A stretch of DNA of 64,000 nucleotides from Prochloron sp. SulCav_FS08_3_32_3330 (GCA_020721205.1 DYNF01000001.1:4419-68418); one strand, 5' to 3'; numbered from the stretch's first letter, positions 1-64,000 are shown. Numbers and translations are program-made. Notes: generated by a model from the letters alone, not told the origin.

Positions 1-2
1 AA

Positions 3-1895
3 GAAGCAATTATTGTGACGGAATTACCTTATCAAACAAATAAAGCCGCCTTAATTGAAAAAATTGCTGAATTGGTTAATGATAAAAAAATAGAAGGAAT
101 TTCTGATATTCGAGATGAAAGCGATCGCAATGGGATGCGGATCGTGATTGAATTGAAGCGAGATGCTTATCCCAGAGTGGTTTTAAACAATCTTTATAAA
201 CAAACCGCTATTCAGAGTAATTTCGGGGCGAATATGTTGGCATTAGTCAATAGTGAGCCTCAAGTTTTAACGATTAAGCAATTTTTAACCGTTTTTCTTG
301 ATTTTCGAGTAGAGGCTATTACTCGTCGTACTCAATACGAACTCAGAAAAGCTCAGGAAAGAGATCATTTATTACAAGGTTTATTGATCGCTTTAGATAA
401 CTTAGATGGGGTTATTTCGCTGATTCGGGGAGCGGCAGATTCAGCGATCGCAAAACAAGAATTAATGGATCGTTTTGGTTTATCTGATGTTCAAGCGGAC
501 GCAATTTTACAGATGCAATTACGCCGTTTAACTGCTTTAGAAGCAGATAAAATAGAAAGAGAACATGAGGCTTTGTTAGAAAAAATTACCGACTTACAAG
601 ATATTCTAGCGAAAAAAGAACGTATTGATCAGATAATTATTGATGAATTAATCAGAATTAAAGAAGCCCATGCCACCCCTCGACGCTCAAAAATTATTCA
701 AGGAGAAGGAGATTTATTAGATAAAGATTTAATTGCCAATGAAAAAGCGATTATTTTAGTCACAGAACAAGGCTATATTAAACGGATGCCCGTAAGTACC
801 TTCACACAACAAAATCGGGCGACAAGAGGTAAAGCCGCCGCTAAAATAAAAGAGGATGATGTGATTGAGCATTTTATGTCCTGTTGTGACCATGATAAGG
901 TGCTTTTCTTCAGCGATCGGGGGGTGGTTTATTCCATGTATTCCTATCAAGTGCCTTTAGGATCAAGGGCGGCAAGGGGTGTTCCCATTTTGCAAATGTT
1001 GCCTATTTCCCAAGAAGAAAAAATAACCTCTATTGTCTCAGTAAGTGAGTTTACAGAGGATGAATATTTAATTATGCTCACTCAAAAAGGCTTTATTAAG
1101 AAAACACCTCTTTCCGCTTTTAGTAATATTCGTAATAATGGTTTAATTGCTATTTCGTTAGAAGAAGGAGATCAACTGCGTTGGGTAAGACTTGCCCGAT
1201 CGCAAGATAGTGTGATTATTGGTTCTTGTAAAGGGATGGCGATCCATTTTCAACTTAATGATCAACAAATTCGCCCTCTGGGACGGAATACGAAAGGAGT
1301 AAAAGCGATGAAACTCCGAGCTAACGATGAATTAATTAGTATGGATATTGTTCCTGCTTATGTAATATCTGATTTATTAGCAACGCAAAACGAACAAGAA
1401 GTAGAGGATAATGAGGAAGAAGATGAGGTAATAGAGGAAACTAATGAAACCTTATGGTTATTGGCAATCACTCGTAACGGTTTTGGCAAACGAGTTCCCA
1501 TTTCTCAATTCCGGCTACAACGTCGGGCTGGTCTAGGTTTGAGGGCAATTAAATTCCGTTCTGAACAGGATCAACTGGCGGCTTTACGCATGGTGAGTCA
1601 AGAACAGGAATTGATGATTGTTTCTAATCGAGGTATTATTATTCGTCAGGCGATCGGTGCTATTTCTCTCCAGTCTCGTAGTGCGATGGGAGTAAGGGTA
1701 CAACGCTTAGATGAAGATGATGCGATCTCCGAAGTTGCTTTAGTTCCAATTTCAGAAGAAGATGAAAATGAAACTGAGGGAGAAATGATAGAAGAATCCT
1801 CAGAAGCAACGGAAACGGAAACTATCGAAATAACCTCAGAAATAATACCAGAAGAAACCACAGAAGAATCCTCGGAAGAAACTCCAGAAATATAA
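3..1895 (+). CDS. gyrA: DNA gyrase subunit A (5' part outside window)
   Basis: TELPYQTNKA, DIRDESDRNGMRIVIELKR, QADAILQMQLRRLT; beta-pinwheel CTD repeats with GyrA-box-like QNRATRG; acidic tail; frame open from base 3. Confidence 0.96.
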   Translation, partial: EAIIVTELPYQTNKAALIEKIAELVNDKKIEGISDIRDESDRNGMRIVIELKRDAYPRVVLNNLYKQTAIQSNFGANMLALVNSEPQVLTIKQFLTVFLDFRVEAITRRTQYELRKAQERDHLLQGLLIALDNLDGVISLIRGAADSAIAKQELMDRFGLSDVQADAILQMQLRRLTALEADKIEREHEALLEKITDLQDILAKKERIDQIIIDELIRIKEAHATPRRSKIIQGEGDLLDKDLIANEKAIILVTEQGYIKRMPVSTFTQQNRATRGKAAAKIKEDDVIEHFMSCCDHDKVLFFSDRGVVYSMYSYQVPLGSRAARGVPILQMLPISQEEKITSIVSVSEFTEDEYLIMLTQKGFIKKTPLSAFSNIRNNGLIAISLEEGDQLRWVRLARSQDSVIIGSCKGMAIHFQLNDQQIRPLGRNTKGVKAMKLRANDELISMDIVPAYVISDLLATQNEQEVEDNEEEDEVIEETNETLWLLAITRNGFGKRVPISQFRLQRRAGLGLRAIKFRSEQDQLAALRMVSQEQELMIVSNRGIIIRQAIGAISLQSRSAMGVRVQRLDEDDAISEVALVPISEEDENETEGEMIEESSEATETETIEITSEIIPEETTEESSEETPEI

Positions 1896-1951
1896 CTCTT
1901 AAATTTTCCCACAGGTTAAAATCTGTCCCGATTCAACTACAAATCGAAGAT

Positions 1952-1986
1952 TAAAAAGCAATAGGTTTTAGCCTGTTGCTTTTTAA
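1952..1986. terminator. Probable bidirectional intrinsic terminator after gyrA
   Basis: AAAAAGCAATAGG-TTTTAG-CCTGTTGCTTTTT hairpin flanked by A and T tracts. Confidence 0.7.
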
Positions 1987-2124
1987 TTTCTGTAGGTATT
2001 TCTAACATTATTTAAAGGAGAAATGTAAAGTGATGTTGCAATTTTTTTCAAAAGTTCCAGATCTGATTTAAAACAAAAGATAAGATTTAATTTAACAAAA
2101 TTTGCATTTATTCCTGTAATTTTA

Positions 2125-2379
2125 ATGAACAAAGAAAATCAAAGATATCGGATGATCTGTACTCTCAGTTTTGGAGATATTTACGGTCAAATTATTGTGT
2201 GGTTAATTGTTATTTTTTTGACCCTTGCCACCACTTTAGCATTATGGAGTAGTACGGGACAAATTTACGCTTTTGCTACCGTTGGTATTGTTTTAATCTT
2301 GTCTCTACCTTTCCTATTATTTTCTTTTGTAACAACTCTTTTAAATCATATTGAGTTTGAGGAAATAGAAGAAAAATAA
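2125..2379 (+). CDS. Small two-TM hypothetical membrane protein of cyanobacterial type
   Basis: 84 aa with two hydrophobic stretches; CTLSFGDIYGQIIVWLIVIFL motif. Confidence 0.75.
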   Translation: MNKENQRYRMICTLSFGDIYGQIIVWLIVIFLTLATTLALWSSTGQIYAFATVGIVLILSLPFLLFSFVTTLLNHIEFEEIEEK

Positions 2380-2463
2380 GGCTTAAAATCTTTAAACAAT
2401 AATCAGTAGGGACTTAATAATATTAAGTCCTTATCTTGGAGAAAATTATTGATTAATTAAGTT

Positions 2464-2494
2464 TTTTTGAATTTTGAATTTTGAATTTTGAATT
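2464..2494. repeat. Heptamer tandem repeat (TTTTGAA)n, STRR-like
   Basis: About 4 copies of TTTTGAA; the same unit recurs at ~11110-11140 and ~25947-25975. Confidence 0.8.
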
Positions 2495-2495
2495 A

Positions 2496-3080
2496 TTAAG
2501 CTTGTTTCCCACTTTCACCTTTAATAATAGCAGAACCAATTAAATGAGCAAGACGTAAAGCTTCAGGAACTTTACCACGATCGGTTAAAATAGGTAAAAC
2601 TTTACTAATTATCTCAGGATTTTCACCGATTACTTGAAAATAGAAAGGATCAAGATGATAAATTTCTCCAGCTTTCTCCATAATTTCTAATCTTTTTTCC
2701 CCATCAGAAATGCGACTTAAAGCGTGTTTAATTGCTGTAAATTTAGGATATTTTCGCATCACAGAAACACAAGGTAAATTAATATTATGATGAAGTAAAG
2801 GTAAATCAATCACATTAAAACCACCAAAACAAAGACCATCTAATAAAAGTAAATGAAGTTGAGGTAAAAACTTGCTATTTAATAATAATTGAGTTAGAAT
2901 TTCCGTAGCATTCCAGCCATCAACTTCCACCTGAGACCATAACATTCCCTCAAAACGAGTACCCGCACAAATTATTCCCCCAATATTAACAGGCTCTTTT
3001 TGTTGACGAGAAAAAGGGGTATCATCAAAACCGATTACTCTAATGGTTTTATGTTGTTCAATTAAGTCTATTAGTTTCAT
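2496..3080 (-). CDS. DUF99 family (endonuclease V-like) protein
   Basis: RVIGFDD, LLLDGLCFGGFNVID, GKVPEALRLAHLIG motifs. Confidence 0.85.
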   Translation of the reverse strand: MKLIDLIEQHKTIRVIGFDDTPFSRQQKEPVNIGGIICAGTRFEGMLWSQVEVDGWNATEILTQLLLNSKFLPQLHLLLLDGLCFGGFNVIDLPLLHHNINLPCVSVMRKYPKFTAIKHALSRISDGEKRLEIMEKAGEIYHLDPFYFQVIGENPEIISKVLPILTDRGKVPEALRLAHLIGSAIIKGESGKQA

Positions 3081-3246
3081 AAAATTAATTAGGATAATAA
3101 AATAGTTACAGATTAAGCAAATAAATGTTCATAAATTGCTCTGTCATAAATTAATAATTGACAATTGACAATAAACAATTGATAATAAAATATAAATTAT
3201 AAAGCCTAAAATTACACGCTATTTATTGATTACTAAAATCTAAACA

Positions 3247-6200
3247 ATGGTACATATTTCTAAAATCGAACTTTCCCATTTTAAATCCTTCGGTGGCACT
3301 AATTCAGTGCCATTTCGACGGGGTTTTACGGTGGTTTCTGGACCGAATGGTTCGGGAAAGTCGAATATTTTGGATGCTTTGTTATTTTGCTTGGGTTTAG
3401 CCAGTTCTAAGGGTATGAGGGCGGAAAGACTGCCGGATCTGATTAATCACAATCAAAGTCAAACTGGACGTACTGCGGAAACGAGGGTGACAGTTACTTT
3501 TGATTTATCGGATTTAGAGGAAACCGTAGTTAATCATTTTATTAATGAGGAATATTTTGAATCAGAAGGTATTGAGGATATTGAGGATTCTGATAACACA
3601 GAAAACACAGAAAAATCGAAGCAAAAATCAAATATAACGGTTTCTAATACTTCTGAATGGACTGTAACTAGAAGGTTACGGGTAACGAAAGGGGGGAGTT
3701 ATTCTTCTAATTTTTATATTAATGATACTCCTTGTACAGCGACGGAATTACATGAACAATTACGTCGTTTAAGGGTTTATCCAGAGGGTTATAATGTGGT
3801 TTTACAGGGTGATGTAACCAGTATTATTAGTATGAATAGTAAGGAAAGACGAGAAATTATTGATGAATTGGCAGGAGTTGCTGAGTTTGATCGCAAAATT
3901 GAACAAACTAAGGAAACTTTAGAATCTGTGAAGGAAAGGGAGGAGCGTTGTCATATTATTGAACAGGAATTAAAGAATAATTTAGAAAAGTTAGCTACTG
4001 ATAGAATTAAAGCGGAAAAATATCAAAAATTAAAGGCAATTGTTCATGAAAAACAACAGTGGGAACTGGTGTTAAAATGGCGGTTTTTTCAATATCAACA
4101 TGAACAGTTAATTTTAAAATTGGAAGCGGGAGAACAGGAAAAAGTTAAGTTAAAAGAAGGGTTAAAATTATTAGATGAACAGATTAAAAACAAAAATGTA
4201 GAGTTAGAGGAATTAAATAATAAAATTAAAGCTTTAGGAGAGGATGAACAGTTATCGGTGGCTTCTAGTATGGCTACTTATAAAGCTAAACGTCATCAGC
4301 TAGAACAGCGTCAACAGGAGTTAAATGACACTTTACAAAATCATCTTAATTTAATTTCTAAAACTGAACAGGAATTTAAAGAACGTCAAAAAGAATTAAC
4401 TCAAGTTGAACAAGAAAAAGCGACTTTAGAAACAGAAATTTTACCTTTTTTAACTGGTCAAAGAAATCAAACTCAAGATGTTTTAAATACGATCCGAGAT
4501 CAGGCTAATTCTATCGCTGAAGCTTCGGAGGCTTGGGTACAGGAGCAAAGTGCTTTAACTCGACAAATTTCGACTTTACAACAAACTTTTAATCCTTTAA
4601 CTACGGAACAAGCTCAGTTACAGGAAAGAACGGAAAGATTACAGTTAAATTTGGCTAAAGATGATCAACAATTACAGCTAATTTTAACAGAAATTGAGGA
4701 AAAAGAAACACAGGTTAAATTATTATCTCAAGATAAAGATACAACCGAAACAAGTTTACAGGAATTAACCAAAGCTTTACAGGAAGCGGAATCAGAATGT
4801 AATTTACAACAGGATACTCATACTCGTTTATTAAAAGAACAAAGGGAAAAACAACGGCAGTTAGATAGGCTAGAAGCCACTTCTCATGCGGAAAAAGAGG
4901 CTCAAGGTACTTATGCCAGTCAACTTATTTTAAATGCTAATTTATCCGGTGTTTATGGTTTGGTGGCTCAACTTGGTCAAGTAGAACAACAGTATCAATT
5001 AGCTTTGGAAGTGGCTGGTGGTGGGCGTTTAGGGAATATTGTGGTGGAAAATGATCAGGTGGCTTCCCTTGCGATCGAATTATTAAAACAGAAAAGAGGG
5101 GGGAGAGCGACGTTTTTACCGTTAAATAAAATAAAATCTAATTCTATTAGAACAGATATTATTCCGAAATATACTAGAGGTTTTATAGATTTTGCTGTGA
5201 ATTTAATTGAGTGTGACGCTGATTATGAAAAAATATTTGCTTATGTTTTCGGTTCGACGATCGTCTTTGAAAATTTAGATACAGCCAGATCTCATTTAGG
5301 AAAAGCTCGTATTGTCACTTTAGACGGGGAATTATTGGAAAGTAGTGGGGCGATGACTGGGGGAAGTATGGGGAAAAATTCCGGTTTACATTTTGGTACT
5401 GTTTCAACAGAGGAATCTGACGAGATAAAAACTCTGAAAAGTAGATTAAAAGAGATAGGAGAAATTATAACTTATTGTGATCAATTCGTAACACAAAAAT
5501 TAGCAGTTGTCAATAATTTAAAACAAGAATTAACAGAAACTAGACAAGAACAAAGAGAGTTACAATTGCGTTTAGAACAGTTAGAAAAAGAGTTAAATAA
5601 GCTGTTATTACAACAATCACAATTAGCGGGTCAATTGCCCCAAAATCAGGGGGAATTAGAGCGTTATCAAGGGCGTTTAATTGACCTTAATCAAGTTATT
5701 CCTGAAATGTCTGAACAATTGCAAAAATTACAACAGAAATTAGCTGATTTGGAGGCTTCTCAAACTCATAGTGAATGGCAAGAAATTCAGAAATTAATTA
5801 AAGTGCAAGAGGCTAAATTACAGGAAAAAGAAATTACTTTGCGTACGGCACAAGAAAAGTTAAAAACTTTAGAAAATAATCTAGTTCGTTTACAGGAAAA
5901 AATGACTGAAGCGACTCAGTCTTTGCAACTTTTACAACAGAAAAAATTGACGGATGAAAATAATATTAAAACGGTGGATCAAGAATTAGAAAAAGTTGAG
6001 GTTAAAATTACAGAAACTAATCAACTTTTAGAGGCTCTTTCTGAAAAATTAAAAGCAGTGAAAGAGGAAAGAAATAATTTTGAAAATGAGTTAAAAGAAT
6101 TACAAAATCACCATCAAAGACAAGGCTGGAATATTCAAAAGTTAGAGGAAATTAAAGAAGAAAGAAAGATTCAATTAGCTCATTTAGAAGTAGAGATTAG

Positions 6201-6936
6201 TTTACACGAAAGTGACCTCCCTGATCCTCTACCCGAAGTGCCTATTTTAGAGATAATTTCTTCACAGGAATTATCAAAAGAATTGTATGAAGAAAAACTA
6301 GAAGAATTACAAAAGGAAATTCGCAAAGGACAGAAAAAATTAGAAGCTTTAGAACCTGTGAATATGTTAGCTTTAGAAGAATACAATAAAACAGAAGAAA
6401 GATTACAAGAATTAACGGATAAATTAAATACTTTAGTGGGGGAAAGAACGGAGTTATTATTAAGAGTTGAAAGGTTTACAACCCTTAGATTTAAGGCTTT
6501 TAAGGAATCTTTTGACGCAGTTAATGAGAACTTTAAAACTATTTTTGCTACCCTCTCAGAAGGTGATGGTTATTTAGATTTAGATAACCATGAAAATCCC
6601 TTTGAAGGTGGCTTAAATTTAGTGGCACATCCGAAAGGAAAACCTGTACAAAGATTAAGTTCAATGTCAGGAGGAGAGAAATCTTTAACGGCTTTAAGTT
6701 TCATTTTTGCCCTACAAAGATATCGTCCTTCGCCCTTTTATGCTTTTGATGAAGTAGATATGTTTCTTGATGGTTCAAATGTGGAAAGATTATCGTCAAT
6801 GATTAAACAAGAGGCACAACAAGCGCAGTTTATTGTGGTTAGTTTAAGACGACCAATGATCGAAGCTTCGGAAAGAACAATCGGTGTGACTCAAGCGAGG
6901 GGTGCTAATACTCAAGTATTGGGTATTCAGTTGTAA
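3247..6936 (+). CDS. smc: Chromosome segregation protein SMC
   Basis: Walker A GPNGSGKSN, long coiled coils, hinge (GRATFLPL), signature MSGGEKS, Walker B FDEVD. Confidence 0.97.
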   Translation: MVHISKIELSHFKSFGGTNSVPFRRGFTVVSGPNGSGKSNILDALLFCLGLASSKGMRAERLPDLINHNQSQTGRTAETRVTVTFDLSDLEETVVNHFINEEYFESEGIEDIEDSDNTENTEKSKQKSNITVSNTSEWTVTRRLRVTKGGSYSSNFYINDTPCTATELHEQLRRLRVYPEGYNVVLQGDVTSIISMNSKERREIIDELAGVAEFDRKIEQTKETLESVKEREERCHIIEQELKNNLEKLATDRIKAEKYQKLKAIVHEKQQWELVLKWRFFQYQHEQLILKLEAGEQEKVKLKEGLKLLDEQIKNKNVELEELNNKIKALGEDEQLSVASSMATYKAKRHQLEQRQQELNDTLQNHLNLISKTEQEFKERQKELTQVEQEKATLETEILPFLTGQRNQTQDVLNTIRDQANSIAEASEAWVQEQSALTRQISTLQQTFNPLTTEQAQLQERTERLQLNLAKDDQQLQLILTEIEEKETQVKLLSQDKDTTETSLQELTKALQEAESECNLQQDTHTRLLKEQREKQRQLDRLEATSHAEKEAQGTYASQLILNANLSGVYGLVAQLGQVEQQYQLALEVAGGGRLGNIVVENDQVASLAIELLKQKRGGRATFLPLNKIKSNSIRTDIIPKYTRGFIDFAVNLIECDADYEKIFAYVFGSTIVFENLDTARSHLGKARIVTLDGELLESSGAMTGGSMGKNSGLHFGTVSTEESDEIKTLKSRLKEIGEIITYCDQFVTQKLAVVNNLKQELTETRQEQRELQLRLEQLEKELNKLLLQQSQLAGQLPQNQGELERYQGRLIDLNQVIPEMSEQLQKLQQKLADLEASQTHSEWQEIQKLIKVQEAKLQEKEITLRTAQEKLKTLENNLVRLQEKMTEATQSLQLLQQKKLTDENNIKTVDQELEKVEVKITETNQLLEALSEKLKAVKEERNNFENELKELQNHHQRQGWNIQKLEEIKEERKIQLAHLEVEISLHESDLPDPLPEVPILEIISSQELSKELYEEKLEELQKEIRKGQKKLEALEPVNMLALEEYNKTEERLQELTDKLNTLVGERTELLLRVERFTTLRFKAFKESFDAVNENFKTIFATLSEGDGYLDLDNHENPFEGGLNLVAHPKGKPVQRLSSMSGGEKSLTALSFIFALQRYRPSPFYAFDEVDMFLDGSNVERLSSMIKQEAQQAQFIVVSLRRPMIEASERTIGVTQARGANTQVLGIQL

Positions 6937-7034
6937 AATTTAATGTAAATAGAAAAATCGGTAAATTTGAAAAAAAAAATTATATATCTATGTTATAATT
7001 AAAATTGTTGGTTAATCTTGTCTCAAAATTACTT

Positions 7035-7265
7035 ATGAACTATCAAAAAATTATCACAATTGAACAAGGGAAAAGAAGCGGAAAACCCTGCATTAGAGGA
7101 ATGCGAATTACCGTTTATGATATATTAGAATATTTAGCAGGAGGTATGACTGAAGCAGAAATTTTGGAAGACTTTTCTGAATTAACATCAGAAGATATTA
7201 AAGCCTGTCTTGCTTTTGTGGCTGATCGAGAAAAAAAATTATTTCCTGTGGTTTCTATATCATGA
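7035..7265 (+). CDS. DUF433 family antitoxin-like protein (no partner PIN toxin adjacent)
   Basis: GKRSGKPCIRGMRITVYDILEYLAGG...EDIKACLAF. Confidence 0.88.
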   Translation: MNYQKIITIEQGKRSGKPCIRGMRITVYDILEYLAGGMTEAEILEDFSELTSEDIKACLAFVADREKKLFPVVSIS

Positions 7266-7300
7266 TCTAAATTAAAAGTTAAATTTATTTTGTTAATTTT
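7233..7300 (-). pseudogene. Diverged duplicate of the mcrC 3' end
   Basis: About 54/68 nt match (hand count) to 7642-7709; reads INKINLTFNLDHDIETTGNNF vs McrC INIRSLNFALDTDLETTGNNF. Confidence 0.8.
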
Positions 7301-7345
7301 TAATTTGATGCTATAATGATAATTGAACATTTTTTAATAAGAATT

Positions 7346-7561
7346 ATGGATTTTTTAAGCCAAGAAAATCGTCTAAATAAATCAGTAATTACAGTTTCAT
7401 CTTTAACAGATGAGTCTGATGAAAAAGAATATTGGTTTTTAACTACACCCCAAGAAAGATTAACCGCTTTAGAAATAATGAGACAAATTAATTATGGTTA
7501 TGATCCAACTACCGCCAGACTTCAAAGATTTTTTGAAATTGCTGAACTTAAAACAAGTTGA
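7346..7561 (+). CDS. Small hypothetical protein of the type found upstream of nucleotidyltransferase genes
   Basis: DEKEYW...PQERLTALEIMRQINYGYDPTTARLQRFFE; overlaps the start of the remnant below. Confidence 0.65.
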   Translation: MDFLSQENRLNKSVITVSSLTDESDEKEYWFLTTPQERLTALEIMRQINYGYDPTTARLQRFFEIAELKTS

Positions 7562-7596
7562 ATATTTATTAAAACGACTTAGAAAATTTACCTTAA
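7500..7596 (+). pseudogene. Internally deleted nucleotidyltransferase-family gene (N- and C-termini only)
   Basis: MIQLPPDFKDFLKLLNLKQVEYLL joined out of frame to NDLENLP*; family recognised from memory. Confidence 0.65.
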
Positions 7597-7622
7597 TTCT
7601 TACTTTATATTCTTGTGAAATA

Positions 7623-8777
7623 CTAATTAAATAAATCATTTAAAAAATTATTTCCTGTAGTTTCTAAATCCGTATCTAAAGCAAAATTTAAACTTCTAAT
7701 ATTAATTTGTCCAGTGGTAACATTTAAAGATTTTTCTATATTAGGATAAATTAAAATCGCATTTTTACAGTGTTTTTGGGTTGCATAACTAACTATTTGA
7801 TGAAAGTCGGGATGCTTAAATTCTGTTTTATATTTCGTATCTAATACATAACAAGCTTGATCTGTTTTTTTATTATAAATTACTAAATCAATATTAAATT
7901 TTAAATCTTCATTAATTTTGATTCCTTCATGAATTTTAAGTTTAAATTCTGATGGTAAATTTTGTTTTAACCATTGTGCCACAAACTGCTCATAAAGTTG
8001 TGCCATATTCACTAAAAAGGGTAAAGTATTATCATTTCCTTGATGATGACTAGGGGAAAGATGTTGTAAGAAAAAATAACAAATAATGTGCATTATTTCG
8101 TAATCTTGATTTAAACGATTATATTTTCTTTTAATACATTCTTGGGGTTGAAATTGTTTTAATGTAATCGAATATTGTAAAGCATGATAGGCTTTTCTAA
8201 TCCGAGAATGAATATTTTGATTAAACATTTTACTTCGACTTAAACAGTTTAATGTCCATAATAAAATTTGATTTTCTTCTATATCATTAGTTTGATCTTG
8301 ATATTGACAGTTTAATTTAATATTATAGGGTTTTTGGATTAATTTTTTTAGATTAATTTTTCCTTTAATTGTTGTTAATTCATTTTCTCGATTAATATAA
8401 GTTGTATATAAGCCTTTTTTGGTCCGATTAATTATTTTTTCTGTCAAAGAAATCGCAAAGCGATCGCAAAAATCAGTTAAACTTTCACAGTTAGCAATCC
8501 CATCTAAAAAATGAAAACTTTTTAAATTTAAAGCATAGTTTAACATAGCAAATAAATTTTTAATCGAAACTTTAGGATTAATTTTAATCGCAAAATTAGA
8601 ATTTAAAGGAATAAAACCTACCCAGCCTTGAGAAGTTAAAGACATTTTATCTTGACCATTTTTTCTAATAATATTTAATTCAATTTGTTTATAATATTTA
8701 GTTTGAATTAAATCAATAATTTCATCTTGACGAGGAATTATTTTAGTTTTATATTCAGTTAATTCAATGATTTTCAT
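7623..8777 (-). CDS. mcrC: McrC-family restriction nuclease subunit
   Basis: GWVGFI...IKINPK, LVNMAQLYEQFV, ID...VLDTKYK nuclease motif, QIVSYA; directly downstream of mcrB. Confidence 0.88.
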   Translation of the reverse strand: MKIIELTEYKTKIIPRQDEIIDLIQTKYYKQIELNIIRKNGQDKMSLTSQGWVGFIPLNSNFAIKINPKVSIKNLFAMLNYALNLKSFHFLDGIANCESLTDFCDRFAISLTEKIINRTKKGLYTTYINRENELTTIKGKINLKKLIQKPYNIKLNCQYQDQTNDIEENQILLWTLNCLSRSKMFNQNIHSRIRKAYHALQYSITLKQFQPQECIKRKYNRLNQDYEIMHIICYFFLQHLSPSHHQGNDNTLPFLVNMAQLYEQFVAQWLKQNLPSEFKLKIHEGIKINEDLKFNIDLVIYNKKTDQACYVLDTKYKTEFKHPDFHQIVSYATQKHCKNAILIYPNIEKSLNVTTGQINIRSLNFALDTDLETTGNNFLNDLFN

Positions 8778-8805
8778 TCTAATATAATTATATTATTTAA
8801 TATAG

Positions 8806-8859
8806 GTTTGTTGTTGCACTTTAGTGCTATCTTATTTGTGCTAAAGCACCACAACGAAC
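8806..8859. repeat. REP-like inverted doublet (family A: GTTTGTWGTTG + GC-TAAA-GC hairpins)
   Basis: GTTTGTTGTTGCACTTTAGTGC...GTGCTAAAGCACCACAACGAAC; relatives at 10787, 14047/14432, 17845, 25253, 27405, 29541, 41573. Confidence 0.8.
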
Positions 8860-8864
8860 TTTTT

Positions 8865-10475
8865 TTAAATTAAAATTTTATCCTTAATTTTTCCCCAACG
8901 AAAATTACTAATTTTCTCATGATCATCAAAGAAATATTCTTCTAAATAAGGCTCAATTTCCATAAGCCAAATATCTTCAATATTTTCCTTTAATTCTATT
9001 GTTAAAAAGAAAGAAATACCCAATTCATAATGAGGATCATTAATCGTTTTATTTAACTCTTTTAAAACCTTAATTAAACTATCAATATTTAACTGATTAT
9101 TCCCTTTATGATAAGCTTTTAAAATATCATAATTAGAGTTAAGAGTAATAAAAGAAAAACGCCGACGTAAGGCATGATCTACTAAAGCGATCGAGCGATC
9201 AGCCGTATTCATTGTACCAATAATTCTGACATTTTTAGGCATCGAAAAAACCTCATTACTTCCTGCCAATTTAATATTTTGTTCTCGATATTCTAATAAA
9301 TACATTAACTCACCAAAAATAGAAGCAAGATTACCTCGATTAATTTCATCTATGATTAAAACACAAATTCCGTCGCATTTTTGGGCATTTTCACAAAATT
9401 CTAAAAAACGCCCTTTGATCATATTATATTCTAATTGTCCATGATTAGAAATTGGTCTTATTCCTTGAATAAAATCTTCATAACTATAACTAGGATGAAA
9501 TTGTACCAATTCTGAAAATCCATCATTATTACTAATTAAATACTTCGCTAAATATTGAGCTAAAAAAGTTTTACCTGTGCCGGGAGAGCCTTGTAAAATT
9601 ATTTGTTTTTTACGGTTAATTACTTTAATAATTGTTTCAATTTTTTCCTGTTTAAAATAGGTATCTTGACATAAATTTTCAAGGTTATATTCAGGATTAA
9701 TAAATTTTGTTTCAGTTTCTATATCTTCTAAATTTTCTAATTTTGTATAATTTTCTAAACTAACTAAATATTCTTGAATTTTACTTATAGGATCATCATT
9801 AATAGTAATTAAAACTAAAGGAAATAAATTTTGATACATATTAATAATATAATTACTTAATTCCAATTGAGAATAATTTAAGATTTCTTGACGAGGAATA
9901 ATCACAGCAATATGTAAATCTTCTTGGGCAATATTTTGTAACCAACTTTCAGGCGTAATCTGATTTTGACTAACTATTTCTTGATTTTCATTAAGATAAT
10001 AATTATCTCGACTTCCTAAATAAATTTGATTACTAATATTATAAATATTTTTGATTAAATCAATAATATAATTTTGATTATTCTGACAAAAATTTATGAA
10101 TTTATCTCTTTCTTGACTTTCATTTTGACTAATATAAAAACCAAATTCTAAAGTTTCATAATTAAGAAACAAAAATAATTGAACATCCTCTATTTTATTA
10201 CTATTTTTTGTCGAAAAAGTACCCCAAATAAAATCAGGAGTTTTATTTTTGATATAATAATTTTTGGGAGAAAATAAATTTTTTTCCGTTTCCATTAAAT
10301 CAGTAATTTCTAAAGGAAGTTGAGAAGCAATATAACTAAATAAAGTCTTAAAAGGATTTTCTACATATTGTTTAAATTCGTCTTTATTTTTATCATAAAA
10401 TTCTTTATTAGGGTTATCATGTAATTGTTTTAATAAGGCAAAAGTTTGGCTATTAAAATAAGATTTTTCATTCAT
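8865..10475 (-). CDS. mcrB: McrB-family AAA+ GTPase with N-terminal DUF2461-like domain
   Basis: GSPGTGKT, VQFHPSYSYEDF, IIDEINRGN, MNTADRS, DHALRRRF; N-terminus FALLKQLHDNPNKEFYDKNK resembles DUF2461. Confidence 0.9.
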   Translation of the reverse strand: MNEKSYFNSQTFALLKQLHDNPNKEFYDKNKDEFKQYVENPFKTLFSYIASQLPLEITDLMETEKNLFSPKNYYIKNKTPDFIWGTFSTKNSNKIEDVQLFLFLNYETLEFGFYISQNESQERDKFINFCQNNQNYIIDLIKNIYNISNQIYLGSRDNYYLNENQEIVSQNQITPESWLQNIAQEDLHIAVIIPRQEILNYSQLELSNYIINMYQNLFPLVLITINDDPISKIQEYLVSLENYTKLENLEDIETETKFINPEYNLENLCQDTYFKQEKIETIIKVINRKKQIILQGSPGTGKTFLAQYLAKYLISNNDGFSELVQFHPSYSYEDFIQGIRPISNHGQLEYNMIKGRFLEFCENAQKCDGICVLIIDEINRGNLASIFGELMYLLEYREQNIKLAGSNEVFSMPKNVRIIGTMNTADRSIALVDHALRRRFSFITLNSNYDILKAYHKGNNQLNIDSLIKVLKELNKTINDPHYELGISFFLTIELKENIEDIWLMEIEPYLEEYFFDDHEKISNFRWGKIKDKILI

Positions 10476-10512
10476 TTTTTTTAATAATGTTGTTTATTTT
10501 TTTATATAGGAT

Positions 10513-10751
10513 CGCTATGAAATTTATTTCATAGCTAATAGCTAAAATCTGCTAAAGCGATTATTTTTCTTAATTTGATAATATAAAATATAAGATTAAT
10601 TTTAATAAGTCTAGTCGCTTTAGCTGACTTCTGCTATTAGCTTTGAAATTTATTTCAAAGCGGGTATAATACTTTAAGAATTAACTTTTAATAATTGACT
10701 CGCAATGAAATAAATTTCATTGCTAACAGCAAAAGTCGGCTAAAGCGACTA
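10513..10751. repeat. Three alternately oriented ~50-bp two-hairpin REP-like elements (family B, BIME-like)
   Basis: Copies at ~10513-10562 (+), ~10612-10662 (-), ~10701-10751 (+); core hairpin GCWWTGAAAT-NN-ATTTCAWWGC. Confidence 0.75.
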
Positions 10752-10789
10752 AACAAATGTAATTTTATACCAGACTTTGAACATTAGGG

Positions 10790-13700
10790 CTAAAGCCCAA
10801 CTACAAACAAGTCCTCCATTTCTTTAATAATTTTCATCGTTTCTATACTCACAGTCGTAACTCTTTTTAATAAATCAATTACGGTTTCTTTATAATCAGC
10901 AAAACAATAATTATTGAATTTTTCGGCAATAGTTGGATCCTTTGGTTTTTTCTCTTTATATTGATCTAATATCCATTCTAATGCTGATCTATTTCCTAAT
11001 TTATATTCCCATACTTCGGGAGGAATTTCTGTTAATGTTGTTACATCATCTAAGATTATTTCATTTTTGATTTTATCGGCTTTTAATTTAGGTTTAAGTT
11101 GCTGATTACTTTTGAATTTTGAATTTTGAATTTTGAATTTATATGGTTTAATTGTTTCATAATTTAAGTGTAAATCCATTAATTTTTTACCCCAATTTAC
11201 CCACATATAAAAATCATCATAAAAGGGGATTCTCGGAAATTCTCTCTTTAAATTTAATTCATATTTCTTTCTATATTCAGGATTATGTAACACAGCATAA
11301 ACATAATAAAATATATTTTCTTTGGTAATTTCATTTTGAATTTTATAATATTCCCTAAACTTTTCTAATCCCCAATCTGTTATATTTTCTTGTCTTTTCC
11401 CTTCTTTATCATAAGTATATAAAGGTAAGCATTGAGTTTTTTCTAAAATATCTAAACAAAATATTTGATTAGTTGCTAATACTGAAAATGATTTAGATGA
11501 ACTTGTCCCTGAAAACATTATTAGCAGATTATTCTTAGTTAAACTTGAGGAAAAGATTTCATAATGATTAGAAGTTAGTCGATCTGATAATATTTTTTCA
11601 GAGTAATATAATTTACTAATAAAAGGACGATAATAAAATTTAACAATTAAATCTTGATCAAAATTTAATTTACTATAATTTGATAAATTAGTTTTTAAAG
11701 TAGCACTCCATTTAATCCGATAATCTAAATTATCATTTTTTTGATTTTGTTCTTTCTGATCATTATAAATTTTGAGAAAATATAATATTTTTTCAATTAA
11801 CTTTTCAGAATTTTCATCTGTTACCCATTCATCTCTTGCTGTTACAACACCATTAGAATATAACTTAAAAATAGCTTTTTCTTCAGCTTTATTTTTAGAT
11901 AATTTTGTTTCTTTATTCGCTACAGAAATTAAACTATCAAAATCATTTTCATCTGCTAAATTAATCCAATTATTATTTTGATCGGGAATAATATGATCAA
12001 AATCAATCTGATCTAATTTATAAGATGATAAAAATTGAAGTTTATCAATAGCTAACTCCTCATCAGGGCGAGAAGTATAATATATTTTACAAGGTGTCTT
12101 ATTTTGGTTATTTTTCTTAATTAAAAAACTAATAGCTACCCCTGTTTGAATACCAAAAACATTATGAGTAGTACCTGCAATTTTCGGATTTTTTCTCACA
12201 TCTCCATCTAAATCAATAATATAAATTTCACTAAATTCTTGACTAACTAATTTTCTAAAACCATCAAAAGTTCTCGCATTAATAAAAGAAGAATTAGTAA
12301 TAAAAGCAATAATTCCATTTTCATTTAATCTATCTGTTGCCCATCGAAAAAAGCGAGAATACATATCATAAACTTTAGTTTTTTGTGCCGTACTTTCCTT
12401 AACATAAGTAGCTTTAATTCTTTTATCTATAGCCGGATAATCACGATTTTTATTATTATCATTTTCATTTTGTTGATTAGCATTATAGGGAGGATTACCA
12501 ATAATTACGGAGATTTTCTTCTCATTTTGTCGTTTAATTCTTGCCGTATTTTCCAAAGACATCGCAAACATATCCATCTGTTTCCCCTCAAAAGAAGTAT
12601 GATCCAAAGTATCAACAAAACAGATATTATTAAACTCTAAATATTCCCCCATTTTTTGCTGATAAGAATACTCAATATTAAGATTAGCAATATAATAAGG
12701 TAAAATCGAAACTTCATTACAATGAATTTCATTTTGATACTTATATTTTAAATCTTTAGTTAATAAAAATTCTAAAATTTCCGTAATAAAAGTACCCGTG
12801 CCAGTGGCTGGATCTAATATTTCTACTCCTTGATCACCTAAACTTTTTTGAAAATGTTTATGTAATAAATAATCCGTACTTTCTACCATAAACTTTACAA
12901 TTTCATTAGGCGTATAAACGATACCCAATCTATCAGCCGCCAAAGGATTATAAGCCTTATAAAAATTCTCATAAACCACCTTTAAAAACTTCTGTTTTTC
13001 GTGGTGATTAACAATATTACTAGCAGTGCGAATAATCACACTATAATAACTTTCAATCGTCTTTAAAGTATTGCGTTTAAGATTACCAGTAAAGAAAGTT
13101 TTGATCACATTTTGTAACTGTAAAGCGATATTATTTTCCTGATGAAATTGACTTTCATTAAAAATATTATTAAAAATATCTTCCGTTAAAATATGTTGAA
13201 TAATCATCTCTCGAATATCATCCACATTAATATTAGAATTAATGGAATCTTGACAAACTTTTAAAAATTCCAGAAATTTTTGTTTAAATTCTGTATTATT
13301 GCCCTCACCCCCAGCCCCTCTCCCACTGGAGAGGGGAGTTTTTTCGTTAATTGATCCAGATCCCCCCCCTCGCCCTTGGGAGAGGGGGGCAGGGGGGGTG
13401 AGGGCTAATTCTTGATTAATTAAATTTCTTAAAGTATTAATAATTGTGGGTAAATCTTCCTTAAAAGAATTAATTGCTTGACGAAAATCCTTAACTTCTG
13501 CCCTTTCAAAATCTAAAAATTGATTAATAATTTTATCTAAATCTTCAGGATTTTTCATATCAATCCTTAAAGATTCTATGCCATTTTGAATTAAAATAGC
13601 GGTATTAGTATCCTCAAAAATAATATTATCCGTAGGATATCCTTTAGCAATTTTCGCCTCAATTTCTGCCTCTAAACTATCTTTTTCATCCTTCGCTTCC

Positions 13701-13933
13701 CAATAACCCCAATCAAGCCTTAAAGCATCTTTAATAATACCATCAATGCGAACTTTTGTACCTAACTTAGTCGCAAAATGTAACTCATCAACTAAAATAA
13801 AATCTCGACTTTTGCAATAATTATTAAGTAAATTACCAAAAGCAAAACGAATAGATTGCTCATTGCGACTACCGCCAAAACGGATCCGATCTTCTAAATC
13901 TTTATAATATTGATTAATGAGAATACGAGACAT
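10790..13933 (-). CDS. Single-chain restriction-modification enzyme: nuclease-like N-terminus, N6-adenine MTase, Type ISP-like specificity domain; no helicase
   Basis: RIDG...YWEAK; GIVYTPNEIV; ILDPATGTGTF; GNPPY; C-terminal YVYAVLH...FPRIP...YKLGNRSALEWILDQY; start taken at MSRILI. Confidence 0.85.
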   Translation of the reverse strand: MSRILINQYYKDLEDRIRFGGSRNEQSIRFAFGNLLNNYCKSRDFILVDELHFATKLGTKVRIDGIIKDALRLDWGYWEAKDEKDSLEAEIEAKIAKGYPTDNIIFEDTNTAILIQNGIESLRIDMKNPEDLDKIINQFLDFERAEVKDFRQAINSFKEDLPTIINTLRNLINQELALTPPAPLSQGRGGGSGSINEKTPLSSGRGAGGEGNNTEFKQKFLEFLKVCQDSINSNINVDDIREMIIQHILTEDIFNNIFNESQFHQENNIALQLQNVIKTFFTGNLKRNTLKTIESYYSVIIRTASNIVNHHEKQKFLKVVYENFYKAYNPLAADRLGIVYTPNEIVKFMVESTDYLLHKHFQKSLGDQGVEILDPATGTGTFITEILEFLLTKDLKYKYQNEIHCNEVSILPYYIANLNIEYSYQQKMGEYLEFNNICFVDTLDHTSFEGKQMDMFAMSLENTARIKRQNEKKISVIIGNPPYNANQQNENDNNKNRDYPAIDKRIKATYVKESTAQKTKVYDMYSRFFRWATDRLNENGIIAFITNSSFINARTFDGFRKLVSQEFSEIYIIDLDGDVRKNPKIAGTTHNVFGIQTGVAISFLIKKNNQNKTPCKIYYTSRPDEELAIDKLQFLSSYKLDQIDFDHIIPDQNNNWINLADENDFDSLISVANKETKLSKNKAEEKAIFKLYSNGVVTARDEWVTDENSEKLIEKILYFLKIYNDQKEQNQKNDNLDYRIKWSATLKTNLSNYSKLNFDQDLIVKFYYRPFISKLYYSEKILSDRLTSNHYEIFSSSLTKNNLLIMFSGTSSSKSFSVLATNQIFCLDILEKTQCLPLYTYDKEGKRQENITDWGLEKFREYYKIQNEITKENIFYYVYAVLHNPEYRKKYELNLKREFPRIPFYDDFYMWVNWGKKLMDLHLNYETIKPYKFKIQNSKFKSNQQLKPKLKADKIKNEIILDDVTTLTEIPPEVWEYKLGNRSALEWILDQYKEKKPKDPTIAEKFNNYCFADYKETVIDLLKRVTTVSIETMKIIKEMEDLFVVGL
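13301..13405. repeat. GC-rich palindromic repeat inserted in frame in the R-M gene
   Basis: 105 bp (35 codons) with inverted ends GCCCTCACCCCCAGCCCCTCTCCC...GGGAGAGGGGGGCAGGGGGGGTGAGGGC inside an AT-rich gene. Confidence 0.85.
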
Positions 13934-14067
13934 AATATTATTACCTAAAAATTTTATTTTAATGTTAGCATAATTAGACACAAAAATAATATTCCTTATT
14001 TTGTATCAAACGTAAAATTTTACCTCTCTACTGCCTTACCTTAGTCGGGCTAAAGCCCTACAGGGAG

Positions 14068-14421
14068 AGGGCGTTTTTATTCTTTTTTTTGCAACAGATT
14101 AAAATCTGTTGCTACCCAAACGAAACCCGTCTTTACGGGTTTTCTGATTAAATATTAACTAATATTAAAAAAATTCAACCTGCGTAGGCAGGTTTTGCTT
14201 ATGTAGCAACGGGTTTCAACCCGTTGCTTTTTGGAAAATGAAAACGCCCTGCTACAGGGAGCAGGGCGTTTTCATTCTTTTTTTTGCAACAGATTAAAAT
14301 CTGTTGCTACCCAAACGAAACCCGTCTTTACGGGTTTTCTGATTAAATATTAACTAATATTAAAAAAATTCAACCTGCGAAGGCAGGTTTTGCTTATGTA
14401 GCAACGGGTTTCAACCCGTTG
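14068..14421 (+). mobile_element. Two tandem copies of MITE-1 (TIR CAGGGCGTTTTCATTC) inside a family A REP
   Basis: Copies 14068-14251 and 14262-14421 (second lacks right TIR); 10-bp direct repeat CTACAGGGAG at 14058, 14252, 14422. Confidence 0.85.
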
Positions 14422-14547
14422 CTACAGGGAGAGGGCTAAAGCCCTACTACAAACTTTTTTAGATAAAATAATATTTAGGAATAGCTACTTATTTGTTCAT
14501 TAACTATTAAAATAAGAACTAAATATTGATTATTAATTATTAATTAC

Positions 14548-16686
14548 ATGATGATACCACAGGAATCTTTAGAACAAGCTTTAAAACAGTTTTTTGGTTA
14601 TGATACTTTTCGCCCCGGGCAAAAAGATATTATTGAAAAAGCCCTCACGAATCAAGATTTATTAGTAATAATGCCCACCGGAGGGGGTAAATCTTTATGT
14701 TTTCAACTTCCTGCTTTACTAAAAAAAGGTCTCACGATTGTGGTTTCTCCTTTGATTGCTTTAATGCAGGATCAAGTTGATAGTTTATTGGATAATGGTA
14801 TTGGTGCAACTTTTCTCAATAGTACCTTAAATTGGGATGAATTAAAATCAAGAGAATTGGCAATTTTAAATGGTAAAATTAAGTTGTTATATGTGGCACC
14901 AGAAAGATTATTGAGTGAGAAATTTTTGTTTTTTTTAGATAGGTTAAAAAATAGTATTGGTATTTCTGGTTTTGCGATTGATGAGGCTCATTGTGTATCA
15001 GAATGGGGGCATGATTTTCGCCCTGAATATCGCAAAATGATCCTGTTACGTTACCGTTATTCAGATATTCCTATTATGGCTTTAACTGCTACTGCAACGG
15101 AGCGAGTTAAAGAGGATATTGTTAAACAATTAGGTTTACAAAATGCTGAGACTTATTTAAGTAGTTTTAATCGTCCTAATTTATATTATGAAGTTAGACC
15201 GAAAGAACGTCAAAGTTATAATGAATTATTAACTTATATTCGTACTAATAAAGGGGCAGGAATTATCTATTGTTTAAGTCGAAAAAATGTAGATGAATTA
15301 ACTTTTAGATTACAACAGGATAATATTTCAGCTTTACCTTATCATGCGGGTTTAAATGATGAAGTTAGAAGTACAAATCAAAATCGTTTTATTCGAGATG
15401 ATGTGAGAATTATTGTAGCAACAATTGCTTTTGGTATGGGGATAAATAAGCCTGATGTAAGGTTTGTGATTCATTATAATTTACCTCGAACTTTAGAAAA
15501 TTATTATCAAGAATCGGGTCGGGCTGGAAGGGATGGAGAACCTGCTAAATGTATCTTATTTTTTACTTTTAGTGATATTAAAAGAGTGGAATATTTAATT
15601 GATCAACAAAGTGATGAAACTCAACAAAAAATTTCCCGTCAACAGTTAAGAAAGATGATTGATTATTCAGAAGGGACTGAATGTAGAAGGATTATTCAAC
15701 TTAGTTATTTTGGGGAAAAATTCAAGGGAAATTGTCAAAATTGTGATAATTGTTTACAGCCAAAACCTGTAGAAGATTGGACGATAGAATCCCAAAAGTT
15801 TTTATCTTGTGTAGCAAGGACTAAGGAAAGATTTGGGATTACTCATATTATTGATGTTTTAAGGGGATCAAGTAAGAAGAAAATTATGCAATATGGACAT
15901 CATTTATTATCAACTTATGGCATCGGAAAAGATCGCACTGTAGAGGAGTGGAGAATGTTAGGAAGGTCTTTACTTCATCAAGGATTAATATCAGAAACTA
16001 CTGATGGTTATTCGGTTTTAAAATTGAATAAAAAGAGTTGGGAAATTTTAAAAAAAGAAAGAGATGTTAAAATTGCTGTTACTTTAAGTAAAAAAGATCA
16101 ATTATTAAAAGAATATAATTTAAAAAATGCGGAAGGTGAAATTTTATTTGAAAGATTAAAAGGTTTAAGAAAATATATTGCTGACTTACATTCCATTGCA
16201 CCTTATGTAATTTTTCCTGATTCAACTTTAAGATTAATGGCACAAATGAAACCTCAATCTTTAACTCAATTTGCTAATATTTCTGGTATAACTGAATATA
16301 AATTAAAGCAATATGGAGAACAATTTTTATCAGAAATTAGAAGTTTTTGTCAAGAGCAAACTTTACCGATAAAATTACCTTCTGATAGTGAAATGATAAC
16401 CTTAAGTTTACATCAACAAGGTTTAAATGTTAATAAAATTGCTGAAGTCAGAGGTTTAGCTATTAGTACAATTTATACGCATTTAAGTAATTTAATTGAG
16501 ATGAGACAACCTGTCGAAATTAGTCATTTAATTTCAGTAGAAAAACGTCAAGAAATTGTGAAAGTTATTGATGTTAAAGGAGACGTTTCTTTAACACCAA
16601 TTAAAGAGGAATTAGGGGACAATTATAATTATAATGAAATCCGTTTAGTGCGCTCATGGTGGCGTAAATCTAATCGGACTTGCTAG
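14548..16686 (+). CDS. recQ: ATP-dependent DNA helicase RecQ
   Basis: MPTGGGKS, DEAHCVSEWGHDFRP, TAT, QESGRAGRDG, Zn-binding RQC, HRDC. Confidence 0.97.
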   Translation: MMIPQESLEQALKQFFGYDTFRPGQKDIIEKALTNQDLLVIMPTGGGKSLCFQLPALLKKGLTIVVSPLIALMQDQVDSLLDNGIGATFLNSTLNWDELKSRELAILNGKIKLLYVAPERLLSEKFLFFLDRLKNSIGISGFAIDEAHCVSEWGHDFRPEYRKMILLRYRYSDIPIMALTATATERVKEDIVKQLGLQNAETYLSSFNRPNLYYEVRPKERQSYNELLTYIRTNKGAGIIYCLSRKNVDELTFRLQQDNISALPYHAGLNDEVRSTNQNRFIRDDVRIIVATIAFGMGINKPDVRFVIHYNLPRTLENYYQESGRAGRDGEPAKCILFFTFSDIKRVEYLIDQQSDETQQKISRQQLRKMIDYSEGTECRRIIQLSYFGEKFKGNCQNCDNCLQPKPVEDWTIESQKFLSCVARTKERFGITHIIDVLRGSSKKKIMQYGHHLLSTYGIGKDRTVEEWRMLGRSLLHQGLISETTDGYSVLKLNKKSWEILKKERDVKIAVTLSKKDQLLKEYNLKNAEGEILFERLKGLRKYIADLHSIAPYVIFPDSTLRLMAQMKPQSLTQFANISGITEYKLKQYGEQFLSEIRSFCQEQTLPIKLPSDSEMITLSLHQQGLNVNKIAEVRGLAISTIYTHLSNLIEMRQPVEISHLISVEKRQEIVKVIDVKGDVSLTPIKEELGDNYNYNEIRLVRSWWRKSNRTC

Positions 16687-16778
16687 TGCGATCTTATGCT
16701 AAAATTAAAATTAAATTAATTCACAAAAAAAAGGGTTAATCAAATTAACCCCAGTATCATAAAAAAATCTAAATCAAA

Positions 16779-17744
16779 ATGAGTGAAATTACCGCTAATT
16801 ACGATGAAACTTGGAAAGAAGCAATAGGAGACTATTTCGAGTCATTCCTGATATTTTTTTATCCAGAAATTCATCAACAAATAGACTGGCAAAAAACCCC
16901 AATTTCTTTAGATAAAGAACTAGAACAAATAACAGCCTCGGCGGAAACCGAAAAGCGTTATGCTGATAAATTATACAAGGTTTGGTTACTAAATGGTCAA
17001 GAAATTTGGATTTTAATTCATATTGAGATCCAAAGTCAATATGACAAAGAATTTCCCCTGCGAATGTTTATCTATAACTATCGTGCTTTTGACTTATATC
17101 ATCAACCTGTAATTAGTTTAGCTATACTAGGAGATGAAACTAAATCTTGGCGACCTAATTCTTATCAATATGGTTTAGGAAAAAGTCAATTAAAATTAGA
17201 TTTTTCCATTGTTAAACTTTTAGATTATTCTGAGGAGGAATTATTAGAAAGTAATAATATTTTTGCTATCGTAGTTATGGCACATTTAAAAACTAAAGCA
17301 ACTACGAGTAATTTAACAGCAAGAGAACAATGGAAATGGACTTTAACCCGTTTACTTTATGAAAAAGGTTATAATCGAAAACAAATTGTTGATTTATACA
17401 AAGTCATTGATTTAATGATGAGTTTATCACAAGATTTACAACTAAGTTTTGAACAAAAATTAACTAAATATCAGGAGGAAAGAAAAATGCCTTTATTAAG
17501 TAATATTGAAAGACGCGCTTGGGAAAAGGGTGAACAAAAAGGAGCTAAAGAAACTTGTCAACAAAATATTATTGATTTACTCAAAGCTCGTTTTAATACT
17601 TTACCCGAAAGCTTAATTACTACTATCAAAAATTTTGATGATTTAGCTTTTTTAAAACAGTTACATTTAACAACAATTACTGTTAATTCTCTAGCTGAAT
17701 TTGAGCAATTAATTCATCAAAATCGTACTAATAGTGGTAGTTAA
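16779..17744 (+). CDS. Rpn/YhgA-like PD-(D/E)XK family protein (cyanobacterial multicopy family)
   Basis: YDETWKEA, LDKELEQI, RYADKL, LIHIEIQSQ, RMFIYNYR. Confidence 0.8.
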   Translation: MSEITANYDETWKEAIGDYFESFLIFFYPEIHQQIDWQKTPISLDKELEQITASAETEKRYADKLYKVWLLNGQEIWILIHIEIQSQYDKEFPLRMFIYNYRAFDLYHQPVISLAILGDETKSWRPNSYQYGLGKSQLKLDFSIVKLLDYSEEELLESNNIFAIVVMAHLKTKATTSNLTAREQWKWTLTRLLYEKGYNRKQIVDLYKVIDLMMSLSQDLQLSFEQKLTKYQEERKMPLLSNIERRAWEKGEQKGAKETCQQNIIDLLKARFNTLPESLITTIKNFDDLAFLKQLHLTTITVNSLAEFEQLIHQNRTNSGS

Positions 17745-17748
17745 TATT

Positions 17749-17838
17749 AGCAGAGAGCGTTTTGATCAACTTAATTTAACGACAGATCAACAGGTATTTG
17801 TTAAGCCTAAAAATGCCGTACTTTTCTATAATATTTAA
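17749..17838 (+). pseudogene. 3' fragment resembling the C-terminus of sulfate ABC ATPase CysA
   Basis: Reads SRERFDQLNLTTDQQVFVKPKNAVLFYNI* with no start codon; similarity recognised from memory. Confidence 0.55.
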
Positions 17839-17844
17839 TTAAGA

Positions 17845-17902
17845 AAGTTTGTTGTTGGGGTTTAGATCTAGCTAGGTGGTGCTAAAGCACAACAACAAAC
17901 TT
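17845..17902. repeat. Family A REP doublet between convergent genes
   Basis: AAGTTTGTTGTTG...GTGCTAAAGCACAACAACAAACTT. Confidence 0.75.
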
Positions 17903-17904
17903 GA

Positions 17905-20900
17905 TCATGCTATTTTTTTAGGTAAATTAATAATAAATTCCGTATAATTTCCCAATTTACTATTAATATTAATTGTGCCTTGATGTTGTCCCACAATGAT
18001 ATCATTAGTTAAAGATAAACCTAATCCTGTGCCTTCTCCGGTCGGTTTTGTGGTGAAAAATGGTTCAAATATTTTCTCCATTATTTCGGGTGCAATACCC
18101 TCGCCATTATCTTTAATTTTTATTTCTATGATCTCTTGTAAATTAGCAGTTTTAATAGTTAAAATTGGGACAAAATTGGGGTTTAATTGCTGTTTTTGAT
18201 AAAGAGAATAACAAGCATTATTAATTAAATTAGTAAAACATCGGCTCATAGATTGAGGAATAACTAAACTTTTTTCCATAGATTGATCATAATTAGTTTC
18301 TATCTTAATACAAAAGTCTGACCAATTTCCTTGTAAACTTTGGATCACAAATTGTACTGATTCTGATAATAATTGATTAATATTTCTTAATTCTAATTCC
18401 CCGGATTCTTGACGAGAGTGCATTAACATTGTATTAATAATTTGATTAGCTTTATCTCCTTGTTGATTAATCGCATTAGCACATTCTTTAAGGATAGTTA
18501 AATGCTCAATTATATTATTAGAATTGAGATTTAATTCTTCTTCAATTTGATTTAATATTGATAGAGAAATATCAGAAAAATTATTAATAAAATTTAGAGG
18601 ATTTTTTAATTCATGGGAAATTCCGGCGGTTAAACTTCCTAAAGAAGCTAATTTTTCTTGGGCAATCATTTGTTTTTGTGTTATAGTTAATTTTTCTAAA
18701 GTTTGTTCAAGTATTTCGTTTTTATCTTTTAATTCTTGGGTGCGTTGAGTAACTGTTTCTTCTAAAATATTAGAGTAATTCTTTGATTTTTGATAGAGTA
18801 AAGCATTTTCTAAAGAAATAGCGGCTTGAGATGTTAAAATATTTAAAAGTTTAAGGCGATCGCTATTAAAAACTTGAGGAGTTTGATCATTTTCTAAATA
18901 AAGAATTGCAATTAATTTTTCAAAGCGAATAATGGGTAAACAAAGGATCGCTTTTGGTTGTTTTTGGATGAGATAGGGATCCCCAGCAAATAAAATTTCG
19001 TCTTCAATATTATCAATAATTAAAGCTGTTTTATGTTGAATGACATAATTAATAATTGATTGAGGAATATCCTTAAATTTCTCAATTTTAATATTAGGAA
19101 AAAGACAACATTGACTGGTGCTACATTGAATAGAAATAATAAATTTATCTTCTTCTAATCTTAATAATATACCGGAATTTGCACCCCCTGAATTTTCGAT
19201 AATTACTTTCATAAAATTAGAGAGAAAATGATTAATTTCGATAGATTCAGAAATCACTTGAGAAGCTTTAATCACTGTATTTAAGTCTAGTAAATTACCC
19301 GAAGTAGAAATACTAGAAGCTAAAGTTTCAGTGGTGTTTTCCCCTAAGGAATAATGTTGTTTTAATAAAGGTGTAATTAATTGAGGATATTTTTTTTCTA
19401 AATCATTAATTTTTGCTTTTGCCCCCCAACAGGAATAATAATAATAAGCATCACTTAAATAAATTTTGGCAATCTTTTCTTTCCCCCAACTTAAATAAAA
19501 TTTTCCTAATAATTCGTTACTTAATCCTGCTTCTTGAAGATAATTATTTTCTCTTGCTAATTTTATCGCTTTTTCATAATTTTCTATTGCCTCTAATTTT
19601 TGATCTAAAACTCGATTTTTTTCTGCTTCTACTAAATAATATTTATGGAGAAAATTCATAGGAGCATAAGTAGCCCAATGATGTATTTTTTCTTGATTTA
19701 ATGTTACTTTTTCTAAGATTTGTGCTTGTTTTTCGACAGAATTTTGATTAAAGTTTGTTAATAAAGTTAGAGATTGATAAAAGTAAAATAAAGCAAAAAC
19801 ATTATATCCAGCCACCCCATTAATATAAGCTTCTCCTTCTAAAGCAATTTCTTGGGCTTTTTCAATATTTTCAAATAAATAATAAAGAATTAATTGATTA
19901 ATATAAAATGTGCCGATCGAAAAAGTATCATTAGCTTGTTTGTGAATAGAAACCATAATTTCTTTATTATAAATGTCTCCTTTTAATTCAAAAGGTATTT
20001 CATTTTTTCCAAGTAAATTGAGGACAGATTGCCAATAAATACGATGAAAATTATAAGCTGTATCTTGTTTAAGATGACGAATAGCATCACCATAAATTTT
20101 CATTTCTTTTGCTAAATCTGATAATTCATTTCCTTGTAAATAAGAAAGGGAACAATAATTATAAATACAGTAAGCCGCAAATTCTAAATCCCCCGTTTCT
20201 AAACCACTTTGATACCCTTCTAATAAAGGTTTTAATGATTGTTGAAGCGGGTTTTTCCAAGGACGAATAAAGGGATAAACTAAGTTAAAAACTTTGGCTT
20301 TTAATTTAGTTGCATTGAATTTTTCTAATAAATATAATGCGATTTCTCCTGACTCATATCCTTGATCAATATTAGGCGTAAATGCACAAATAATTAAGCC
20401 ATAAGTAGCATAAGCATAAGCAGAATTAGGGCAATTTCCATATTTTAAAGATAAATTAATCTGTTTTAAAATAATTAAAGGATAAAGCAACGGAAAACCA
20501 ATATAAGCGGCAGAAGAAACGATGGCTAAAATAGCGATCGCCCCTATTTTATTTTCATCTTTCATGATTGGCAAATTACTTAAATCTGTTAAATTTTTTC
20601 CTTTTAAATTATTAGCAGTTTCCTTTAAAGCTAAATTAACATCATTTTGATTTATTTTTTCCAGATCAGGAAATTCGATCTCTAATTTTTTGAGAATATT
20701 AAAAGCGGTATTAACTGCTTCTAATAAATTATTTTGAGCAATCAAAGCTTGAATTTTAACTTGATAAATATTAATCGTATCTAATAAATTTTTAGCATTA
20801 TTTAACACGATTAAAATTTGATTTTCCATCGCCTCAAAATCGCCGTTTAAATAGGCAGATTCGGCTGTTTTTGTGGATAATTCTAATCTTAATTGATAAT

Positions 20901-23355
20901 TATTTTGCCAACTTTCTTCTGTTAGAAGGATCATACCTATATTAAAATATTCTATTGCCGCTTTATAAGCAGTGGAAATTAAAGCTTTATTTCCCGCAAT
21001 TAAATTTAACTTTGTTAATTGTATTTTTTCTTGAATATTGGTGATTAAATCAACGCCATAATTTAATTGATTAACAATTTTAAAAATATTTTCTTCTCGA
21101 TCTTTTTCGGGAATATTTGCTAATAATAATTGTCCGATTTTTACATGAGTTATTTGTTTTTCAGATTCAGGAATTAATAAATAAGCCGCTTGTTGGACTC
21201 GATCATGTAAAAATTTATAAGTAATTTTCGAGTCAAAATTATCTTTAATTAAATTTTCCTCTGTCTCTTGTTGATAAAAAAACTTGTAAGTTTCATTAAT
21301 AGGAATAATAAATTCTTCTTTTAAAGCAGACCATAAATATTTTGCTGTTTCTTGAATAGATTTTTGGGAAACTATTGCCAAAGTTTCTATTTCAAATTGA
21401 TTACCAATACAAGCGGCTAATTGCAAAAATTCTTGAGTTTGGGACGGTAATTTTTGCAATTGAATAGACATAAATTCTACTACATTATTGGTTAAAGCTA
21501 ATTGTTGAATTTGAGCAATATCACATTGCCAATAACCTAATTTTGATTGAAAATAAATATAATTATCGGTATATAATGCTTTTAAAAATTGAGTAGCAAA
21601 AAAGGGATTTCCTTGGGTTTTTTGATCCACTAATTCCGTTAAAGGTAAGGCTAATCTTAAAGTACAACTTAAAGTATCTGAAATTAGCAAATTCAAGTCA
21701 TTTTTAGTTAAAGGTGATAAAGTTATTTGATTAATAATTGCCCCCTCTTTTCTCATTTCTTCTAAGGTTAAAATTAAAGGATGACTAGCATTAACTTCAT
21801 TATCTCGATAAGCACCAATTAATAATAAAGAAGCTTCGGTTTCTTCTGAGTTTAAATTTTGCTGATTAAATTCACTAATAATAATTTTAATTAAATTTAA
21901 AGAAGCTAAATCAATCCATTGTAAATCGTCTAAAAAGATGACTAAAGGATGATCTTTTTTCGCAAATAATTTAATAAAATTTTCAAAGAGTAAATTAAAC
22001 CGATTTTGACCCGCATTTCCTGATAGTTCAGTTACGGGAGATTGGCGACCAATGATAATTTCTAATTCGGGAATTACATCAATTAAAATTTGACCATTAT
22101 TTCCTAATACTTGTAATATGCTTTCTTTCCACTGAGTAAGGCTTTCTACACTTTGAGTTAGCAATTGTGCCATTAATTCTCTTAAAGCCTGAACTAAAGC
22201 AGAAAAGGGAATATTGCGTTGAAATTTATCAAATTTTCCCTTAATAAAATAGCCTCTTTGTCTAACAATAGGCTTCTGAACTTCATTAACTACGGCGGTT
22301 TTTCCTACCCCGGAATATCCCGCTACTAACATCATTTCTACAGCTTTATTTCTCTCCTTTGTAACAGGAGATTGAGGAGATTTACTGATTCTTGTAAAAG
22401 CATCTAATAAAATTTTAACTTCCGTTTCCCTACCATAAAGTTTCTCAGAAATAATAAAGCGATCACTCCTATCTCTCGTTGCCAATTGAAAAGAAGTGAT
22501 ATAATTTTTTTCCTTTAATTGTTGTTGACATTGTTCTAAATCATATCTAATTCCTAAAGCAGTTTGATATCGTTGATCAGGACTTTTTCCCATTAATTTC
22601 AAAATAATATTTGACAAAACTTCTGGAATTTCAGACTTAATATTTTGGGGTGAAATAGGTTGTTGAACAATGTGACTATGCACTAACTCAATCAGATCAT
22701 CGGAAGCAAAAGGTAGTTGATCTGTTAATAATTCATAAAAAGTAATTCCTAAAGAATAAAAATCCGTTCTATAATCAATTCCTCTATTCATTCTACCTGT
22801 TTGTTCTGGGGAAATATAAGCCAATGTTCCTTCTAAAAGATTAGGGGTAATTAAAGATTGATTTTCTTTCGGTAAAAGAGAGGATAAACTAAAATCTATT
22901 AACTTAACTTCTTTCGTTTGAGGGTTAATTAAAATATTACTTGGTTTAATATCTTTATGAATAATTAAATTTTGATAAAGTCCTGCTAAAATATCAGTAA
23001 TTGCTGGGGCAATTTCCAGAAATTCTGTTAATTTATCTTGAAAATTATGCTCTTTTATGTTAACATTAAAATATTCTTTTAAAGAGATCAAACCTTCATC
23101 TTTCATGATTAAAGCATAACTATTTTGATAACGGTCTAAAGCGATCGGATAAACAATTCCTGATAAATTTAATCCTTTAATTAAAGTATATTGATTGCGA
23201 AATCTTACCAATTCAGTAAAAGTTGGATATTCATTTTTCAGAACTTTAATAATTACAGGTTCATGATTGACAAGAGAAACTCCTTTATAAATTAAAGTTT
23301 TAGAACTTTCATAAATTTGTTCAATAATTTGATAATTAAAAAGTTGTGTATTCAT
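17905..23355 (-). CDS. HstK-type hybrid Ser/Thr kinase - AAA ATPase - GAF - histidine kinase
   Basis: HKDIKPSN, DFS, YISPE; GYSGVGKT, IFLDD; GAF (LYLEN); H-box SHELKNPL; DNGEGI, GTGLGL. Confidence 0.93.
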   Translation of the reverse strand: MNTQLFNYQIIEQIYESSKTLIYKGVSLVNHEPVIIKVLKNEYPTFTELVRFRNQYTLIKGLNLSGIVYPIALDRYQNSYALIMKDEGLISLKEYFNVNIKEHNFQDKLTEFLEIAPAITDILAGLYQNLIIHKDIKPSNILINPQTKEVKLIDFSLSSLLPKENQSLITPNLLEGTLAYISPEQTGRMNRGIDYRTDFYSLGITFYELLTDQLPFASDDLIELVHSHIVQQPISPQNIKSEIPEVLSNIILKLMGKSPDQRYQTALGIRYDLEQCQQQLKEKNYITSFQLATRDRSDRFIISEKLYGRETEVKILLDAFTRISKSPQSPVTKERNKAVEMMLVAGYSGVGKTAVVNEVQKPIVRQRGYFIKGKFDKFQRNIPFSALVQALRELMAQLLTQSVESLTQWKESILQVLGNNGQILIDVIPELEIIIGRQSPVTELSGNAGQNRFNLLFENFIKLFAKKDHPLVIFLDDLQWIDLASLNLIKIIISEFNQQNLNSEETEASLLLIGAYRDNEVNASHPLILTLEEMRKEGAIINQITLSPLTKNDLNLLISDTLSCTLRLALPLTELVDQKTQGNPFFATQFLKALYTDNYIYFQSKLGYWQCDIAQIQQLALTNNVVEFMSIQLQKLPSQTQEFLQLAACIGNQFEIETLAIVSQKSIQETAKYLWSALKEEFIIPINETYKFFYQQETEENLIKDNFDSKITYKFLHDRVQQAAYLLIPESEKQITHVKIGQLLLANIPEKDREENIFKIVNQLNYGVDLITNIQEKIQLTKLNLIAGNKALISTAYKAAIEYFNIGMILLTEESWQNNYQLRLELSTKTAESAYLNGDFEAMENQILIVLNNAKNLLDTINIYQVKIQALIAQNNLLEAVNTAFNILKKLEIEFPDLEKINQNDVNLALKETANNLKGKNLTDLSNLPIMKDENKIGAIAILAIVSSAAYIGFPLLYPLIILKQINLSLKYGNCPNSAYAYATYGLIICAFTPNIDQGYESGEIALYLLEKFNATKLKAKVFNLVYPFIRPWKNPLQQSLKPLLEGYQSGLETGDLEFAAYCIYNYCSLSYLQGNELSDLAKEMKIYGDAIRHLKQDTAYNFHRIYWQSVLNLLGKNEIPFELKGDIYNKEIMVSIHKQANDTFSIGTFYINQLILYYLFENIEKAQEIALEGEAYINGVAGYNVFALFYFYQSLTLLTNFNQNSVEKQAQILEKVTLNQEKIHHWATYAPMNFLHKYYLVEAEKNRVLDQKLEAIENYEKAIKLARENNYLQEAGLSNELLGKFYLSWGKEKIAKIYLSDAYYYYSCWGAKAKINDLEKKYPQLITPLLKQHYSLGENTTETLASSISTSGNLLDLNTVIKASQVISESIEINHFLSNFMKVIIENSGGANSGILLRLEEDKFIISIQCSTSQCCLFPNIKIEKFKDIPQSIINYVIQHKTALIIDNIEDEILFAGDPYLIQKQPKAILCLPIIRFEKLIAILYLENDQTPQVFNSDRLKLLNILTSQAAISLENALLYQKSKNYSNILEETVTQRTQELKDKNEILEQTLEKLTITQKQMIAQEKLASLGSLTAGISHELKNPLNFINNFSDISLSILNQIEEELNLNSNNIIEHLTILKECANAINQQGDKANQIINTMLMHSRQESGELELRNINQLLSESVQFVIQSLQGNWSDFCIKIETNYDQSMEKSLVIPQSMSRCFTNLINNACYSLYQKQQLNPNFVPILTIKTANLQEIIEIKIKDNGEGIAPEIMEKIFEPFFTTKPTGEGTGLGLSLTNDIIVGQHQGTININSKLGNYTEFIINLPKKIA

Positions 23356-23443
23356 GATAATATATCTTTTATTTGATTAGGATTATTTGGTTAAAATCTC
23401 AATTTTTGATTAATAGTTTCAAAACTATTATGCTGGTCAAAAG

Positions 23444-23625
23444 CAGGGCGTTTTCATTCTTTTTTTTCAACGGGTTAAAACCTGTTGCTACCCAAACAAA
23501 ACCCGTCTTTACGGGTTTCGAGATTAAATATTAACTAATATTAAAAAAATCAACCTGCGTAGGCAGGTTTTGTTTATGTAGCAACGGGTTTCAACCCGTT
23601 GCCTCCCGAGAATGAAAACGCCCTG
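23444..23625 (+). mobile_element. MITE-1, complete copy
   Basis: Perfect TIRs CAGGGCGTTTTCATTCT / AGAATGAAAACGCCCTG; flanks TGGTCAAAAG / GGGTCAAAAG. Confidence 0.9.
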
Positions 23626-23670
23626 GGGTCAAAAGTGCAATAAATAAAATGTAACATTTTTTTTCACTTT

Positions 23671-23686
23671 TGTAACTAACTTTACA
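23671..23686. promoter_or_regulatory. Putative NtcA box (GTA-N8-TAC)
   Basis: TGTA-ACTAACTT-TACA in a divergent intergenic region; no correctly spaced -10 box seen. Confidence 0.35.
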
Positions 23687-23763
23687 AAAAGATACTTTTT
23701 TTTTTCAAAATCTCAATATGTGCGAAAGATAAATCATAATTTTAATCATTCCCTAAAAGTTTT

Positions 23764-23807
23764 AACTAGATTTAAAACTTATTAAAAAATAAGTTTTAAA
23801 TCTAGTT
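23764..23807. repeat. Perfect 20-bp inverted repeat with 4-nt loop
   Basis: AACTAGATTTAAAACTTATT-AAAA-AATAAGTTTTAAATCTAGTT. Confidence 0.8.
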
Positions 23808-23955
23808 GATAAATAGAAAAAGTGTTATATAATCTTAATCAGTGATCAATTTTCCCATCTACCTAGTAGGTCAAAATAATTACTTTTTTGACCTACTATT
23901 TTGACCTTAAATATTACACATTTTCACAACAATTCTAACCATAAAAAAGACAATT

Positions 23956-25248
23956 ATGAGTCAATCCATTATTCAACTTGTTGACCAACTTCCTAGCGAT
24001 AATATTACCGTTAAAGTCCTCAAAGCACTGGACTTTATCGCCCCCGGACAATGGACAAATACCGTCGGTTTTGACCAAACTATTCGAGTAGTTACGGGAG
24101 AACATGATCCTACTAAAATTCAGCGTATTAAAGAGAAAGCTTTAGCTCTTTATGAGGATGATAAAAATGGTTATAAAAGTGCGATTTCCCTTTATCAAAT
24201 AGTAGATAAAGCTGATACTGCTATGGCAACCGCCGCTTTAGCTAATAAAATAGGAGAAAAGATTGAATTTCTCTCTTTTCTGAATAAGATTACCCCGAAA
24301 GCTGATACTGCTCAAACGATTGATTTAGTCTTAAAAGTTGTTATTGAAATTATCGCTTTTTGTAAGATTAATGGAATGCCCCAACCTAATCCACAGGTAT
24401 TTGTTGAGTCTTTAACTAATAATTATACCGACGCTTCTTTAATGCGTATGGGGGCATTAGTTTGTTTAGATGGACTGTTACCTTTAGTACCTGATTTCTT
24501 AAGTAAAATTCATTCAATTATTGATGGTGGCGACGATTCTTTAGTTAAAGATAACCCAATTTTTAGCTCCATTAGTAATAGTTTACCCGGAGATAATCCC
24601 ACCGCAAAATTTGGTTTTATTACCCAAAGTTTTAACGCTGTTCAAGGTTGGATGAATGGTTTAATTAGTAAAACTGGAGTAACTCCCTCTGCTATTTTTC
24701 AAAAAATTGGTAGTTTTATTCAAGTTGCTGATGATAGTTTAGATTTTGTTGCCGCTTTTATTGATCAAACTACTAACTATTATGAGCATACAGGTATTCA
24801 AAGCGTAGCCAGAAGCCTCATTTTAAAAGCATACGAATCTGTTAAAAATGAGCTTCCGTCCACCTCTGATCTAGACTCTAAATCCTCTGAGAAAGGTGAG
24901 TTTAAAGTGGGGCAACTGGTAGATGCCCTCAGTGAAGACTATTGGTATTCTGCTACGATTCGGGAGATTGAAGGAAAACTGTGTTTAGTACGTTATCTTT
25001 ATAATAATGATCCGAGTGAAGATGAGTGGATTAAGAAAAAAAATCTTCGTCCGGCGGGAACTAAGTATAAAGTTGGGGATGAAATTGAAGTTTTATACAG
25101 CGATGGAGAATGGTATGAGGCTGAAATTCTCGAAATTGACGGTGATACTTATTTAGTAGAATATACGGATGAGGAGTTTTATGATGAGGATGATGATGAG
25201 GGAGAAACAGAAAAAGTAGCTTGGCAACGTATTTGTTGCGAAGATTAA
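23956..25248 (+). CDS. Uncharacterised cyanobacterial domain fused to two Tudor/Agenet-like domains
   Basis: N-terminus LDFIAPGQW, AALANKIGEKI; C-terminus FKVGQLVDALSEDYWYSATI and YKVGDEIEVLYSDGEWYEAEI. Confidence 0.75.
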   Translation: MSQSIIQLVDQLPSDNITVKVLKALDFIAPGQWTNTVGFDQTIRVVTGEHDPTKIQRIKEKALALYEDDKNGYKSAISLYQIVDKADTAMATAALANKIGEKIEFLSFLNKITPKADTAQTIDLVLKVVIEIIAFCKINGMPQPNPQVFVESLTNNYTDASLMRMGALVCLDGLLPLVPDFLSKIHSIIDGGDDSLVKDNPIFSSISNSLPGDNPTAKFGFITQSFNAVQGWMNGLISKTGVTPSAIFQKIGSFIQVADDSLDFVAAFIDQTTNYYEHTGIQSVARSLILKAYESVKNELPSTSDLDSKSSEKGEFKVGQLVDALSEDYWYSATIREIEGKLCLVRYLYNNDPSEDEWIKKKNLRPAGTKYKVGDEIEVLYSDGEWYEAEILEIDGDTYLVEYTDEEFYDEDDDEGETEKVAWQRICCED

Positions 25249-25252
25249 TTTT

Positions 25253-25307
25253 GTTTGTTGTTGGGCTTTAGCACTAATGAAAATAGGGCTAAAGCCCAAC
25301 AACAAAC
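25253..25307. repeat. Family A REP doublet between convergent genes
   Basis: GTTTGTTGTTGGGCTTTAGC...GGGCTAAAGCCCAACAACAAAC. Confidence 0.8.
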
Positions 25308-25311
25308 TTAC

Positions 25312-25851
25312 TTAACAGCGTGGAATTAATTCTACACCATCTTTCCCATCAATATCTTGAATATAAAATTTAACCTGTTCTTCTTGGGCAGTGGGTAACT
25401 TTTTCCCCGTAAAATCTGGGCGGATTGGTAACTCTCGATGACCTCGATCTACTAATACTAAAAGACGAATAGCTTGAGGTCTTCCATGATCGCTAACAGC
25501 GTTTAAAGCCGCTCGAATCGTCCGTCCTTTATAGATAACATCATCCACTAAAATAACAACTTTTCCTGTTAAATCTAAGGGAATATTTGTTTGATTAGGA
25601 GTACGCATCGCAATCTGATCTAAATCATCTCGATAAAAGGTAATATCTAAGGAGCCTACAGGCACTTTTATCTGTTCTAAAAGTTCAATTTGATTAGCAA
25701 TTAATTTGGCAATAGGAACACCTCTTGTATAAATTCCTATTAATACTAATTGAGATAAATCTTCAACTTTTTCAATCACTTGAGAAGCTAAACGATTAAT
25801 CATCCGACGGATGTCTTCAGAGGAGAGAATTGAAATTACTTTTTTTGACAT
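25312..25851 (-). CDS. pyrR: Bifunctional pyrimidine regulator / uracil phosphoribosyltransferase
   Basis: [37 protein letters not shown]. Confidence 0.95.
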
Positions 25852-26047
25852 TTTGCTAAGTTTTTGTTTTGAATAAAAATTTAATAAAAATGATTAATAT
25901 TTAATATTTTTGGCTGTTATAATATTAACTATCTAAACTTTTTTTATTTTGAATTTTAAATTTTGAATTTTGAATTATTCTTTAGGTGGTCAAACACTGG
26001 TAATCTAAATTATAAATATATTCTTAAATAAATCAATATTCTAACCA

Positions 26048-26821
26048 ATGTCAGACAGAATTACACTACTCTCAAAAAGAGAAATTGACAAAATGCGTCA
26101 AGCTGGGCGTTTAGCTTCTCAACTCTTGGATTACCTTGCACCGATGGTAAAACCCGGAATTAGTACACAAGAATTAAACGATGAAGCTGAAAAATGGACA
26201 AAAGCTCATAATGCAATAAGCGCACCTTTAGGTTATAAAGTAGGAAAAGTTCACTTCCCTAAATCTATTTGTACCAGTATTAATGAGGTAATTTGTCACG
26301 GTATTCCTAGTAAAAAAGTTATTTTACAAGAGGGAGATATCATTAATATTGATGTTACTCCCATTTTAGACGGTTATCACGGTGATACTTCTCGTACTTT
26401 TTTAGTGGGAGAAGTCTCAGAAACTGCGAAAAAATTAGTCGAAGTAACAGAAGAATGCTTATATAGGGCGATTGAAGTAATTAAACCTAATGGGAGGCTT
26501 GGCGATATTGGAGCGGCGATTCAGGAACACGCAGAATCAGAGGGTTTTTCAGTGGTGCGGGACTTTGTTGGTCATGGAATTAACAGAGTATTTCATACTG
26601 CTCCCCAAGTGCCTCATTTTGGGGAAAGGGGAACGGGGAAAAAACTCCGTCCCGGCATGGTTTTCACCATTGAACCGATGATAAATGAGGGAACTCACGA
26701 AGCTGAACTTTTAAAGGACGGTTGGACGGCAGTAACAAAGGATCGCAAACTTTCAGCACAATTTGAGCATACCATTGCTGTAACCCATGACGGGGTACAA
26801 ATTTTAACTTTGAGTGATTAA
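26048..26821 (+). CDS. map: Type I methionine aminopeptidase
   Basis: SICTSINEVICHGIP, GYHGDTS, GHGI, FTIEPM, SAQFEHT. Confidence 0.96.
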   Translation: MSDRITLLSKREIDKMRQAGRLASQLLDYLAPMVKPGISTQELNDEAEKWTKAHNAISAPLGYKVGKVHFPKSICTSINEVICHGIPSKKVILQEGDIINIDVTPILDGYHGDTSRTFLVGEVSETAKKLVEVTEECLYRAIEVIKPNGRLGDIGAAIQEHAESEGFSVVRDFVGHGINRVFHTAPQVPHFGERGTGKKLRPGMVFTIEPMINEGTHEAELLKDGWTAVTKDRKLSAQFEHTIAVTHDGVQILTLSD

Positions 26822-26948
26822 TTTGATCATTAATTAAAAGTAAGGTGGGCAGATAAAAATTTTAAAAAGTCAAGATAATTTTGAGTATGCCCACCGATAA
26901 ATTGTGTTATTTTAGTTATTATTAATCTTTATAAATAACTAATGTAAA

Positions 26949-27332
26949 ATGAAACTAAAAATTTTATTACCAACGGAAGTTTTTTTAGAAACAGAAATTA
27001 ATAAAATTACGGCAGAAGCAGAAAATGGACATTTTACTTTATTACCTCGTCATCTTGATTTTGTAACAGCATTAATCCCCGGAATTTTATTATTTCAAAC
27101 GATAAATAATGAAACTCAAATTATTGCTATTGATGAAGGAATTTTAGTTAAATGTGGTCAAGAAGTTTTAGTTTCTGTGGGTAATGCGATTAAAGGAGAT
27201 TCTTTAGAAACTTTACAACAAACTGTAGAAAAACAGTTTAAAATATTAGATGAACAAGATAGAAAAGCGAGGGCGGCTTCTGCTAGTTTAGAAGCCAGTT
27301 TAATCCGTCATTTTGTGGAATTTGATAAATAA
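26949..27332 (+). CDS. atpC: Alternate (N-type) F1Fo ATPase epsilon subunit
   Basis: AEAENGHFTLLPRHLDFVTALIPGIL, IDEGILVKCG; typical of N-ATPase epsilon. Confidence 0.85.
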   Translation: MKLKILLPTEVFLETEINKITAEAENGHFTLLPRHLDFVTALIPGILLFQTINNETQIIAIDEGILVKCGQEVLVSVGNAIKGDSLETLQQTVEKQFKILDEQDRKARAASASLEASLIRHFVEFDK

Positions 27333-27367
27333 GTTATTAATTATTAATTATTATTAGTTATAGTTAT

Positions 27368-27499
27368 TAAGTAAGTGGTCATAAATATTATCATATATCT
27401 AAAAGTTCGTAGTTGGGCTTCAGTTTCCCTATAGGGGAGGGCTGAAGCCCAACTACAAACAATCTTCTTTTTGTTACTTTATTTATGACCATTTACTTA
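27368..27499. mobile_element. MITE-2 (TA-ended, IS630/mariner-like ends) carrying a family A REP doublet
   Basis: TIR TAAGTAAGTGGTCATAAATA / TATTTATGACCATTTACTTA; inverted sister copy at 41534-41667. Confidence 0.8.
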
Positions 27500-27601
27500 G
27501 TTATTATTAGTTATAGTTATTAATAATTAATCACAGGCATCTTGCCTGTGCCACGAGGGGATATTTTTTATGATAAATTATCTTTATATTTAAGGAAAAT
27601 T

Positions 27602-27901
27602 ATGACAGAAAAAAATCAAAATAATCCTGACAATTTCTCTCAAGATATAGGCAAAAAAGCCGAAAGAAAAATCAAAGCTCAAAAAGAGAAAAATAAAGCT
27701 ATTTGGTACGGTTTAGGAATGTCCGGTCTAGTAGGTTGGTCGGTCATGTTACCTACTATGTTAGGTTTAAGTTTAGGTATTTGGATTGATCAAAGATTTC
27801 CTAGTGCTTATTCATGGACATTAATGGGTTTATTTATTGGCATTTTTTTAGGTTGTTTAAATGCTTGGTATTGGATCGAAAAAGAACAGAATAGACGTTA
27901 A
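27602..27901 (+). CDS. N-ATPase accessory membrane subunit (AtpQ/AtpZ, ATPase gene 1 family)
   Basis: WYGLGMSGLVGWSV...GIWID...GCLNAWYWI; two TM helices; follows atpC. Confidence 0.85.
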   Translation: MTEKNQNNPDNFSQDIGKKAERKIKAQKEKNKAIWYGLGMSGLVGWSVMLPTMLGLSLGIWIDQRFPSAYSWTLMGLFIGIFLGCLNAWYWIEKEQNRR

Positions 27902-27995
27902 TTTTATCTTAATTTAAGTTACAATTTAATCAGGTTATTAAAAAATATCAAGTAAAATTATTAATTTATAATCCTATTAATGAGGTAATTGAAAA

Positions 27996-28328
27996 ATGGA
28001 TAAATTAACAAAATATCGTCAATATATTCAAGAATTTTTAACAGAACAATGTCAAGGAAAATCTATTGGAGGAGATATTGATTCAGAAACGGTTTTTGAT
28101 TTGAATCAAGATCGTTATTTATTAATTGATTTAGGCTGGAATAAACATCGTCGTATTTATAATTGTATCATTCATTTAGAAATTAAAAAAGGTAAAATTT
28201 TAATTCAAAGAAATCAAACTGATATATTAATTACTGATGAATTGATCAATAAAGGGGTGAATAAAAATGATATTATTGTTGGTACACAACCTCCTTATCT
28301 GAGAGAATATCTTGAGATGAGTAAGTAA
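27996..28328 (+). CDS. xisI: XisI family protein (no xisH adjacent)
   Basis: MDKLTKYRQYIQ, DRYLLIDLGW, IHLEIKKGKILIQ, DIIVG. Confidence 0.88.
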   Translation: MDKLTKYRQYIQEFLTEQCQGKSIGGDIDSETVFDLNQDRYLLIDLGWNKHRRIYNCIIHLEIKKGKILIQRNQTDILITDELINKGVNKNDIIVGTQPPYLREYLEMSK

Positions 28329-28400
28329 CTGAAATGACTACCTACTTATTAATTAATATCGTCTTTTTTCTATTATCAAAAATTAAAGGAGTAAATTAAA

Positions 28401-29531
28401 TTGACACAAATAGAAGGACAAGTTAAATTTATAGTTGATAACGCTTTTTATCGTCCTCAATCAAAAATTGTGCGAGATTTAGGCATATTAGCAGGGGCAG
28501 TTTATCAACAAGAAAAACATCAGTTAAAAGTCTTAGATGTGATGAGTGGCTGTGGAGTCAGAAGTTTACGTTATGTAGTAGAAAGTGGCGCAAATTTTGT
28601 TCATTCTAATGAAGGCAATCCTGATATATTATCTATTTTAAAAAGCAATTTAGAAGCAAATCTTAAGCCTGAATTTTATCAAATTACAAGCTTAAATGCT
28701 AATCAAATATTTTTTAAATGTTCTAATGATAAAAACTATTATGATTTAGTTGATGTGGACTGTTTCGGTAGTGCTAATCCTTATTTAACTAATATGATTT
28801 ATGGGACTAAGTTAGGCGGATTAATGTATATTACAAGCACCGACGGACGCAGTATGACAGGTATTTTACCCGAAAATAGTTTAAGAAATTACGGTTCTTA
28901 TTTGCGTCATTTACCAATTAAACATGAACAAGGTTTAAGATTATTAATCGGTAAAATTCAACAATCTGCGGCGGAAAATGGGTTAGGAATTGAACCAATT
29001 TTTGCTTATTTTACTGGACAAAATTATCGAGTTATGGTAAGATTAATTAAGAAAGTAATGTTAACAGAAAATAATTATAGTTTTTTAGGTTACTGTTATC
29101 AATGTGGGGAATATCAAAAAGTACCTTGGCGTAATTTAGGAAAAGTAACTTGTGATTGTAAAATAGAGAGAAAAGAGAATAATAATTATTATTCATCTGT
29201 TGTTTTAAGTGGGGCAATGTGGTTAGAAAATTTACATAATATAAATTATTTACAAAAAATGAAAGAAATTGCTGTTAAATGGAATTGGCAAAAGGTGATA
29301 AAATTATTAAATATTATGGAAAATGAAGCAAGTTTACCACCTTATTTTTACCCTTTACAAGAAATAGGCTCAAGAGGTAAATTAGATTTACCAAAAAGAG
29401 ATATTTTAATTAAAGAATTACAAAATCAGGGTTATGAAAGTGCGATTTCTCATGTTAATATTCAGGCAATAAAAACTACTGCTTCTTTTAAAAAAACGGT
29501 AGAAATTGCTAAAAAAATTTCATCTCAGTAA
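28401..29531 (+). CDS. trm1: Trm1-like tRNA (guanine-N2) dimethyltransferase
   Basis: FYRPQSKIVRDL, LDVMSGCGVRSLRY, VDVDCFGS, TSTDG, CxxC; TTG start with GGAG RBS. Confidence 0.82.
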   Translation: MTQIEGQVKFIVDNAFYRPQSKIVRDLGILAGAVYQQEKHQLKVLDVMSGCGVRSLRYVVESGANFVHSNEGNPDILSILKSNLEANLKPEFYQITSLNANQIFFKCSNDKNYYDLVDVDCFGSANPYLTNMIYGTKLGGLMYITSTDGRSMTGILPENSLRNYGSYLRHLPIKHEQGLRLLIGKIQQSAAENGLGIEPIFAYFTGQNYRVMVRLIKKVMLTENNYSFLGYCYQCGEYQKVPWRNLGKVTCDCKIERKENNNYYSSVVLSGAMWLENLHNINYLQKMKEIAVKWNWQKVIKLLNIMENEASLPPYFYPLQEIGSRGKLDLPKRDILIKELQNQGYESAISHVNIQAIKTTASFKKTVEIAKKISSQ

Positions 29532-29534
29532 ACT

Positions 29535-29766
29535 TTTTTTTAGTGCTAAAGCACAACAACAAACTTTTATTTTTTAGTGCTAAAGCACAACAACAAACTT
29601 ATTTTTTAGTGCTAAAGCACAACAACAAACTTTTATTTTTTAGTGCTAAAGCACAACAACAAACTTATTTTTTAGTGCTAAAGCACAACAACAAACTTTT
29701 ATTTTTTAGTGCTAAAGCACAACAACAAACTTTTATTTTTTAGCGCTAAAGCGCAACAACAAACTT
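29535..29766 (+). repeat. Seven tandem 32/34-bp copies of a family A REP half
   Basis: TAGTGCTAAAGCACAACAACAAACTT starts at 29541, 29575, 29607, 29641, 29673, 29707, 29741; no unique spacers. Confidence 0.95.
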
Positions 29767-30600
29767 ATGAATTTACAAAATAATCTCTATTCCCATTTAC
29801 AACAAATAGTTAGAGAAAGAGACCCTTATCTGGCTTCTGAAGGGCATTTTTATGTCAAAGAATATATCCGTCAAGAGTTAGGAAAATATGGAGAAGTTAT
29901 CAATCATAACTTTGATTATAAGGGAAAAACTCATCAAAATTTAATCTTAGAAATTCCCGGAAAACAATCTTTAAAACCGATTATTATTGGCGCACATTAT
30001 GATGGAGTGATTGGCTCTCCCGCCGCCGATGATAATGCTTCAGCAGTGGCGGTTTTATTAGAATTAGCAAGGTTTTTTAGTGCAAATAACCTTGATTATC
30101 CTTTAAGATTAATCGCCTTTGATTTAGAAGAATATGGCTTGATTGGTAGTCAATTTTATGCTAAATCTTTAAAAGAAAAAGGTGAAAAAATTAGATTAAT
30201 GTTATCTTTAGAAATGTTAGGATATTGTAACAATGAACCTCATAGTCAAAGTTATCCCACAGGTTTAGATCAATTTTATCCCAATACGGGTAATTTTATT
30301 GCGTTAGTAGGTAATATAAAAATTTTATTAGACTTAAAAAATTTAAGTGAAATTTTCAAAAAAAATGAAATGCCTTGTGAAATTTTACCCGTACCTTTTC
30401 GGGGTTTACCAGTATTTGAAACTCGTTTAAGTGATCATGCTTCTTTTTGGGATGAAGGCTATCCGGCTTTAATGGTGACGGATACAGCTTTTCTTCGTAA
30501 TCCTAATTATCATAAAGCAAGTGATACAATTGAAACCTTAGATTTAGATTTTTTAACTAAAGTTTGTCAAGGATTAATTGAAGGTTTAAAAAGTTTATGA
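29767..30600 (+). CDS. M28 family metallopeptidase
   Basis: IGAHYDG, AADDNASAVA, FDLEEYGL, SLEMLGY, SDH, YH. Confidence 0.9.
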   Translation: MNLQNNLYSHLQQIVRERDPYLASEGHFYVKEYIRQELGKYGEVINHNFDYKGKTHQNLILEIPGKQSLKPIIIGAHYDGVIGSPAADDNASAVAVLLELARFFSANNLDYPLRLIAFDLEEYGLIGSQFYAKSLKEKGEKIRLMLSLEMLGYCNNEPHSQSYPTGLDQFYPNTGNFIALVGNIKILLDLKNLSEIFKKNEMPCEILPVPFRGLPVFETRLSDHASFWDEGYPALMVTDTAFLRNPNYHKASDTIETLDLDFLTKVCQGLIEGLKSL

Positions 30601-30632
30601 TCCCAAAAAATTTAACCAGCATTGAACTAAAG

Positions 30633-30809
30633 CAGGGTGTTTTCATTCTTCTGAATGCAACGGGTTGAAACCCGTTGCTACATAAGCAAAACCTGCCTAC
30701 GCAGGTTTAATTTTTTAAAGATTAATCCTAAAACCCGGGTCGCCCGTGGTTTTGTTTGGGTAGCAACGGGTTTTAACCCGTTGCAAAAAAAAAGAATGAA
30801 AACACCATG
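30633..30809 (-). mobile_element. MITE-1, inverted copy, inserted in a family B hairpin
   Basis: TIRs CAGGGTGTTTTCATTC / GAATGAAAACACCATG; flanks GAACTAAAG / GAACTTAAG; empty site CATTGAAC-TAAA-GTTCAATG. Confidence 0.85.
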
Positions 30810-30873
30810 GAACTTAAGTTCAATGGTAATAGCTATCGTCAACTAAAGTTGACTAAATCACTTTCAACGTGAT

Positions 30874-31692
30874 CTATTTTTTGCTAATTTGAGTTAAAAT
30901 TTCTTGACACCAAGTTAAATATTTTTCGGGTAAATTAGGGATAATTTCCTGTTGATAATCAATACTATAATCATAACAGGCTCTTTCATAAATTAGGTTA
31001 AAAATTTCCTGTAAATTTAAGATTGCTTCTCCATCTTCTTGAGATAAAGGAATAGGAATTATTGGTAAAATATCGGGTAAATTAATGCCATATAAATCAG
31101 CTAAAGGACGTTTTTCAAATTTACTTACTAAAATTTGATAATCAAAGTTGACTTTTAAATTTTCAATCGGCATTTTTTCATGACTTCTTAATAAGTCAAT
31201 TTCCACAAAATGAGTAGAACTATTTAAAATATTTGCTCTTTTTTTGAGGTATTTATTTCTACCTTCTCCTTGACGTTTATTCACAGGAGATAATATTTCA
31301 ATCGCCGTAACTACATTCCCTTTTTCTAAATCAATTATTTCTATATAATTTTGTTTAATTTCTTCTTTTAAAGGTAAAGTTACTGTTAAAGCTTTAGTTT
31401 TTGTTTTTGGTTCTAAAACTGCCACATTAGAGGTATTATTTTGATTAGTTTTTGGCTCTTGTTTAGCATTAGTTTTGATCGTAACATCAGGAATCCCAAT
31501 TAATAATGAACTATTGCCATTATTATTACTATTATTAACTTGATAAATTCTTTGATCAATTTTAACTCGATATTTAGGGATTACTTGAGTCAATAATTCA
31601 TCAGCGATCGTCACGATTAAACGATCATGAAATTCTGACCAATTATAAGGATTTTCTAAAAAAGGATCCATTCCGGGAAAAGGTGAAGGCAT
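30874..31692 (-). CDS. DUF4058 family protein (PD-(D/E)XK-like)
   Basis: MPSPFPGMDPFLE, IPDV, VTAIEILSPVNK, HFVEIDLLR. Confidence 0.88.
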   Translation of the reverse strand: MPSPFPGMDPFLENPYNWSEFHDRLIVTIADELLTQVIPKYRVKIDQRIYQVNNSNNNGNSSLLIGIPDVTIKTNAKQEPKTNQNNTSNVAVLEPKTKTKALTVTLPLKEEIKQNYIEIIDLEKGNVVTAIEILSPVNKRQGEGRNKYLKKRANILNSSTHFVEIDLLRSHEKMPIENLKVNFDYQILVSKFEKRPLADLYGINLPDILPIIPIPLSQEDGEAILNLQEIFNLIYERACYDYSIDYQQEIIPNLPEKYLTWCQEILTQISKK

Positions 31693-31861
31693 AATTTTAA
31701 CTCCTTATTTTTAAGATATTTACATTATAACTATTCTATCAAAATCCCCGCCTTTAAAAAAAAACGGGGATTTAAGACTGATTTGAGAAAATTTAAAAAA
31801 AATTTGCTAAAAGACTTCCCTTTTAGCAAAATATCTGTTATGATGATAAAACTTCCTTCTT

Positions 31862-31948
31862 GGAGAGGTGGCTGAGTGGTTGAAAGCGGCATCCTGCTAA
31901 GATGTTGACCTCGTAAGGGGTCCGAGGGTTCAAATCCCTCCCTCTCCG
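31862..31948 (+). tRNA. tRNA-Ser(GCT)
   Basis: Acceptor GGAGAGG/CCTCTCC+G, anticodon loop CT-GCT-AA, long variable arm, GGTTCAAATCC T-loop; CCA not encoded. Confidence 0.96.
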
Positions 31949-32079
31949 TTTCAAAAATAAAATATTTCCACACCTAAAACTTCGGCAGTTTCTAAAACTT
32001 CCGAAGTTTTAACACATTTTCAGACAAAAAATAGGTAACATTAAGAAATGTAAACTTATTGTTAGGAATTATAAAGTCT

Positions 32080-32868
32080 GTGATTGAACTATACCAATTT
32101 GAATTTTCTCAATATTGCGAAAAAATCCGCCTAATCCTTGATTACAAGGGTTTAGAATATCGTAAAATTGAGGTAACGCCGGGGGTAGGACAAATTGAAC
32201 TATTCCAAAAATACGGTTATCGTCAAGTTCCCATTTTAAAAGATGGGGAAACCATCGTTAAAGATTCCACGGAAATCGCTTTTTATTTGGATCGTCAATA
32301 TCCCGATCGCCCTCTGATTCCCACTGATCCTCTGAAAAAAGGACAATGTTTATTAATGGAAGAATGGGCTGATGAATCCCTTGGTAATAAAGGAAGAATC
32401 GCATTTTTCGGAGCTTTAAACAAATACCCTAATCTCCGTACATCCATTTTACCCGATAATATTCCCAGTATTATTAAAAATATTGTCGGGGCTGTACCCT
32501 CTGAATTATTAAATATTTTAGGGACGGGAGTAGGCTGTAATAATGATGGTTTTAATGAGGCAATGAAAGGCTTAAAACAGGATTTAGAGGCTTTAAGTTT
32601 AATTTTAAAAGAACGCCCCTATTTAATCTGTGATCAGCCTACTTTAGCGGATTTAACCGTTGCTGGGTTAAGTATGTTACTTAAATTTCCGACGGATTCT
32701 TATTTAGATATACCTGAAGATTTGAAAGGAAAAGGCATACCCGGATTAGCTGATAATAGCGATTATGAGCCTTTCTTTAAATGGCGCGATCGTCTATATC
32801 GAGATTTTCGTCAATCTGGTGCCACCCCCCCTCCTAACTCCTCTCCTACATCTATTGAGATCGAGTAA
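32080..32868 (+). CDS. Glutathione S-transferase family protein
   Basis: ELYQFEFSQYCEKIR, QVPIL, DSTEIAFYLD, PTLADL; GTG start assumed. Confidence 0.9.
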   Translation: MIELYQFEFSQYCEKIRLILDYKGLEYRKIEVTPGVGQIELFQKYGYRQVPILKDGETIVKDSTEIAFYLDRQYPDRPLIPTDPLKKGQCLLMEEWADESLGNKGRIAFFGALNKYPNLRTSILPDNIPSIIKNIVGAVPSELLNILGTGVGCNNDGFNEAMKGLKQDLEALSLILKERPYLICDQPTLADLTVAGLSMLLKFPTDSYLDIPEDLKGKGIPGLADNSDYEPFFKWRDRLYRDFRQSGATPPPNSSPTSIEIE

Positions 32869-33076
32869 ATTTTGATTCCTCCTGACACAGGCATCTTGCC
32901 TGTGTCTTCCAAAGATCAGTAATGAGAATTAATATTATTAAGAATTTGATATTTTGTAACATTTCATAATATGATAAAAGTAAAGCAATTGGTTTAGCAT
33001 AGTCATTCTTCAAAGATTGATCAAAAAGCCATAATTATCATTAACCATATTTAATTGAATAAAAAGGGGGTGAGAA

Positions 33077-33433
33077 ATGTTGCATAACATTAAAGATCAA
33101 CAAGACCACTTATTAGTAGATTTAGCAGAAAATATTGTGGCACAAACTACTATTCCTATAACTCACCATGCGGCACTAAGAGCAGGTTTTGCCGGATATC
33201 CAGTCAATCCTCGGTGGTGTGTGACTAAGTTTCAAGCGTGGAAAACGGGACAAAAATGGCAAGAAGCACTCCAAAAAGGAGAGATGATTATTCGATCGCA
33301 GGATCAAATGTTAGTCTCAAATAATCAAGAACAAGAAATCAGAAAAGAAGAATCTCGATCTACAGAATGTTTTAAGTTCTCAGTTTGGGCAAAACAATTA
33401 GTTAGTCATCAATTATCAATAATTAGTCATTAG
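33077..33433 (+). CDS. Hypothetical protein
   Basis: 118-aa ORF with GGGGGTG RBS-like sequence; family not recognised. Confidence 0.6.
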   Translation: MLHNIKDQQDHLLVDLAENIVAQTTIPITHHAALRAGFAGYPVNPRWCVTKFQAWKTGQKWQEALQKGEMIIRSQDQMLVSNNQEQEIRKEESRSTECFKFSVWAKQLVSHQLSIISH

Positions 33434-33508
33434 TATATGAAATACTCCCACCCGCTACGCGCTCGGTGGGATCTTCATTTAAAGAGATTCTATCATTAAC
33501 AGTTACCA

Positions 33509-33536
33509 GTAGGGGTTAACGGCAGTTAACCCCCTT
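33509..33536. repeat. GTAG-footed REP-like hairpin
   Basis: GTAGGGGTTAAC-GGCA-GTTAACCCC followed by a T-rich tract; a similar GTAG hairpin is at ~2406. Confidence 0.6.
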
Positions 33537-33747
33537 ATTTTTTTAAGAAATTGTAAAGAAATGTTACAATCATGCCATCAAAGTGGTTTAACATCTTGAC
33601 AGATTGAAAAAAAGTAGATAGAGTGTAAACACAAAGCTTCGGGATTACCGTTTATCCTTAAGTGGTATCTACTTAAGAACCAAAAAAAGTAGATAGGTCT
33701 AGTTTTTACTCTAGTTTTCCACAAGCGGTACTTAATATTTAAGTGAT

Positions 33748-34128
33748 ATGCAACATAAGCAAAAAGTCACACTTTACCTTCCCCCCGAACTTCATCGTCA
33801 GCTAAAAATTCGAGCGGCGGTGGATGCTACCTCCATGTCAACTCTTTTTGAAAAAGCGATTCATTTCTATCTCCATCATTCCGATGTGGTAGAAGAAACA
33901 GAACACTTAACAGGTCACACTACAGGTAAAACTTATCAAGTTCATACTTGTCCCGATTGTCAAAGTTCCTTCGTGATCAAAGATGGCGAAACTGTTTCTT
34001 TAAAAAATCAACCAAGCTTTCTCACAGACGAGTTTTCCTTAGAAGTAGCCCACTCAATTTCTCTCAAAGAACAAGGTTCAACTCCAGTTAAAACTCCAGT
34101 TGAAACTCAAAGTTCCATCGTTTACTAA
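33748..34128 (+). CDS. Ribbon-helix-helix-like protein with CxxC; first gene of the ycf46 operon (slr0373-like)
   Basis: KQKVTLYLPPELHRQLKIRAAVD, CPDC; synteny with ycf46/ycf35. Confidence 0.8.
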   Translation: MQHKQKVTLYLPPELHRQLKIRAAVDATSMSTLFEKAIHFYLHHSDVVEETEHLTGHTTGKTYQVHTCPDCQSSFVIKDGETVSLKNQPSFLTDEFSLEVAHSISLKEQGSTPVKTPVETQSSIVY

Positions 34129-34264
34129 TTTCTAACTTGCTCAAGTGTTACTCGATTCGTGTTGATTAATCTTCCTTACTTTCATTTAACTAGAATTTAT
34201 TTTAGATAATTTATTTTAGATAAATGATTATTTCCCTAATCTAAGAAGCTCTAACAGGACAGCT

Positions 34265-35869
34265 ATGAAAGAAGAGTTAAGTATCCTCATCAAAGCTCAA
34301 TACCCTCTTATTTATCTGGTCACATCAGAAGAAGAACGAGGTGAAGATGCGATCGCCAAGATTATCGAGAAAATAGAGGCTGACAAAGCTCCGAAAAAAG
34401 CTCCTAAAAATACTGAAAGATTATCTGAAAGATTCTTAGAAGAACCTAATCCAGAAGGGGAATATTACCCGTATCGGAGAGTATTCACATGGACAGTTAC
34501 TCATGGCATGGTGGAATATGGTCAACCTCGCAATACCACCCAACACAATACCGTTTCCCCCGAAGCCGCTATTGAATGGGTGATCCGCCAAAAACAAGAC
34601 TCTATCTATATCTTTAAGGATATTCATCCTTTTATTGATTCTCCAGCAACGACTAGATGGTTGAGAGATGCGATCGCATCCTTCAAGGGTACGGAAAAAA
34701 TTATTATTTTGATGTCTCCTGTACAAACAGTTCCCATTGAACTGGAAAAAGAAGTAGTAGTTTTAGACTATCCCCTTCCCACTTTACAGGAATTAGATCA
34801 TGTACTGGATAAACAACTTAGTAAAACCAAACCCCGTCGTCTCAATCAAGAAGTGAAGGAAAAACTCTTAAAAGCCGCTTTAGGATTAACTAAAGATGAA
34901 GCCGAAAAAGTCTATCGAAAAGCCTTAGTACAAGCGGGACGTTTAACGGAGGGTGAAGTTGAGATTATTCTGTCTGAGAAAAAACAACTAATCCGACGCA
35001 ATGGCATTTTAGAATACATCGAAGAAGATGAAACTATTGAGGCGATCGGCGGTTTAGAAGAAATCAAACATTGGCTCAGACAACGCTCAAACGCCTTTAC
35101 GGAAAGGGCAAGGGCTTACGGATTACCCCAACCTAAAGGAATGCTGATTTTAGGAGTTCCCGGATGCGGAAAATCCTTAATCGCTAAAACCACCTCTCGC
35201 CTCTGGGGTTTACCCCTCTTAAGGTTAGATATGGGGCGAGTTTACGACGGTTCAATGGTGGGACGCTCAGAAGCTAATTTACGAAATGCTCTGAAAACCG
35301 CCGAATCTATTTCCCCCGCAATCTTATTTATTGATGAGTTAGATAAATCCTTTGCAGGGGGAACAGGCTCCGCCGATTCCGACGGTGGCACATCAAGCCG
35401 GATCTTTGGTTCATTTTTAACTTGGATGCAGGAAAAAACCTCCCCCGTGTTTGTGATGGCAACAGCGAACCGAGTGGATCGCCTTCCGGGAGAGTTCCTC
35501 AGAAAAGGCAGATTTGACGAAATCTTTTTTGTAGATTTACCAAGTTCAGAAGAAAGGCAAGACATTTTCAGGATCCATTTACATAAACGAAGACCAGAAG
35601 AAATGAATCGTTTTGACTTGGAGCAACTTGCTAAGACGAGCGATGGTTTTTCCGGTGCCGAGATTGAACAGGCTATTATCGCCGCAATGTATGAAGCCTT
35701 TGCACAGGATCGGGAGTTTACCCAGTTAGATATTATTTCTGCGGTAAAATCAACCCTTCCCTTATCTCGCACCATGACAGAACAGGTCAGCGCCCTCAGA
35801 GACTGGGCAAGACAGAGGGCAAGACCTGCTTCTGCCTCCGTTGCTGAATATCAGCGAATGGAGTTTTAA
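34265..35869 (+). CDS. ycf46: Ycf46-family AAA ATPase (slr0374-like)
   Basis: AQYPLIYLVTSEEER, GVPGCGKS, IDELDK, RKGRFDEIFFVDLP. Confidence 0.92.
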   Translation: MKEELSILIKAQYPLIYLVTSEEERGEDAIAKIIEKIEADKAPKKAPKNTERLSERFLEEPNPEGEYYPYRRVFTWTVTHGMVEYGQPRNTTQHNTVSPEAAIEWVIRQKQDSIYIFKDIHPFIDSPATTRWLRDAIASFKGTEKIIILMSPVQTVPIELEKEVVVLDYPLPTLQELDHVLDKQLSKTKPRRLNQEVKEKLLKAALGLTKDEAEKVYRKALVQAGRLTEGEVEIILSEKKQLIRRNGILEYIEEDETIEAIGGLEEIKHWLRQRSNAFTERARAYGLPQPKGMLILGVPGCGKSLIAKTTSRLWGLPLLRLDMGRVYDGSMVGRSEANLRNALKTAESISPAILFIDELDKSFAGGTGSADSDGGTSSRIFGSFLTWMQEKTSPVFVMATANRVDRLPGEFLRKGRFDEIFFVDLPSSEERQDIFRIHLHKRRPEEMNRFDLEQLAKTSDGFSGAEIEQAIIAAMYEAFAQDREFTQLDIISAVKSTLPLSRTMTEQVSALRDWARQRARPASASVAEYQRMEF

Positions 35870-36004
35870 CAGTCTTTCACTTGTAGCGTTTCGCTATTCA
35901 AATGAAAGGTTAGTCTAATGATAATTTAATTATTCTGACTAACAATCTTTAATTAAAATACATTTTCTTTGTTGTTGTTTAATTTTTTATTGGAGGAAAT
36001 CCCA

Positions 36005-36355
36005 ATGTCTCACTTTAGCACCCTTCGTACCAAAATCACCGATGCAGAAATTTTAAAATCTTCTTTGCGTGATCTCGGTATTAATGTACAAACCAACGCT
36101 GATGTTCGTGGCTATAATGGTCAAGAAATCCGAGCAGACATCGTTGCGATGCTTGAAGGTGAATATGATCTCGGTTGGTCTGCTAATAGCGATGGTTCAT
36201 TTGATCTAATTGCCGATCTATGGGGAGTTGCCAAAAAGCACAATCAAACCGAGTTAATCAACTCTATTAACCAAAAATACGCCGTTAATAAAACTTTAGC
36301 TGAAGTTAAGCTACGGGGTTTACAAAATGCTAACGTCAAGTTATGCGTTCAATAA
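36005..36355 (+). CDS. ycf35: Ycf35 / DUF1257 protein
   Basis: MSHFSTLRTKI, VRGYNG, YDLGW, LIADLW, INQKYA. Confidence 0.92.
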   Translation: MSHFSTLRTKITDAEILKSSLRDLGINVQTNADVRGYNGQEIRADIVAMLEGEYDLGWSANSDGSFDLIADLWGVAKKHNQTELINSINQKYAVNKTLAEVKLRGLQNANVKLCVQ

Positions 36356-36432
36356 TTTTTGTTTGATTGAACAAAAATTTAAAATAAACTCAAAGAAAAG
36401 TCATTGATAAAACTTAAATACGTTCCCAAACT

Positions 36433-36466
36433 AGGGGTAAACCGATTTCTGGTTGCCCCTTTTTTG
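36433..36466 (+). terminator. Intrinsic terminator of the ycf46 operon
   Basis: AGGGGTAAACC-GATTTCT-GGTTGCCCCT followed by a T run. Confidence 0.7.
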
Positions 36467-36473
36467 TTTGTTT

Positions 36474-36556
36474 AAGACTTACGCAAAAATATGTCCTTGG
36501 CGACGAGAGGAAGCAATCTAAAACCTTGATTTTTCGTTAAAATGGGTAAGTTCCTG
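36474..36556. mobile_element. Degenerate MITE-like remnant
   Basis: Imperfect inverted ends AAGACTTACGCA / TGGGTAAGTTCCT. Confidence 0.45.
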
Positions 36557-36631
36557 ATTACTTGTAACTGGTATGATAATGTTAAAACAAAATTAACAAA
36601 AATTTATTCTTTTTTGATTGTAATTAAAATT

Positions 36632-37438
36632 ATGACTTTATCATTGAAAACAGAAATGTTTAAAACTCAATTTTTTCGTTATTGGGAACTTTTACACGTC
36701 TTAGTCGAAAGAAATTTAAAAGGACGTTATCGAGGGTCATTTTTAGGGGTATACTGGTCATTATTAAACCCTTTAATTATGACAGGAATTTATACAGCAA
36801 TTTTTGGAGCCACTTTTGCTTCTTATTATAATAATTCTACAATTGATTATGTTTTAGCGGCTTTTACCGGATTAGTTGTCATTAATTTTTATTCTGCTTC
36901 CACCTCTCAAGCTTTATCCAGTGTAGTAGGAAACGGGGCATTATTAAATAAAATAAAATTACCTGTAAGTGTGTTTCCTGTATCAATGATCACCGCTAAT
37001 ATTTTTCAATTTTGTGTAGGAATGTTACCCTTATTAATAATCGTAACATTAATCCGTTCTCACAGTATAATTAATGCAATTTTTCTCATCTTTCCCTTTG
37101 GTGCATTATGTTTATTTTGTGCAGGAGTAGGATTTTTTGTAAGTGCTTTATATGTATTTTTTCGAGATTTACCTTATTTTTATGAATTAGTTACCTTTGT
37201 GATGTGGTTTAGCTCTCCTGTATTTTATCCAGCAGAAATTGTACCCGATCAAATTAAACCTTTTTTAGGATTAAATCCCCTATCTCCTATTATTGAAAGT
37301 TTACGACAAATTGCCTTAAAAAATGATTTACCAAGCTTTACTTTAATTGCCCATAGTTGGTTAAGTGGTATTATATTTTTAACCATCGGTTTTATTTTTT
37401 TTCGTTGGTCTAAACCTAAATTTATGGATTTATTATAA
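36632..37438 (+). CDS. wzm: Polysaccharide ABC exporter permease
   Basis: RNLKGRYRGSFLGVYWSLLNPL, FFRDL, SPVFYP, LNPL. Confidence 0.92.
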   Translation: MTLSLKTEMFKTQFFRYWELLHVLVERNLKGRYRGSFLGVYWSLLNPLIMTGIYTAIFGATFASYYNNSTIDYVLAAFTGLVVINFYSASTSQALSSVVGNGALLNKIKLPVSVFPVSMITANIFQFCVGMLPLLIIVTLIRSHSIINAIFLIFPFGALCLFCAGVGFFVSALYVFFRDLPYFYELVTFVMWFSSPVFYPAEIVPDQIKPFLGLNPLSPIIESLRQIALKNDLPSFTLIAHSWLSGIIFLTIGFIFFRWSKPKFMDLL

Positions 37439-37498
37439 ACATACATAATAGGAATATGTAAGAATTTAATAAGATTAAATCCTTACAATCACCTAATA

Positions 37499-37732
37499 TT
37501 AAATACTATCAGGATCTATTCCCATTTCTTTTAATTTATCAGCTAATTTTTGTACTTTTGTTTCAGCTTGATCTGCTCTTGTTTGAGCTTGTTGAGCCTC
37601 AAAATGAGTTTAAAACCTCGTCCTTGACAGCTTTGTTTTTTAGGTTTAACAAAAAAACGTGGTATTTTCTTTTTTGTTTGTTAAAATTTTAACATCCCCA
37701 TATAAGTTTGCGATAACAAATTTAGAATCTAA
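37499..37732 (-). pseudogene. Two Uma2/DUF820-like C-terminal fragments
   Basis: 37499-37620 reads TRF*THFEAQQAQTRADQAETKVQKLADKLKEMGIDPDSI*; ~37650-37732 reads LDSKFVIANLYGDVKIL. Confidence 0.55.
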
Positions 37733-37827
37733 CCTTAGAAATGTTAGGATTAGAACCAGACTGCAAAAATTAAAGTTTAAAAGTATTACCCACAGAATCA
37801 GTTGACACTTATCTCACAATTTTATAA
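37733..37827 (+). pseudogene. Degenerate 3' end of the protease gene, upstream of the array
   Basis: LEMLGLEPDCKN*SLKVLPTESVDTYLTIL*. Confidence 0.85.
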
Positions 37828-37846
37828 TAATAACAGGGAAATTATT

Positions 37847-38299
37847 ATGACTTCAATACTTAATTTATCTCAAAAAGTTATGGGCAAAGTACACACAAAA
37901 TTAACAATTATTAATCGTGGTGATCAAATTCGTGCTAAAGATGGCACAATTACTGAAGACAAAATTAGATCTGTCACTTTAGATAGAGTTTTAGTAGATA
38001 CAGGGGCGACTACTCTTTGTTTACCTCCTGAAATTATCGCTAAATTAGGACTAGAATTACTCAAAGAAGTAGATGTCGCCACTGCTATGGGTATTGGGAA
38101 AGCCCGTATTTTCAGAGATGCTACTATTTCTCTTTACGGTAGAGAAGGCACTTTTGAATGTTTAGAGTTACCCGGAGGAAGGGATCCCCTATTAGGTGTA
38201 ATTCCTTTAGAAATGTTAGGATTAGAACCAGATTTAAAAAATCAAAGTTTAAAAGTGTTACCCACAGAATCAGTTGACACTTATCTCACAATTTTATAA
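37847..38299 (+). CDS. Retropepsin-like (clan AA) aspartyl protease, copy 1
   Basis: Catalytic VLVDTGATT and C-terminal LLGVIPLE; AGGGA RBS. Confidence 0.9.
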   Translation: MTSILNLSQKVMGKVHTKLTIINRGDQIRAKDGTITEDKIRSVTLDRVLVDTGATTLCLPPEIIAKLGLELLKEVDVATAMGIGKARIFRDATISLYGREGTFECLELPGGRDPLLGVIPLEMLGLEPDLKNQSLKVLPTESVDTYLTIL

Positions 38300-38318
38300 T
38301 AATAACAGGGAAATTATT

Positions 38319-38771
38319 ATGACTTCAATACTTAATTTATCTCAAAAAGTTATGGGCAAAGTACACACAAAATTAACAATTATTAATCGTGGTGATCAAA
38401 TTCGTGCTAAAGATGGCACAATTACTGAAGACAAAATTAGATCTGTCACTTTAGATAGAGTTTTAGTAGATACAGGGGCGACTACTCTTTGTTTACCTCC
38501 TGAAATTATCGCTAAATTAGGACTAGAATTACTCAAAGAAGTAGATGTCGCCACTGCTATGGGTATTGGGAAAGCCCGTATTTTCAGAGATGCTACTATT
38601 TCTCTTTACGGTAGAGAAGGCACTTTTGAATGTTTAGAGTTACCCGGAGGAAGGGATCCCCTATTAGGTGTAATTCCTTTAGAAATGTTAGGATTAGAAC
38701 CAGATTTAAAAAATCAAAGTTTAAAAGTGTTACCCACAGAATCAGTTGACACTTATCTCACAATTTTATAA
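38319..38771 (+). CDS. Retropepsin-like aspartyl protease, copy 2
   Basis: Protein identical to copy 1. Confidence 0.9.
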   Translation: MTSILNLSQKVMGKVHTKLTIINRGDQIRAKDGTITEDKIRSVTLDRVLVDTGATTLCLPPEIIAKLGLELLKEVDVATAMGIGKARIFRDATISLYGREGTFECLELPGGRDPLLGVIPLEMLGLEPDLKNQSLKVLPTESVDTYLTIL

Positions 38772-38790
38772 TAATAACAGGGAAATTATT

Positions 38791-39243
38791 ATGACTTCAA
38801 TACTTAATTTATCTCAAAAAGTTATGGGCAAAGTACACACAAAATTAACAATTATTAATCGTGGTGATCAAATTCGTGCTAAAGATGGCACAATTACTGA
38901 AGACAAAATTAGATCTGTCACTTTAGATAGAGTTTTAGTAGATACAGGGGCGACTACTCTTTGTTTACCTCCTGAAATTATCGCTAAATTAGGACTAGAA
39001 TTACTCAAAGAAGTAGATGTCGCCACTGCTATGGGTATTGGGAAAGCCCGTATTTTCAGAGATGCTACTATTTCTCTTTACGGTAGAGAAGGCACTTTTG
39101 AATGTTTAGAGTTACCCGGAGGAAGGGATCCCCTATTAGGTGTAATTCCTTTAGAAATGTTAGGATTAGAACCAGATTTAAAAAATCAAAGTTTAAAAGT
39201 GTTACCCACAGAATCAGTTGACACTTATCTCACAATTTTATAA
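38791..39243 (+). CDS. Retropepsin-like aspartyl protease, copy 3
   Basis: Protein identical to copy 1. Confidence 0.9.
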   Translation: MTSILNLSQKVMGKVHTKLTIINRGDQIRAKDGTITEDKIRSVTLDRVLVDTGATTLCLPPEIIAKLGLELLKEVDVATAMGIGKARIFRDATISLYGREGTFECLELPGGRDPLLGVIPLEMLGLEPDLKNQSLKVLPTESVDTYLTIL

Positions 39244-39262
39244 TAATAACAGGGAAATTATT

Positions 39263-39715
39263 ATGACTTCAATACTTAATTTATCTCAAAAAGTTATGGG
39301 CAAAGTACACACAAAATTAACAATTATTAATCGTGGTGATCAAATTCGTGCTAAAGATGGCACAATTACTGAAGACAAAATTAGATCTGTCACTTTAGAT
39401 AGAGTTTTAGTAGATACAGGGGCGACTACTCTTTGTTTACCTCCTGAAATTATCGCTAAATTAGGACTAGAATTACTCAAAGAAGTAGATGTCGCCACTG
39501 CTATGGGTATTGGGAAAGCCCGTATTTTCAGAGATGCTACTATTTCTCTTTACGGTAGAGAAGGCACTTTTGAATGTTTAGAGTTACCCGGAGGAAGGGA
39601 TCCCCTATTAGGTGTAATTCCCTTAGAAATGTTAGGATTAGAACCAGATTTAAAAAATCAAAGCTTAAAAGTGTTACCATCGGAATCAGTTGACACTTAT
39701 CTCACCATCTTATAA
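39263..39715 (+). CDS. Retropepsin-like aspartyl protease, copy 4
   Basis: One T>S substitution plus several silent changes near the 3' end. Confidence 0.9.
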   Translation: MTSILNLSQKVMGKVHTKLTIINRGDQIRAKDGTITEDKIRSVTLDRVLVDTGATTLCLPPEIIAKLGLELLKEVDVATAMGIGKARIFRDATISLYGREGTFECLELPGGRDPLLGVIPLEMLGLEPDLKNQSLKVLPSESVDTYLTIL

Positions 39716-39783
39716 ATTAATTTTGATACTTGTTCCTTCTCACACACTTTATTTTATGGAACAAATTTACTAATTAACCATCA

Positions 39784-40521
39784 ATGACAGAAGCAATTAG
39801 ACTTGATCATGTATCTTTGTGGCGACGTACCCAGGAGGAGTTTACCTACGATCTAAAAAAAACAATTTTATCTATGGTAGAGGGAAAATACCGTCAACCT
39901 GCGCGTAAATTAATTTTAAATGATCTTAATTTAGTGGTAGAAGAAGGGGAAAAAATTGGCATTATTGGTGCTAATGGTGCGGGGAAATCTACTTTATTAA
40001 AGGTGATCTGTGGCATTTTAGAACCCACTCAAGGCAAAGTTAGGGTAAAAGGTAATATTGCCCCTTTGATCGAGTTGGGGGCGGGTTTTGATGCAGATTT
40101 ATGCCTGATTGATAATATTATTATGTATGGAGTTTTATTAGGTTTTTCTCGTCAAGAAATGAAAGAAAGAATTAACTCTATTTTAGATTTTGCTGAGTTA
40201 GAAGACTACGCCCATGCCCCGGTTAAGTCTTTATCTTCTGGAATGGTAGCTAGACTCGGCTTTGCGATCGCCACCGATATTCACCCTGATATTTTAATCT
40301 TAGATGAAGTTTTATCCGTTGGGGATGAAAGTTTTAGGAGAAAATGTCACAAAAGAATGGATCGATTTTGGGATAATAATGCGACAATTTTAGTAGTTTC
40401 TCACTCCATGGATTTTATTAAACAATCTTGTGATCAAGCTATTTGGTTAGATAAAGGTAATCTTAAATTAGTTGGAGAAAGTAAGGAGGTTATTCAATGT
40501 TATATTGACAGTGTCAATTAA
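39784..40521 (+). CDS. wzt: Polysaccharide ABC exporter ATPase (short form, no C-terminal CBM)
   Basis: GANGAGKST, ELGAGF, LSSGMVARLGFA, ILDEVLSVGD. Confidence 0.93.
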   Translation: MTEAIRLDHVSLWRRTQEEFTYDLKKTILSMVEGKYRQPARKLILNDLNLVVEEGEKIGIIGANGAGKSTLLKVICGILEPTQGKVRVKGNIAPLIELGAGFDADLCLIDNIIMYGVLLGFSRQEMKERINSILDFAELEDYAHAPVKSLSSGMVARLGFAIATDIHPDILILDEVLSVGDESFRRKCHKRMDRFWDNNATILVVSHSMDFIKQSCDQAIWLDKGNLKLVGESKEVIQCYIDSVN

Positions 40522-40623
40522 AACATAGACAAAATCTTTCCTCAAATCGGAAAAATAATTTGTGATTTAATTATGCTGGATTTCTACTATGATAGAGACT
40601 AAAATAAAATTAAAGTTAATTGT

Positions 40624-40974
40624 ATGGATCAAAAATTTATAATTAAGGTTTTAGAAAATGAACTAGGATCAAGTATTTTTGAGAAATGGTATTATTCCCT
40701 CAAAGATAAACAGATTAGAAGGAGAATATTACTAAGACTGAAAAGAGTTAGCCAAGGAAATTTAGGAGATTGGAAAAGTGTTGGTTCACAAGTTTTTGAA
40801 ATGAGGATCGATCTAGGTCCAGGTTATAGAATTTATTTTAGTCGTATAGAAGATACTATTATTGTCTTACTAGCAGGTGGAGATAAAAGTAGTCAATCAA
40901 GCGATATCAAAAAAGCCATTAAATTATGGGAGGATTATCAAAATGAGACTGAAAGATTTTTGCGAGACTTTTAA
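40624..40974 (+). CDS. RelE/ParE-superfamily addiction-module toxin (HI1419-like)
   Basis: GNLGDWKSVG, EMRIDLGPGYRIYF, LLAGGDKSSQSSDIKKA. Confidence 0.9.
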   Translation: MDQKFIIKVLENELGSSIFEKWYYSLKDKQIRRRILLRLKRVSQGNLGDWKSVGSQVFEMRIDLGPGYRIYFSRIEDTIIVLLAGGDKSSQSSDIKKAIKLWEDYQNETERFLRDF

Positions 40975-41206
40975 AGAGGATTTAACCGATCCCGAATTTG
41001 TGATTGGCTATTTAGAAGATGCCCTAGAAGAAGGCGGAGTATCTTTATTTATTGATGCTTTAGAAGATGTAGTCATGGTTCACCAAAAAGACTCAAATAA
41101 TCAATTATTTTCTGACTTTCTTAATCATCCTAGGGCAGAAATGTCTTTAGTGTTTGAAATTTTAAATAGTTTAGGTTTAAGCATCAATTTAAAAGTTAAA
41201 TGTTAG
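40943..41206 (+). CDS. Addiction-module antitoxin (HI1420-like)
   Basis: EDLTDPEFVIGYLEDALEEGG; overlaps the toxin 3' end; central HTH looks degenerate. Confidence 0.78.
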   Translation: MRLKDFCETFKEDLTDPEFVIGYLEDALEEGGVSLFIDALEDVVMVHQKDSNNQLFSDFLNHPRAEMSLVFEILNSLGLSINLKVKC

Positions 41207-41227
41207 AATATAGACGACTTGGCTCTC

Positions 41228-41335
41228 CGTTTGATTGTTAACATTAATTACCTCAAACAGATCATTTACATAAAATATGTTTTAACCCATACCGAATATG
41301 ACAAAAACTATTGGAAAAGAGACCCTTACTTTTAA
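41228..41335 (+). pseudogene. C-terminal fragment of a HigB-type mRNA interferase
   Basis: RLIVNINYLKQIIYIKYVLTHTEYDKNYWKRDPYF*; TH(A)EYDK motif; no start. Confidence 0.75.
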
Positions 41336-41410
41336 CTCAGATGCCTATAAGCTCAATCAGAATTAACTCTTTAAAATTATAAAAAATATGTTGATAAAAT
41401 TTATAGTTCC

Positions 41411-41490
41411 CTTTATCTTCGGGAATGGTAGCTAGACTGGGCTTTGCGATCGCTACGGATATTAATATTGTTCTTTTTGATGAAATAGTC
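41411..41490 (+). pseudogene. Diverged internal fragment of wzt
   Basis: LSSGMVARLGFAIATDI..IVLFDE; first ~53 bp match 40229-40281 apart from 4 third-position changes. Confidence 0.85.
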
Positions 41491-41533
41491 AAAACTTCCG
41501 AATTTTTGACTATTTCGGAAATTTAAAACCTAT

Positions 41534-41667
41534 TAAGTAGATGGTCATAAATAAAGTAACAAAAAAAAGATAGTTCGTAGTTGGGCTTTAGCCCTATCGC
41601 TATAGGGCTAAAGCCCAACTACAAACTTTTTTATATAGGACAATAAATAATTATGACCACCTACTTA
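41534..41667. mobile_element. MITE-2 copy carrying a family A REP doublet
   Basis: TAAGTAGATGGTCATAA...TTATGACCACCTACTTA; opposite orientation to the 27368 copy. Confidence 0.8.
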
Positions 41668-41669
41668 TA

Positions 41670-42608
41670 TTAAGACAAGGGATGTTGTCTATACCAATCA
41701 ATCGTATTTTTTAATCCATCTCTTAAAGAAGTTTGGGCAACAAAACCGAAATATTCCTGAGCTTTCTTTGTATCTAAACAACGACGAGGTTGACCATTTG
41801 GTTGATCTGTTTCCCAAATAATTTCTCCATCAAATTCCATAATTTCACAAATTAATTTCACTAAATTTTTAATCGAAATTTCCGAATTTGTACCTAAATT
41901 AACAGGTTCAGAACTATTATATTTTTGGGTTGCTAAAACAATTCCTTTAGCCGCATCTTCCGCATATAAAAATTCCCTGGTAGGGCTACCATCACCCCAC
42001 ACATATAAATGTTTTTCCCCTTTTTGTTGAGCATCATAGACTTTTTTAATTAAAGCGGGGATCACATGGGAACTTTCCGGTTTAAAATTATCACCAATCC
42101 CATATAAATTAACAGGTAATAAATAAATACCATTAAAATTATATTGTTGACGATAAGCTTGTAATTGAACTAATAAAGCTTTTTTCGCAATACCGTAGGG
42201 AGCATTAGTTTCTTCAGGATAACCATTCCAGAGGTCTTCCTCTTTAAAAGGAACAGGAGTAAACTTGGGATAGGCACAGATCGTGCCAACACAGACAAAT
42301 TTTTCCACTCCTGCTTGATAGGCAGAATGGATCAATTGGGTTCCCATTATGATATTATCGTAAAATAGTTCGGCTGGTTTTTCTCGGTTAAGTCCAATTC
42401 CTCCCACATGGGCGGCTAAGTGAATCACAATATCTTGTTTTTCTACGGCTTTTTGACAATTTTCTAGTTGTCTTAAATCACAGTCATGCGATCGGGGAAT
42501 GGTAATATTTTCAAGTTTTGCACCAGCTTGAGTAAGTTGAGAAATTATTTGGTTGCCTAAAAAACCTGAGCCACCTGTAACAAGAATGTTTTTATCAAAT
42601 AACAACAT
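41670..42608 (-). CDS. fcl: GDP-L-fucose synthase
   Basis: HLAAHVGGIG, GTICAYPK, PYGIAK, PVNLYG, SHVIPAL, WGDGSPTREF. Confidence 0.93.
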   Translation of the reverse strand: MLLFDKNILVTGGSGFLGNQIISQLTQAGAKLENITIPRSHDCDLRQLENCQKAVEKQDIVIHLAAHVGGIGLNREKPAELFYDNIIMGTQLIHSAYQAGVEKFVCVGTICAYPKFTPVPFKEEDLWNGYPEETNAPYGIAKKALLVQLQAYRQQYNFNGIYLLPVNLYGIGDNFKPESSHVIPALIKKVYDAQQKGEKHLYVWGDGSPTREFLYAEDAAKGIVLATQKYNSSEPVNLGTNSEISIKNLVKLICEIMEFDGEIIWETDQPNGQPRRCLDTKKAQEYFGFVAQTSLRDGLKNTIDWYRQHPLS

Positions 42609-42690
42609 AATAATTAGAAATTAAATATAAATGATTAAATATTTTATTATAAATTGTCAAATTACACCAAAATATAAAAAAATTAATTAA

Positions 42691-42792
42691 TATAGCAGAG
42701 AACGAGTTGCTTAGGACATATATTTTCCGTATCTGTCAGTATTACTTGGTTCATAAAGATAAAGTGTCCTAACAAACTCATTCTGTGCTATA
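42691..42792. mobile_element. MITE-3 (TATAGC-ended, ~28-bp TIRs)
   Basis: TATAGCAGAGAACGAGTTGCTTAGGACA / TGTCCTAACAAACTCATTCTGTGCTATA. Confidence 0.75.
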
Positions 42793-42801
42793 TTTACAAT
42801 T

Positions 42802-42870
42802 ATGATTATCAAAAAAATTAAAACAATTTAAAATTTAATTTTGTCAAAGCTAGATTATTTAATAGAAATT
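42802..42870 (+). pseudogene. Diverged duplicate of the 5' end of the 44062 methyltransferase
   Basis: MIIKKIKTI*NLILSKLDYLIE vs MIFKKVINLKNLVLSKLDNLLD (12/22 identical, no gaps). Confidence 0.65.
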
Positions 42871-42885
42871 AAGGACATTATACTA

Positions 42886-43881
42886 ATGGAATCAATACTT
42901 CAACGCCTCTATAATTATTGGTGGAATCAAAAATTAAGGGAATTATCAGATTTAACAAAGGAAAATTCAGATATAATAAATCAAGATAATCCATTTGGTA
43001 AATTACGATTTATTTTAGGTATAGGAAGAAGTGGCACAACTTGGGTGGCTCAAACCATTGCCAAAACTAAAGTTCCCCTCCGTTATTATGAAGAACCTTT
43101 ATATCACATTAATCCTCGTCTTAATTTAAACTTTTCTAATCAGAAATACGATCATACAGCTATTGATTATTGCTCATCTTTAAGTCCTAATCATCGTTTA
43201 ATTAGTAGCTATCAAATATTAGCTGATCAAAATATTCCACAAGAGTTTTTATCCCAAAACTTTATTAAAAGATTTGATAAAAACTTTCGTTATACCCTAA
43301 TAAAAGAAGTACATAGTCTATTGTCTATTGAATCATTGATAAAACATTTTTCAAGTCCATTTATTTTAATATTACGCTCTCCTTTTAGGATTGTAGATAG
43401 TCTGATTGTAGCACAAGGTTATGAATCTTTTTATTTAAAAGGTGAGTATAAAAACATTAAAAATAATACTAAACTCAAAAAGCTCTTACTTAATATAAAA
43501 AACTTAAAAATTCACGAATGTTGTCAAGCAATTGACCGATACTCAGAAGATAATAAGAAAAAAGTGCTTCAGCTTTTACTAACTATTAGCGTGATTCAAT
43601 CACTCTTTAAATTAATGTCTCAAAAATATGCCCATGTATTATCTGTTAATTACGAATCAATTTGTGAACAACCCAATGAGAATTTTAACAAGATTAGTGA
43701 TTTTTTGGGTTTGGACTATCAAGAAAATAACTACATTTTTCAAGGCGAATCAATATCTCCCTACAGTCTTGTGAGGAAGACTGTACAACAAAATTTAAAA
43801 CCACTGCATAATTTTTCAGAAGCTGATATTGGTGAATATTTATCATTTTTTCAAACCTATAATATAGGGGTTTGCGATTGA
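42886..43881 (+). CDS. Sulfotransferase family protein
   Basis: 5'-PSB loop FILGIGRSGTTW, YYEEP, 3'-PB ILRSPFRIVDS, VNYESICEQP. Confidence 0.85.
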   Translation: MESILQRLYNYWWNQKLRELSDLTKENSDIINQDNPFGKLRFILGIGRSGTTWVAQTIAKTKVPLRYYEEPLYHINPRLNLNFSNQKYDHTAIDYCSSLSPNHRLISSYQILADQNIPQEFLSQNFIKRFDKNFRYTLIKEVHSLLSIESLIKHFSSPFILILRSPFRIVDSLIVAQGYESFYLKGEYKNIKNNTKLKKLLLNIKNLKIHECCQAIDRYSEDNKKKVLQLLLTISVIQSLFKLMSQKYAHVLSVNYESICEQPNENFNKISDFLGLDYQENNYIFQGESISPYSLVRKTVQQNLKPLHNFSEADIGEYLSFFQTYNIGVCD

Positions 43882-43957
43882 GTGAATACACATATATCCT
43901 TGTGTAGAAAGCTTTACAACTATTGCTAATGTTCTCATTCAACTGCACACCGCTATA
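43863..43957. mobile_element. Degenerate TATAG-ended MITE overlapping the sulfotransferase stop
   Basis: TATAGGGGTTTGCGATTGAGTGAATACA / TGTTCTCATTCAACTGCACACCGCTATA. Confidence 0.6.
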
Positions 43958-44061
43958 TATCAATTTAAGAAAATAGTTGACAGAAATAACCAAAGTAAGC
44001 TAGTCTAACTTTATTACTTTATATTTGGTAAATATAATTTTATAGGATAAGGAGTGGAACT

Positions 44062-44928
44062 ATGATTTTTAAAAAAGTTATTAATTTAAAAAATTTAGTA
44101 TTATCTAAACTAGATAATCTGTTAGATAATACAAAGTTAATAATAGAAAAAATTGAGGTTGTGTTAGGACAAAATGAAAAAATATTAAATCAAAAAGAAG
44201 CAACAGAAAATAATTATGCTGTAATCAAAAAAATTAATAATGATCCTGTTGATAATTTTCATGGAGATTTTTATATTCGGCATAATCAACGACGCTTAGA
44301 ACATCTTGCTAGTTTACATTTACCTATTTGTGGGACTAAACTTTTAGAAGTAGGAGCAGGTATTGGAGATCATACCTCTTTTTTCTTGGATCGAGGTTGT
44401 GCAGTCGTAACTACTGAGGCAAGAAAAGATAATTTGGATTTGTTACGCAATCGTTATCATTGGATAAGGGTCGAACATTTAGACTTAGATGAGCCTCAAG
44501 GATTAGAAAATGAACTATTTGACATTGTTTACTGTTATGGTCTTTTGTACCATTTACAAAAACCTGCTCAAGCCATTGAATTTATGGCTCATCATTGTAC
44601 AAAAATGCTTTTGTTGGAAACCTGTGTTTCTTTGGGAGATGGAGAAGAAATAAATCTGTGTGACGAACAAGGAGATAACCCAACTCAAAGTTTTTCAGGC
44701 AAAGGCTGTAGACCTACCAGAAATTGGGTTTTTAATTGTTTGAAAAAGCATTTTGATTTTGTGTATATGCCAATTACCCAGCCCAACCATCCAGAATTTC
44801 CCCTAGATTGGACTAACCTAAATTCTTCGGAAAATCTAACAATATCTATTTTTATCGCTTCAAGGGAAAAAATTAATAATAATCTTCTTCTTGAGGATAT
44901 TCCACTACAACAAATTCATCAGCAATAA
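44062..44928 (+). CDS. Class I SAM-dependent methyltransferase
   Basis: LLEVGAGIG, FDIVYCYGLLYHL. Confidence 0.85.
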   Translation: MIFKKVINLKNLVLSKLDNLLDNTKLIIEKIEVVLGQNEKILNQKEATENNYAVIKKINNDPVDNFHGDFYIRHNQRRLEHLASLHLPICGTKLLEVGAGIGDHTSFFLDRGCAVVTTEARKDNLDLLRNRYHWIRVEHLDLDEPQGLENELFDIVYCYGLLYHLQKPAQAIEFMAHHCTKMLLLETCVSLGDGEEINLCDEQGDNPTQSFSGKGCRPTRNWVFNCLKKHFDFVYMPITQPNHPEFPLDWTNLNSSENLTISIFIASREKINNNLLLEDIPLQQIHQQ

Positions 44929-44969
44929 AAGTTACTTACTCAACTGCAAAAATAAGGTTTAAATTAATT

Positions 44970-45512
44970 ATGCTTAAGATGATAAACAGTATTTTAAAAC
45001 TTTTCAAAATGAAGTTAATAGAGGATAATGCTTTGAAGTTCAAGCAAAAAGGTATTAACGTTGAAATTCATGCAACCAGCCAAATTATTAACCCAGAAAA
45101 AATTATTATTGGTGATGGTACTCAATTAAGTATAGGGGTAGTGATATGGGCAAATACAGATGATGATATTATCATAGGTAAAGATTCAAATATTAATGCT
45201 TATAGTTTTGTTCAAGGTAAAGTATCTATAGGGAATCATGTCATGATATCTCCATTATCCGCCATCTTTGGTGGAAGCCACGATTTTTCAGATATTTCTA
45301 AGCCGATGAAGTATCAAGGTGGGACAATTAAAGGCATTGTAATCGAAGATGACGTTTGGATAGGCTCTCATTGTGTTATTTTGGATGGAGTTAAATTGGG
45401 TAAAGGGTGTATTATTGCAGCTGGTGCTGTTGTCACAAAAGATGTGGAAGAATATACCATTGTGGCTGGGATTCCAGCCACAAAGATTAAGAGTAGAAAA
45501 TCAACTTCCTAA
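44970..45512 (+). CDS. Hexapeptide-repeat (LbH) O-acetyltransferase
   Basis: IVIEDDVWIG, IIAAGAVVTKDV, VAGIPA. Confidence 0.9.
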   Translation: MLKMINSILKLFKMKLIEDNALKFKQKGINVEIHATSQIINPEKIIIGDGTQLSIGVVIWANTDDDIIIGKDSNINAYSFVQGKVSIGNHVMISPLSAIFGGSHDFSDISKPMKYQGGTIKGIVIEDDVWIGSHCVILDGVKLGKGCIIAAGAVVTKDVEEYTIVAGIPATKIKSRKSTS

Positions 45513-45585
45513 ATCATTTTTTTAAGTGAATCAACTAAATCATTATCAATTTTATCTAAATAAATATACATTCTTAATCGAAAAA

Positions 45586-47223
45586 ATGACTAATTCTAAT
45601 CAAAAAAGCAGTTATTCCCAATCAGGGGAAGATTTAATTATTAAGTTTATCTTTGATGCACTAGGTATTAATAAACCTAGTTATATTGATATTGGTGCTT
45701 ATCATCCTGAGATATTAAGTAATACTGCTTTATTTTATCAAAATGGTTCTCGTGGTCTTAATATTGAGGCAAATCCTCAATTAATTACTAATTTTATTGA
45801 CCTGCGAAATGAAGATATAAATTTGAATATAGGGATAGGAGAAACCACAGAAAAACTAGATTTTTATGTCATATCTGTGCCAACTTTAAGTACATTTTCT
45901 GAAACTGAAGCTAAACTATATACGGAAAATGAAAAGTATAAAATTGAGGAAACTATTCCCATTGAAACTTATACAGTTAATCATGTAATTAATCATTATT
46001 TAGATGGTCATTTTCCTGATTTTTTATCCTTAGATGTGGAGGGGTTTGACTTACTAATTCTTAGGTCAATTGATTATGAAAAAAGTTATCCTTTGGTAAT
46101 TTGTGTAGAAACAATTTCTTTTTCCGAAACTGGAGAAGGTATCAAAAATTTAGAAATCATTAATTTTTTAGAATCTAAAGGTTATTTAAAATATGCCGAT
46201 ACCTATATTAATACTATTTTTGTCAAAGCAAATGTTTGGCTGAATCAAAAAATAACTAATTATGATTTTGACCAGAAGAATAAAATAATTACTCATGCGA
46301 TTTCTCATCAAGTAGATCATAACTTGATTTATCAACTTGAACTAGCAAAACAACAAATTACTGCTATGGAAAGTAGCAAATTTTGGAAGTTACGAAAAAT
46401 TTGGTTTAAACTTAAAAGTTTTTTAAAATCAGATCATAATCAAGAACAAGATTCTTTTGTTAAAATTGAATCTCAAGCTAGTTCAAAATTAGAAGAAGTT
46501 AATTTAGAACAAGTTAATCTTATACCTGTACAAGTAGGAACGATAAATGAGCAACCTCGTAATCAATGGATCGAAAAACAACTCGGACAAATACCCGCAG
46601 GATTAAGATTATTAGATGCTGGATGTGGTGAACAACAATATCGAAAATTTTGTCAGCATTTAACTTATGTTGGTCAAGATTTTGATAGTTATCATGGAGA
46701 AGGCGATCTTAAAGGCTTGCAAATGGGAAGTTGGGATCAAAGTAATATTGATATAATTAGCGATATTACTTTAATTCCTCAACCGGATCAATCTTTTGAT
46801 GTTATTTTATGTTCAGAAGTTTTTGAACATCTTCCTGATCCACTATCTGCTTTAAAAGAATTTGAACGGTTGCTTATTCCAGGAGGAAAGTTAATTTTAA
46901 CTGCTCCATTTTGTAGTTTAACCCATTTCTCGCCTTATCATTTTTATTCAGGATTTAATCGTTATTTTTATGAAACTAACTTAAGTAAATATGGATTTGA
47001 GATACTAGAGATTGATATAAATGGTAACTTTTTTGAGTATGTTGCACAGGAATTACGTCGTGTAAATTATGTGGGACAGCGTTATGCTAATTATGATTTT
47101 TCTGATCAGGATCATAGTACAATTTATCAATCATTATGTCTGTTAGATACCATTAATCAACAACAAAAAGATTCTGAAGAATTGCTTTGTTTTGGTTATC
47201 ATATCTTAGCTGTAAAAAAATAA
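45586..47223 (+). CDS. FkbM-family methyltransferase fused to a class I methyltransferase
   Basis: SYSQSGED, YIDIGAYHP, LSLDVEG; linker AMESSKFWKLR; LLDAGCG, FDVILCSEVFEH. Confidence 0.88.
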   Translation: MTNSNQKSSYSQSGEDLIIKFIFDALGINKPSYIDIGAYHPEILSNTALFYQNGSRGLNIEANPQLITNFIDLRNEDINLNIGIGETTEKLDFYVISVPTLSTFSETEAKLYTENEKYKIEETIPIETYTVNHVINHYLDGHFPDFLSLDVEGFDLLILRSIDYEKSYPLVICVETISFSETGEGIKNLEIINFLESKGYLKYADTYINTIFVKANVWLNQKITNYDFDQKNKIITHAISHQVDHNLIYQLELAKQQITAMESSKFWKLRKIWFKLKSFLKSDHNQEQDSFVKIESQASSKLEEVNLEQVNLIPVQVGTINEQPRNQWIEKQLGQIPAGLRLLDAGCGEQQYRKFCQHLTYVGQDFDSYHGEGDLKGLQMGSWDQSNIDIISDITLIPQPDQSFDVILCSEVFEHLPDPLSALKEFERLLIPGGKLILTAPFCSLTHFSPYHFYSGFNRYFYETNLSKYGFEILEIDINGNFFEYVAQELRRVNYVGQRYANYDFSDQDHSTIYQSLCLLDTINQQQKDSEELLCFGYHILAVKK

Positions 47224-47246
47224 AAAAAATAGGAGAAATTAAAATC

Positions 47247-50200
47247 ATGTTAAATATCATTGTTTTCAGTAAAGATAGAGCTTGTCAGTTAGAATTGATG
47301 TTAAGAAGTTTGAAATTATTTTTACACAATTGGCAATCTTACTCGGTATATATTATTTATAATTATAGTAACAGTGATTATCAACAGGGTTATGAATTGG
47401 TAAAAAAGCAACACTCTGAATTTCATTATTTACCTGAATCCCAAGAGAAAATTAACAATGATTTCAAAAACAAAGTTTTAGAATGTTTTAGTAACAATTC
47501 CCCTTATACTATGTTTTTAGTTGATGATTTAGTTTTTAAATCATTTGTTGATTTGATAGATACAACATTTCAAATTTTTGTTAATAATCCTGATATTCTT
47601 TGTTTATCTTTAAGACTTTCTCCTAATATTAAATATTGTTATACAACCAATAGTTTTTCTCCACCACCTTCCTTTGATGAAAATTTGGTTTGGAATTGGC
47701 AAAATCAATCTAAAAATACTGATTGGGGCTATCCTATGTCTCTTGATGGGCATATATTTAGAACATTAGAAATTTATCATCTGATACTTAATCAATCATT
47801 TAATAATCCTAATACTTTTGAATCTAAGTTAGCTAATCATACTCTTTCATCTCCTCAAATGATCTGTTATTCTGAGAGTAAAATAGTTAATATACCAGCT
47901 AATAAAGTTCAGAATATTTATAGTAATCGTTATGGGCAAATGGCTGAGGTAAATGAGTTAAATCAAAACTTTTTAAATAATAATTGTTTAAGTCTTAAAC
48001 CTATTCTTGATACTCAAAATATATCTGTTCATCAAGAAATTCCTCTACACTTTTTACCTTATTCACAAGATAAGCATGAAATATCAGTGATTATTTTATG
48101 TGCAAATGATGCTTTTCAACTAATTTATCAAATAGAATCTTTACTGGTTCAAACAATTTGTCCCAAAGAAATTATTTGCATTTGTAATGAAAAATATTTA
48201 ACAATTATTAACACTGCTGAATTACTAAAACAGTTGTATCCGAATATAAAACTAATAATTAATTCTAGTGGTAATGATACTCAGATTATAGAAAAAATAA
48301 TTACAGAAAATAATAAAGTAATTATTTTAGAGACAAATCAATCTATCTCATCCACTTTTATTGAAGATAAGTTCAATAATAAAAATCTTGAAGATACGGC
48401 TTTTAATAATTTACAAAAGCTTAAGTATGAAAAGGAGAAATTAATTTTTAAATCAGAACAAATAGAATCTCAACTACAATTTCAACTTGAATTTACAAAT
48501 CCTCAATTACATCAAACTCAAATTCAATTACAACAAATTCAATCTCAATTAAATCAAACTCAAATTCAATTACAACAAACTCAGTCTCAATTAAATCAAA
48601 CCCAAATTCAATTACAACAAACTCAGTCTCAATTAAATCAAACCCAAATTCAATTACAACAAACTCAAATTCAATTACAACAAACTCACATTGAAATTAA
48701 TGCGATTAAAAGTAGTAAATTCTGGAAATTGCGCGAAAAATGGTTTGAATTTAGACAAAAAATAGGTATAACTAATAATGAGCAGGGATTATCTTTAAAA
48801 AAATTTAGTCGTATCGTTAAAAATAAAATTGAGATTAAACCAAAGATTATTGTAGAAATAGAACAACAAAAGTGGGATCAAAATTTACCTTTAGTTAGTG
48901 TTATTATTCCCTGTTATAATTATGGAAAATATGTAGAAGAAGCAATAGATTCTGTTTTAAATCAAACATTTCAAAACTTGGAAATTATAGTAGTTGATGA
49001 TGGTTCAACTGATCATGATACTATACAAATATTAGATAATCTTAATAAACCTAAAACAAAATTAATTAGAACAACAAATCAAAAACTTCCTGCTGCTCGT
49101 AATAATGGCATTAAATCAGCAAAAGGTAAATATATTTGTTGTTTAGATGCTGATGATTTACTTAAACCAACTTATTTAGAAAAATGCTTAATTAAATTAG
49201 AAACGGAAAACTTAGATATTTGTTGTACTTGGGTTAAAGAATTTGGAGATCATGATGTTATTCATTCTAATATAGAATTTAATCTTGAAACTCTAATCTA
49301 TCAAAATTGTCTTCATGTCTCAGCTATATTTAAACGTAGTATATGGGAGAAAACTGGTGGTTATGATGAAACAATGATTAATGGTTATGAAGATTGGAAT
49401 TTTTGGATTGCGATCTCCAAAGCTGGGGGTATAGGTGGAAAAATAGATGAACCTCTCTTTTTATATCGAAAACATGGTCATTCGATGATAAATTCTGCTT
49501 TTGAAAACCATGATATTTTGTATGAACAAATCAAGGCTAATCATCAAGAGTTATATTTTAATAAAAATATAATTAAAGAAATTAATAGTAATCATCAAAA
49601 GTATATTGTTAAAAATGGTTATGTGAACTTAGCAAGTAGTTTTCAATATCCATCTCAGGTAAACAAAAATAAGAATCATATATTGTTTGCACTACCTTGG
49701 ATCGTAACTGGAGGTGTAGATACTGTAATTCTACAATTAACTAAAACTTTAAAAAGTCAAGGATTTACGATCACAGTTTGTACAACTGTTAAAACAAGTC
49801 CAGATATGGGTAATAACACCCCAAAATATGAGGAATTTACCACAGAAATATATGATTTATATAAATTTATCAAACCAGAAACTTGGTATGATTTTATTTT
49901 TTATTTGATTAAATCTAGGAATATAGATATTATTTTTCTAGCAGGTTCAAGTTATTTTTATAGCATTTTACCAAATATTAAGCAAGATTTTCCTAATATT
50001 AAAATTATTGATCAATTATATAATGAATTTGGGCATATAGATAATAATCGTCGCTATGCTAATTATATAGATATAAATATTGTTGAAAATGAAACTGTTG
50101 AAAATTGTTTGCTTTTTACCTATCAGGAGAAAAGCGAAAAAGTTTGTTTAATTAATAATGGAGTTGATACTAAATATTTTAATCCTAGCACTTACAATGA

Positions 50201-50777
50201 AAATCTTTTTCTTAAAGTTCCTATCCCAAAAGATAAATTTATTATTTTATTTTTGGGGAGGTTTTCTGAAGAAAAATGCCCCCATCTTTTTGTCAAAATT
50301 GTTAATCATTTAAAAGATAATGATAAACTTTATTTCATTATGGCTGGGAGTGGCAACTTATATGACACAACAACTGAACTCATAAATAAATATGAATTAG
50401 GTAATAAAATATATTTACCCGGTTTTGTGGATACCAGAGAATACTTGAGTATTTCTAATTTACTGATTTTACCTTCTCAGATTGATGGTAGACCAAATGC
50501 AGTTTTAGAAAGCTTATCAATGGAAGTACCTGTCATTGCATCATCTGTGGGTGGTTTACCAAAGATTATTCAGGATGGATATAATGGTTTTTTATGTGAA
50601 TCTGGGAATGTGGATAATTTTGTTAATCGTATCCAAGAAGTGATTAATGATCAAAATCTTTACCTGACCATGAAAAATAATGCTAGAGATTATGCTATAA
50701 ATAATCTTGATCTTACTACTGTTCAAAGTAAATATATGGAGGTATTTGATCAATTACTGCGATCAAAAAACTCCTAG
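47247..50777 (+). CDS. Multidomain glycosyltransferase (GT-A-like, degenerate GT2, coiled coil, GT2, GT4)
   Basis: IVFSKDRACQL...FLVDD; LVSVIIPCYN, VDDGSTD, LDADD; GRFSEEK, DGRPNAVLES. Confidence 0.88.
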   Translation: MLNIIVFSKDRACQLELMLRSLKLFLHNWQSYSVYIIYNYSNSDYQQGYELVKKQHSEFHYLPESQEKINNDFKNKVLECFSNNSPYTMFLVDDLVFKSFVDLIDTTFQIFVNNPDILCLSLRLSPNIKYCYTTNSFSPPPSFDENLVWNWQNQSKNTDWGYPMSLDGHIFRTLEIYHLILNQSFNNPNTFESKLANHTLSSPQMICYSESKIVNIPANKVQNIYSNRYGQMAEVNELNQNFLNNNCLSLKPILDTQNISVHQEIPLHFLPYSQDKHEISVIILCANDAFQLIYQIESLLVQTICPKEIICICNEKYLTIINTAELLKQLYPNIKLIINSSGNDTQIIEKIITENNKVIILETNQSISSTFIEDKFNNKNLEDTAFNNLQKLKYEKEKLIFKSEQIESQLQFQLEFTNPQLHQTQIQLQQIQSQLNQTQIQLQQTQSQLNQTQIQLQQTQSQLNQTQIQLQQTQIQLQQTHIEINAIKSSKFWKLREKWFEFRQKIGITNNEQGLSLKKFSRIVKNKIEIKPKIIVEIEQQKWDQNLPLVSVIIPCYNYGKYVEEAIDSVLNQTFQNLEIIVVDDGSTDHDTIQILDNLNKPKTKLIRTTNQKLPAARNNGIKSAKGKYICCLDADDLLKPTYLEKCLIKLETENLDICCTWVKEFGDHDVIHSNIEFNLETLIYQNCLHVSAIFKRSIWEKTGGYDETMINGYEDWNFWIAISKAGGIGGKIDEPLFLYRKHGHSMINSAFENHDILYEQIKANHQELYFNKNIIKEINSNHQKYIVKNGYVNLASSFQYPSQVNKNKNHILFALPWIVTGGVDTVILQLTKTLKSQGFTITVCTTVKTSPDMGNNTPKYEEFTTEIYDLYKFIKPETWYDFIFYLIKSRNIDIIFLAGSSYFYSILPNIKQDFPNIKIIDQLYNEFGHIDNNRRYANYIDINIVENETVENCLLFTYQEKSEKVCLINNGVDTKYFNPSTYNENLFLKVPIPKDKFIILFLGRFSEEKCPHLFVKIVNHLKDNDKLYFIMAGSGNLYDTTTELINKYELGNKIYLPGFVDTREYLSISNLLILPSQIDGRPNAVLESLSMEVPVIASSVGGLPKIIQDGYNGFLCESGNVDNFVNRIQEVINDQNLYLTMKNNARDYAINNLDLTTVQSKYMEVFDQLLRSKNS
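48504..48692 (+). repeat. Nine 21-bp coding repeats (QL[QN]QTQ[IS] heptads)
   Basis: CAATTA(C/A)A(A/T)CAAAC(T/C)CA.. units, largely alternating in a 42-bp period. Confidence 0.92.
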
Positions 50778-50835
50778 TTAAATTTCATGACAAAAATAAT
50801 TTAAAAAATAATTTAAGGATCAAAGTTTTATCATA

Positions 50836-51774
50836 ATGAAAATAGGAATTACTGGAGCATCGGGGTTTTTGGGATCATATCTTCTGAGGTATTTGGTTAA
50901 TTTAAAAAAATATCGGTTATATGCTCTAACCCGAACAGTGTCATCTGAAAAAATTAATAACGATGATAACGTAGTTTGGATTAAAGGGGACTTAAATTCT
51001 CCTCAAGATTGCCTTGATTTTGTACAAAATCTTGACTTAATTATTCATTTGGCACATACAAATAGCCCTCTTACTTCTAATCGAGATATTTCTAGTGATG
51101 CTTTATTAAATTTAATTCCTACATTGAATCTGTTACAAGCAATTAGAGACTGTAAAACAATTCCCCATCTAATTTATGCTAGTAGTGGAGGAGCGGTTTA
51201 CAAACCTTGTAACATTCGTAAACCTTTTAAAGAATCTGACTCCTGTGAACCTTCATCTTCATACGGTATCCAGAAAATTACAGTGGAACAATACCTGCGT
51301 ATGGGTTCAGAACAAGGGTGGTTAAGTGCTACGTCCCTTAGAATTGGTAATCCCTACGGCATTTTACTACCATCACAACGGATGCAAGGTTTAATTGGGG
51401 TTGTGTTAAATCAATTACTTCATCAACAACCTGTGAAAATTTATGGAGATCCAAATAACGTCCGTGATTATATTCACTTAGAAGATATGTGTCGGATAGT
51501 TGAATTGGTGATAAATCAACCATCTACTTTTGAAATTTATAATGTAGGTAGTGGTCAAGGTTATTCCGTAAGTCAAATTTTAGATTTAATTGAAAAATTT
51601 ACCGGGCTTTTGATGGTTAAAGAAATAGGACAAACAACTGGAGGTACTAAGCAGTTACCCTCATGGACAGTTTTAGATATTACAAAAGCTTATCAAAATT
51701 TAGCATGGCAACCTATAATCGAGTTCGAGCAAGGTTTAAAAACTTTATGTGAGCAAACATTATGCAAGAAATAA
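50836..51774 (+). CDS. NAD-dependent nucleotide-sugar epimerase/dehydratase
   Basis: GASGFLG, SSGGAVY, YGIQK, RIGNPYG, RDYIH. Confidence 0.9.
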   Translation: MKIGITGASGFLGSYLLRYLVNLKKYRLYALTRTVSSEKINNDDNVVWIKGDLNSPQDCLDFVQNLDLIIHLAHTNSPLTSNRDISSDALLNLIPTLNLLQAIRDCKTIPHLIYASSGGAVYKPCNIRKPFKESDSCEPSSSYGIQKITVEQYLRMGSEQGWLSATSLRIGNPYGILLPSQRMQGLIGVVLNQLLHQQPVKIYGDPNNVRDYIHLEDMCRIVELVINQPSTFEIYNVGSGQGYSVSQILDLIEKFTGLLMVKEIGQTTGGTKQLPSWTVLDITKAYQNLAWQPIIEFEQGLKTLCEQTLCKK

Positions 51775-52694
51775 AAGTTTCTGTTTTACTTCCCGTTTAC
51801 AATGGTGGAGCAGCATTAGGTCAGGCGATCAAGTCAATTCTTAAGCAGGATTTAACTGAATTTGAATTATTAATTATTGATGACTGCTCCACCGATAATT
51901 CCGCCACTATTATTCGTCAATATGTAAAGCAAGATTCGAGGATCAAACCAGTTTTTCACGAAGTGAATATTGGACTTGCTCAAACTTTAAATGAAGGTCT
52001 TAACTTAGCAACTTCAGATTATGTAGCACGGATGGATCAAGATGATGAATCTTTGCCAAATCGCCTTTCAGTTCAATTAAACTATATGTCTAATCATCCT
52101 GAATCGGTAGTGGTAGGGAGCTTTATTTATCACATGGGAGCTAAACAAGAATTTGATCGCTTAGTGGAACTTCCAATTGAAGCTCAACAAATTAAAGAAA
52201 CTTTAGTAAAGTACAATTGTATGTATCATCCCTCAGTAATGATGAGGCGTGGTAAAGTTTTGGAACTTGGCGGTTATCGTCGTGAGTTCAAAAATGCGGA
52301 AGATTACGATTTATGGTTACGAGTTAGTAAATTGTATCCTTTGGCAAATATCCCTGAACCGTTGTTGCGATACCGATTTTCTGTTACAGGAATGACTTTA
52401 AGCAGAAAATGGGAACAACTATTCTATGTCTATCTGGCACAAGCCACTCATGAAGATGAAAAAAAAACAATGGCGGAAGTTACTGAAGTAGCGAAACAAA
52501 TGCTAGAAAAAATGGATAAAAGCTACTTTATGAGGGAGGTGGCTAAAGGTACGGTCCAAGAATTGGTATCACTAAAATTGTGGAAAGATACCGTTAATTT
52601 AATCTGGCAATTTTCCAAGGATATTGGTTTTAAAACGTCAATACATCTTTTAGGATATATTACCAAATCATATTTTAGGTCGCATATTCCCTGA
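51762..52694 (+). CDS. GT2 glycosyltransferase
   Basis: VSVLLPVYN, IDDCSTD, RMDQDD, AEDYDLWLR. Confidence 0.92.
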   Translation: MQEIKVSVLLPVYNGGAALGQAIKSILKQDLTEFELLIIDDCSTDNSATIIRQYVKQDSRIKPVFHEVNIGLAQTLNEGLNLATSDYVARMDQDDESLPNRLSVQLNYMSNHPESVVVGSFIYHMGAKQEFDRLVELPIEAQQIKETLVKYNCMYHPSVMMRRGKVLELGGYRREFKNAEDYDLWLRVSKLYPLANIPEPLLRYRFSVTGMTLSRKWEQLFYVYLAQATHEDEKKTMAEVTEVAKQMLEKMDKSYFMREVAKGTVQELVSLKLWKDTVNLIWQFSKDIGFKTSIHLLGYITKSYFRSHIP

Positions 52695-52768
52695 TCTAGT
52701 GATTAGAGCCAATTCTGACACAAAAAAATAAAGTTATAGACTTTTTTATCAAAGTAGGGTACTATTAT

Positions 52769-52868
52769 ACGTCAGTTCGACAGAAGCTGAAACCCTGATT
52801 CCTTCGTTGGCTGAAAGCCTATTCTTTCGTCAGAAGATCAAAAATTGATGTTTTCGTCGAACTCACGT
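52769..52868. mobile_element. MITE-4 (ACGTSAGTTCGAC TIRs)
   Basis: ACGTCAGTTCGAC / GTCGAACTCACGT with TATTAT directly on both sides. Confidence 0.7.
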
Positions 52869-52899
52869 TATTATATAAAATCCAAAATATTTTTCTTAC

Positions 52900-52991
52900 T
52901 ATAGCATTTCTCAGCGTTATGAAGTACAAACAATTAGAATAGAGTCCTTATTTCATGAGTATTTCACTTCATCGTTCTGACTTTTGCTATA
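52900..52991. mobile_element. TATAGC-ended MITE
   Basis: TATAGCATTTCTCAGCGTTATGAAGT / ACTTCATCGTTCTGACTTTTGCTATA imperfect TIRs. Confidence 0.6.
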
Positions 52992-53055
52992 TATCAGTAA
53001 GTTAATCTTTAATACCTGTCAATACTTAAATAGATTTGTCAACTGGAGATAAATT

Positions 53056-53778
53056 ATGCAACGTTTCATAAAATCACTACAAAATCTTTTTTTGCCGAAG
53101 ATTAATGGTAATACTTTGGCAATAACTGAAGATAATGAAAATCAAATGCAAAAACAGATTCAGGAATGTAGAGATACCCATGATGTTCTTCTCAGTCCTA
53201 GTGTCACATATTTCGACCTAGCAGAACCAGCAATGGAAAGCCAGTGGGATGAATATATTTATCCCAATATTAAAAACTTTGATTTAAGTATCTGCCTTGA
53301 ACTTGCTCCCGGTCATGGTCGTAATACCAATAAACTTAAACAATACGCTAAGGAAATACATCTGGTTGATGTCAATCAGAGTTGCATTGATGCTTGTAAA
53401 GAAAGATTTGGGGACAAAAATGAAAATTGTAACTTCTTTTATTATGTCAATGATGGTCATACCTTAAAAGAAATCGGTGATAATATGATCCAGTTTGTTT
53501 ATTCTTGGGATGCAGTCGTTCATTTTGACAAGTTAGTAGTCAAAGATTATGTTAAAGAGTTTTTTAGAATTATGCGCCTAGGTAGTTATGGGTTTATCCA
53601 TCATTCTAACTATGGTAAAATTAATTCAAGTTCGGAATGGATGAAAAATCCAGGTTGGCGATCAAATATGACAGCAGAATTGTTTGTTGAATACTGTGAT
53701 GAATTTGGATTACAGATTTTAAAGCAACAAATTATTAATAACGATTTAGACTGTATATCAATTTTTTCTAAATCTTAA
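53056..53778 (+). CDS. Class I SAM-dependent methyltransferase
   Basis: CLELAPGHGR, LVDVN, FVYSWDAVVHF. Confidence 0.85.
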   Translation: MQRFIKSLQNLFLPKINGNTLAITEDNENQMQKQIQECRDTHDVLLSPSVTYFDLAEPAMESQWDEYIYPNIKNFDLSICLELAPGHGRNTNKLKQYAKEIHLVDVNQSCIDACKERFGDKNENCNFFYYVNDGHTLKEIGDNMIQFVYSWDAVVHFDKLVVKDYVKEFFRIMRLGSYGFIHHSNYGKINSSSEWMKNPGWRSNMTAELFVEYCDEFGLQILKQQIINNDLDCISIFSKS

Positions 53779-53780
53779 TT

Positions 53781-55430
53781 ATGAAAAATATTCAATTAAA
53801 TAAGCTGAACAACTTTTACCCTTATTTAGTTTTGTTCCTGTTTATTTCGCCTAGCATAGTGTGGATAATTCTGGATCAGCGAGTCTTTCCTTGGGATCAA
53901 GCTTGGTATGGACAAGTATCAGTAGAATTGTTTTATCGTTTAATCCATACTCCTTTAGACTGGTTTAAAGACATGATTTCTGCTTTTGGGATTAAAGCAC
54001 CCGGAGTCGCTTGGTTAGGACAATTTTTTGTTCCTCTTGGTCAGCTTATTGGCTCAATTGAAATCGGATTACTGTTATCAATAATAGTAACTCAATTTAG
54101 TGTTTTATTACTTATTTATCCCATAATTTTAAAATTAACAAATAGTAGATTAATTTCTGTTATTTGCTGTCTTTTCGCATCTTCTTCTCCTTTATCAGTA
54201 GGATTAAATCATCAGTATCTTGTTGAACCTTTACAAACTCTTTCTATAACTTGGATTATTCTGATCATGGTTTTTGCACCACAATGGGATAGTAAGAGAA
54301 TTATTCTCCATTTAATTAGTGCCGTATCATTAGCAATGATCGCCAAAATAACTTCTCCCTTATATTCTTTTGGGGCAATATTAGTTATTTTATATCATGT
54401 TTATAACAACAGAAATATAAATAAAAACCTTACACAAGTTAACTCTAAAAATTTGTTATCGAAAATCAAACCTTTATATATTACCACTTTTTTATTAATC
54501 AGTGGATTTTTATTATGGTATGGCAAAAATTTAGCAAATATTTTGTCATTTACTATTCAAGCATCTTCAGGTGAAGCATCACTTTTATATGGAGAAAAGG
54601 CAAGTTTTTTACCTAAAATACAATATTGGTTATCTTCTTTTCAAAAAAGTTTTTTTGCTCCTATTTCTTTAGTTTTTATTATTGCACTCTTGATTTATGT
54701 TTTGATAAAAGTTTTTTTCGACTTTAAAAAAGCTTTCACACCAATTAAATTAAGTTATTTTGATATATGTAATATTGTTTCTGTAGTAGAAATATCTTTA
54801 GTTTTGATCCTCTTTAGTTTTCAAGTCAATCAAGAAAACAGATATTTACTACCAATAATACCTTATTTAGCTATTATTTTAGCTTGGATATTAAAAAAAG
54901 TAAATCAAAAAATGATAGTGGCTTTTATTGGAGGTTTATTCATATTACAATTATTCATGGTACAAGGTCAATCATTGGGTTTAACTTCCGTAAATTCTAA
55001 TTTATCATATTGGTTATATCCAGTAGATACAAATAATAACAATAAACAATTATTAACAAAAGTAGTAGATGCTACCTGTAGTCAAAAAGAAAAAGAAAGA
55101 TATAATATTATTGGTTTAGAATTGCCTTGGTTTAATGCCAATTCAGCCGCATATTTTTCTGCCAAGCAATTGCTAACAAAAGACTTTCATTGTTACTATA
55201 CCTCATTGGGATACGCTGAGAAAGATATAGAAAAAGCATGGCAAAGATTATTTGATTTGAATATTAATTATTTTGCCACTTTACAACCTGAATTACAACC
55301 TAAACCAGCTAATCCATTAAATGAAGTTTCTTTACCTATGCTAAACCAAATTACAAAAAGTTCAAAATTTAAACTAGACTCATCTATTGATAATTCATCA
55401 ATTTTATTGTATAAAAAAGTTAGTCCTTAA
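53781..55430 (+). CDS. Polytopic membrane protein, probably GT-C (ArnT/PMT-like) glycosyltransferase
   Basis: Many TM segments; WDQAWY loop after TM1; RYLLP motif. Confidence 0.7.
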   Translation: MKNIQLNKLNNFYPYLVLFLFISPSIVWIILDQRVFPWDQAWYGQVSVELFYRLIHTPLDWFKDMISAFGIKAPGVAWLGQFFVPLGQLIGSIEIGLLLSIIVTQFSVLLLIYPIILKLTNSRLISVICCLFASSSPLSVGLNHQYLVEPLQTLSITWIILIMVFAPQWDSKRIILHLISAVSLAMIAKITSPLYSFGAILVILYHVYNNRNINKNLTQVNSKNLLSKIKPLYITTFLLISGFLLWYGKNLANILSFTIQASSGEASLLYGEKASFLPKIQYWLSSFQKSFFAPISLVFIIALLIYVLIKVFFDFKKAFTPIKLSYFDICNIVSVVEISLVLILFSFQVNQENRYLLPIIPYLAIILAWILKKVNQKMIVAFIGGLFILQLFMVQGQSLGLTSVNSNLSYWLYPVDTNNNNKQLLTKVVDATCSQKEKERYNIIGLELPWFNANSAAYFSAKQLLTKDFHCYYTSLGYAEKDIEKAWQRLFDLNINYFATLQPELQPKPANPLNEVSLPMLNQITKSSKFKLDSSIDNSSILLYKKVSP

Positions 55431-55440
55431 TCTCAAATAT

Positions 55441-56565
55441 ATGTTTAGCAGTCAACAACTTCAGAAGATAAAAGATATTTCCATTAAGAAATATGATTAT
55501 ATTGATGCTCTTAGGGGCTTTGTAATATTAGGCGTTATTCTTGTTCATACATCACAATGGGTAGTGCCAACATCTGTTTTTCTATCTCAATTAGTAGCAG
55601 AAGGAGCCAGGGGGGTGCAACTTTTTTTCATAGCAAGTGCCTTAACCTTATTTTTATCAATGAAAGCAAGGAAACAGTATGAACCACAACCATTGCTCAG
55701 TTTTTATATCAGGCGATTTTTTAGAATTGCTCCTCTTTTTTACTTAGCTATTATTGTTTATACATGGCATGATGGAATGTCCCCAAGCTATTGGGCACCC
55801 AATGGAATTGAATGGTGGCATATTCTGTTGACAGTCTTTTTTCTTCATGGATGGAATCCAGAAACAATTACATCTGTTGTTCCAGGTGGCTGGTCAATTG
55901 CGGTTGAAATGACGTTTTATTTATTTTTACCCTATCTTTTTATAAAGTTAAATAACGTCAAATCTAGCTTGATTGCTTTATTTGGTTCTCTACTTGTAGC
56001 AAAATTGGCATCAACTGTACTGCTGTTTTTATTTTCTCCCAACTATCCAGATACTCAACAATATTTAGTTTATACTTTTTCTACTCTCTGGTTTTTCTCA
56101 GAATTACCGATATTTATCTTAGGAATATTGCTGTATCATATTATCACAAAATGTCCTGATAAAGATAGAACAGTTGGATTGCTCTTTTTATTTGTTTCAA
56201 TTTTTCTATTTATCGCATTTTTAACCCCGCAGACTTTTAATGATTTGTTACCCAAACATTTTTTATATGGAATTGCTTTTCTCTTTTTTGCGTTATCATT
56301 ATATTTCTATCCAAACGAATTTTTAGTTAATAAGATCACTATCTTAATCGGTAAACTGAGTTTTAGCTTATATCTAGTACATTTTATGGTTTTAAATAAA
56401 ATAGCACAATTTATCAAAATTACACCTGGAGATATTGGATTTATTTTAGCTTTTCTGTTATGTTTACTTTTTTCAATTCTTTTTTCATATATTACCCATA
56501 ATTTGATAGAAATTCCTGGAATTCGCCTTGGCAAAAAAGTGATAGAAAAAGTGAGATTTTCTTAA
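55441..56565 (+). CDS. Acyltransferase-3 (OafA-like) O-acyltransferase
   Basis: IDALRG...VH, GVQLFF, RRFFRIAP, WSIAVEMTFY, SFSLYLVH. Confidence 0.9.
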   Translation: MFSSQQLQKIKDISIKKYDYIDALRGFVILGVILVHTSQWVVPTSVFLSQLVAEGARGVQLFFIASALTLFLSMKARKQYEPQPLLSFYIRRFFRIAPLFYLAIIVYTWHDGMSPSYWAPNGIEWWHILLTVFFLHGWNPETITSVVPGGWSIAVEMTFYLFLPYLFIKLNNVKSSLIALFGSLLVAKLASTVLLFLFSPNYPDTQQYLVYTFSTLWFFSELPIFILGILLYHIITKCPDKDRTVGLLFLFVSIFLFIAFLTPQTFNDLLPKHFLYGIAFLFFALSLYFYPNEFLVNKITILIGKLSFSLYLVHFMVLNKIAQFIKITPGDIGFILAFLLCLLFSILFSYITHNLIEIPGIRLGKKVIEKVRFS

Positions 56566-56632
56566 CCTAAGAGGTACTCAAAATTATAAAAAATAATCAA
56601 CTCTCTACAGCTTAGATATACTAGATTATATC

Positions 56633-56711
56633 AAAAAAAAGCTCAAAATTGAATTTAAAATAATCTATTGATAATTCATCCATTTTATGGTATAAACAAG
56701 TCAGTCCTTAA
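56633..56711 (+). pseudogene. Diverged duplicate of the 3' end of the 53781 GT-C gene
   Basis: 56663-56711 matches 55382-55430 at 45/49 nt including the stop codon; weaker similarity upstream. Confidence 0.85.
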
Positions 56712-56724
56712 ATATCAAATGTTT

Positions 56725-58119
56725 ATGTTTACTAATCAACAACTGCAAAAATGGCGAAAGAGAAACTTATACTACTACAAAGACTTGGAACTTTTTTACC
56801 AGTTTTGGGTTGAACCTAATACCCGTGTATTGGAGGTAGGAAGTGGGTTAGGAGATTTGCTGAATATAGTAAAACCTAGTTATGGTTTAGGTATTGATGT
56901 CAACCCTTTAGCAGTAGAAAAAGCTAAGGATAAATATGATCATCTTAACTTTGAAGTGCTTGATGCTGAAGACTTAATCACAGAAGAAATATTTGATTAT
57001 ATATTATTGGCAAACACAATCAGCTATGTCAGTGATATTCAGAAAGTTTTTGATAATTTGCGGAAATTATGTCATTCATCTACAAGAGTTGTTCTAACTT
57101 TTCATAATCCCGGATGGGAGTTGATTCTTCGGTTAGCTACATTGCTTAGGCAAAGAATGCCTGTACCTTCTCTCAATTGGCTAAATTTAGAAGATATTGA
57201 AAACTTACTAAATTTGACCAATTTTGAAGTAATTGAACATGGAAAACGTTGTATTTTTCCTAAAAATATTCCTCTTGTATCAGGATTTTTAAATAAGTTT
57301 ATTGCTCCTTTACCTTTTTTCAATCAGTTTTGTTTAACTGAATATATCATTGCTAGACCTCGTATTGAGGCTTACGAGTCCCAAAACAATCTAAGAGAAT
57401 TAAGCTGTTCTGTGATTATTCCTGCACGGAATGAAGCAGGAAATATAGAAAGTTGTATTACTCGAATGCCAAAACTAGGGAAACATACCGAAATTATTTT
57501 TATTGAAGGTCATTCCAGTGATAATACTTGGGAAGAAATTCAAAGAGTACAAAATAAATATCAAGATCAATGGGATATCAAAATTTGTCAGCAAACGGGG
57601 AAAGGGAAAGGAAATGCTGTGAGAGAAGGTTTTGCGATGGCACAAGGAGATATTCTGATTATTTTAGATTCAGATTTAACCGTTCGTCCTGAAGATTTAA
57701 TTTATTTTTTTAATGCGATCGCATCTGGTCGTTGTGAATTTGCAAATGGATGTCGTCTAATTTATCCTGTATCTGAGGACACTATGCCTTGGCTGAACCG
57801 CATGGCAAACCGTTTTTTTGCTTGGTTACTATCTTATTTACTTAATACTAAAATCAAAGATTCACTTTGTGGAACTAAAGTATTAAAAAAAATTCATTAT
57901 CAAAGAATAGCTCAAAATCGCAGTTATTTTGGCGATTTTGACCCTTTTGGGGATTTTGATTTGCTTTTTGGAGCTTCTAAATTAGGTTTACAGATTCACG
58001 ATATTCCCGTAAGATATATGCCTCGTACCTATGGTCAATCCAATATTCAGCATATCAAAGAAGGATTCGTTTTACTCAAAATATGTTTATATGCGGCTAA
58101 AAAAATTAAGTTTATTTAA
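56725..58119 (+). CDS. Methyltransferase-like domain fused to GT2 (polyprenol-phosphate glycosyltransferase-like)
   Basis: VLEVGSGLG; SVIIPARNEAGNI, GKGNAV, LDSD, DSLCGTK, DPFGDFDLLFG. Confidence 0.88.
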   Translation: MFTNQQLQKWRKRNLYYYKDLELFYQFWVEPNTRVLEVGSGLGDLLNIVKPSYGLGIDVNPLAVEKAKDKYDHLNFEVLDAEDLITEEIFDYILLANTISYVSDIQKVFDNLRKLCHSSTRVVLTFHNPGWELILRLATLLRQRMPVPSLNWLNLEDIENLLNLTNFEVIEHGKRCIFPKNIPLVSGFLNKFIAPLPFFNQFCLTEYIIARPRIEAYESQNNLRELSCSVIIPARNEAGNIESCITRMPKLGKHTEIIFIEGHSSDNTWEEIQRVQNKYQDQWDIKICQQTGKGKGNAVREGFAMAQGDILIILDSDLTVRPEDLIYFFNAIASGRCEFANGCRLIYPVSEDTMPWLNRMANRFFAWLLSYLLNTKIKDSLCGTKVLKKIHYQRIAQNRSYFGDFDPFGDFDLLFGASKLGLQIHDIPVRYMPRTYGQSNIQHIKEGFVLLKICLYAAKKIKFI

Positions 58120-58128
58120 TTAAAAAAT

Positions 58129-58914
58129 ATGCTAAAAAAAATGATTGAGGCTTTAAAACTTCCAGAATCAAAAGAAATAAAAAATTTAGATGATTCTGAA
58201 AATATCTTTATTATCCGAAGAATTATTCAACGAAAGACATTTTTACGCAATACATATTTATCTTTTTACAAAACTTTTTATGATATATTATCATCACTCA
58301 AAATAGAAGGAGAAGTAATTGAATTAGGTAGTGGTGCTGGTTTCCTAAAAAAAATTGCCCCTTATATTGTGACATCTGATATTATTCCTTATGAAGGTGT
58401 AGATCAAGTTTTCTCTGGACTGGATATTCCTTTTTCTGATAACAGTATTCGTGGCTTTTTAATGATTGATGTATTACATCATGTCAAGGATTCACGTTTA
58501 TTTTTCCAAGAAATGGAGCGTTGTTTGAAAGCCGGAGGTAAAATAGTCATGATTGAACCAGCAAACACGATTTGGTCACGATTTATCTATACTCGGTTTC
58601 ATCATGAACCCTTTGATCCCAAGGGTGGGTGGGGGTTTGAAGAAGGAGGTCCTTTATCGGGTGCCAATATGGCGATCCCCTACATTATTTTCCAAAGAGA
58701 TATCCAACAATTTACTGATGAATTTCCTAATTTGAAAATATGTTCTATCTCAGTTCATACACCATTTCGATATCTAATCAGTGGGGGTTTGTCATTTCGT
58801 CAACTTCTTCCTTCATTCACTTATCCGCTAATCAATTTTGCTGAATTTTTATTAACTCCATTGAATAGTTTTTTAGGAATGTTTATGACTATTGAACTAG
58901 AAAAAACACTATAA
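58129..58914 (+). CDS. Class I SAM-dependent methyltransferase
   Basis: IELGSGAG, DVLHHV, GGKIVMIEP. Confidence 0.85.
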   Translation: MLKKMIEALKLPESKEIKNLDDSENIFIIRRIIQRKTFLRNTYLSFYKTFYDILSSLKIEGEVIELGSGAGFLKKIAPYIVTSDIIPYEGVDQVFSGLDIPFSDNSIRGFLMIDVLHHVKDSRLFFQEMERCLKAGGKIVMIEPANTIWSRFIYTRFHHEPFDPKGGWGFEEGGPLSGANMAIPYIIFQRDIQQFTDEFPNLKICSISVHTPFRYLISGGLSFRQLLPSFTYPLINFAEFLLTPLNSFLGMFMTIELEKTL

Positions 58915-58952
58915 ATCTTTGAACAATTTATGATAATACGAGATAAATTAAT

Positions 58953-59873
58953 ATGAAAATATTAGTAACAGGAGGAGCAGGATTTATCGGCTCTCATTTG
59001 GCCGAGCAAATGGTTAATAAAGGACTAGAAACGATCATATTTGACAACTTGAGTTCGGGTGAAATTACTAATATTAAATCAATCAGAGCTAACGTAAGAT
59101 TGATTGATGCTGATGTTAGAAATTTGGATACTTTAATGTCTGCTATGGAAAATGTGGATTTGGTGTTTCATCTGGCTGCACAGACTACTATTTCAGGTTC
59201 TTTAACTAATCCATTTCTCACCCATGAAATCAATAACACAGGTACATTAAATGTACTTTGGGCAGCTTTGAAAAAAGGAGTATCACGGATAGTTATATCT
59301 TCTAGTTGTTCGATATATGGAGATCATCATCAACCACCTTTAAAAGAAACCGATTTACCTAATCCTAAATCGCCTTATGCGGCTAGTAAATTAACAGCAG
59401 AAGCATTGGCTGAAAGTTTTTATCATTCTTATGGATTAGAAACAGTTTGTTTAAGGTATTTTAATGTCTATGGCTTACGACAAAGAGCAGATTCAGATTA
59501 TGCGGCAGTAATTCCTCGTTTTGTAGAATGTTATCAACAGAAACAATCACCTCTAATTTATGGAACTGGACAACAAAGTCGAGATTTTATTCATGTTAGT
59601 GATGTGGCTAGAGCAAATCTTTTATCCGCCCAATTGCCAATTAATATCTTAAAAAAACATCGGATTTTTAATATTGGCACGGGGAATAAAACTAATCTTT
59701 TAGAATTACTTGATGTAATTTCTAAATATAAAAATTACCACTTAGAACCAACTTTTTTGCCTTCTCGTCAAGGTGAAATCAAACATTCCTGTGCGGATAT
59801 TAGTTTAGCCCAAGAAAAATTGGGTTTTCAACCTTTAATTAGTTTAGAAGAAGGAATTAAATTATTATTATGA
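58953..59873 (+). CDS. Extended SDR UDP-sugar 4-epimerase-like protein
   Basis: GGAGFIG, SPYAASK, LRYFNVYG, RDFIHV. Confidence 0.9.
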   Translation: MKILVTGGAGFIGSHLAEQMVNKGLETIIFDNLSSGEITNIKSIRANVRLIDADVRNLDTLMSAMENVDLVFHLAAQTTISGSLTNPFLTHEINNTGTLNVLWAALKKGVSRIVISSSCSIYGDHHQPPLKETDLPNPKSPYAASKLTAEALAESFYHSYGLETVCLRYFNVYGLRQRADSDYAAVIPRFVECYQQKQSPLIYGTGQQSRDFIHVSDVARANLLSAQLPINILKKHRIFNIGTGNKTNLLELLDVISKYKNYHLEPTFLPSRQGEIKHSCADISLAQEKLGFQPLISLEEGIKLLL

Positions 59874-61087
59874 AAATTGTCTATGTACTTTCCTCTAACT
59901 TAGTTTGTGGTGGTCATATTATTATACTTCAACATATTACTAGATTAGCCAAAAGAGGACACAATCTTTTTATTTGTATTTTAGATGAAAGTATCCCTGC
60001 TCAATCAAGTTCTTTTGCTTGGTTTCCTAATTTTAATTGTTCCGTAGTTCACCCTCAAAATTTTCCAGATGATGTAGATATTTGTGTGGCAACTTTTTGG
60101 GCTACGGTAATTCCTGTTTTAAACTTTCCTGCTAAACATAAAGTTTATTTTGTTCAATCAGATGAAACCCGTTTTTATGATGATCTAATTATCAAAAATC
60201 AAGTCAGTTTAACCTATCTTTCTAATATTCATTATATGACGGAAGCTCAATGGATTGTCCAATGGTTACAAAATAACTTTGGTCATCAAGCAGTCTATAT
60301 TCCTAATGCACTTGATCACAAGATTATTCATCCAGCAAAACCAATCGAAAATAAACGAAAAGATCGCTTCAGAATTTTAGTTGAAGGTACAATTAATACT
60401 CCTTTTAAAAGAGTAAAAGAAGCCATTGAAGCTAGTCAATGTTTAAATTGTGAGATTTGGTGTGTTTCTAATGGTGGAAAACCCGATCCAGACTGGCAAA
60501 TTGATCGCTTTTTTTATCAAGTAGATTTTAGTGAAATGAAATATATTTATTCCAGTTGCGACATTTTAGTAAAATTAAGTAGTGTGGAAGGATTTTTTGG
60601 ACCACCTTTAGAAATGATGGCTTGTGGTGGTGTGTGTGTGGTTAGTGATGTTACAGGATATGATGAATATATTAAAGATGAATATAATGCTTTAGTCATC
60701 CCTAATGGTGATGTTAATTTAGCTCATCAAGCCTTAAAAAGATTAATCAATGATCGGGAATTATATAATAAATTACAACAAAATGGTAAATTAACTGCTG
60801 ATTCGATGCAATGGGAAGATTCTATTGACAAATTAGAAAAATTTTATGAAAATTTATCTAATCAACCAAAAAAATTTCATGTTAAAGGAGAAAGAATTGA
60901 ATCATTAAACCAGTTATTAACAAATTATTATTTTTTAACCCAAGATAATCCCAATGTAATTAACTCTTATAAATTATCGAAATTAGAATTAATGATGGTA
61001 AATTTTTTTAAAAAGATTAAAAAACTTATACCTTTATCTTTCAGATTATATATTAAAAATCAAATTAAGAAATTAATACTTGAATAA
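59870..61087 (+). CDS. GT4 glycosyltransferase
   Basis: CGGH, VATFWAT, YFVQSDE, EGFFGPPLEMMACG. Confidence 0.88.
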   Translation: MKIVYVLSSNLVCGGHIIILQHITRLAKRGHNLFICILDESIPAQSSSFAWFPNFNCSVVHPQNFPDDVDICVATFWATVIPVLNFPAKHKVYFVQSDETRFYDDLIIKNQVSLTYLSNIHYMTEAQWIVQWLQNNFGHQAVYIPNALDHKIIHPAKPIENKRKDRFRILVEGTINTPFKRVKEAIEASQCLNCEIWCVSNGGKPDPDWQIDRFFYQVDFSEMKYIYSSCDILVKLSSVEGFFGPPLEMMACGGVCVVSDVTGYDEYIKDEYNALVIPNGDVNLAHQALKRLINDRELYNKLQQNGKLTADSMQWEDSIDKLEKFYENLSNQPKKFHVKGERIESLNQLLTNYYFLTQDNPNVINSYKLSKLELMMVNFFKKIKKLIPLSFRLYIKNQIKKLILE

Positions 61088-61094
61088 TTAGTGA

Positions 61095-62000
61095 ATGTAT
61101 AAAATATTAGCTTATATAACAGTTTATCAAGATCATAAATCAGCAGATATATGTATCAAAGCCATCAAAGATCAAACTTTTCCTATTGATCAAATTTTTG
61201 TGATTGATAATTCTCCTGTTATCATTAATCTTAATCAAAATTCAATGATCAAAAGTTATCCCGAAAATATCGGCATTGGTGCGGGAATTAAAGAAGCTTT
61301 AGAATGGGCAATTAAAGAAAATTATGATTTTGTATGGACATTTGATCAGGATAGTCTTCCAACTCATAACTGTTTAGAAATTCTGTTAAATACTTATGAA
61401 AAGTTAAACAAAGAAGATTATCAAATTGGTATTATTGCACCAATAGCTATTGATAAAAGAAATAATAATATAGCTCAAAGTGTTAATTTTGATCAAGATC
61501 ATTTTATGGGGATTAATTCCCATAATATAAAATTACCTTATGAATGTGATGCTCCGATTACATCAGGCTCATTAATATCTTCAAATGCCGCTAAAATTAT
61601 TGATCCACCTCGTAGTGATTTATTTATTGATGGGATAGATTTAGATTATGGTTATCGTTTAAAAGAAAAGGGTTTTCATAATATTATAGTGCCTGATGCT
61701 ATTATGTATCATAATTTTGGTAATCCTCAAACTGTTAAATTGTTTAATCAAGAATTAATTTTTCAACAATATTCTCCATTAAGACATTATTATATCTGTC
61801 GTAATCATACCTATTTAGAAACAAGATTTGCTCAAAATTTTTATAAGTTAACTAGCACTTTAAAACGTCTTAAATATATGATTTATACTATAATTAAAAT
61901 TGTTCTTTATGATCAAGAACAAACTTTAATTAAAATTTACGCTTGTTTACTAGGAACTTTTCACGGTTTTATTGGTAAACTTGGTAAAATTTGGAGTTAA
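61095..62000 (+). CDS. GT2 rhamnosyltransferase-like (RfbF-like) enzyme
   Basis: VIDNS, FDQDS, ITSGSLI, LFIDGID, YYICRN. Confidence 0.85.
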   Translation: MYKILAYITVYQDHKSADICIKAIKDQTFPIDQIFVIDNSPVIINLNQNSMIKSYPENIGIGAGIKEALEWAIKENYDFVWTFDQDSLPTHNCLEILLNTYEKLNKEDYQIGIIAPIAIDKRNNNIAQSVNFDQDHFMGINSHNIKLPYECDAPITSGSLISSNAAKIIDPPRSDLFIDGIDLDYGYRLKEKGFHNIIVPDAIMYHNFGNPQTVKLFNQELIFQQYSPLRHYYICRNHTYLETRFAQNFYKLTSTLKRLKYMIYTIIKIVLYDQEQTLIKIYACLLGTFHGFIGKLGKIWS

Positions 62001-62016
62001 TCTTATTTTTATTAAT

Positions 62017-62859
62017 GTGATTTATTTACTTATTATTAATTATTATTCAACAGAACTAATTAAGAAATTAATATCATCAATTTATGATATTAATTTCAGC
62101 AATTATCAAATTATTATTATTAATAATTCTCCAGAAGATCAAAGTATTCAAAGTTTAAACTCAGATAATACAATGATTCTTAATAATCAAGAAAATTTAG
62201 GTTTTGGAAAAGCTTGTAATGTTGGTTTAAATTATATTTATCAACAGGATCAATCTGCTCTTATTTGGTTAATTAATCCTGATACCTATTTTCAAGAAAT
62301 TAATTTTGATAATATTACTAACTTCTTTCAAAAATATTCAGATATTTCTATTTTAGGAACGATTATTTATACTCCTGAGCAAAAAGTTTGGTTTGGTGGA
62401 GGTATTTTTCAAGCAAAAAAGGGTGACATTATTGAAACTAATTTATTTGACAATAATTTTAATCAAGATTATTTAATCTGTGATTGGGTAAGCGGTTGTA
62501 GTATGATTATTAATCTCAAAAATTTTGATAATTGTCCTCAATTTGATCTTAATTATTTTCTTTATTATGAAGATGTTGATTTCTGTTTACGCTATCAAAA
62601 ACAAGGTCATAAAATTGCTATTACTAATCAATTTAGTTTAATTCATAATCCTTCTTCTATTACTAATCGTAATTTAACTAATAAAATGTTTTATAGTACC
62701 TATAGTTATTTATTAACTTTAAAAAAATATACTAATCTTTCTATTTTTATGTTAAAATTCACAAAATTATTAGTTAATAGTTTATTTTTAATTATTTTAA
62801 AACCTTTAATTGCGATCGGAAAAATTAAAGGGATATATTATTTTTTTAACAATAAATAA
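62017..62859 (+). CDS. GT2 glycosyltransferase (WbbL-like)
   Basis: NLGFGKACN, LINPD, WVSGCS, YFLYYEDVDFC; GTG start assumed. Confidence 0.87.
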   Translation: MIYLLIINYYSTELIKKLISSIYDINFSNYQIIIINNSPEDQSIQSLNSDNTMILNNQENLGFGKACNVGLNYIYQQDQSALIWLINPDTYFQEINFDNITNFFQKYSDISILGTIIYTPEQKVWFGGGIFQAKKGDIIETNLFDNNFNQDYLICDWVSGCSMIINLKNFDNCPQFDLNYFLYYEDVDFCLRYQKQGHKIAITNQFSLIHNPSSITNRNLTNKMFYSTYSYLLTLKKYTNLSIFMLKFTKLLVNSLFLIILKPLIAIGKIKGIYYFFNNK

Positions 62860-62871
62860 TTTTTAAATTAT

Positions 62872-62985
62872 ATGACTCAAAAAAAGGCTTTAATTACTGG
62901 TTTAACAGGGTAAAATTGCTCTTATCTTGCTGAATTATTAATCGAAAAAGGTTATAATATTTATGGTTTAGTGCGTCGTTCATAA
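62872..62985 (+). pseudogene. gmd: 5' stub of GDP-mannose 4,6-dehydratase with an internal stop
   Basis: [36 protein letters not shown]. Confidence 0.85.
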
Positions 62986-63051
62986 GTGTGCTAAACAAAC
63001 ATTCAAAGTTTATCAAAGTTTATTATTTTAAGAAAAATTTATTGATTTAAA

Positions 63052-63741
63052 ATGAAATTATCTGTTATTATTCCCTGTTTTAATGAATTAAACACAATTG
63101 CTACAATTGTCGCCGCAGTTAAAAATTCTCCGGTGAAAGATATAGAGATTATTGTTGTTGATGATTGTTCCACCGATGGTACAAGAGATTTACTACAAGG
63201 GACTATTGAAAGTCAAGTAGATCAAGTTCTTTATCATCCCAAGAATATGGGTAAAGGTGCGGCTTTGCGGACTGGAATTGCATCAGCAACTGGTGATATA
63301 GTTATTGTTCAAGATGCTGATTTAGAATATGATCCTCAAGAATATCCGATTTTAATTGAACCCATTATTAAAAATAAAGCAGATGTGGTTTTTGGCTCTC
63401 GATTTCAAGGAGGAAAAGCCCACCGAGTCGTCTATTATTGGCATAGGTTAGGCAACAGTTTTTTAACGATGTTATCTAATATGTTTACTAATATTAATTT
63501 AACTGATATGGAAACTTGTTATAAAGCCTTCCGCCGAGAGATTATTCAATCTATCAAAATTGAAGAAAAAAGATTTGGTTTTGAACCAGAGATAACTGCT
63601 AAAGTAGCTAAATTAGACTGTCGAATCTATGAAGTGGGCATTTCCTATTATGGACGTACCTATAAAGAAGGTAAAAAAATTGGCTGGAAAGATGGTTTTA
63701 GAGCAATTTATTGTATTCTTAAATATAATTTATTTCGATAA
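63052..63741 (+). CDS. GT2 polyprenol-monophosphosugar synthase-like enzyme
   Basis: [43 protein letters not shown]. Confidence 0.92.
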
Positions 63742-63789
63742 TTATATTAAAAAACTTAGTCTAATACAGAAAATTCTTTTGAGATAAAA

Positions 63790-64000
63790 ATGAGCATAAA
63801 AAAACACTATTTAACGATAAGCTTTTATATTTTGGTTGGTTTAATTGGAATTTTCATGATGTTTTATCCCACTTTGATGAGTGGTTTTGCTAAGATGCAA
63901 ACTGATCCAATAGATACCAGACTTAATAATTATTTTTTGGAACATTCTTTTCAATTTTTCTTTAATTCTCATTATTTAGGCAAACTCTGGTCGCCAACAT
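63790..64000 (+). CDS. Membrane protein, probably GT-C-like (3' part outside window)
   Basis: MSIKKHYL, TM helix, then QTDPIDTRLNNYFLEH; frame open to the window end. Confidence 0.6.
   Translation, partial: MSIKKHYLTISFYILVGLIGIFMMFYPTLMSGFAKMQTDPIDTRLNNYFLEHSFQFFFNSHYLGKLWSPT

Follow-up and report, generated by a model that had tools for sequence, protein, structure and literature searches.

The 64,000-nt stretch of Prochloron sp. SulCav_FS08_3_32_3330 analysed here (the window) contains several loci that are probably footprints of insertion with long target duplication, in which the cargo consists of toxin–antitoxin (TA), defence and glycan-modifying genes. Pairs of similar sequences in direct orientation were found at or close to the places where the preliminary description had put them, namely at the end of mcrC, in a segment of wzt, at a methyltransferase start and at the end of a gene termed GT-C. 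In the genome-wide self-BLAST, three of these four pairs were significant (the mcrC end, the wzt segment, and the GT-C end with the next start), and inserted small genes were identified between the copies. Recurrence of the bracketed architecture, as proposed earlier, is beyond chance according to the genome-wide E values and to the excess of direct over inverted pairs (53 vs 4) described below.

At the GT-C locus, the gene of a 549-aa polytopic membrane protein (53781–55430, + strand) is followed by an inserted Acyltransferase_3 gene (OafA/YrhL-like; 55441–56565, +) and by a methyltransferase-GT2 fusion gene (MT-GT2; 56725–58119, +, with the ATG at 56725). The 549-aa protein has no Pfam family, and a 19-residue hydropathy scan revealed 12 partly overlapping hydrophobic stretches in its first 400 residues. 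Copy A (55355–55466, +) runs from the live end of the 549-aa gene across a short spacer into the first nine MT-GT2 codons; copy B (56636–56750, +) runs from a dead copy of that end, containing a stop, across a short spacer into the live MT-GT2 start. The two copies are 81.7% identical over 115 alignment columns (E = 1.6e-21, self-BLAST). The acyltransferase gene now begins with the nine MT-GT2 codons of copy A and is thus chimeric: residues 1–9 of the protein (MFSSQQLQK) were unaligned in all ten of the ten homologues, whose start Met stands opposite Ile10. The named homologues of the acyltransferase belong to other phyla. Genome G230, the sole carrier of the gene among 400 other genomes of the order searched, has the MT-GT2 orthologue directly after the GT-C orthologue and, apparently, the stretch only once, but this is a distant genome with 66–67% identity over the stretch. 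Copies A and B agree with each other at 91 of 113 positions, versus only 76/113 and 77/116 with G230.

An empty site was also observed at the wzm/wzt locus. The wzm gene (ABC-2 permease by family match; 36542–37438, +) and the wzt gene (short ABC ATPase; 39784–40521, +, with the repeated core at 40229–40281) are separated by 2345 nt, versus about 30 nt or less in three relatives. The two genes adjoin in 3/3 relatives having orthologues, and a repeat search at their wzm/wzt junction gave a score of 23, that is, no demonstrable repeat. The expectation of empty sites in relatives was borne out at two loci, GT-C/MT-GT2 (in G230) and wzm/wzt, with relatives from other genera and families at 55–72% protein identity, none of which showed an empty site matching the target exactly and in one copy.

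The region 37733–39715 is occupied by 4.2 tandem units of 472 bp, the copy number being that of the 209-contig assembly. A leading partial unit, R0 (37733–37827, +), is a copy of the last 95 nt of the protease gene and is 88% identical to the final end of the array; it is followed by four full units (37828–39715, +), each representing a 165-aa clan AA aspartic protease. Units 1–3 are identical, and unit 4 has seven differing sites, all of them in the final 95 nt. Internal unit ends are of hybrid type, resembling the last end in their left part and R0 in their right part. Identical units 1–3 and hybrid ends are exactly what unequal crossing-over between bracketing repeats predicts. The protease remnant at 37733, formerly counted as a fifth scar, turned out to be the edge of this array and not a gene-end scar.

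Downstream of wzt lies a TA pair (40624–41206, +), composed of a toxin of the RelE/ParE family (Gp49/HigB-like; 40624–40974; NCBIfam TIGR02683, E = 5e-36) and a putative antidote (40877–41206) with a faint match only (PF21716, E = 0.005). It is followed by the relic of a second wzt copy, detected by self-alignment, with the core LSSGMVARLGFAIATDI (41411–41463, +). This core is 92.5% identical to 40229–40281 over 53 nt (E = 8e-13, genome-wide self-BLAST); faint similarity extends over approximately 41350–41490, and both sides are truncated. Of its 53 nt, the relic shares 49 with the live wzt and 37–41 with the orthologues from three other genera, and all four differences between the copies are synonymous. 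The repeat corresponds to the internal ABC signature motif, about 240 nt ahead of the stop, and includes no terminus; the relic starts 890 nt beyond the end of wzt and does not adjoin the insertion joint. Since the relic is internal, distant from the joint, doubly truncated and changed at synonymous sites only, it requires extra events or a different origin.

At the mcrC locus, the 3′ end of mcrC is present twice, as a dead copy (7233–7299, − strand), recognised by self-BLAST and a codon test, and as the live end (7642–7708, −; gene 7623–8777). The two are 80.6% identical over 67 nt (E = 6e-8, genome-wide self-BLAST); mcrB occupies 8865–10475. The dead copy is translated as INKINLTFNLDHDIETTGNNFF, versus INIRSLNFALDTDLETTGNNFL in the live gene, and is devoid of the final 19 nt of the gene. 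The bracketed 342 bp (7300–7641) contain an 81-aa ORF (7316–7561, +), which had no match in Pfam or NCBIfam, and then short ORF debris. On its other side, the dead copy overlaps an antitoxin-like DUF433 gene (7005–7265, +; Pfam E = 7e-24), to which no DUF5615 partner adjoins. The DNA matches of the DUF433 gene in relatives all stop at or before window position 7244; the family homology thus ends there, leaving a 12-nt overlap with the mcrC-like remnant (AAAAAATTATTT), from which the last codons of the DUF433 gene come. Because the remnant is missing the last 19 nt of mcrC and is fused to the DUF433 gene, at least two events are needed at this locus, which counts against insertion with long target duplication as the explanation.

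The fourth pair consists of a weak copy of a methyltransferase start region, found by local alignment (42798–42869, +), and the live start region of the 288-aa methyltransferase (44058–44130, +; gene 44062–44928). Their gapped alignment has a score of 46, which was reached in 0 of 500 local dinucleotide shuffles and in 4 of 1500 genomic window pairs of equal spacing; the pair was absent from the genome-wide self-BLAST at E ≤ 1. The copy reads MIIKKIKTI*NLILSKLDYLIE, versus MIFKKVINLKNLVLSKLDNLLD in the live gene. The bracketed gene encodes a sulfotransferase (42841–43881, +), the listed TTG start of which falls inside the weak copy, with an alternative ATG start at 42886. Judged by this alignment, a duplication of the methyltransferase start is plausible but weak.

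The preliminary description regarded many of the differences between copies as synonymous and the copies as two functional alleles, not as decayed duplications. Within the window, both statements fit wzt only (four synonymous changes, no non-synonymous ones). The changed codons are mostly non-synonymous in the mcrC pair (2 synonymous vs 7 non-synonymous) and in the GT-C end (4 vs 6, including a stop), and the copies at these two loci look like decayed duplicates. Outside the window, the copies of rnpA, gmd, murT and AAA_21 also differ mostly non-synonymously and contain stops. In metH, 7 of 7 differences are synonymous, and in carB 10 of 14 are at third positions; judging from these changes, both copies of metH and of carB seem once to have been functional alleles. 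Just outside the window are two gmd paralogues and a gmd fragment. A non-random distribution of differences by codon position, also expected earlier, was not confirmed for the three coding overlaps of the window (6/8/14, p = 0.16). The pooled counts (29/29/58) displayed a third-position excess, with no significant heterogeneity among loci (p = 0.07); such an excess is expected equally from one live and one decaying copy and does not discriminate between the two views.

The reported absence of an accompanying integrase or transposase was corroborated. The scan of 48 window ORFs gave no match to an integrase or transposase family, and the tyrosine recombinase family PF00589 had no match in the whole genome (99.4% complete), the same search being positive in 14 of 14 control genomes. 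Three genome matches to serine recombinases are all on other contigs. The sole tRNA gene of the window (31861–31949) is distant from the repeats. An integron was rejected for want of an IntI tyrosine recombinase (no PF00589 match), as was a site-specific integrative element, for which there is neither an integrase nor a tRNA target. A ComEC homologue is present in the genome, as one is in the control E. coli genome.

The architecture extends through the genome. We defined an isolated pair as two copies of 40–200 nt with 70–97% identity and no third copy in the genome. Less than 3 kb apart, such pairs were direct in 53 cases and inverted in 4 (binomial p = 6e-12), versus 28 and 20 at 3–30 kb. 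Eighteen of the 53 direct pairs lie within one ORF, three represent adjacent paralogues, and 32 bracket 0.4–2.7 kb. The bracketing pairs are situated between genes or at gene ends, including those of eno, rnpA, metH, carB, murT, pntA/pntB, chlH, ileS, gltB and hypF. Pfam TA families were present in 14 of the 29 brackets outside the window, and others contained PDDEXK_3, DUF3800 or unannotated small gene pairs. Repeat lengths outside the window range from 36 to 551 nt, and identity spans 65% to 100%; many pairs have 70–85% identity over 50–70 nt, with identical runs of about 15 nt.

Toxin genes were preferentially flanked by such repeats. A direct flank repeat with a score of at least 50 was detected at 35 of 92 evaluable PIN/ParE/HicA toxin genes (38%) and an inverted one at 6, while the controls gave 23/400 random sites, 33/300 small ORFs and 18/300 mid-size ORFs. 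The odds ratios were 10 and 5, a five- to ten-fold enrichment at TA loci. HicA loci in five further genomes of the order, of which G008, G011 and G016 are single-contig assemblies, had direct flank repeats in 8 of 30 cases and inverted ones in none. An example from another genome is a HicBA pair within a HigBA-like pair, where a 551-nt, 97% identical duplication left one toxin gene and one antidote gene whole. Young cases include the duplicated start of a RAMP gene (91 nt, 98.9% identical) around a HepT/MNT pair and the duplicated end of a Mg-chelatase gene (44 nt, 97.7%) around an NYN-domain gene. A further young repeat, with 99.7% identity over 299 nt (L044), represents a PIN_2 TA cassette present in 1.33 permuted units, and it cannot have arisen by target duplication. 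In addition, 18 of the 32 distinct repeat pairs around toxin genes are members of small dispersed families, two hairpin stems of which have 286 and 72 exact genomic copies; those pairs can be explained equally well by recombination at repeats that were already there. Contig C2 carries at least seven TA or defence cassettes separated by one 70–140 nt repeat in a single orientation.

According to the proposed mechanism, foreign or relocated DNA with one to a few small genes would join the chromosome in such a way that 40–550 bp of the target come to stand on both sides. The target would typically consist of the initial or terminal codons of a resident gene with neighbouring non-coding DNA, often including a terminator hairpin, so that the resident gene would remain intact on one side and a dead copy of its end would be left on the other. 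The dead copy would then decay, and the live copy would change mostly synonymously or be replaced through ordinary allelic recombination. The downstream gene's ribosome-binding site and initial codons, once duplicated, could be taken over by an inserted gene. The process would involve no site-specific recombinase; the flanking direct repeats would later feed host homologous recombination, leading to amplification, as in the protease array, and probably to excision. We infer that duplication takes place in situ, during the insertion itself; the same architecture with 98–100% identical repeats elsewhere argues for this. As to the physical route, we would guess that ends are joined in a staggered or two-copy manner where a multi-copy chromosome is broken, and that selection keeps only those events that leave the neighbouring genes intact. 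A broader extension, which we put forward tentatively and consider rather doubtful, is an order-wide recombinase-free cassette pathway, in which gene ends and terminator hairpins would be entered with long variable duplication, integrase-free integron-like arrays would form through successive insertions at one site, repeats would let host recombination bring about amplification, excision and transfer, and copy divergence would date the insertions. If true, this pathway, general within the order, would carry TA modules, small defence genes and individual genes of glycan modification.

The route suggested earlier was homology-facilitated illegitimate recombination (HFIR), which de Vries and Wackernagel in 2002 and Prudhomme et al. 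in 2002 reportedly described in naturally transformable bacteria. Here, DNA of a relative, with a gene end beside the cargo, would recombine inside the resident gene, and its far end would join illegitimately upstream of the resident end, so that the donor end completes the gene and the resident end becomes the scar. The loci resemble HFIR in being integrase-free, in the single homology stretch beside foreign DNA and in the microhomology at the other joint. The 12-nt microhomology at the junction of the DUF433 gene and the mcrC remnant, the lack of a tyrosine recombinase in the genome, and the differences in wzt (4/4 synonymous), metH (7/7 synonymous) and carB (10/14 third-position), which fit once-functional alleles, are all consistent with it, and the ComEC homologue makes DNA uptake conceivable. 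However, the mcrC, GT-C, rnpA, gmd, murT and AAA_21 copies are mostly non-synonymously changed and carry stops, and the pooled codon-position bias is the same as that of one live and one decaying copy. Repeats with 98–100% identity at unique sites would presuppose a donor of nearly the same sequence; with homology on both flanks, an ordinary double crossover would then leave no duplicate. The chimeric acyltransferase start would have to pre-exist in the donor, which merely displaces the origin of the gene-end/cargo junction to an unseen donor, and the named homologues of this acyltransferase are from other phyla. Moreover, HFIR in Acinetobacter and pneumococcus usually deletes recipient DNA and does not duplicate it, and it predicts no systematic duplication, near-identical young repeats or chimeric start. 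HFIR is a possible but unlikely route that finds no specific support here.

Another explanation, which we regard as quite unlikely, is that a cassette with one repeat is excised as a circle and re-enters by a single homologous crossover at a similar stretch, either a dispersed hairpin repeat or the corresponding gene end of a different strain, whereby the repeat–cargo–repeat form is rebuilt. The hybrid unit ends and amplification of the protease array agree with it, as do the membership of 18 of 32 toxin-flanking pairs in dispersed families (286 and 72 exact stem copies), the at least seven cassettes of contig C2 separated by the same 70–140 nt repeat, and the permuted 1.33-unit PIN_2 cassette, the single-copy ancestor of which can only have been circular or tandem. 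A corresponding virus-like life cycle has already been proposed for restriction-modification genes (PMC2853133). The circle route leaves the first repeat–cargo–repeat form at a unique gene end unexplained, however, and 70–85% identity over 50–70 nt with identical runs of about 15 nt is a poor RecA substrate unless the copies diverged later. The copies may also have nothing to do with insertion, being relics of alleles or paralogues replaced as defence and glycan clusters turned over in a mosaic fashion, or the result of chance or dispersed-repeat similarity. This would suit the internal wzt relic 890 nt past the gene end, the two gmd paralogues and gmd fragment just outside the window, the weak methyltransferase-start pair and the dispersed hairpin families, but the 53:4 direct bias is limited to distances below 3 kb, the counted pairs have no third genomic copy, the copies adjoin the cargo on both sides with boundaries matching gene starts and ends, and TA loci are enriched five- to ten-fold. 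This reading is disfavoured, and we consider it very improbable.

Returning to insertion with long target duplication, the loci can be compared with known systems. Like integrons and chromosomal cassette arrays, they include promoterless or small cassettes, many of them TA, and imperfect palindromic repeats pointing one way (contig C2). Unlike in integrons, a tyrosine recombinase is absent and the window repeats are pieces of resident genes, not attC; in the folded repeats, judged by eye, the AAC/GTT boxes are at the inner and not, as in attC, at the outer stem end. Integrative elements by which the 3′ end of the target gene (a tRNA or protein gene att site) is restored are similar in that the target remains intact and part of its end is repeated on the far side of the insert, but here there is no integrase or tRNA target, repeat length and position vary, and the inserts measure 0.3–2.7 kb.

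Insertion with long target duplication was reportedly described for restriction-modification genes by Nobusato et al. in 2000 (Gene 259:99). For these genes, the accessible part of the work of Furuta, Abe and Kobayashi (2010; PMC2853133) tabulates repeats of 41–423 bp with a left–right identity of about 86–100%, includes one Microcystis case and Type IV systems, and describes gene fusion at the joint and amplification through repeats; the accessible part of a 2013 review ascribes the mode to restriction-modification systems only (PMC3874152). Thus, the phenomenon is in print, Microcystis included, contrary to the initial impression that it was undescribed. Our full-text literature searches found no description of it for TA cassettes. 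The window repeats (67, 53, 72 for the weak pair, and 112–115 nt) all exceed the 30 bp of Furuta et al. (2010), their copies are 0.4–1.3 kb apart from start to start, within the 20 kb allowed, and for the three strong pairs no further copy was present in the genome at E ≤ 1, as expected if they are not high-copy elements. The window cargo (an 81-aa ORF, a TA pair, a sulfotransferase and an acyltransferase) is not a pair of R and M genes. The loci therefore work like the restriction-modification family of long target duplications, with other cargo. As far as the accessible parts of that literature allow comparison, both have direct repeats of tens to hundreds of bp around a short insert, genome-unique repeats overlapping the 3′ ends of neighbours, no linked mobility gene, gene fusion at the joint and amplification through repeats. 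The differences are the cargo, consisting here of TA pairs and of small defence-like and glycan-modifying genes (acyltransferase, sulfotransferase), a far higher frequency (38% of tested toxin genes) and the age of many repeats, which are old at 70–85% identity. In that part of the literature, integrase-free insertion with target duplication has been described mainly for restriction-modification genes, whereas the cargo here comprises TA, defence and glycan genes.

The genome of Prochloron sp. was represented by an assembly of 4.73 Mb in 209 contigs (32.4% G+C, 99.4% complete), whose gene content, including Mg-chelatase chlH and genes for PsbP-like, CCB1, XisI, and slr0373-family proteins, together with 1586 copies of GCGATCGC, suggests a cyanobacterium. 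In the window (contig C125, 4419–68418), gyrA and smc are followed by a group of defence genes (DUF433, mcrC, mcrB, and that of a Type ISP restriction-modification enzyme), then by housekeeping genes and, from 36.5 kb on, by a glycan cluster of the ABC-transporter type with wzm, wzt, fcl, and many methyl- and glycosyltransferase genes. Two public read sets contain 95–96% of the sampled words of positions 37000–46999. The window was compared with 40 relatives, all of the same order only, the nearest genomes belonging to other families.

The preliminary description had claimed at least four loci in which accessory genes are enclosed by a resident gene end or start and a diverged copy of it. All four repeat pairs were present and in direct orientation. 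The mcrC pair (7233–7299 and 7642–7708; 67 nt, 80.6% identity), the wzt pair (40229–40281 and 41411–41463; 53 nt, 92.5%), and the pair formed by the end of a 549-aa membrane protein gene and the start of the next gene (55355–55466 and 56636–56750; 115 columns, 81.7%) were recovered with genome-wide E values of 6e-8, 8e-13, and 1.6e-21, respectively. The methyltransferase-start pair (42798–42869 and 44058–44130; gapped, score 46) was not found genome-wide at E ≤ 1. Its score was reached locally by 0/500 dinucleotide shuffles and, at the same spacing, by 4/1500 direct and 2/1500 inverted genomic window pairs; given the many positions and spacings that a reader can scan, it is a plausible but weak candidate for a true repeat, favoured by its position exactly on the start codon, just 5' of the inserted gene.

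The clearest of the window loci is the one at the membrane protein gene, named GT-C in the preliminary description, whose product has no Pfam family match. This gene ends within the first copy (copy A) and is followed by an acyltransferase_3 gene (55441–56565), the second copy (copy B), and a methyltransferase-GT2 fusion gene (MT-GT2); copy B carries a dead end of the 549-aa gene that contains a stop, immediately 5' of MT-GT2. The 549-aa gene was found in only one of 400 other genomes of the order, G230, where its orthologue is directly followed by the orthologues of MT-GT2, MT261, and the epimerase, and the acyltransferase is absent. Copies A and B match each other at 91/113 positions and G230 at 76/113 and 77/116, respectively, and are thus nearer each other. 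The acyltransferase begins with MFSSQQLQK and MT-GT2 with MFTNQQLQK; when 10 homologues were aligned with the acyltransferase, its residues 1–9 remained unpaired, and the homologues' own first Met stood opposite residue 10. Hence, translation of the acyltransferase begins in a duplicated copy of the MT-GT2 start. Its start is chimeric and taken from the neighbouring gene, giving at least one such gene here. The named homologues come from Desulfobulbus, Chloroflexota, Mariprofundus, Pelagicoccus, and Kuenenia (identities given as 46–62% and as 56–63%), and their affiliation with other phyla suggests that the acyltransferase was acquired from outside cyanobacteria.

At the first locus, the dead mcrC end (INKINLTFNLDHDIETTGNNFF) and the live one, that of the intact gene, are separated by 342 bp that contain an 81-aa ORF of no family. 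The remnant is missing the final 19 nt of the gene and runs into the DUF433 gene. All DNA matches of the DUF433 gene in relatives stop at position 7244, and the remnant begins at 7233; therefore, the joint between them falls within the shared AAAAAATTATTT. The locus needs at least two events. At the second locus, a RelE/ParE-family toxin gene (TIGR02683, E = 5e-36) and a putative antidote gene lie between wzt and a wzt relic. The copied segment corresponds to the ABC signature motif LSSGMVARLGFAIATDI, 240 nt before the live wzt stop, and is an internal piece of the gene, which departs from the preliminary description. The relic is located 890 nt beyond the end of the live gene, with only faint similarity extending to about 41350–41490 and no further wzt similarity downstream (best score 16). 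It matches the live wzt at 49/53 nt, compared with 37–41/53 for the orthologues of three other genera. At the third locus, a duplicate methyltransferase start whose tenth codon is a stop precedes a sulfotransferase gene and then the live methyltransferase gene; if the weak pair is a true repeat, this is the layout of the acyltransferase locus. The dead copies also affect annotation, giving rise to false TTG starts upstream at 42841, 55387, and 56668. Other repeats observed in the window were a 71-nt pair (10493 and 10681; 75% identical), which lies in the interval from mcrB to the Type ISP gene; a 195-bp stretch in tandem duplicate (14068–14451; 93% identical over 189 nt), in the interval from the Type ISP gene to recQ; and seven head-to-tail copies of a 32–34 nt unit with a small hairpin (AGTGCTAAAGCAC) at 29502–29773, between the TRM methyltransferase and M28 peptidase genes.

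The protease “remnant” that had been proposed as a fifth case proved to be the edge of a tandem array, namely the leading partial unit of 4.2 units with a period of 472 bp, the copy number being taken from the 209-contig assembly alone. In the three relatives that have an orthologous short wzt, wzm lies at most about 30 nt from it, a second cargo-free junction in relatives of the same order, in addition to that of G230; in Prochloron, the distance is 2345 nt and the gap is filled by the array. A target duplicate around the array was sought and rejected, as the 20-nt similarity between the sequences after wzm and before wzt (score 23) is at chance level. Units 1–3 are identical, and unit 4 differs at 7 sites, all within the last 95 nt. 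The internal unit ends are hybrid, with the left part like the last end and the right part like the leading partial unit, as would be expected after unequal crossing-over between the 95-nt repeats at the two outer ends. Within this array, the repeats have recombined with each other. A second aspartic protease gene (84% protein identity) is found on contig C65 at 27182–27640. Just past the window end (contig C125, 67819–75288), an Rpn-like (DUF4351) gene lies between two GDP-mannose dehydratase paralogues, with a 73-nt gmd fragment upstream, representing further mosaic structure of the same glycan cluster.

The architecture was then searched for by self-BLAST of the whole genome, with same-contig matches of 40–200 nt and 70–97% identity retained. 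Direct and inverted matches numbered 391 and 75 at 0–1 kb, 139 and 37 at 1–2 kb, and 85 and 35 at 2–3 kb, and were about equal beyond 6 kb. After exclusion of pairs with a third copy or a collinear neighbour, 53 direct versus 4 inverted isolated pairs remained within 3 kb, versus 28 and 20 at 3–30 kb; the pattern exceeds chance. Eighteen of the 53 direct pairs were within one ORF (protein repeats), 3 represented adjacent paralogues, and 32 had the architecture described, comprising the three strong window pairs and 29 elsewhere in the genome. The latter are situated at the termini, either start or end, of ordinary genes (metH, carB, rnpA, murT, hypF), 3' of eno, gltB, chlH, and ileS, and between the transhydrogenase subunit genes pntA and pntB, where two toxin-antitoxin (TA) pairs, one with HicA and one with PIN_2, were observed (contig C195, 1015–7478). 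Pfam TA families (HicA/HicB, ParE, PIN, BrnT/BrnA, Phd, MNT, UPF0175) were present inside 14 of the 29 brackets, and the rest mostly contained unannotated small-ORF pairs or small defence-like genes (PDDEXK_3, DUF3800, an AAA_21 partner). Overall, the original observation is correct for the most part and extends far outside the window.

Toxin matches in the genome comprised 49 PIN, 26 ParE, and 32 HicA. Repeats with a score of at least 50 in the 1.5-kb flanks were direct at 35 and inverted at 6 of the 92 evaluable toxin genes, compared with 23 and 8 at 400 random sites, 33 and 14 at 300 other small ORFs, and 18 and 10 at 300 mid-size ORFs (Fisher p ≤ 2e-8 for the direct excess). The pattern is not confined to this assembly: of 30 HicA loci in five further genomes of the order (three single-contig), 8 had direct flank repeats and none had inverted ones. 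Caution is called for, however, as only 14 of the 32 distinct repeat pairs at toxin genes were unique, and 18 belonged to small dispersed families built on long hairpins.

Two long-hairpin repeat families were observed in intergenic DNA (stems AAAGTCGGGGATTT, 286 exact copies, and AAGGTGGGCAA, 72 copies), frequently on either side of TA pairs. An array of at least seven cassettes was also observed on contig C2 (within 38000–57999, about 43.2–54.2 kb), from chlH to a cytochrome b561 gene; it includes Gp49/HigB with HTH, HicBA (three times), DUF5615/DUF433, SocA-Panacea, and a Type ISP restriction-modification enzyme, with the same 70–140 nt repeat in one orientation between cassettes. The array resembles that of an integron, yet no tyrosine recombinase (PF00589, E ≤ 0.001) was matched in the genome by a search that matched 14/14 control genomes. 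The hairpin repeats are unlikely to be attC sites, there being no integrase and the boxes, as judged by eye, being misplaced. Three serine recombinase matches were all on contigs other than that of the window, and no tRNA gene was found as the target of the window loci. The proposal of integrase-free insertion at gene termini was borne out. Rpn-like nucleases were considered as the agent of insertion and set aside, as nothing ties them to the joints; the genome has 15 DUF4351 genes, and a 321-aa window ORF without a Pfam family (16779–17744) has a weak, sub-threshold match to Rpn recombination-promoting nucleases (E = 1e-4).

The two copies had also been interpreted as different functional alleles, with many of the differences synonymous or conservative. 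For 14 coding overlaps, differences were classed in the frame of the live gene, and the MT-GT2-start row was left out of the codon-position count because its columns are mostly non-coding and both copies are in use. The remaining differences were distributed as 29/29/58 over the codon positions (p = 7e-4 versus uniform) and as 6/8/14 at the three window loci alone (p = 0.16); heterogeneity among loci was not significant (p = 0.07). The third-position share of one half is about that of one constrained and one freely decaying copy, for which the expected 0.46 is our own estimate and not a fitted value. Since a live and a decaying copy give about the same pooled bias, this count does not separate allelic from decayed copies. 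In all 14 overlaps, the changed codons were 44 synonymous and 62 non-synonymous, with 5 stops; in the window, the synonymous character holds only for wzt. Only wzt (4/4 synonymous), metH (7/7), and carB (10/14 at third positions) were allele-like, and those of mcrC, the GT-C end, rnpA, gmd, murT, and the AAA_21 gene had the appearance of decayed duplicates. As a general interpretation, two functional alleles is wrong.

Isolated direct pairs span 65% to 100% identity, most of them 80–85%. Young cases include a duplicate of a RAMP gene start (91 nt, 98.9%) around a HepT/MNT pair and of a Mg-chelatase subunit end (44 nt, 97.7%) around an NYN-domain gene. In the finished genome G008 of another family (contig C1, 2814513–2817674), HicBA lies within a HigBA-like pair; the accompanying duplication (551 nt, 97%) leaves one whole toxin gene to the left and one whole antidote gene to the right. 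Such near-identical duplicates at unique sites fit a duplication made at insertion.

Short unique target stretches are found on both sides of the cargo, the neighbouring genes are whole, and inserted genes can take over duplicated starts. The duplicate may arise as the two ends of incoming DNA join at positions 40–550 bp apart, possibly on either side of a resected break or in two copies of a multi-copy chromosome; a template-switch route to the duplicate would be indistinguishable from such two-position joining. Selection would retain events with at least one joint outside a gene, hairpin-rich gene ends are perhaps favoured break sites, and repeated hits at a single site could give arrays such as that of contig C2. 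The preliminary description had instead proposed homology-facilitated illegitimate recombination, which is unproven as the origin of the brackets. Near-identical repeats would need a donor homologous at both flanks, and an ordinary double crossover then leaves no duplicate. The allele-like wzt, metH, and carB copies do not require it, because later allelic recombination replacing the live gene gives the same pattern, and a literature search on this process together with duplication returned nothing relevant.

Two findings are at odds with pure target duplication and suggest that the initial insertion was followed by a stage of circles or crossover. One is a permuted 1.33-unit cassette of a PIN_2 toxin and its antitoxin (contig C88, 12096–17295, at positions 2001–3200 of that stretch), whose terminal repeats (299 nt, 99.7%) span the toxin 3' end, the spacer, and the first 12 codons of the antitoxin; a single-copy ancestor of this form could only have been circular or tandem. 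The other comprises the cassettes flanked by dispersed repeats.

To our knowledge, the movement of chromosomal TA modules and single accessory genes without transposase or integrase is poorly explained. The flanking target duplicate is a footprint legible in one genome, which allows insertions to be located and approximately dated without strain comparison, and the repeats are a substrate for copy-number change by amplification or loss. Insertion with long target duplication was reportedly first presented by Nobusato et al. in 2000. The architecture, which the preliminary description had considered undescribed, is already in print for restriction-modification genes: Furuta, Abe and Kobayashi (PMC2853133) describe repeats of 41–423 bp with 86–100% identity that overlap the 3' ends of neighbours, in cases without a linked mobility gene and for all restriction types including Type IV, with one case in Microcystis. 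Gene fusion at the joint, amplification via the repeats, and a proposed virus-like cycle are likewise treated there (PMC2853133). In the review by Mruk and Kobayashi (2013; PMC3874152), this mode is ascribed to restriction-modification systems only. A full-text literature search, with subscription journals largely outside its coverage, returned no report for TA cassettes or cyanobacterial glycan genes. The window loci are neither integron cassettes nor integrase-borne elements; they agree in structure with insertion with long target duplication as characterized by Furuta, Abe and Kobayashi (PMC2853133) and differ from it in cargo. The duplicates tie the turnover of TA and glycan genes to the mobility mode proposed for restriction-modification genes. 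What seems to be new is the cargo and the frequency, with direct flank repeats at more than one third of the tested toxin genes in Prochloron and at about one quarter of the HicA loci in the five other genomes, as well as a glycan-modifying gene with a borrowed start.
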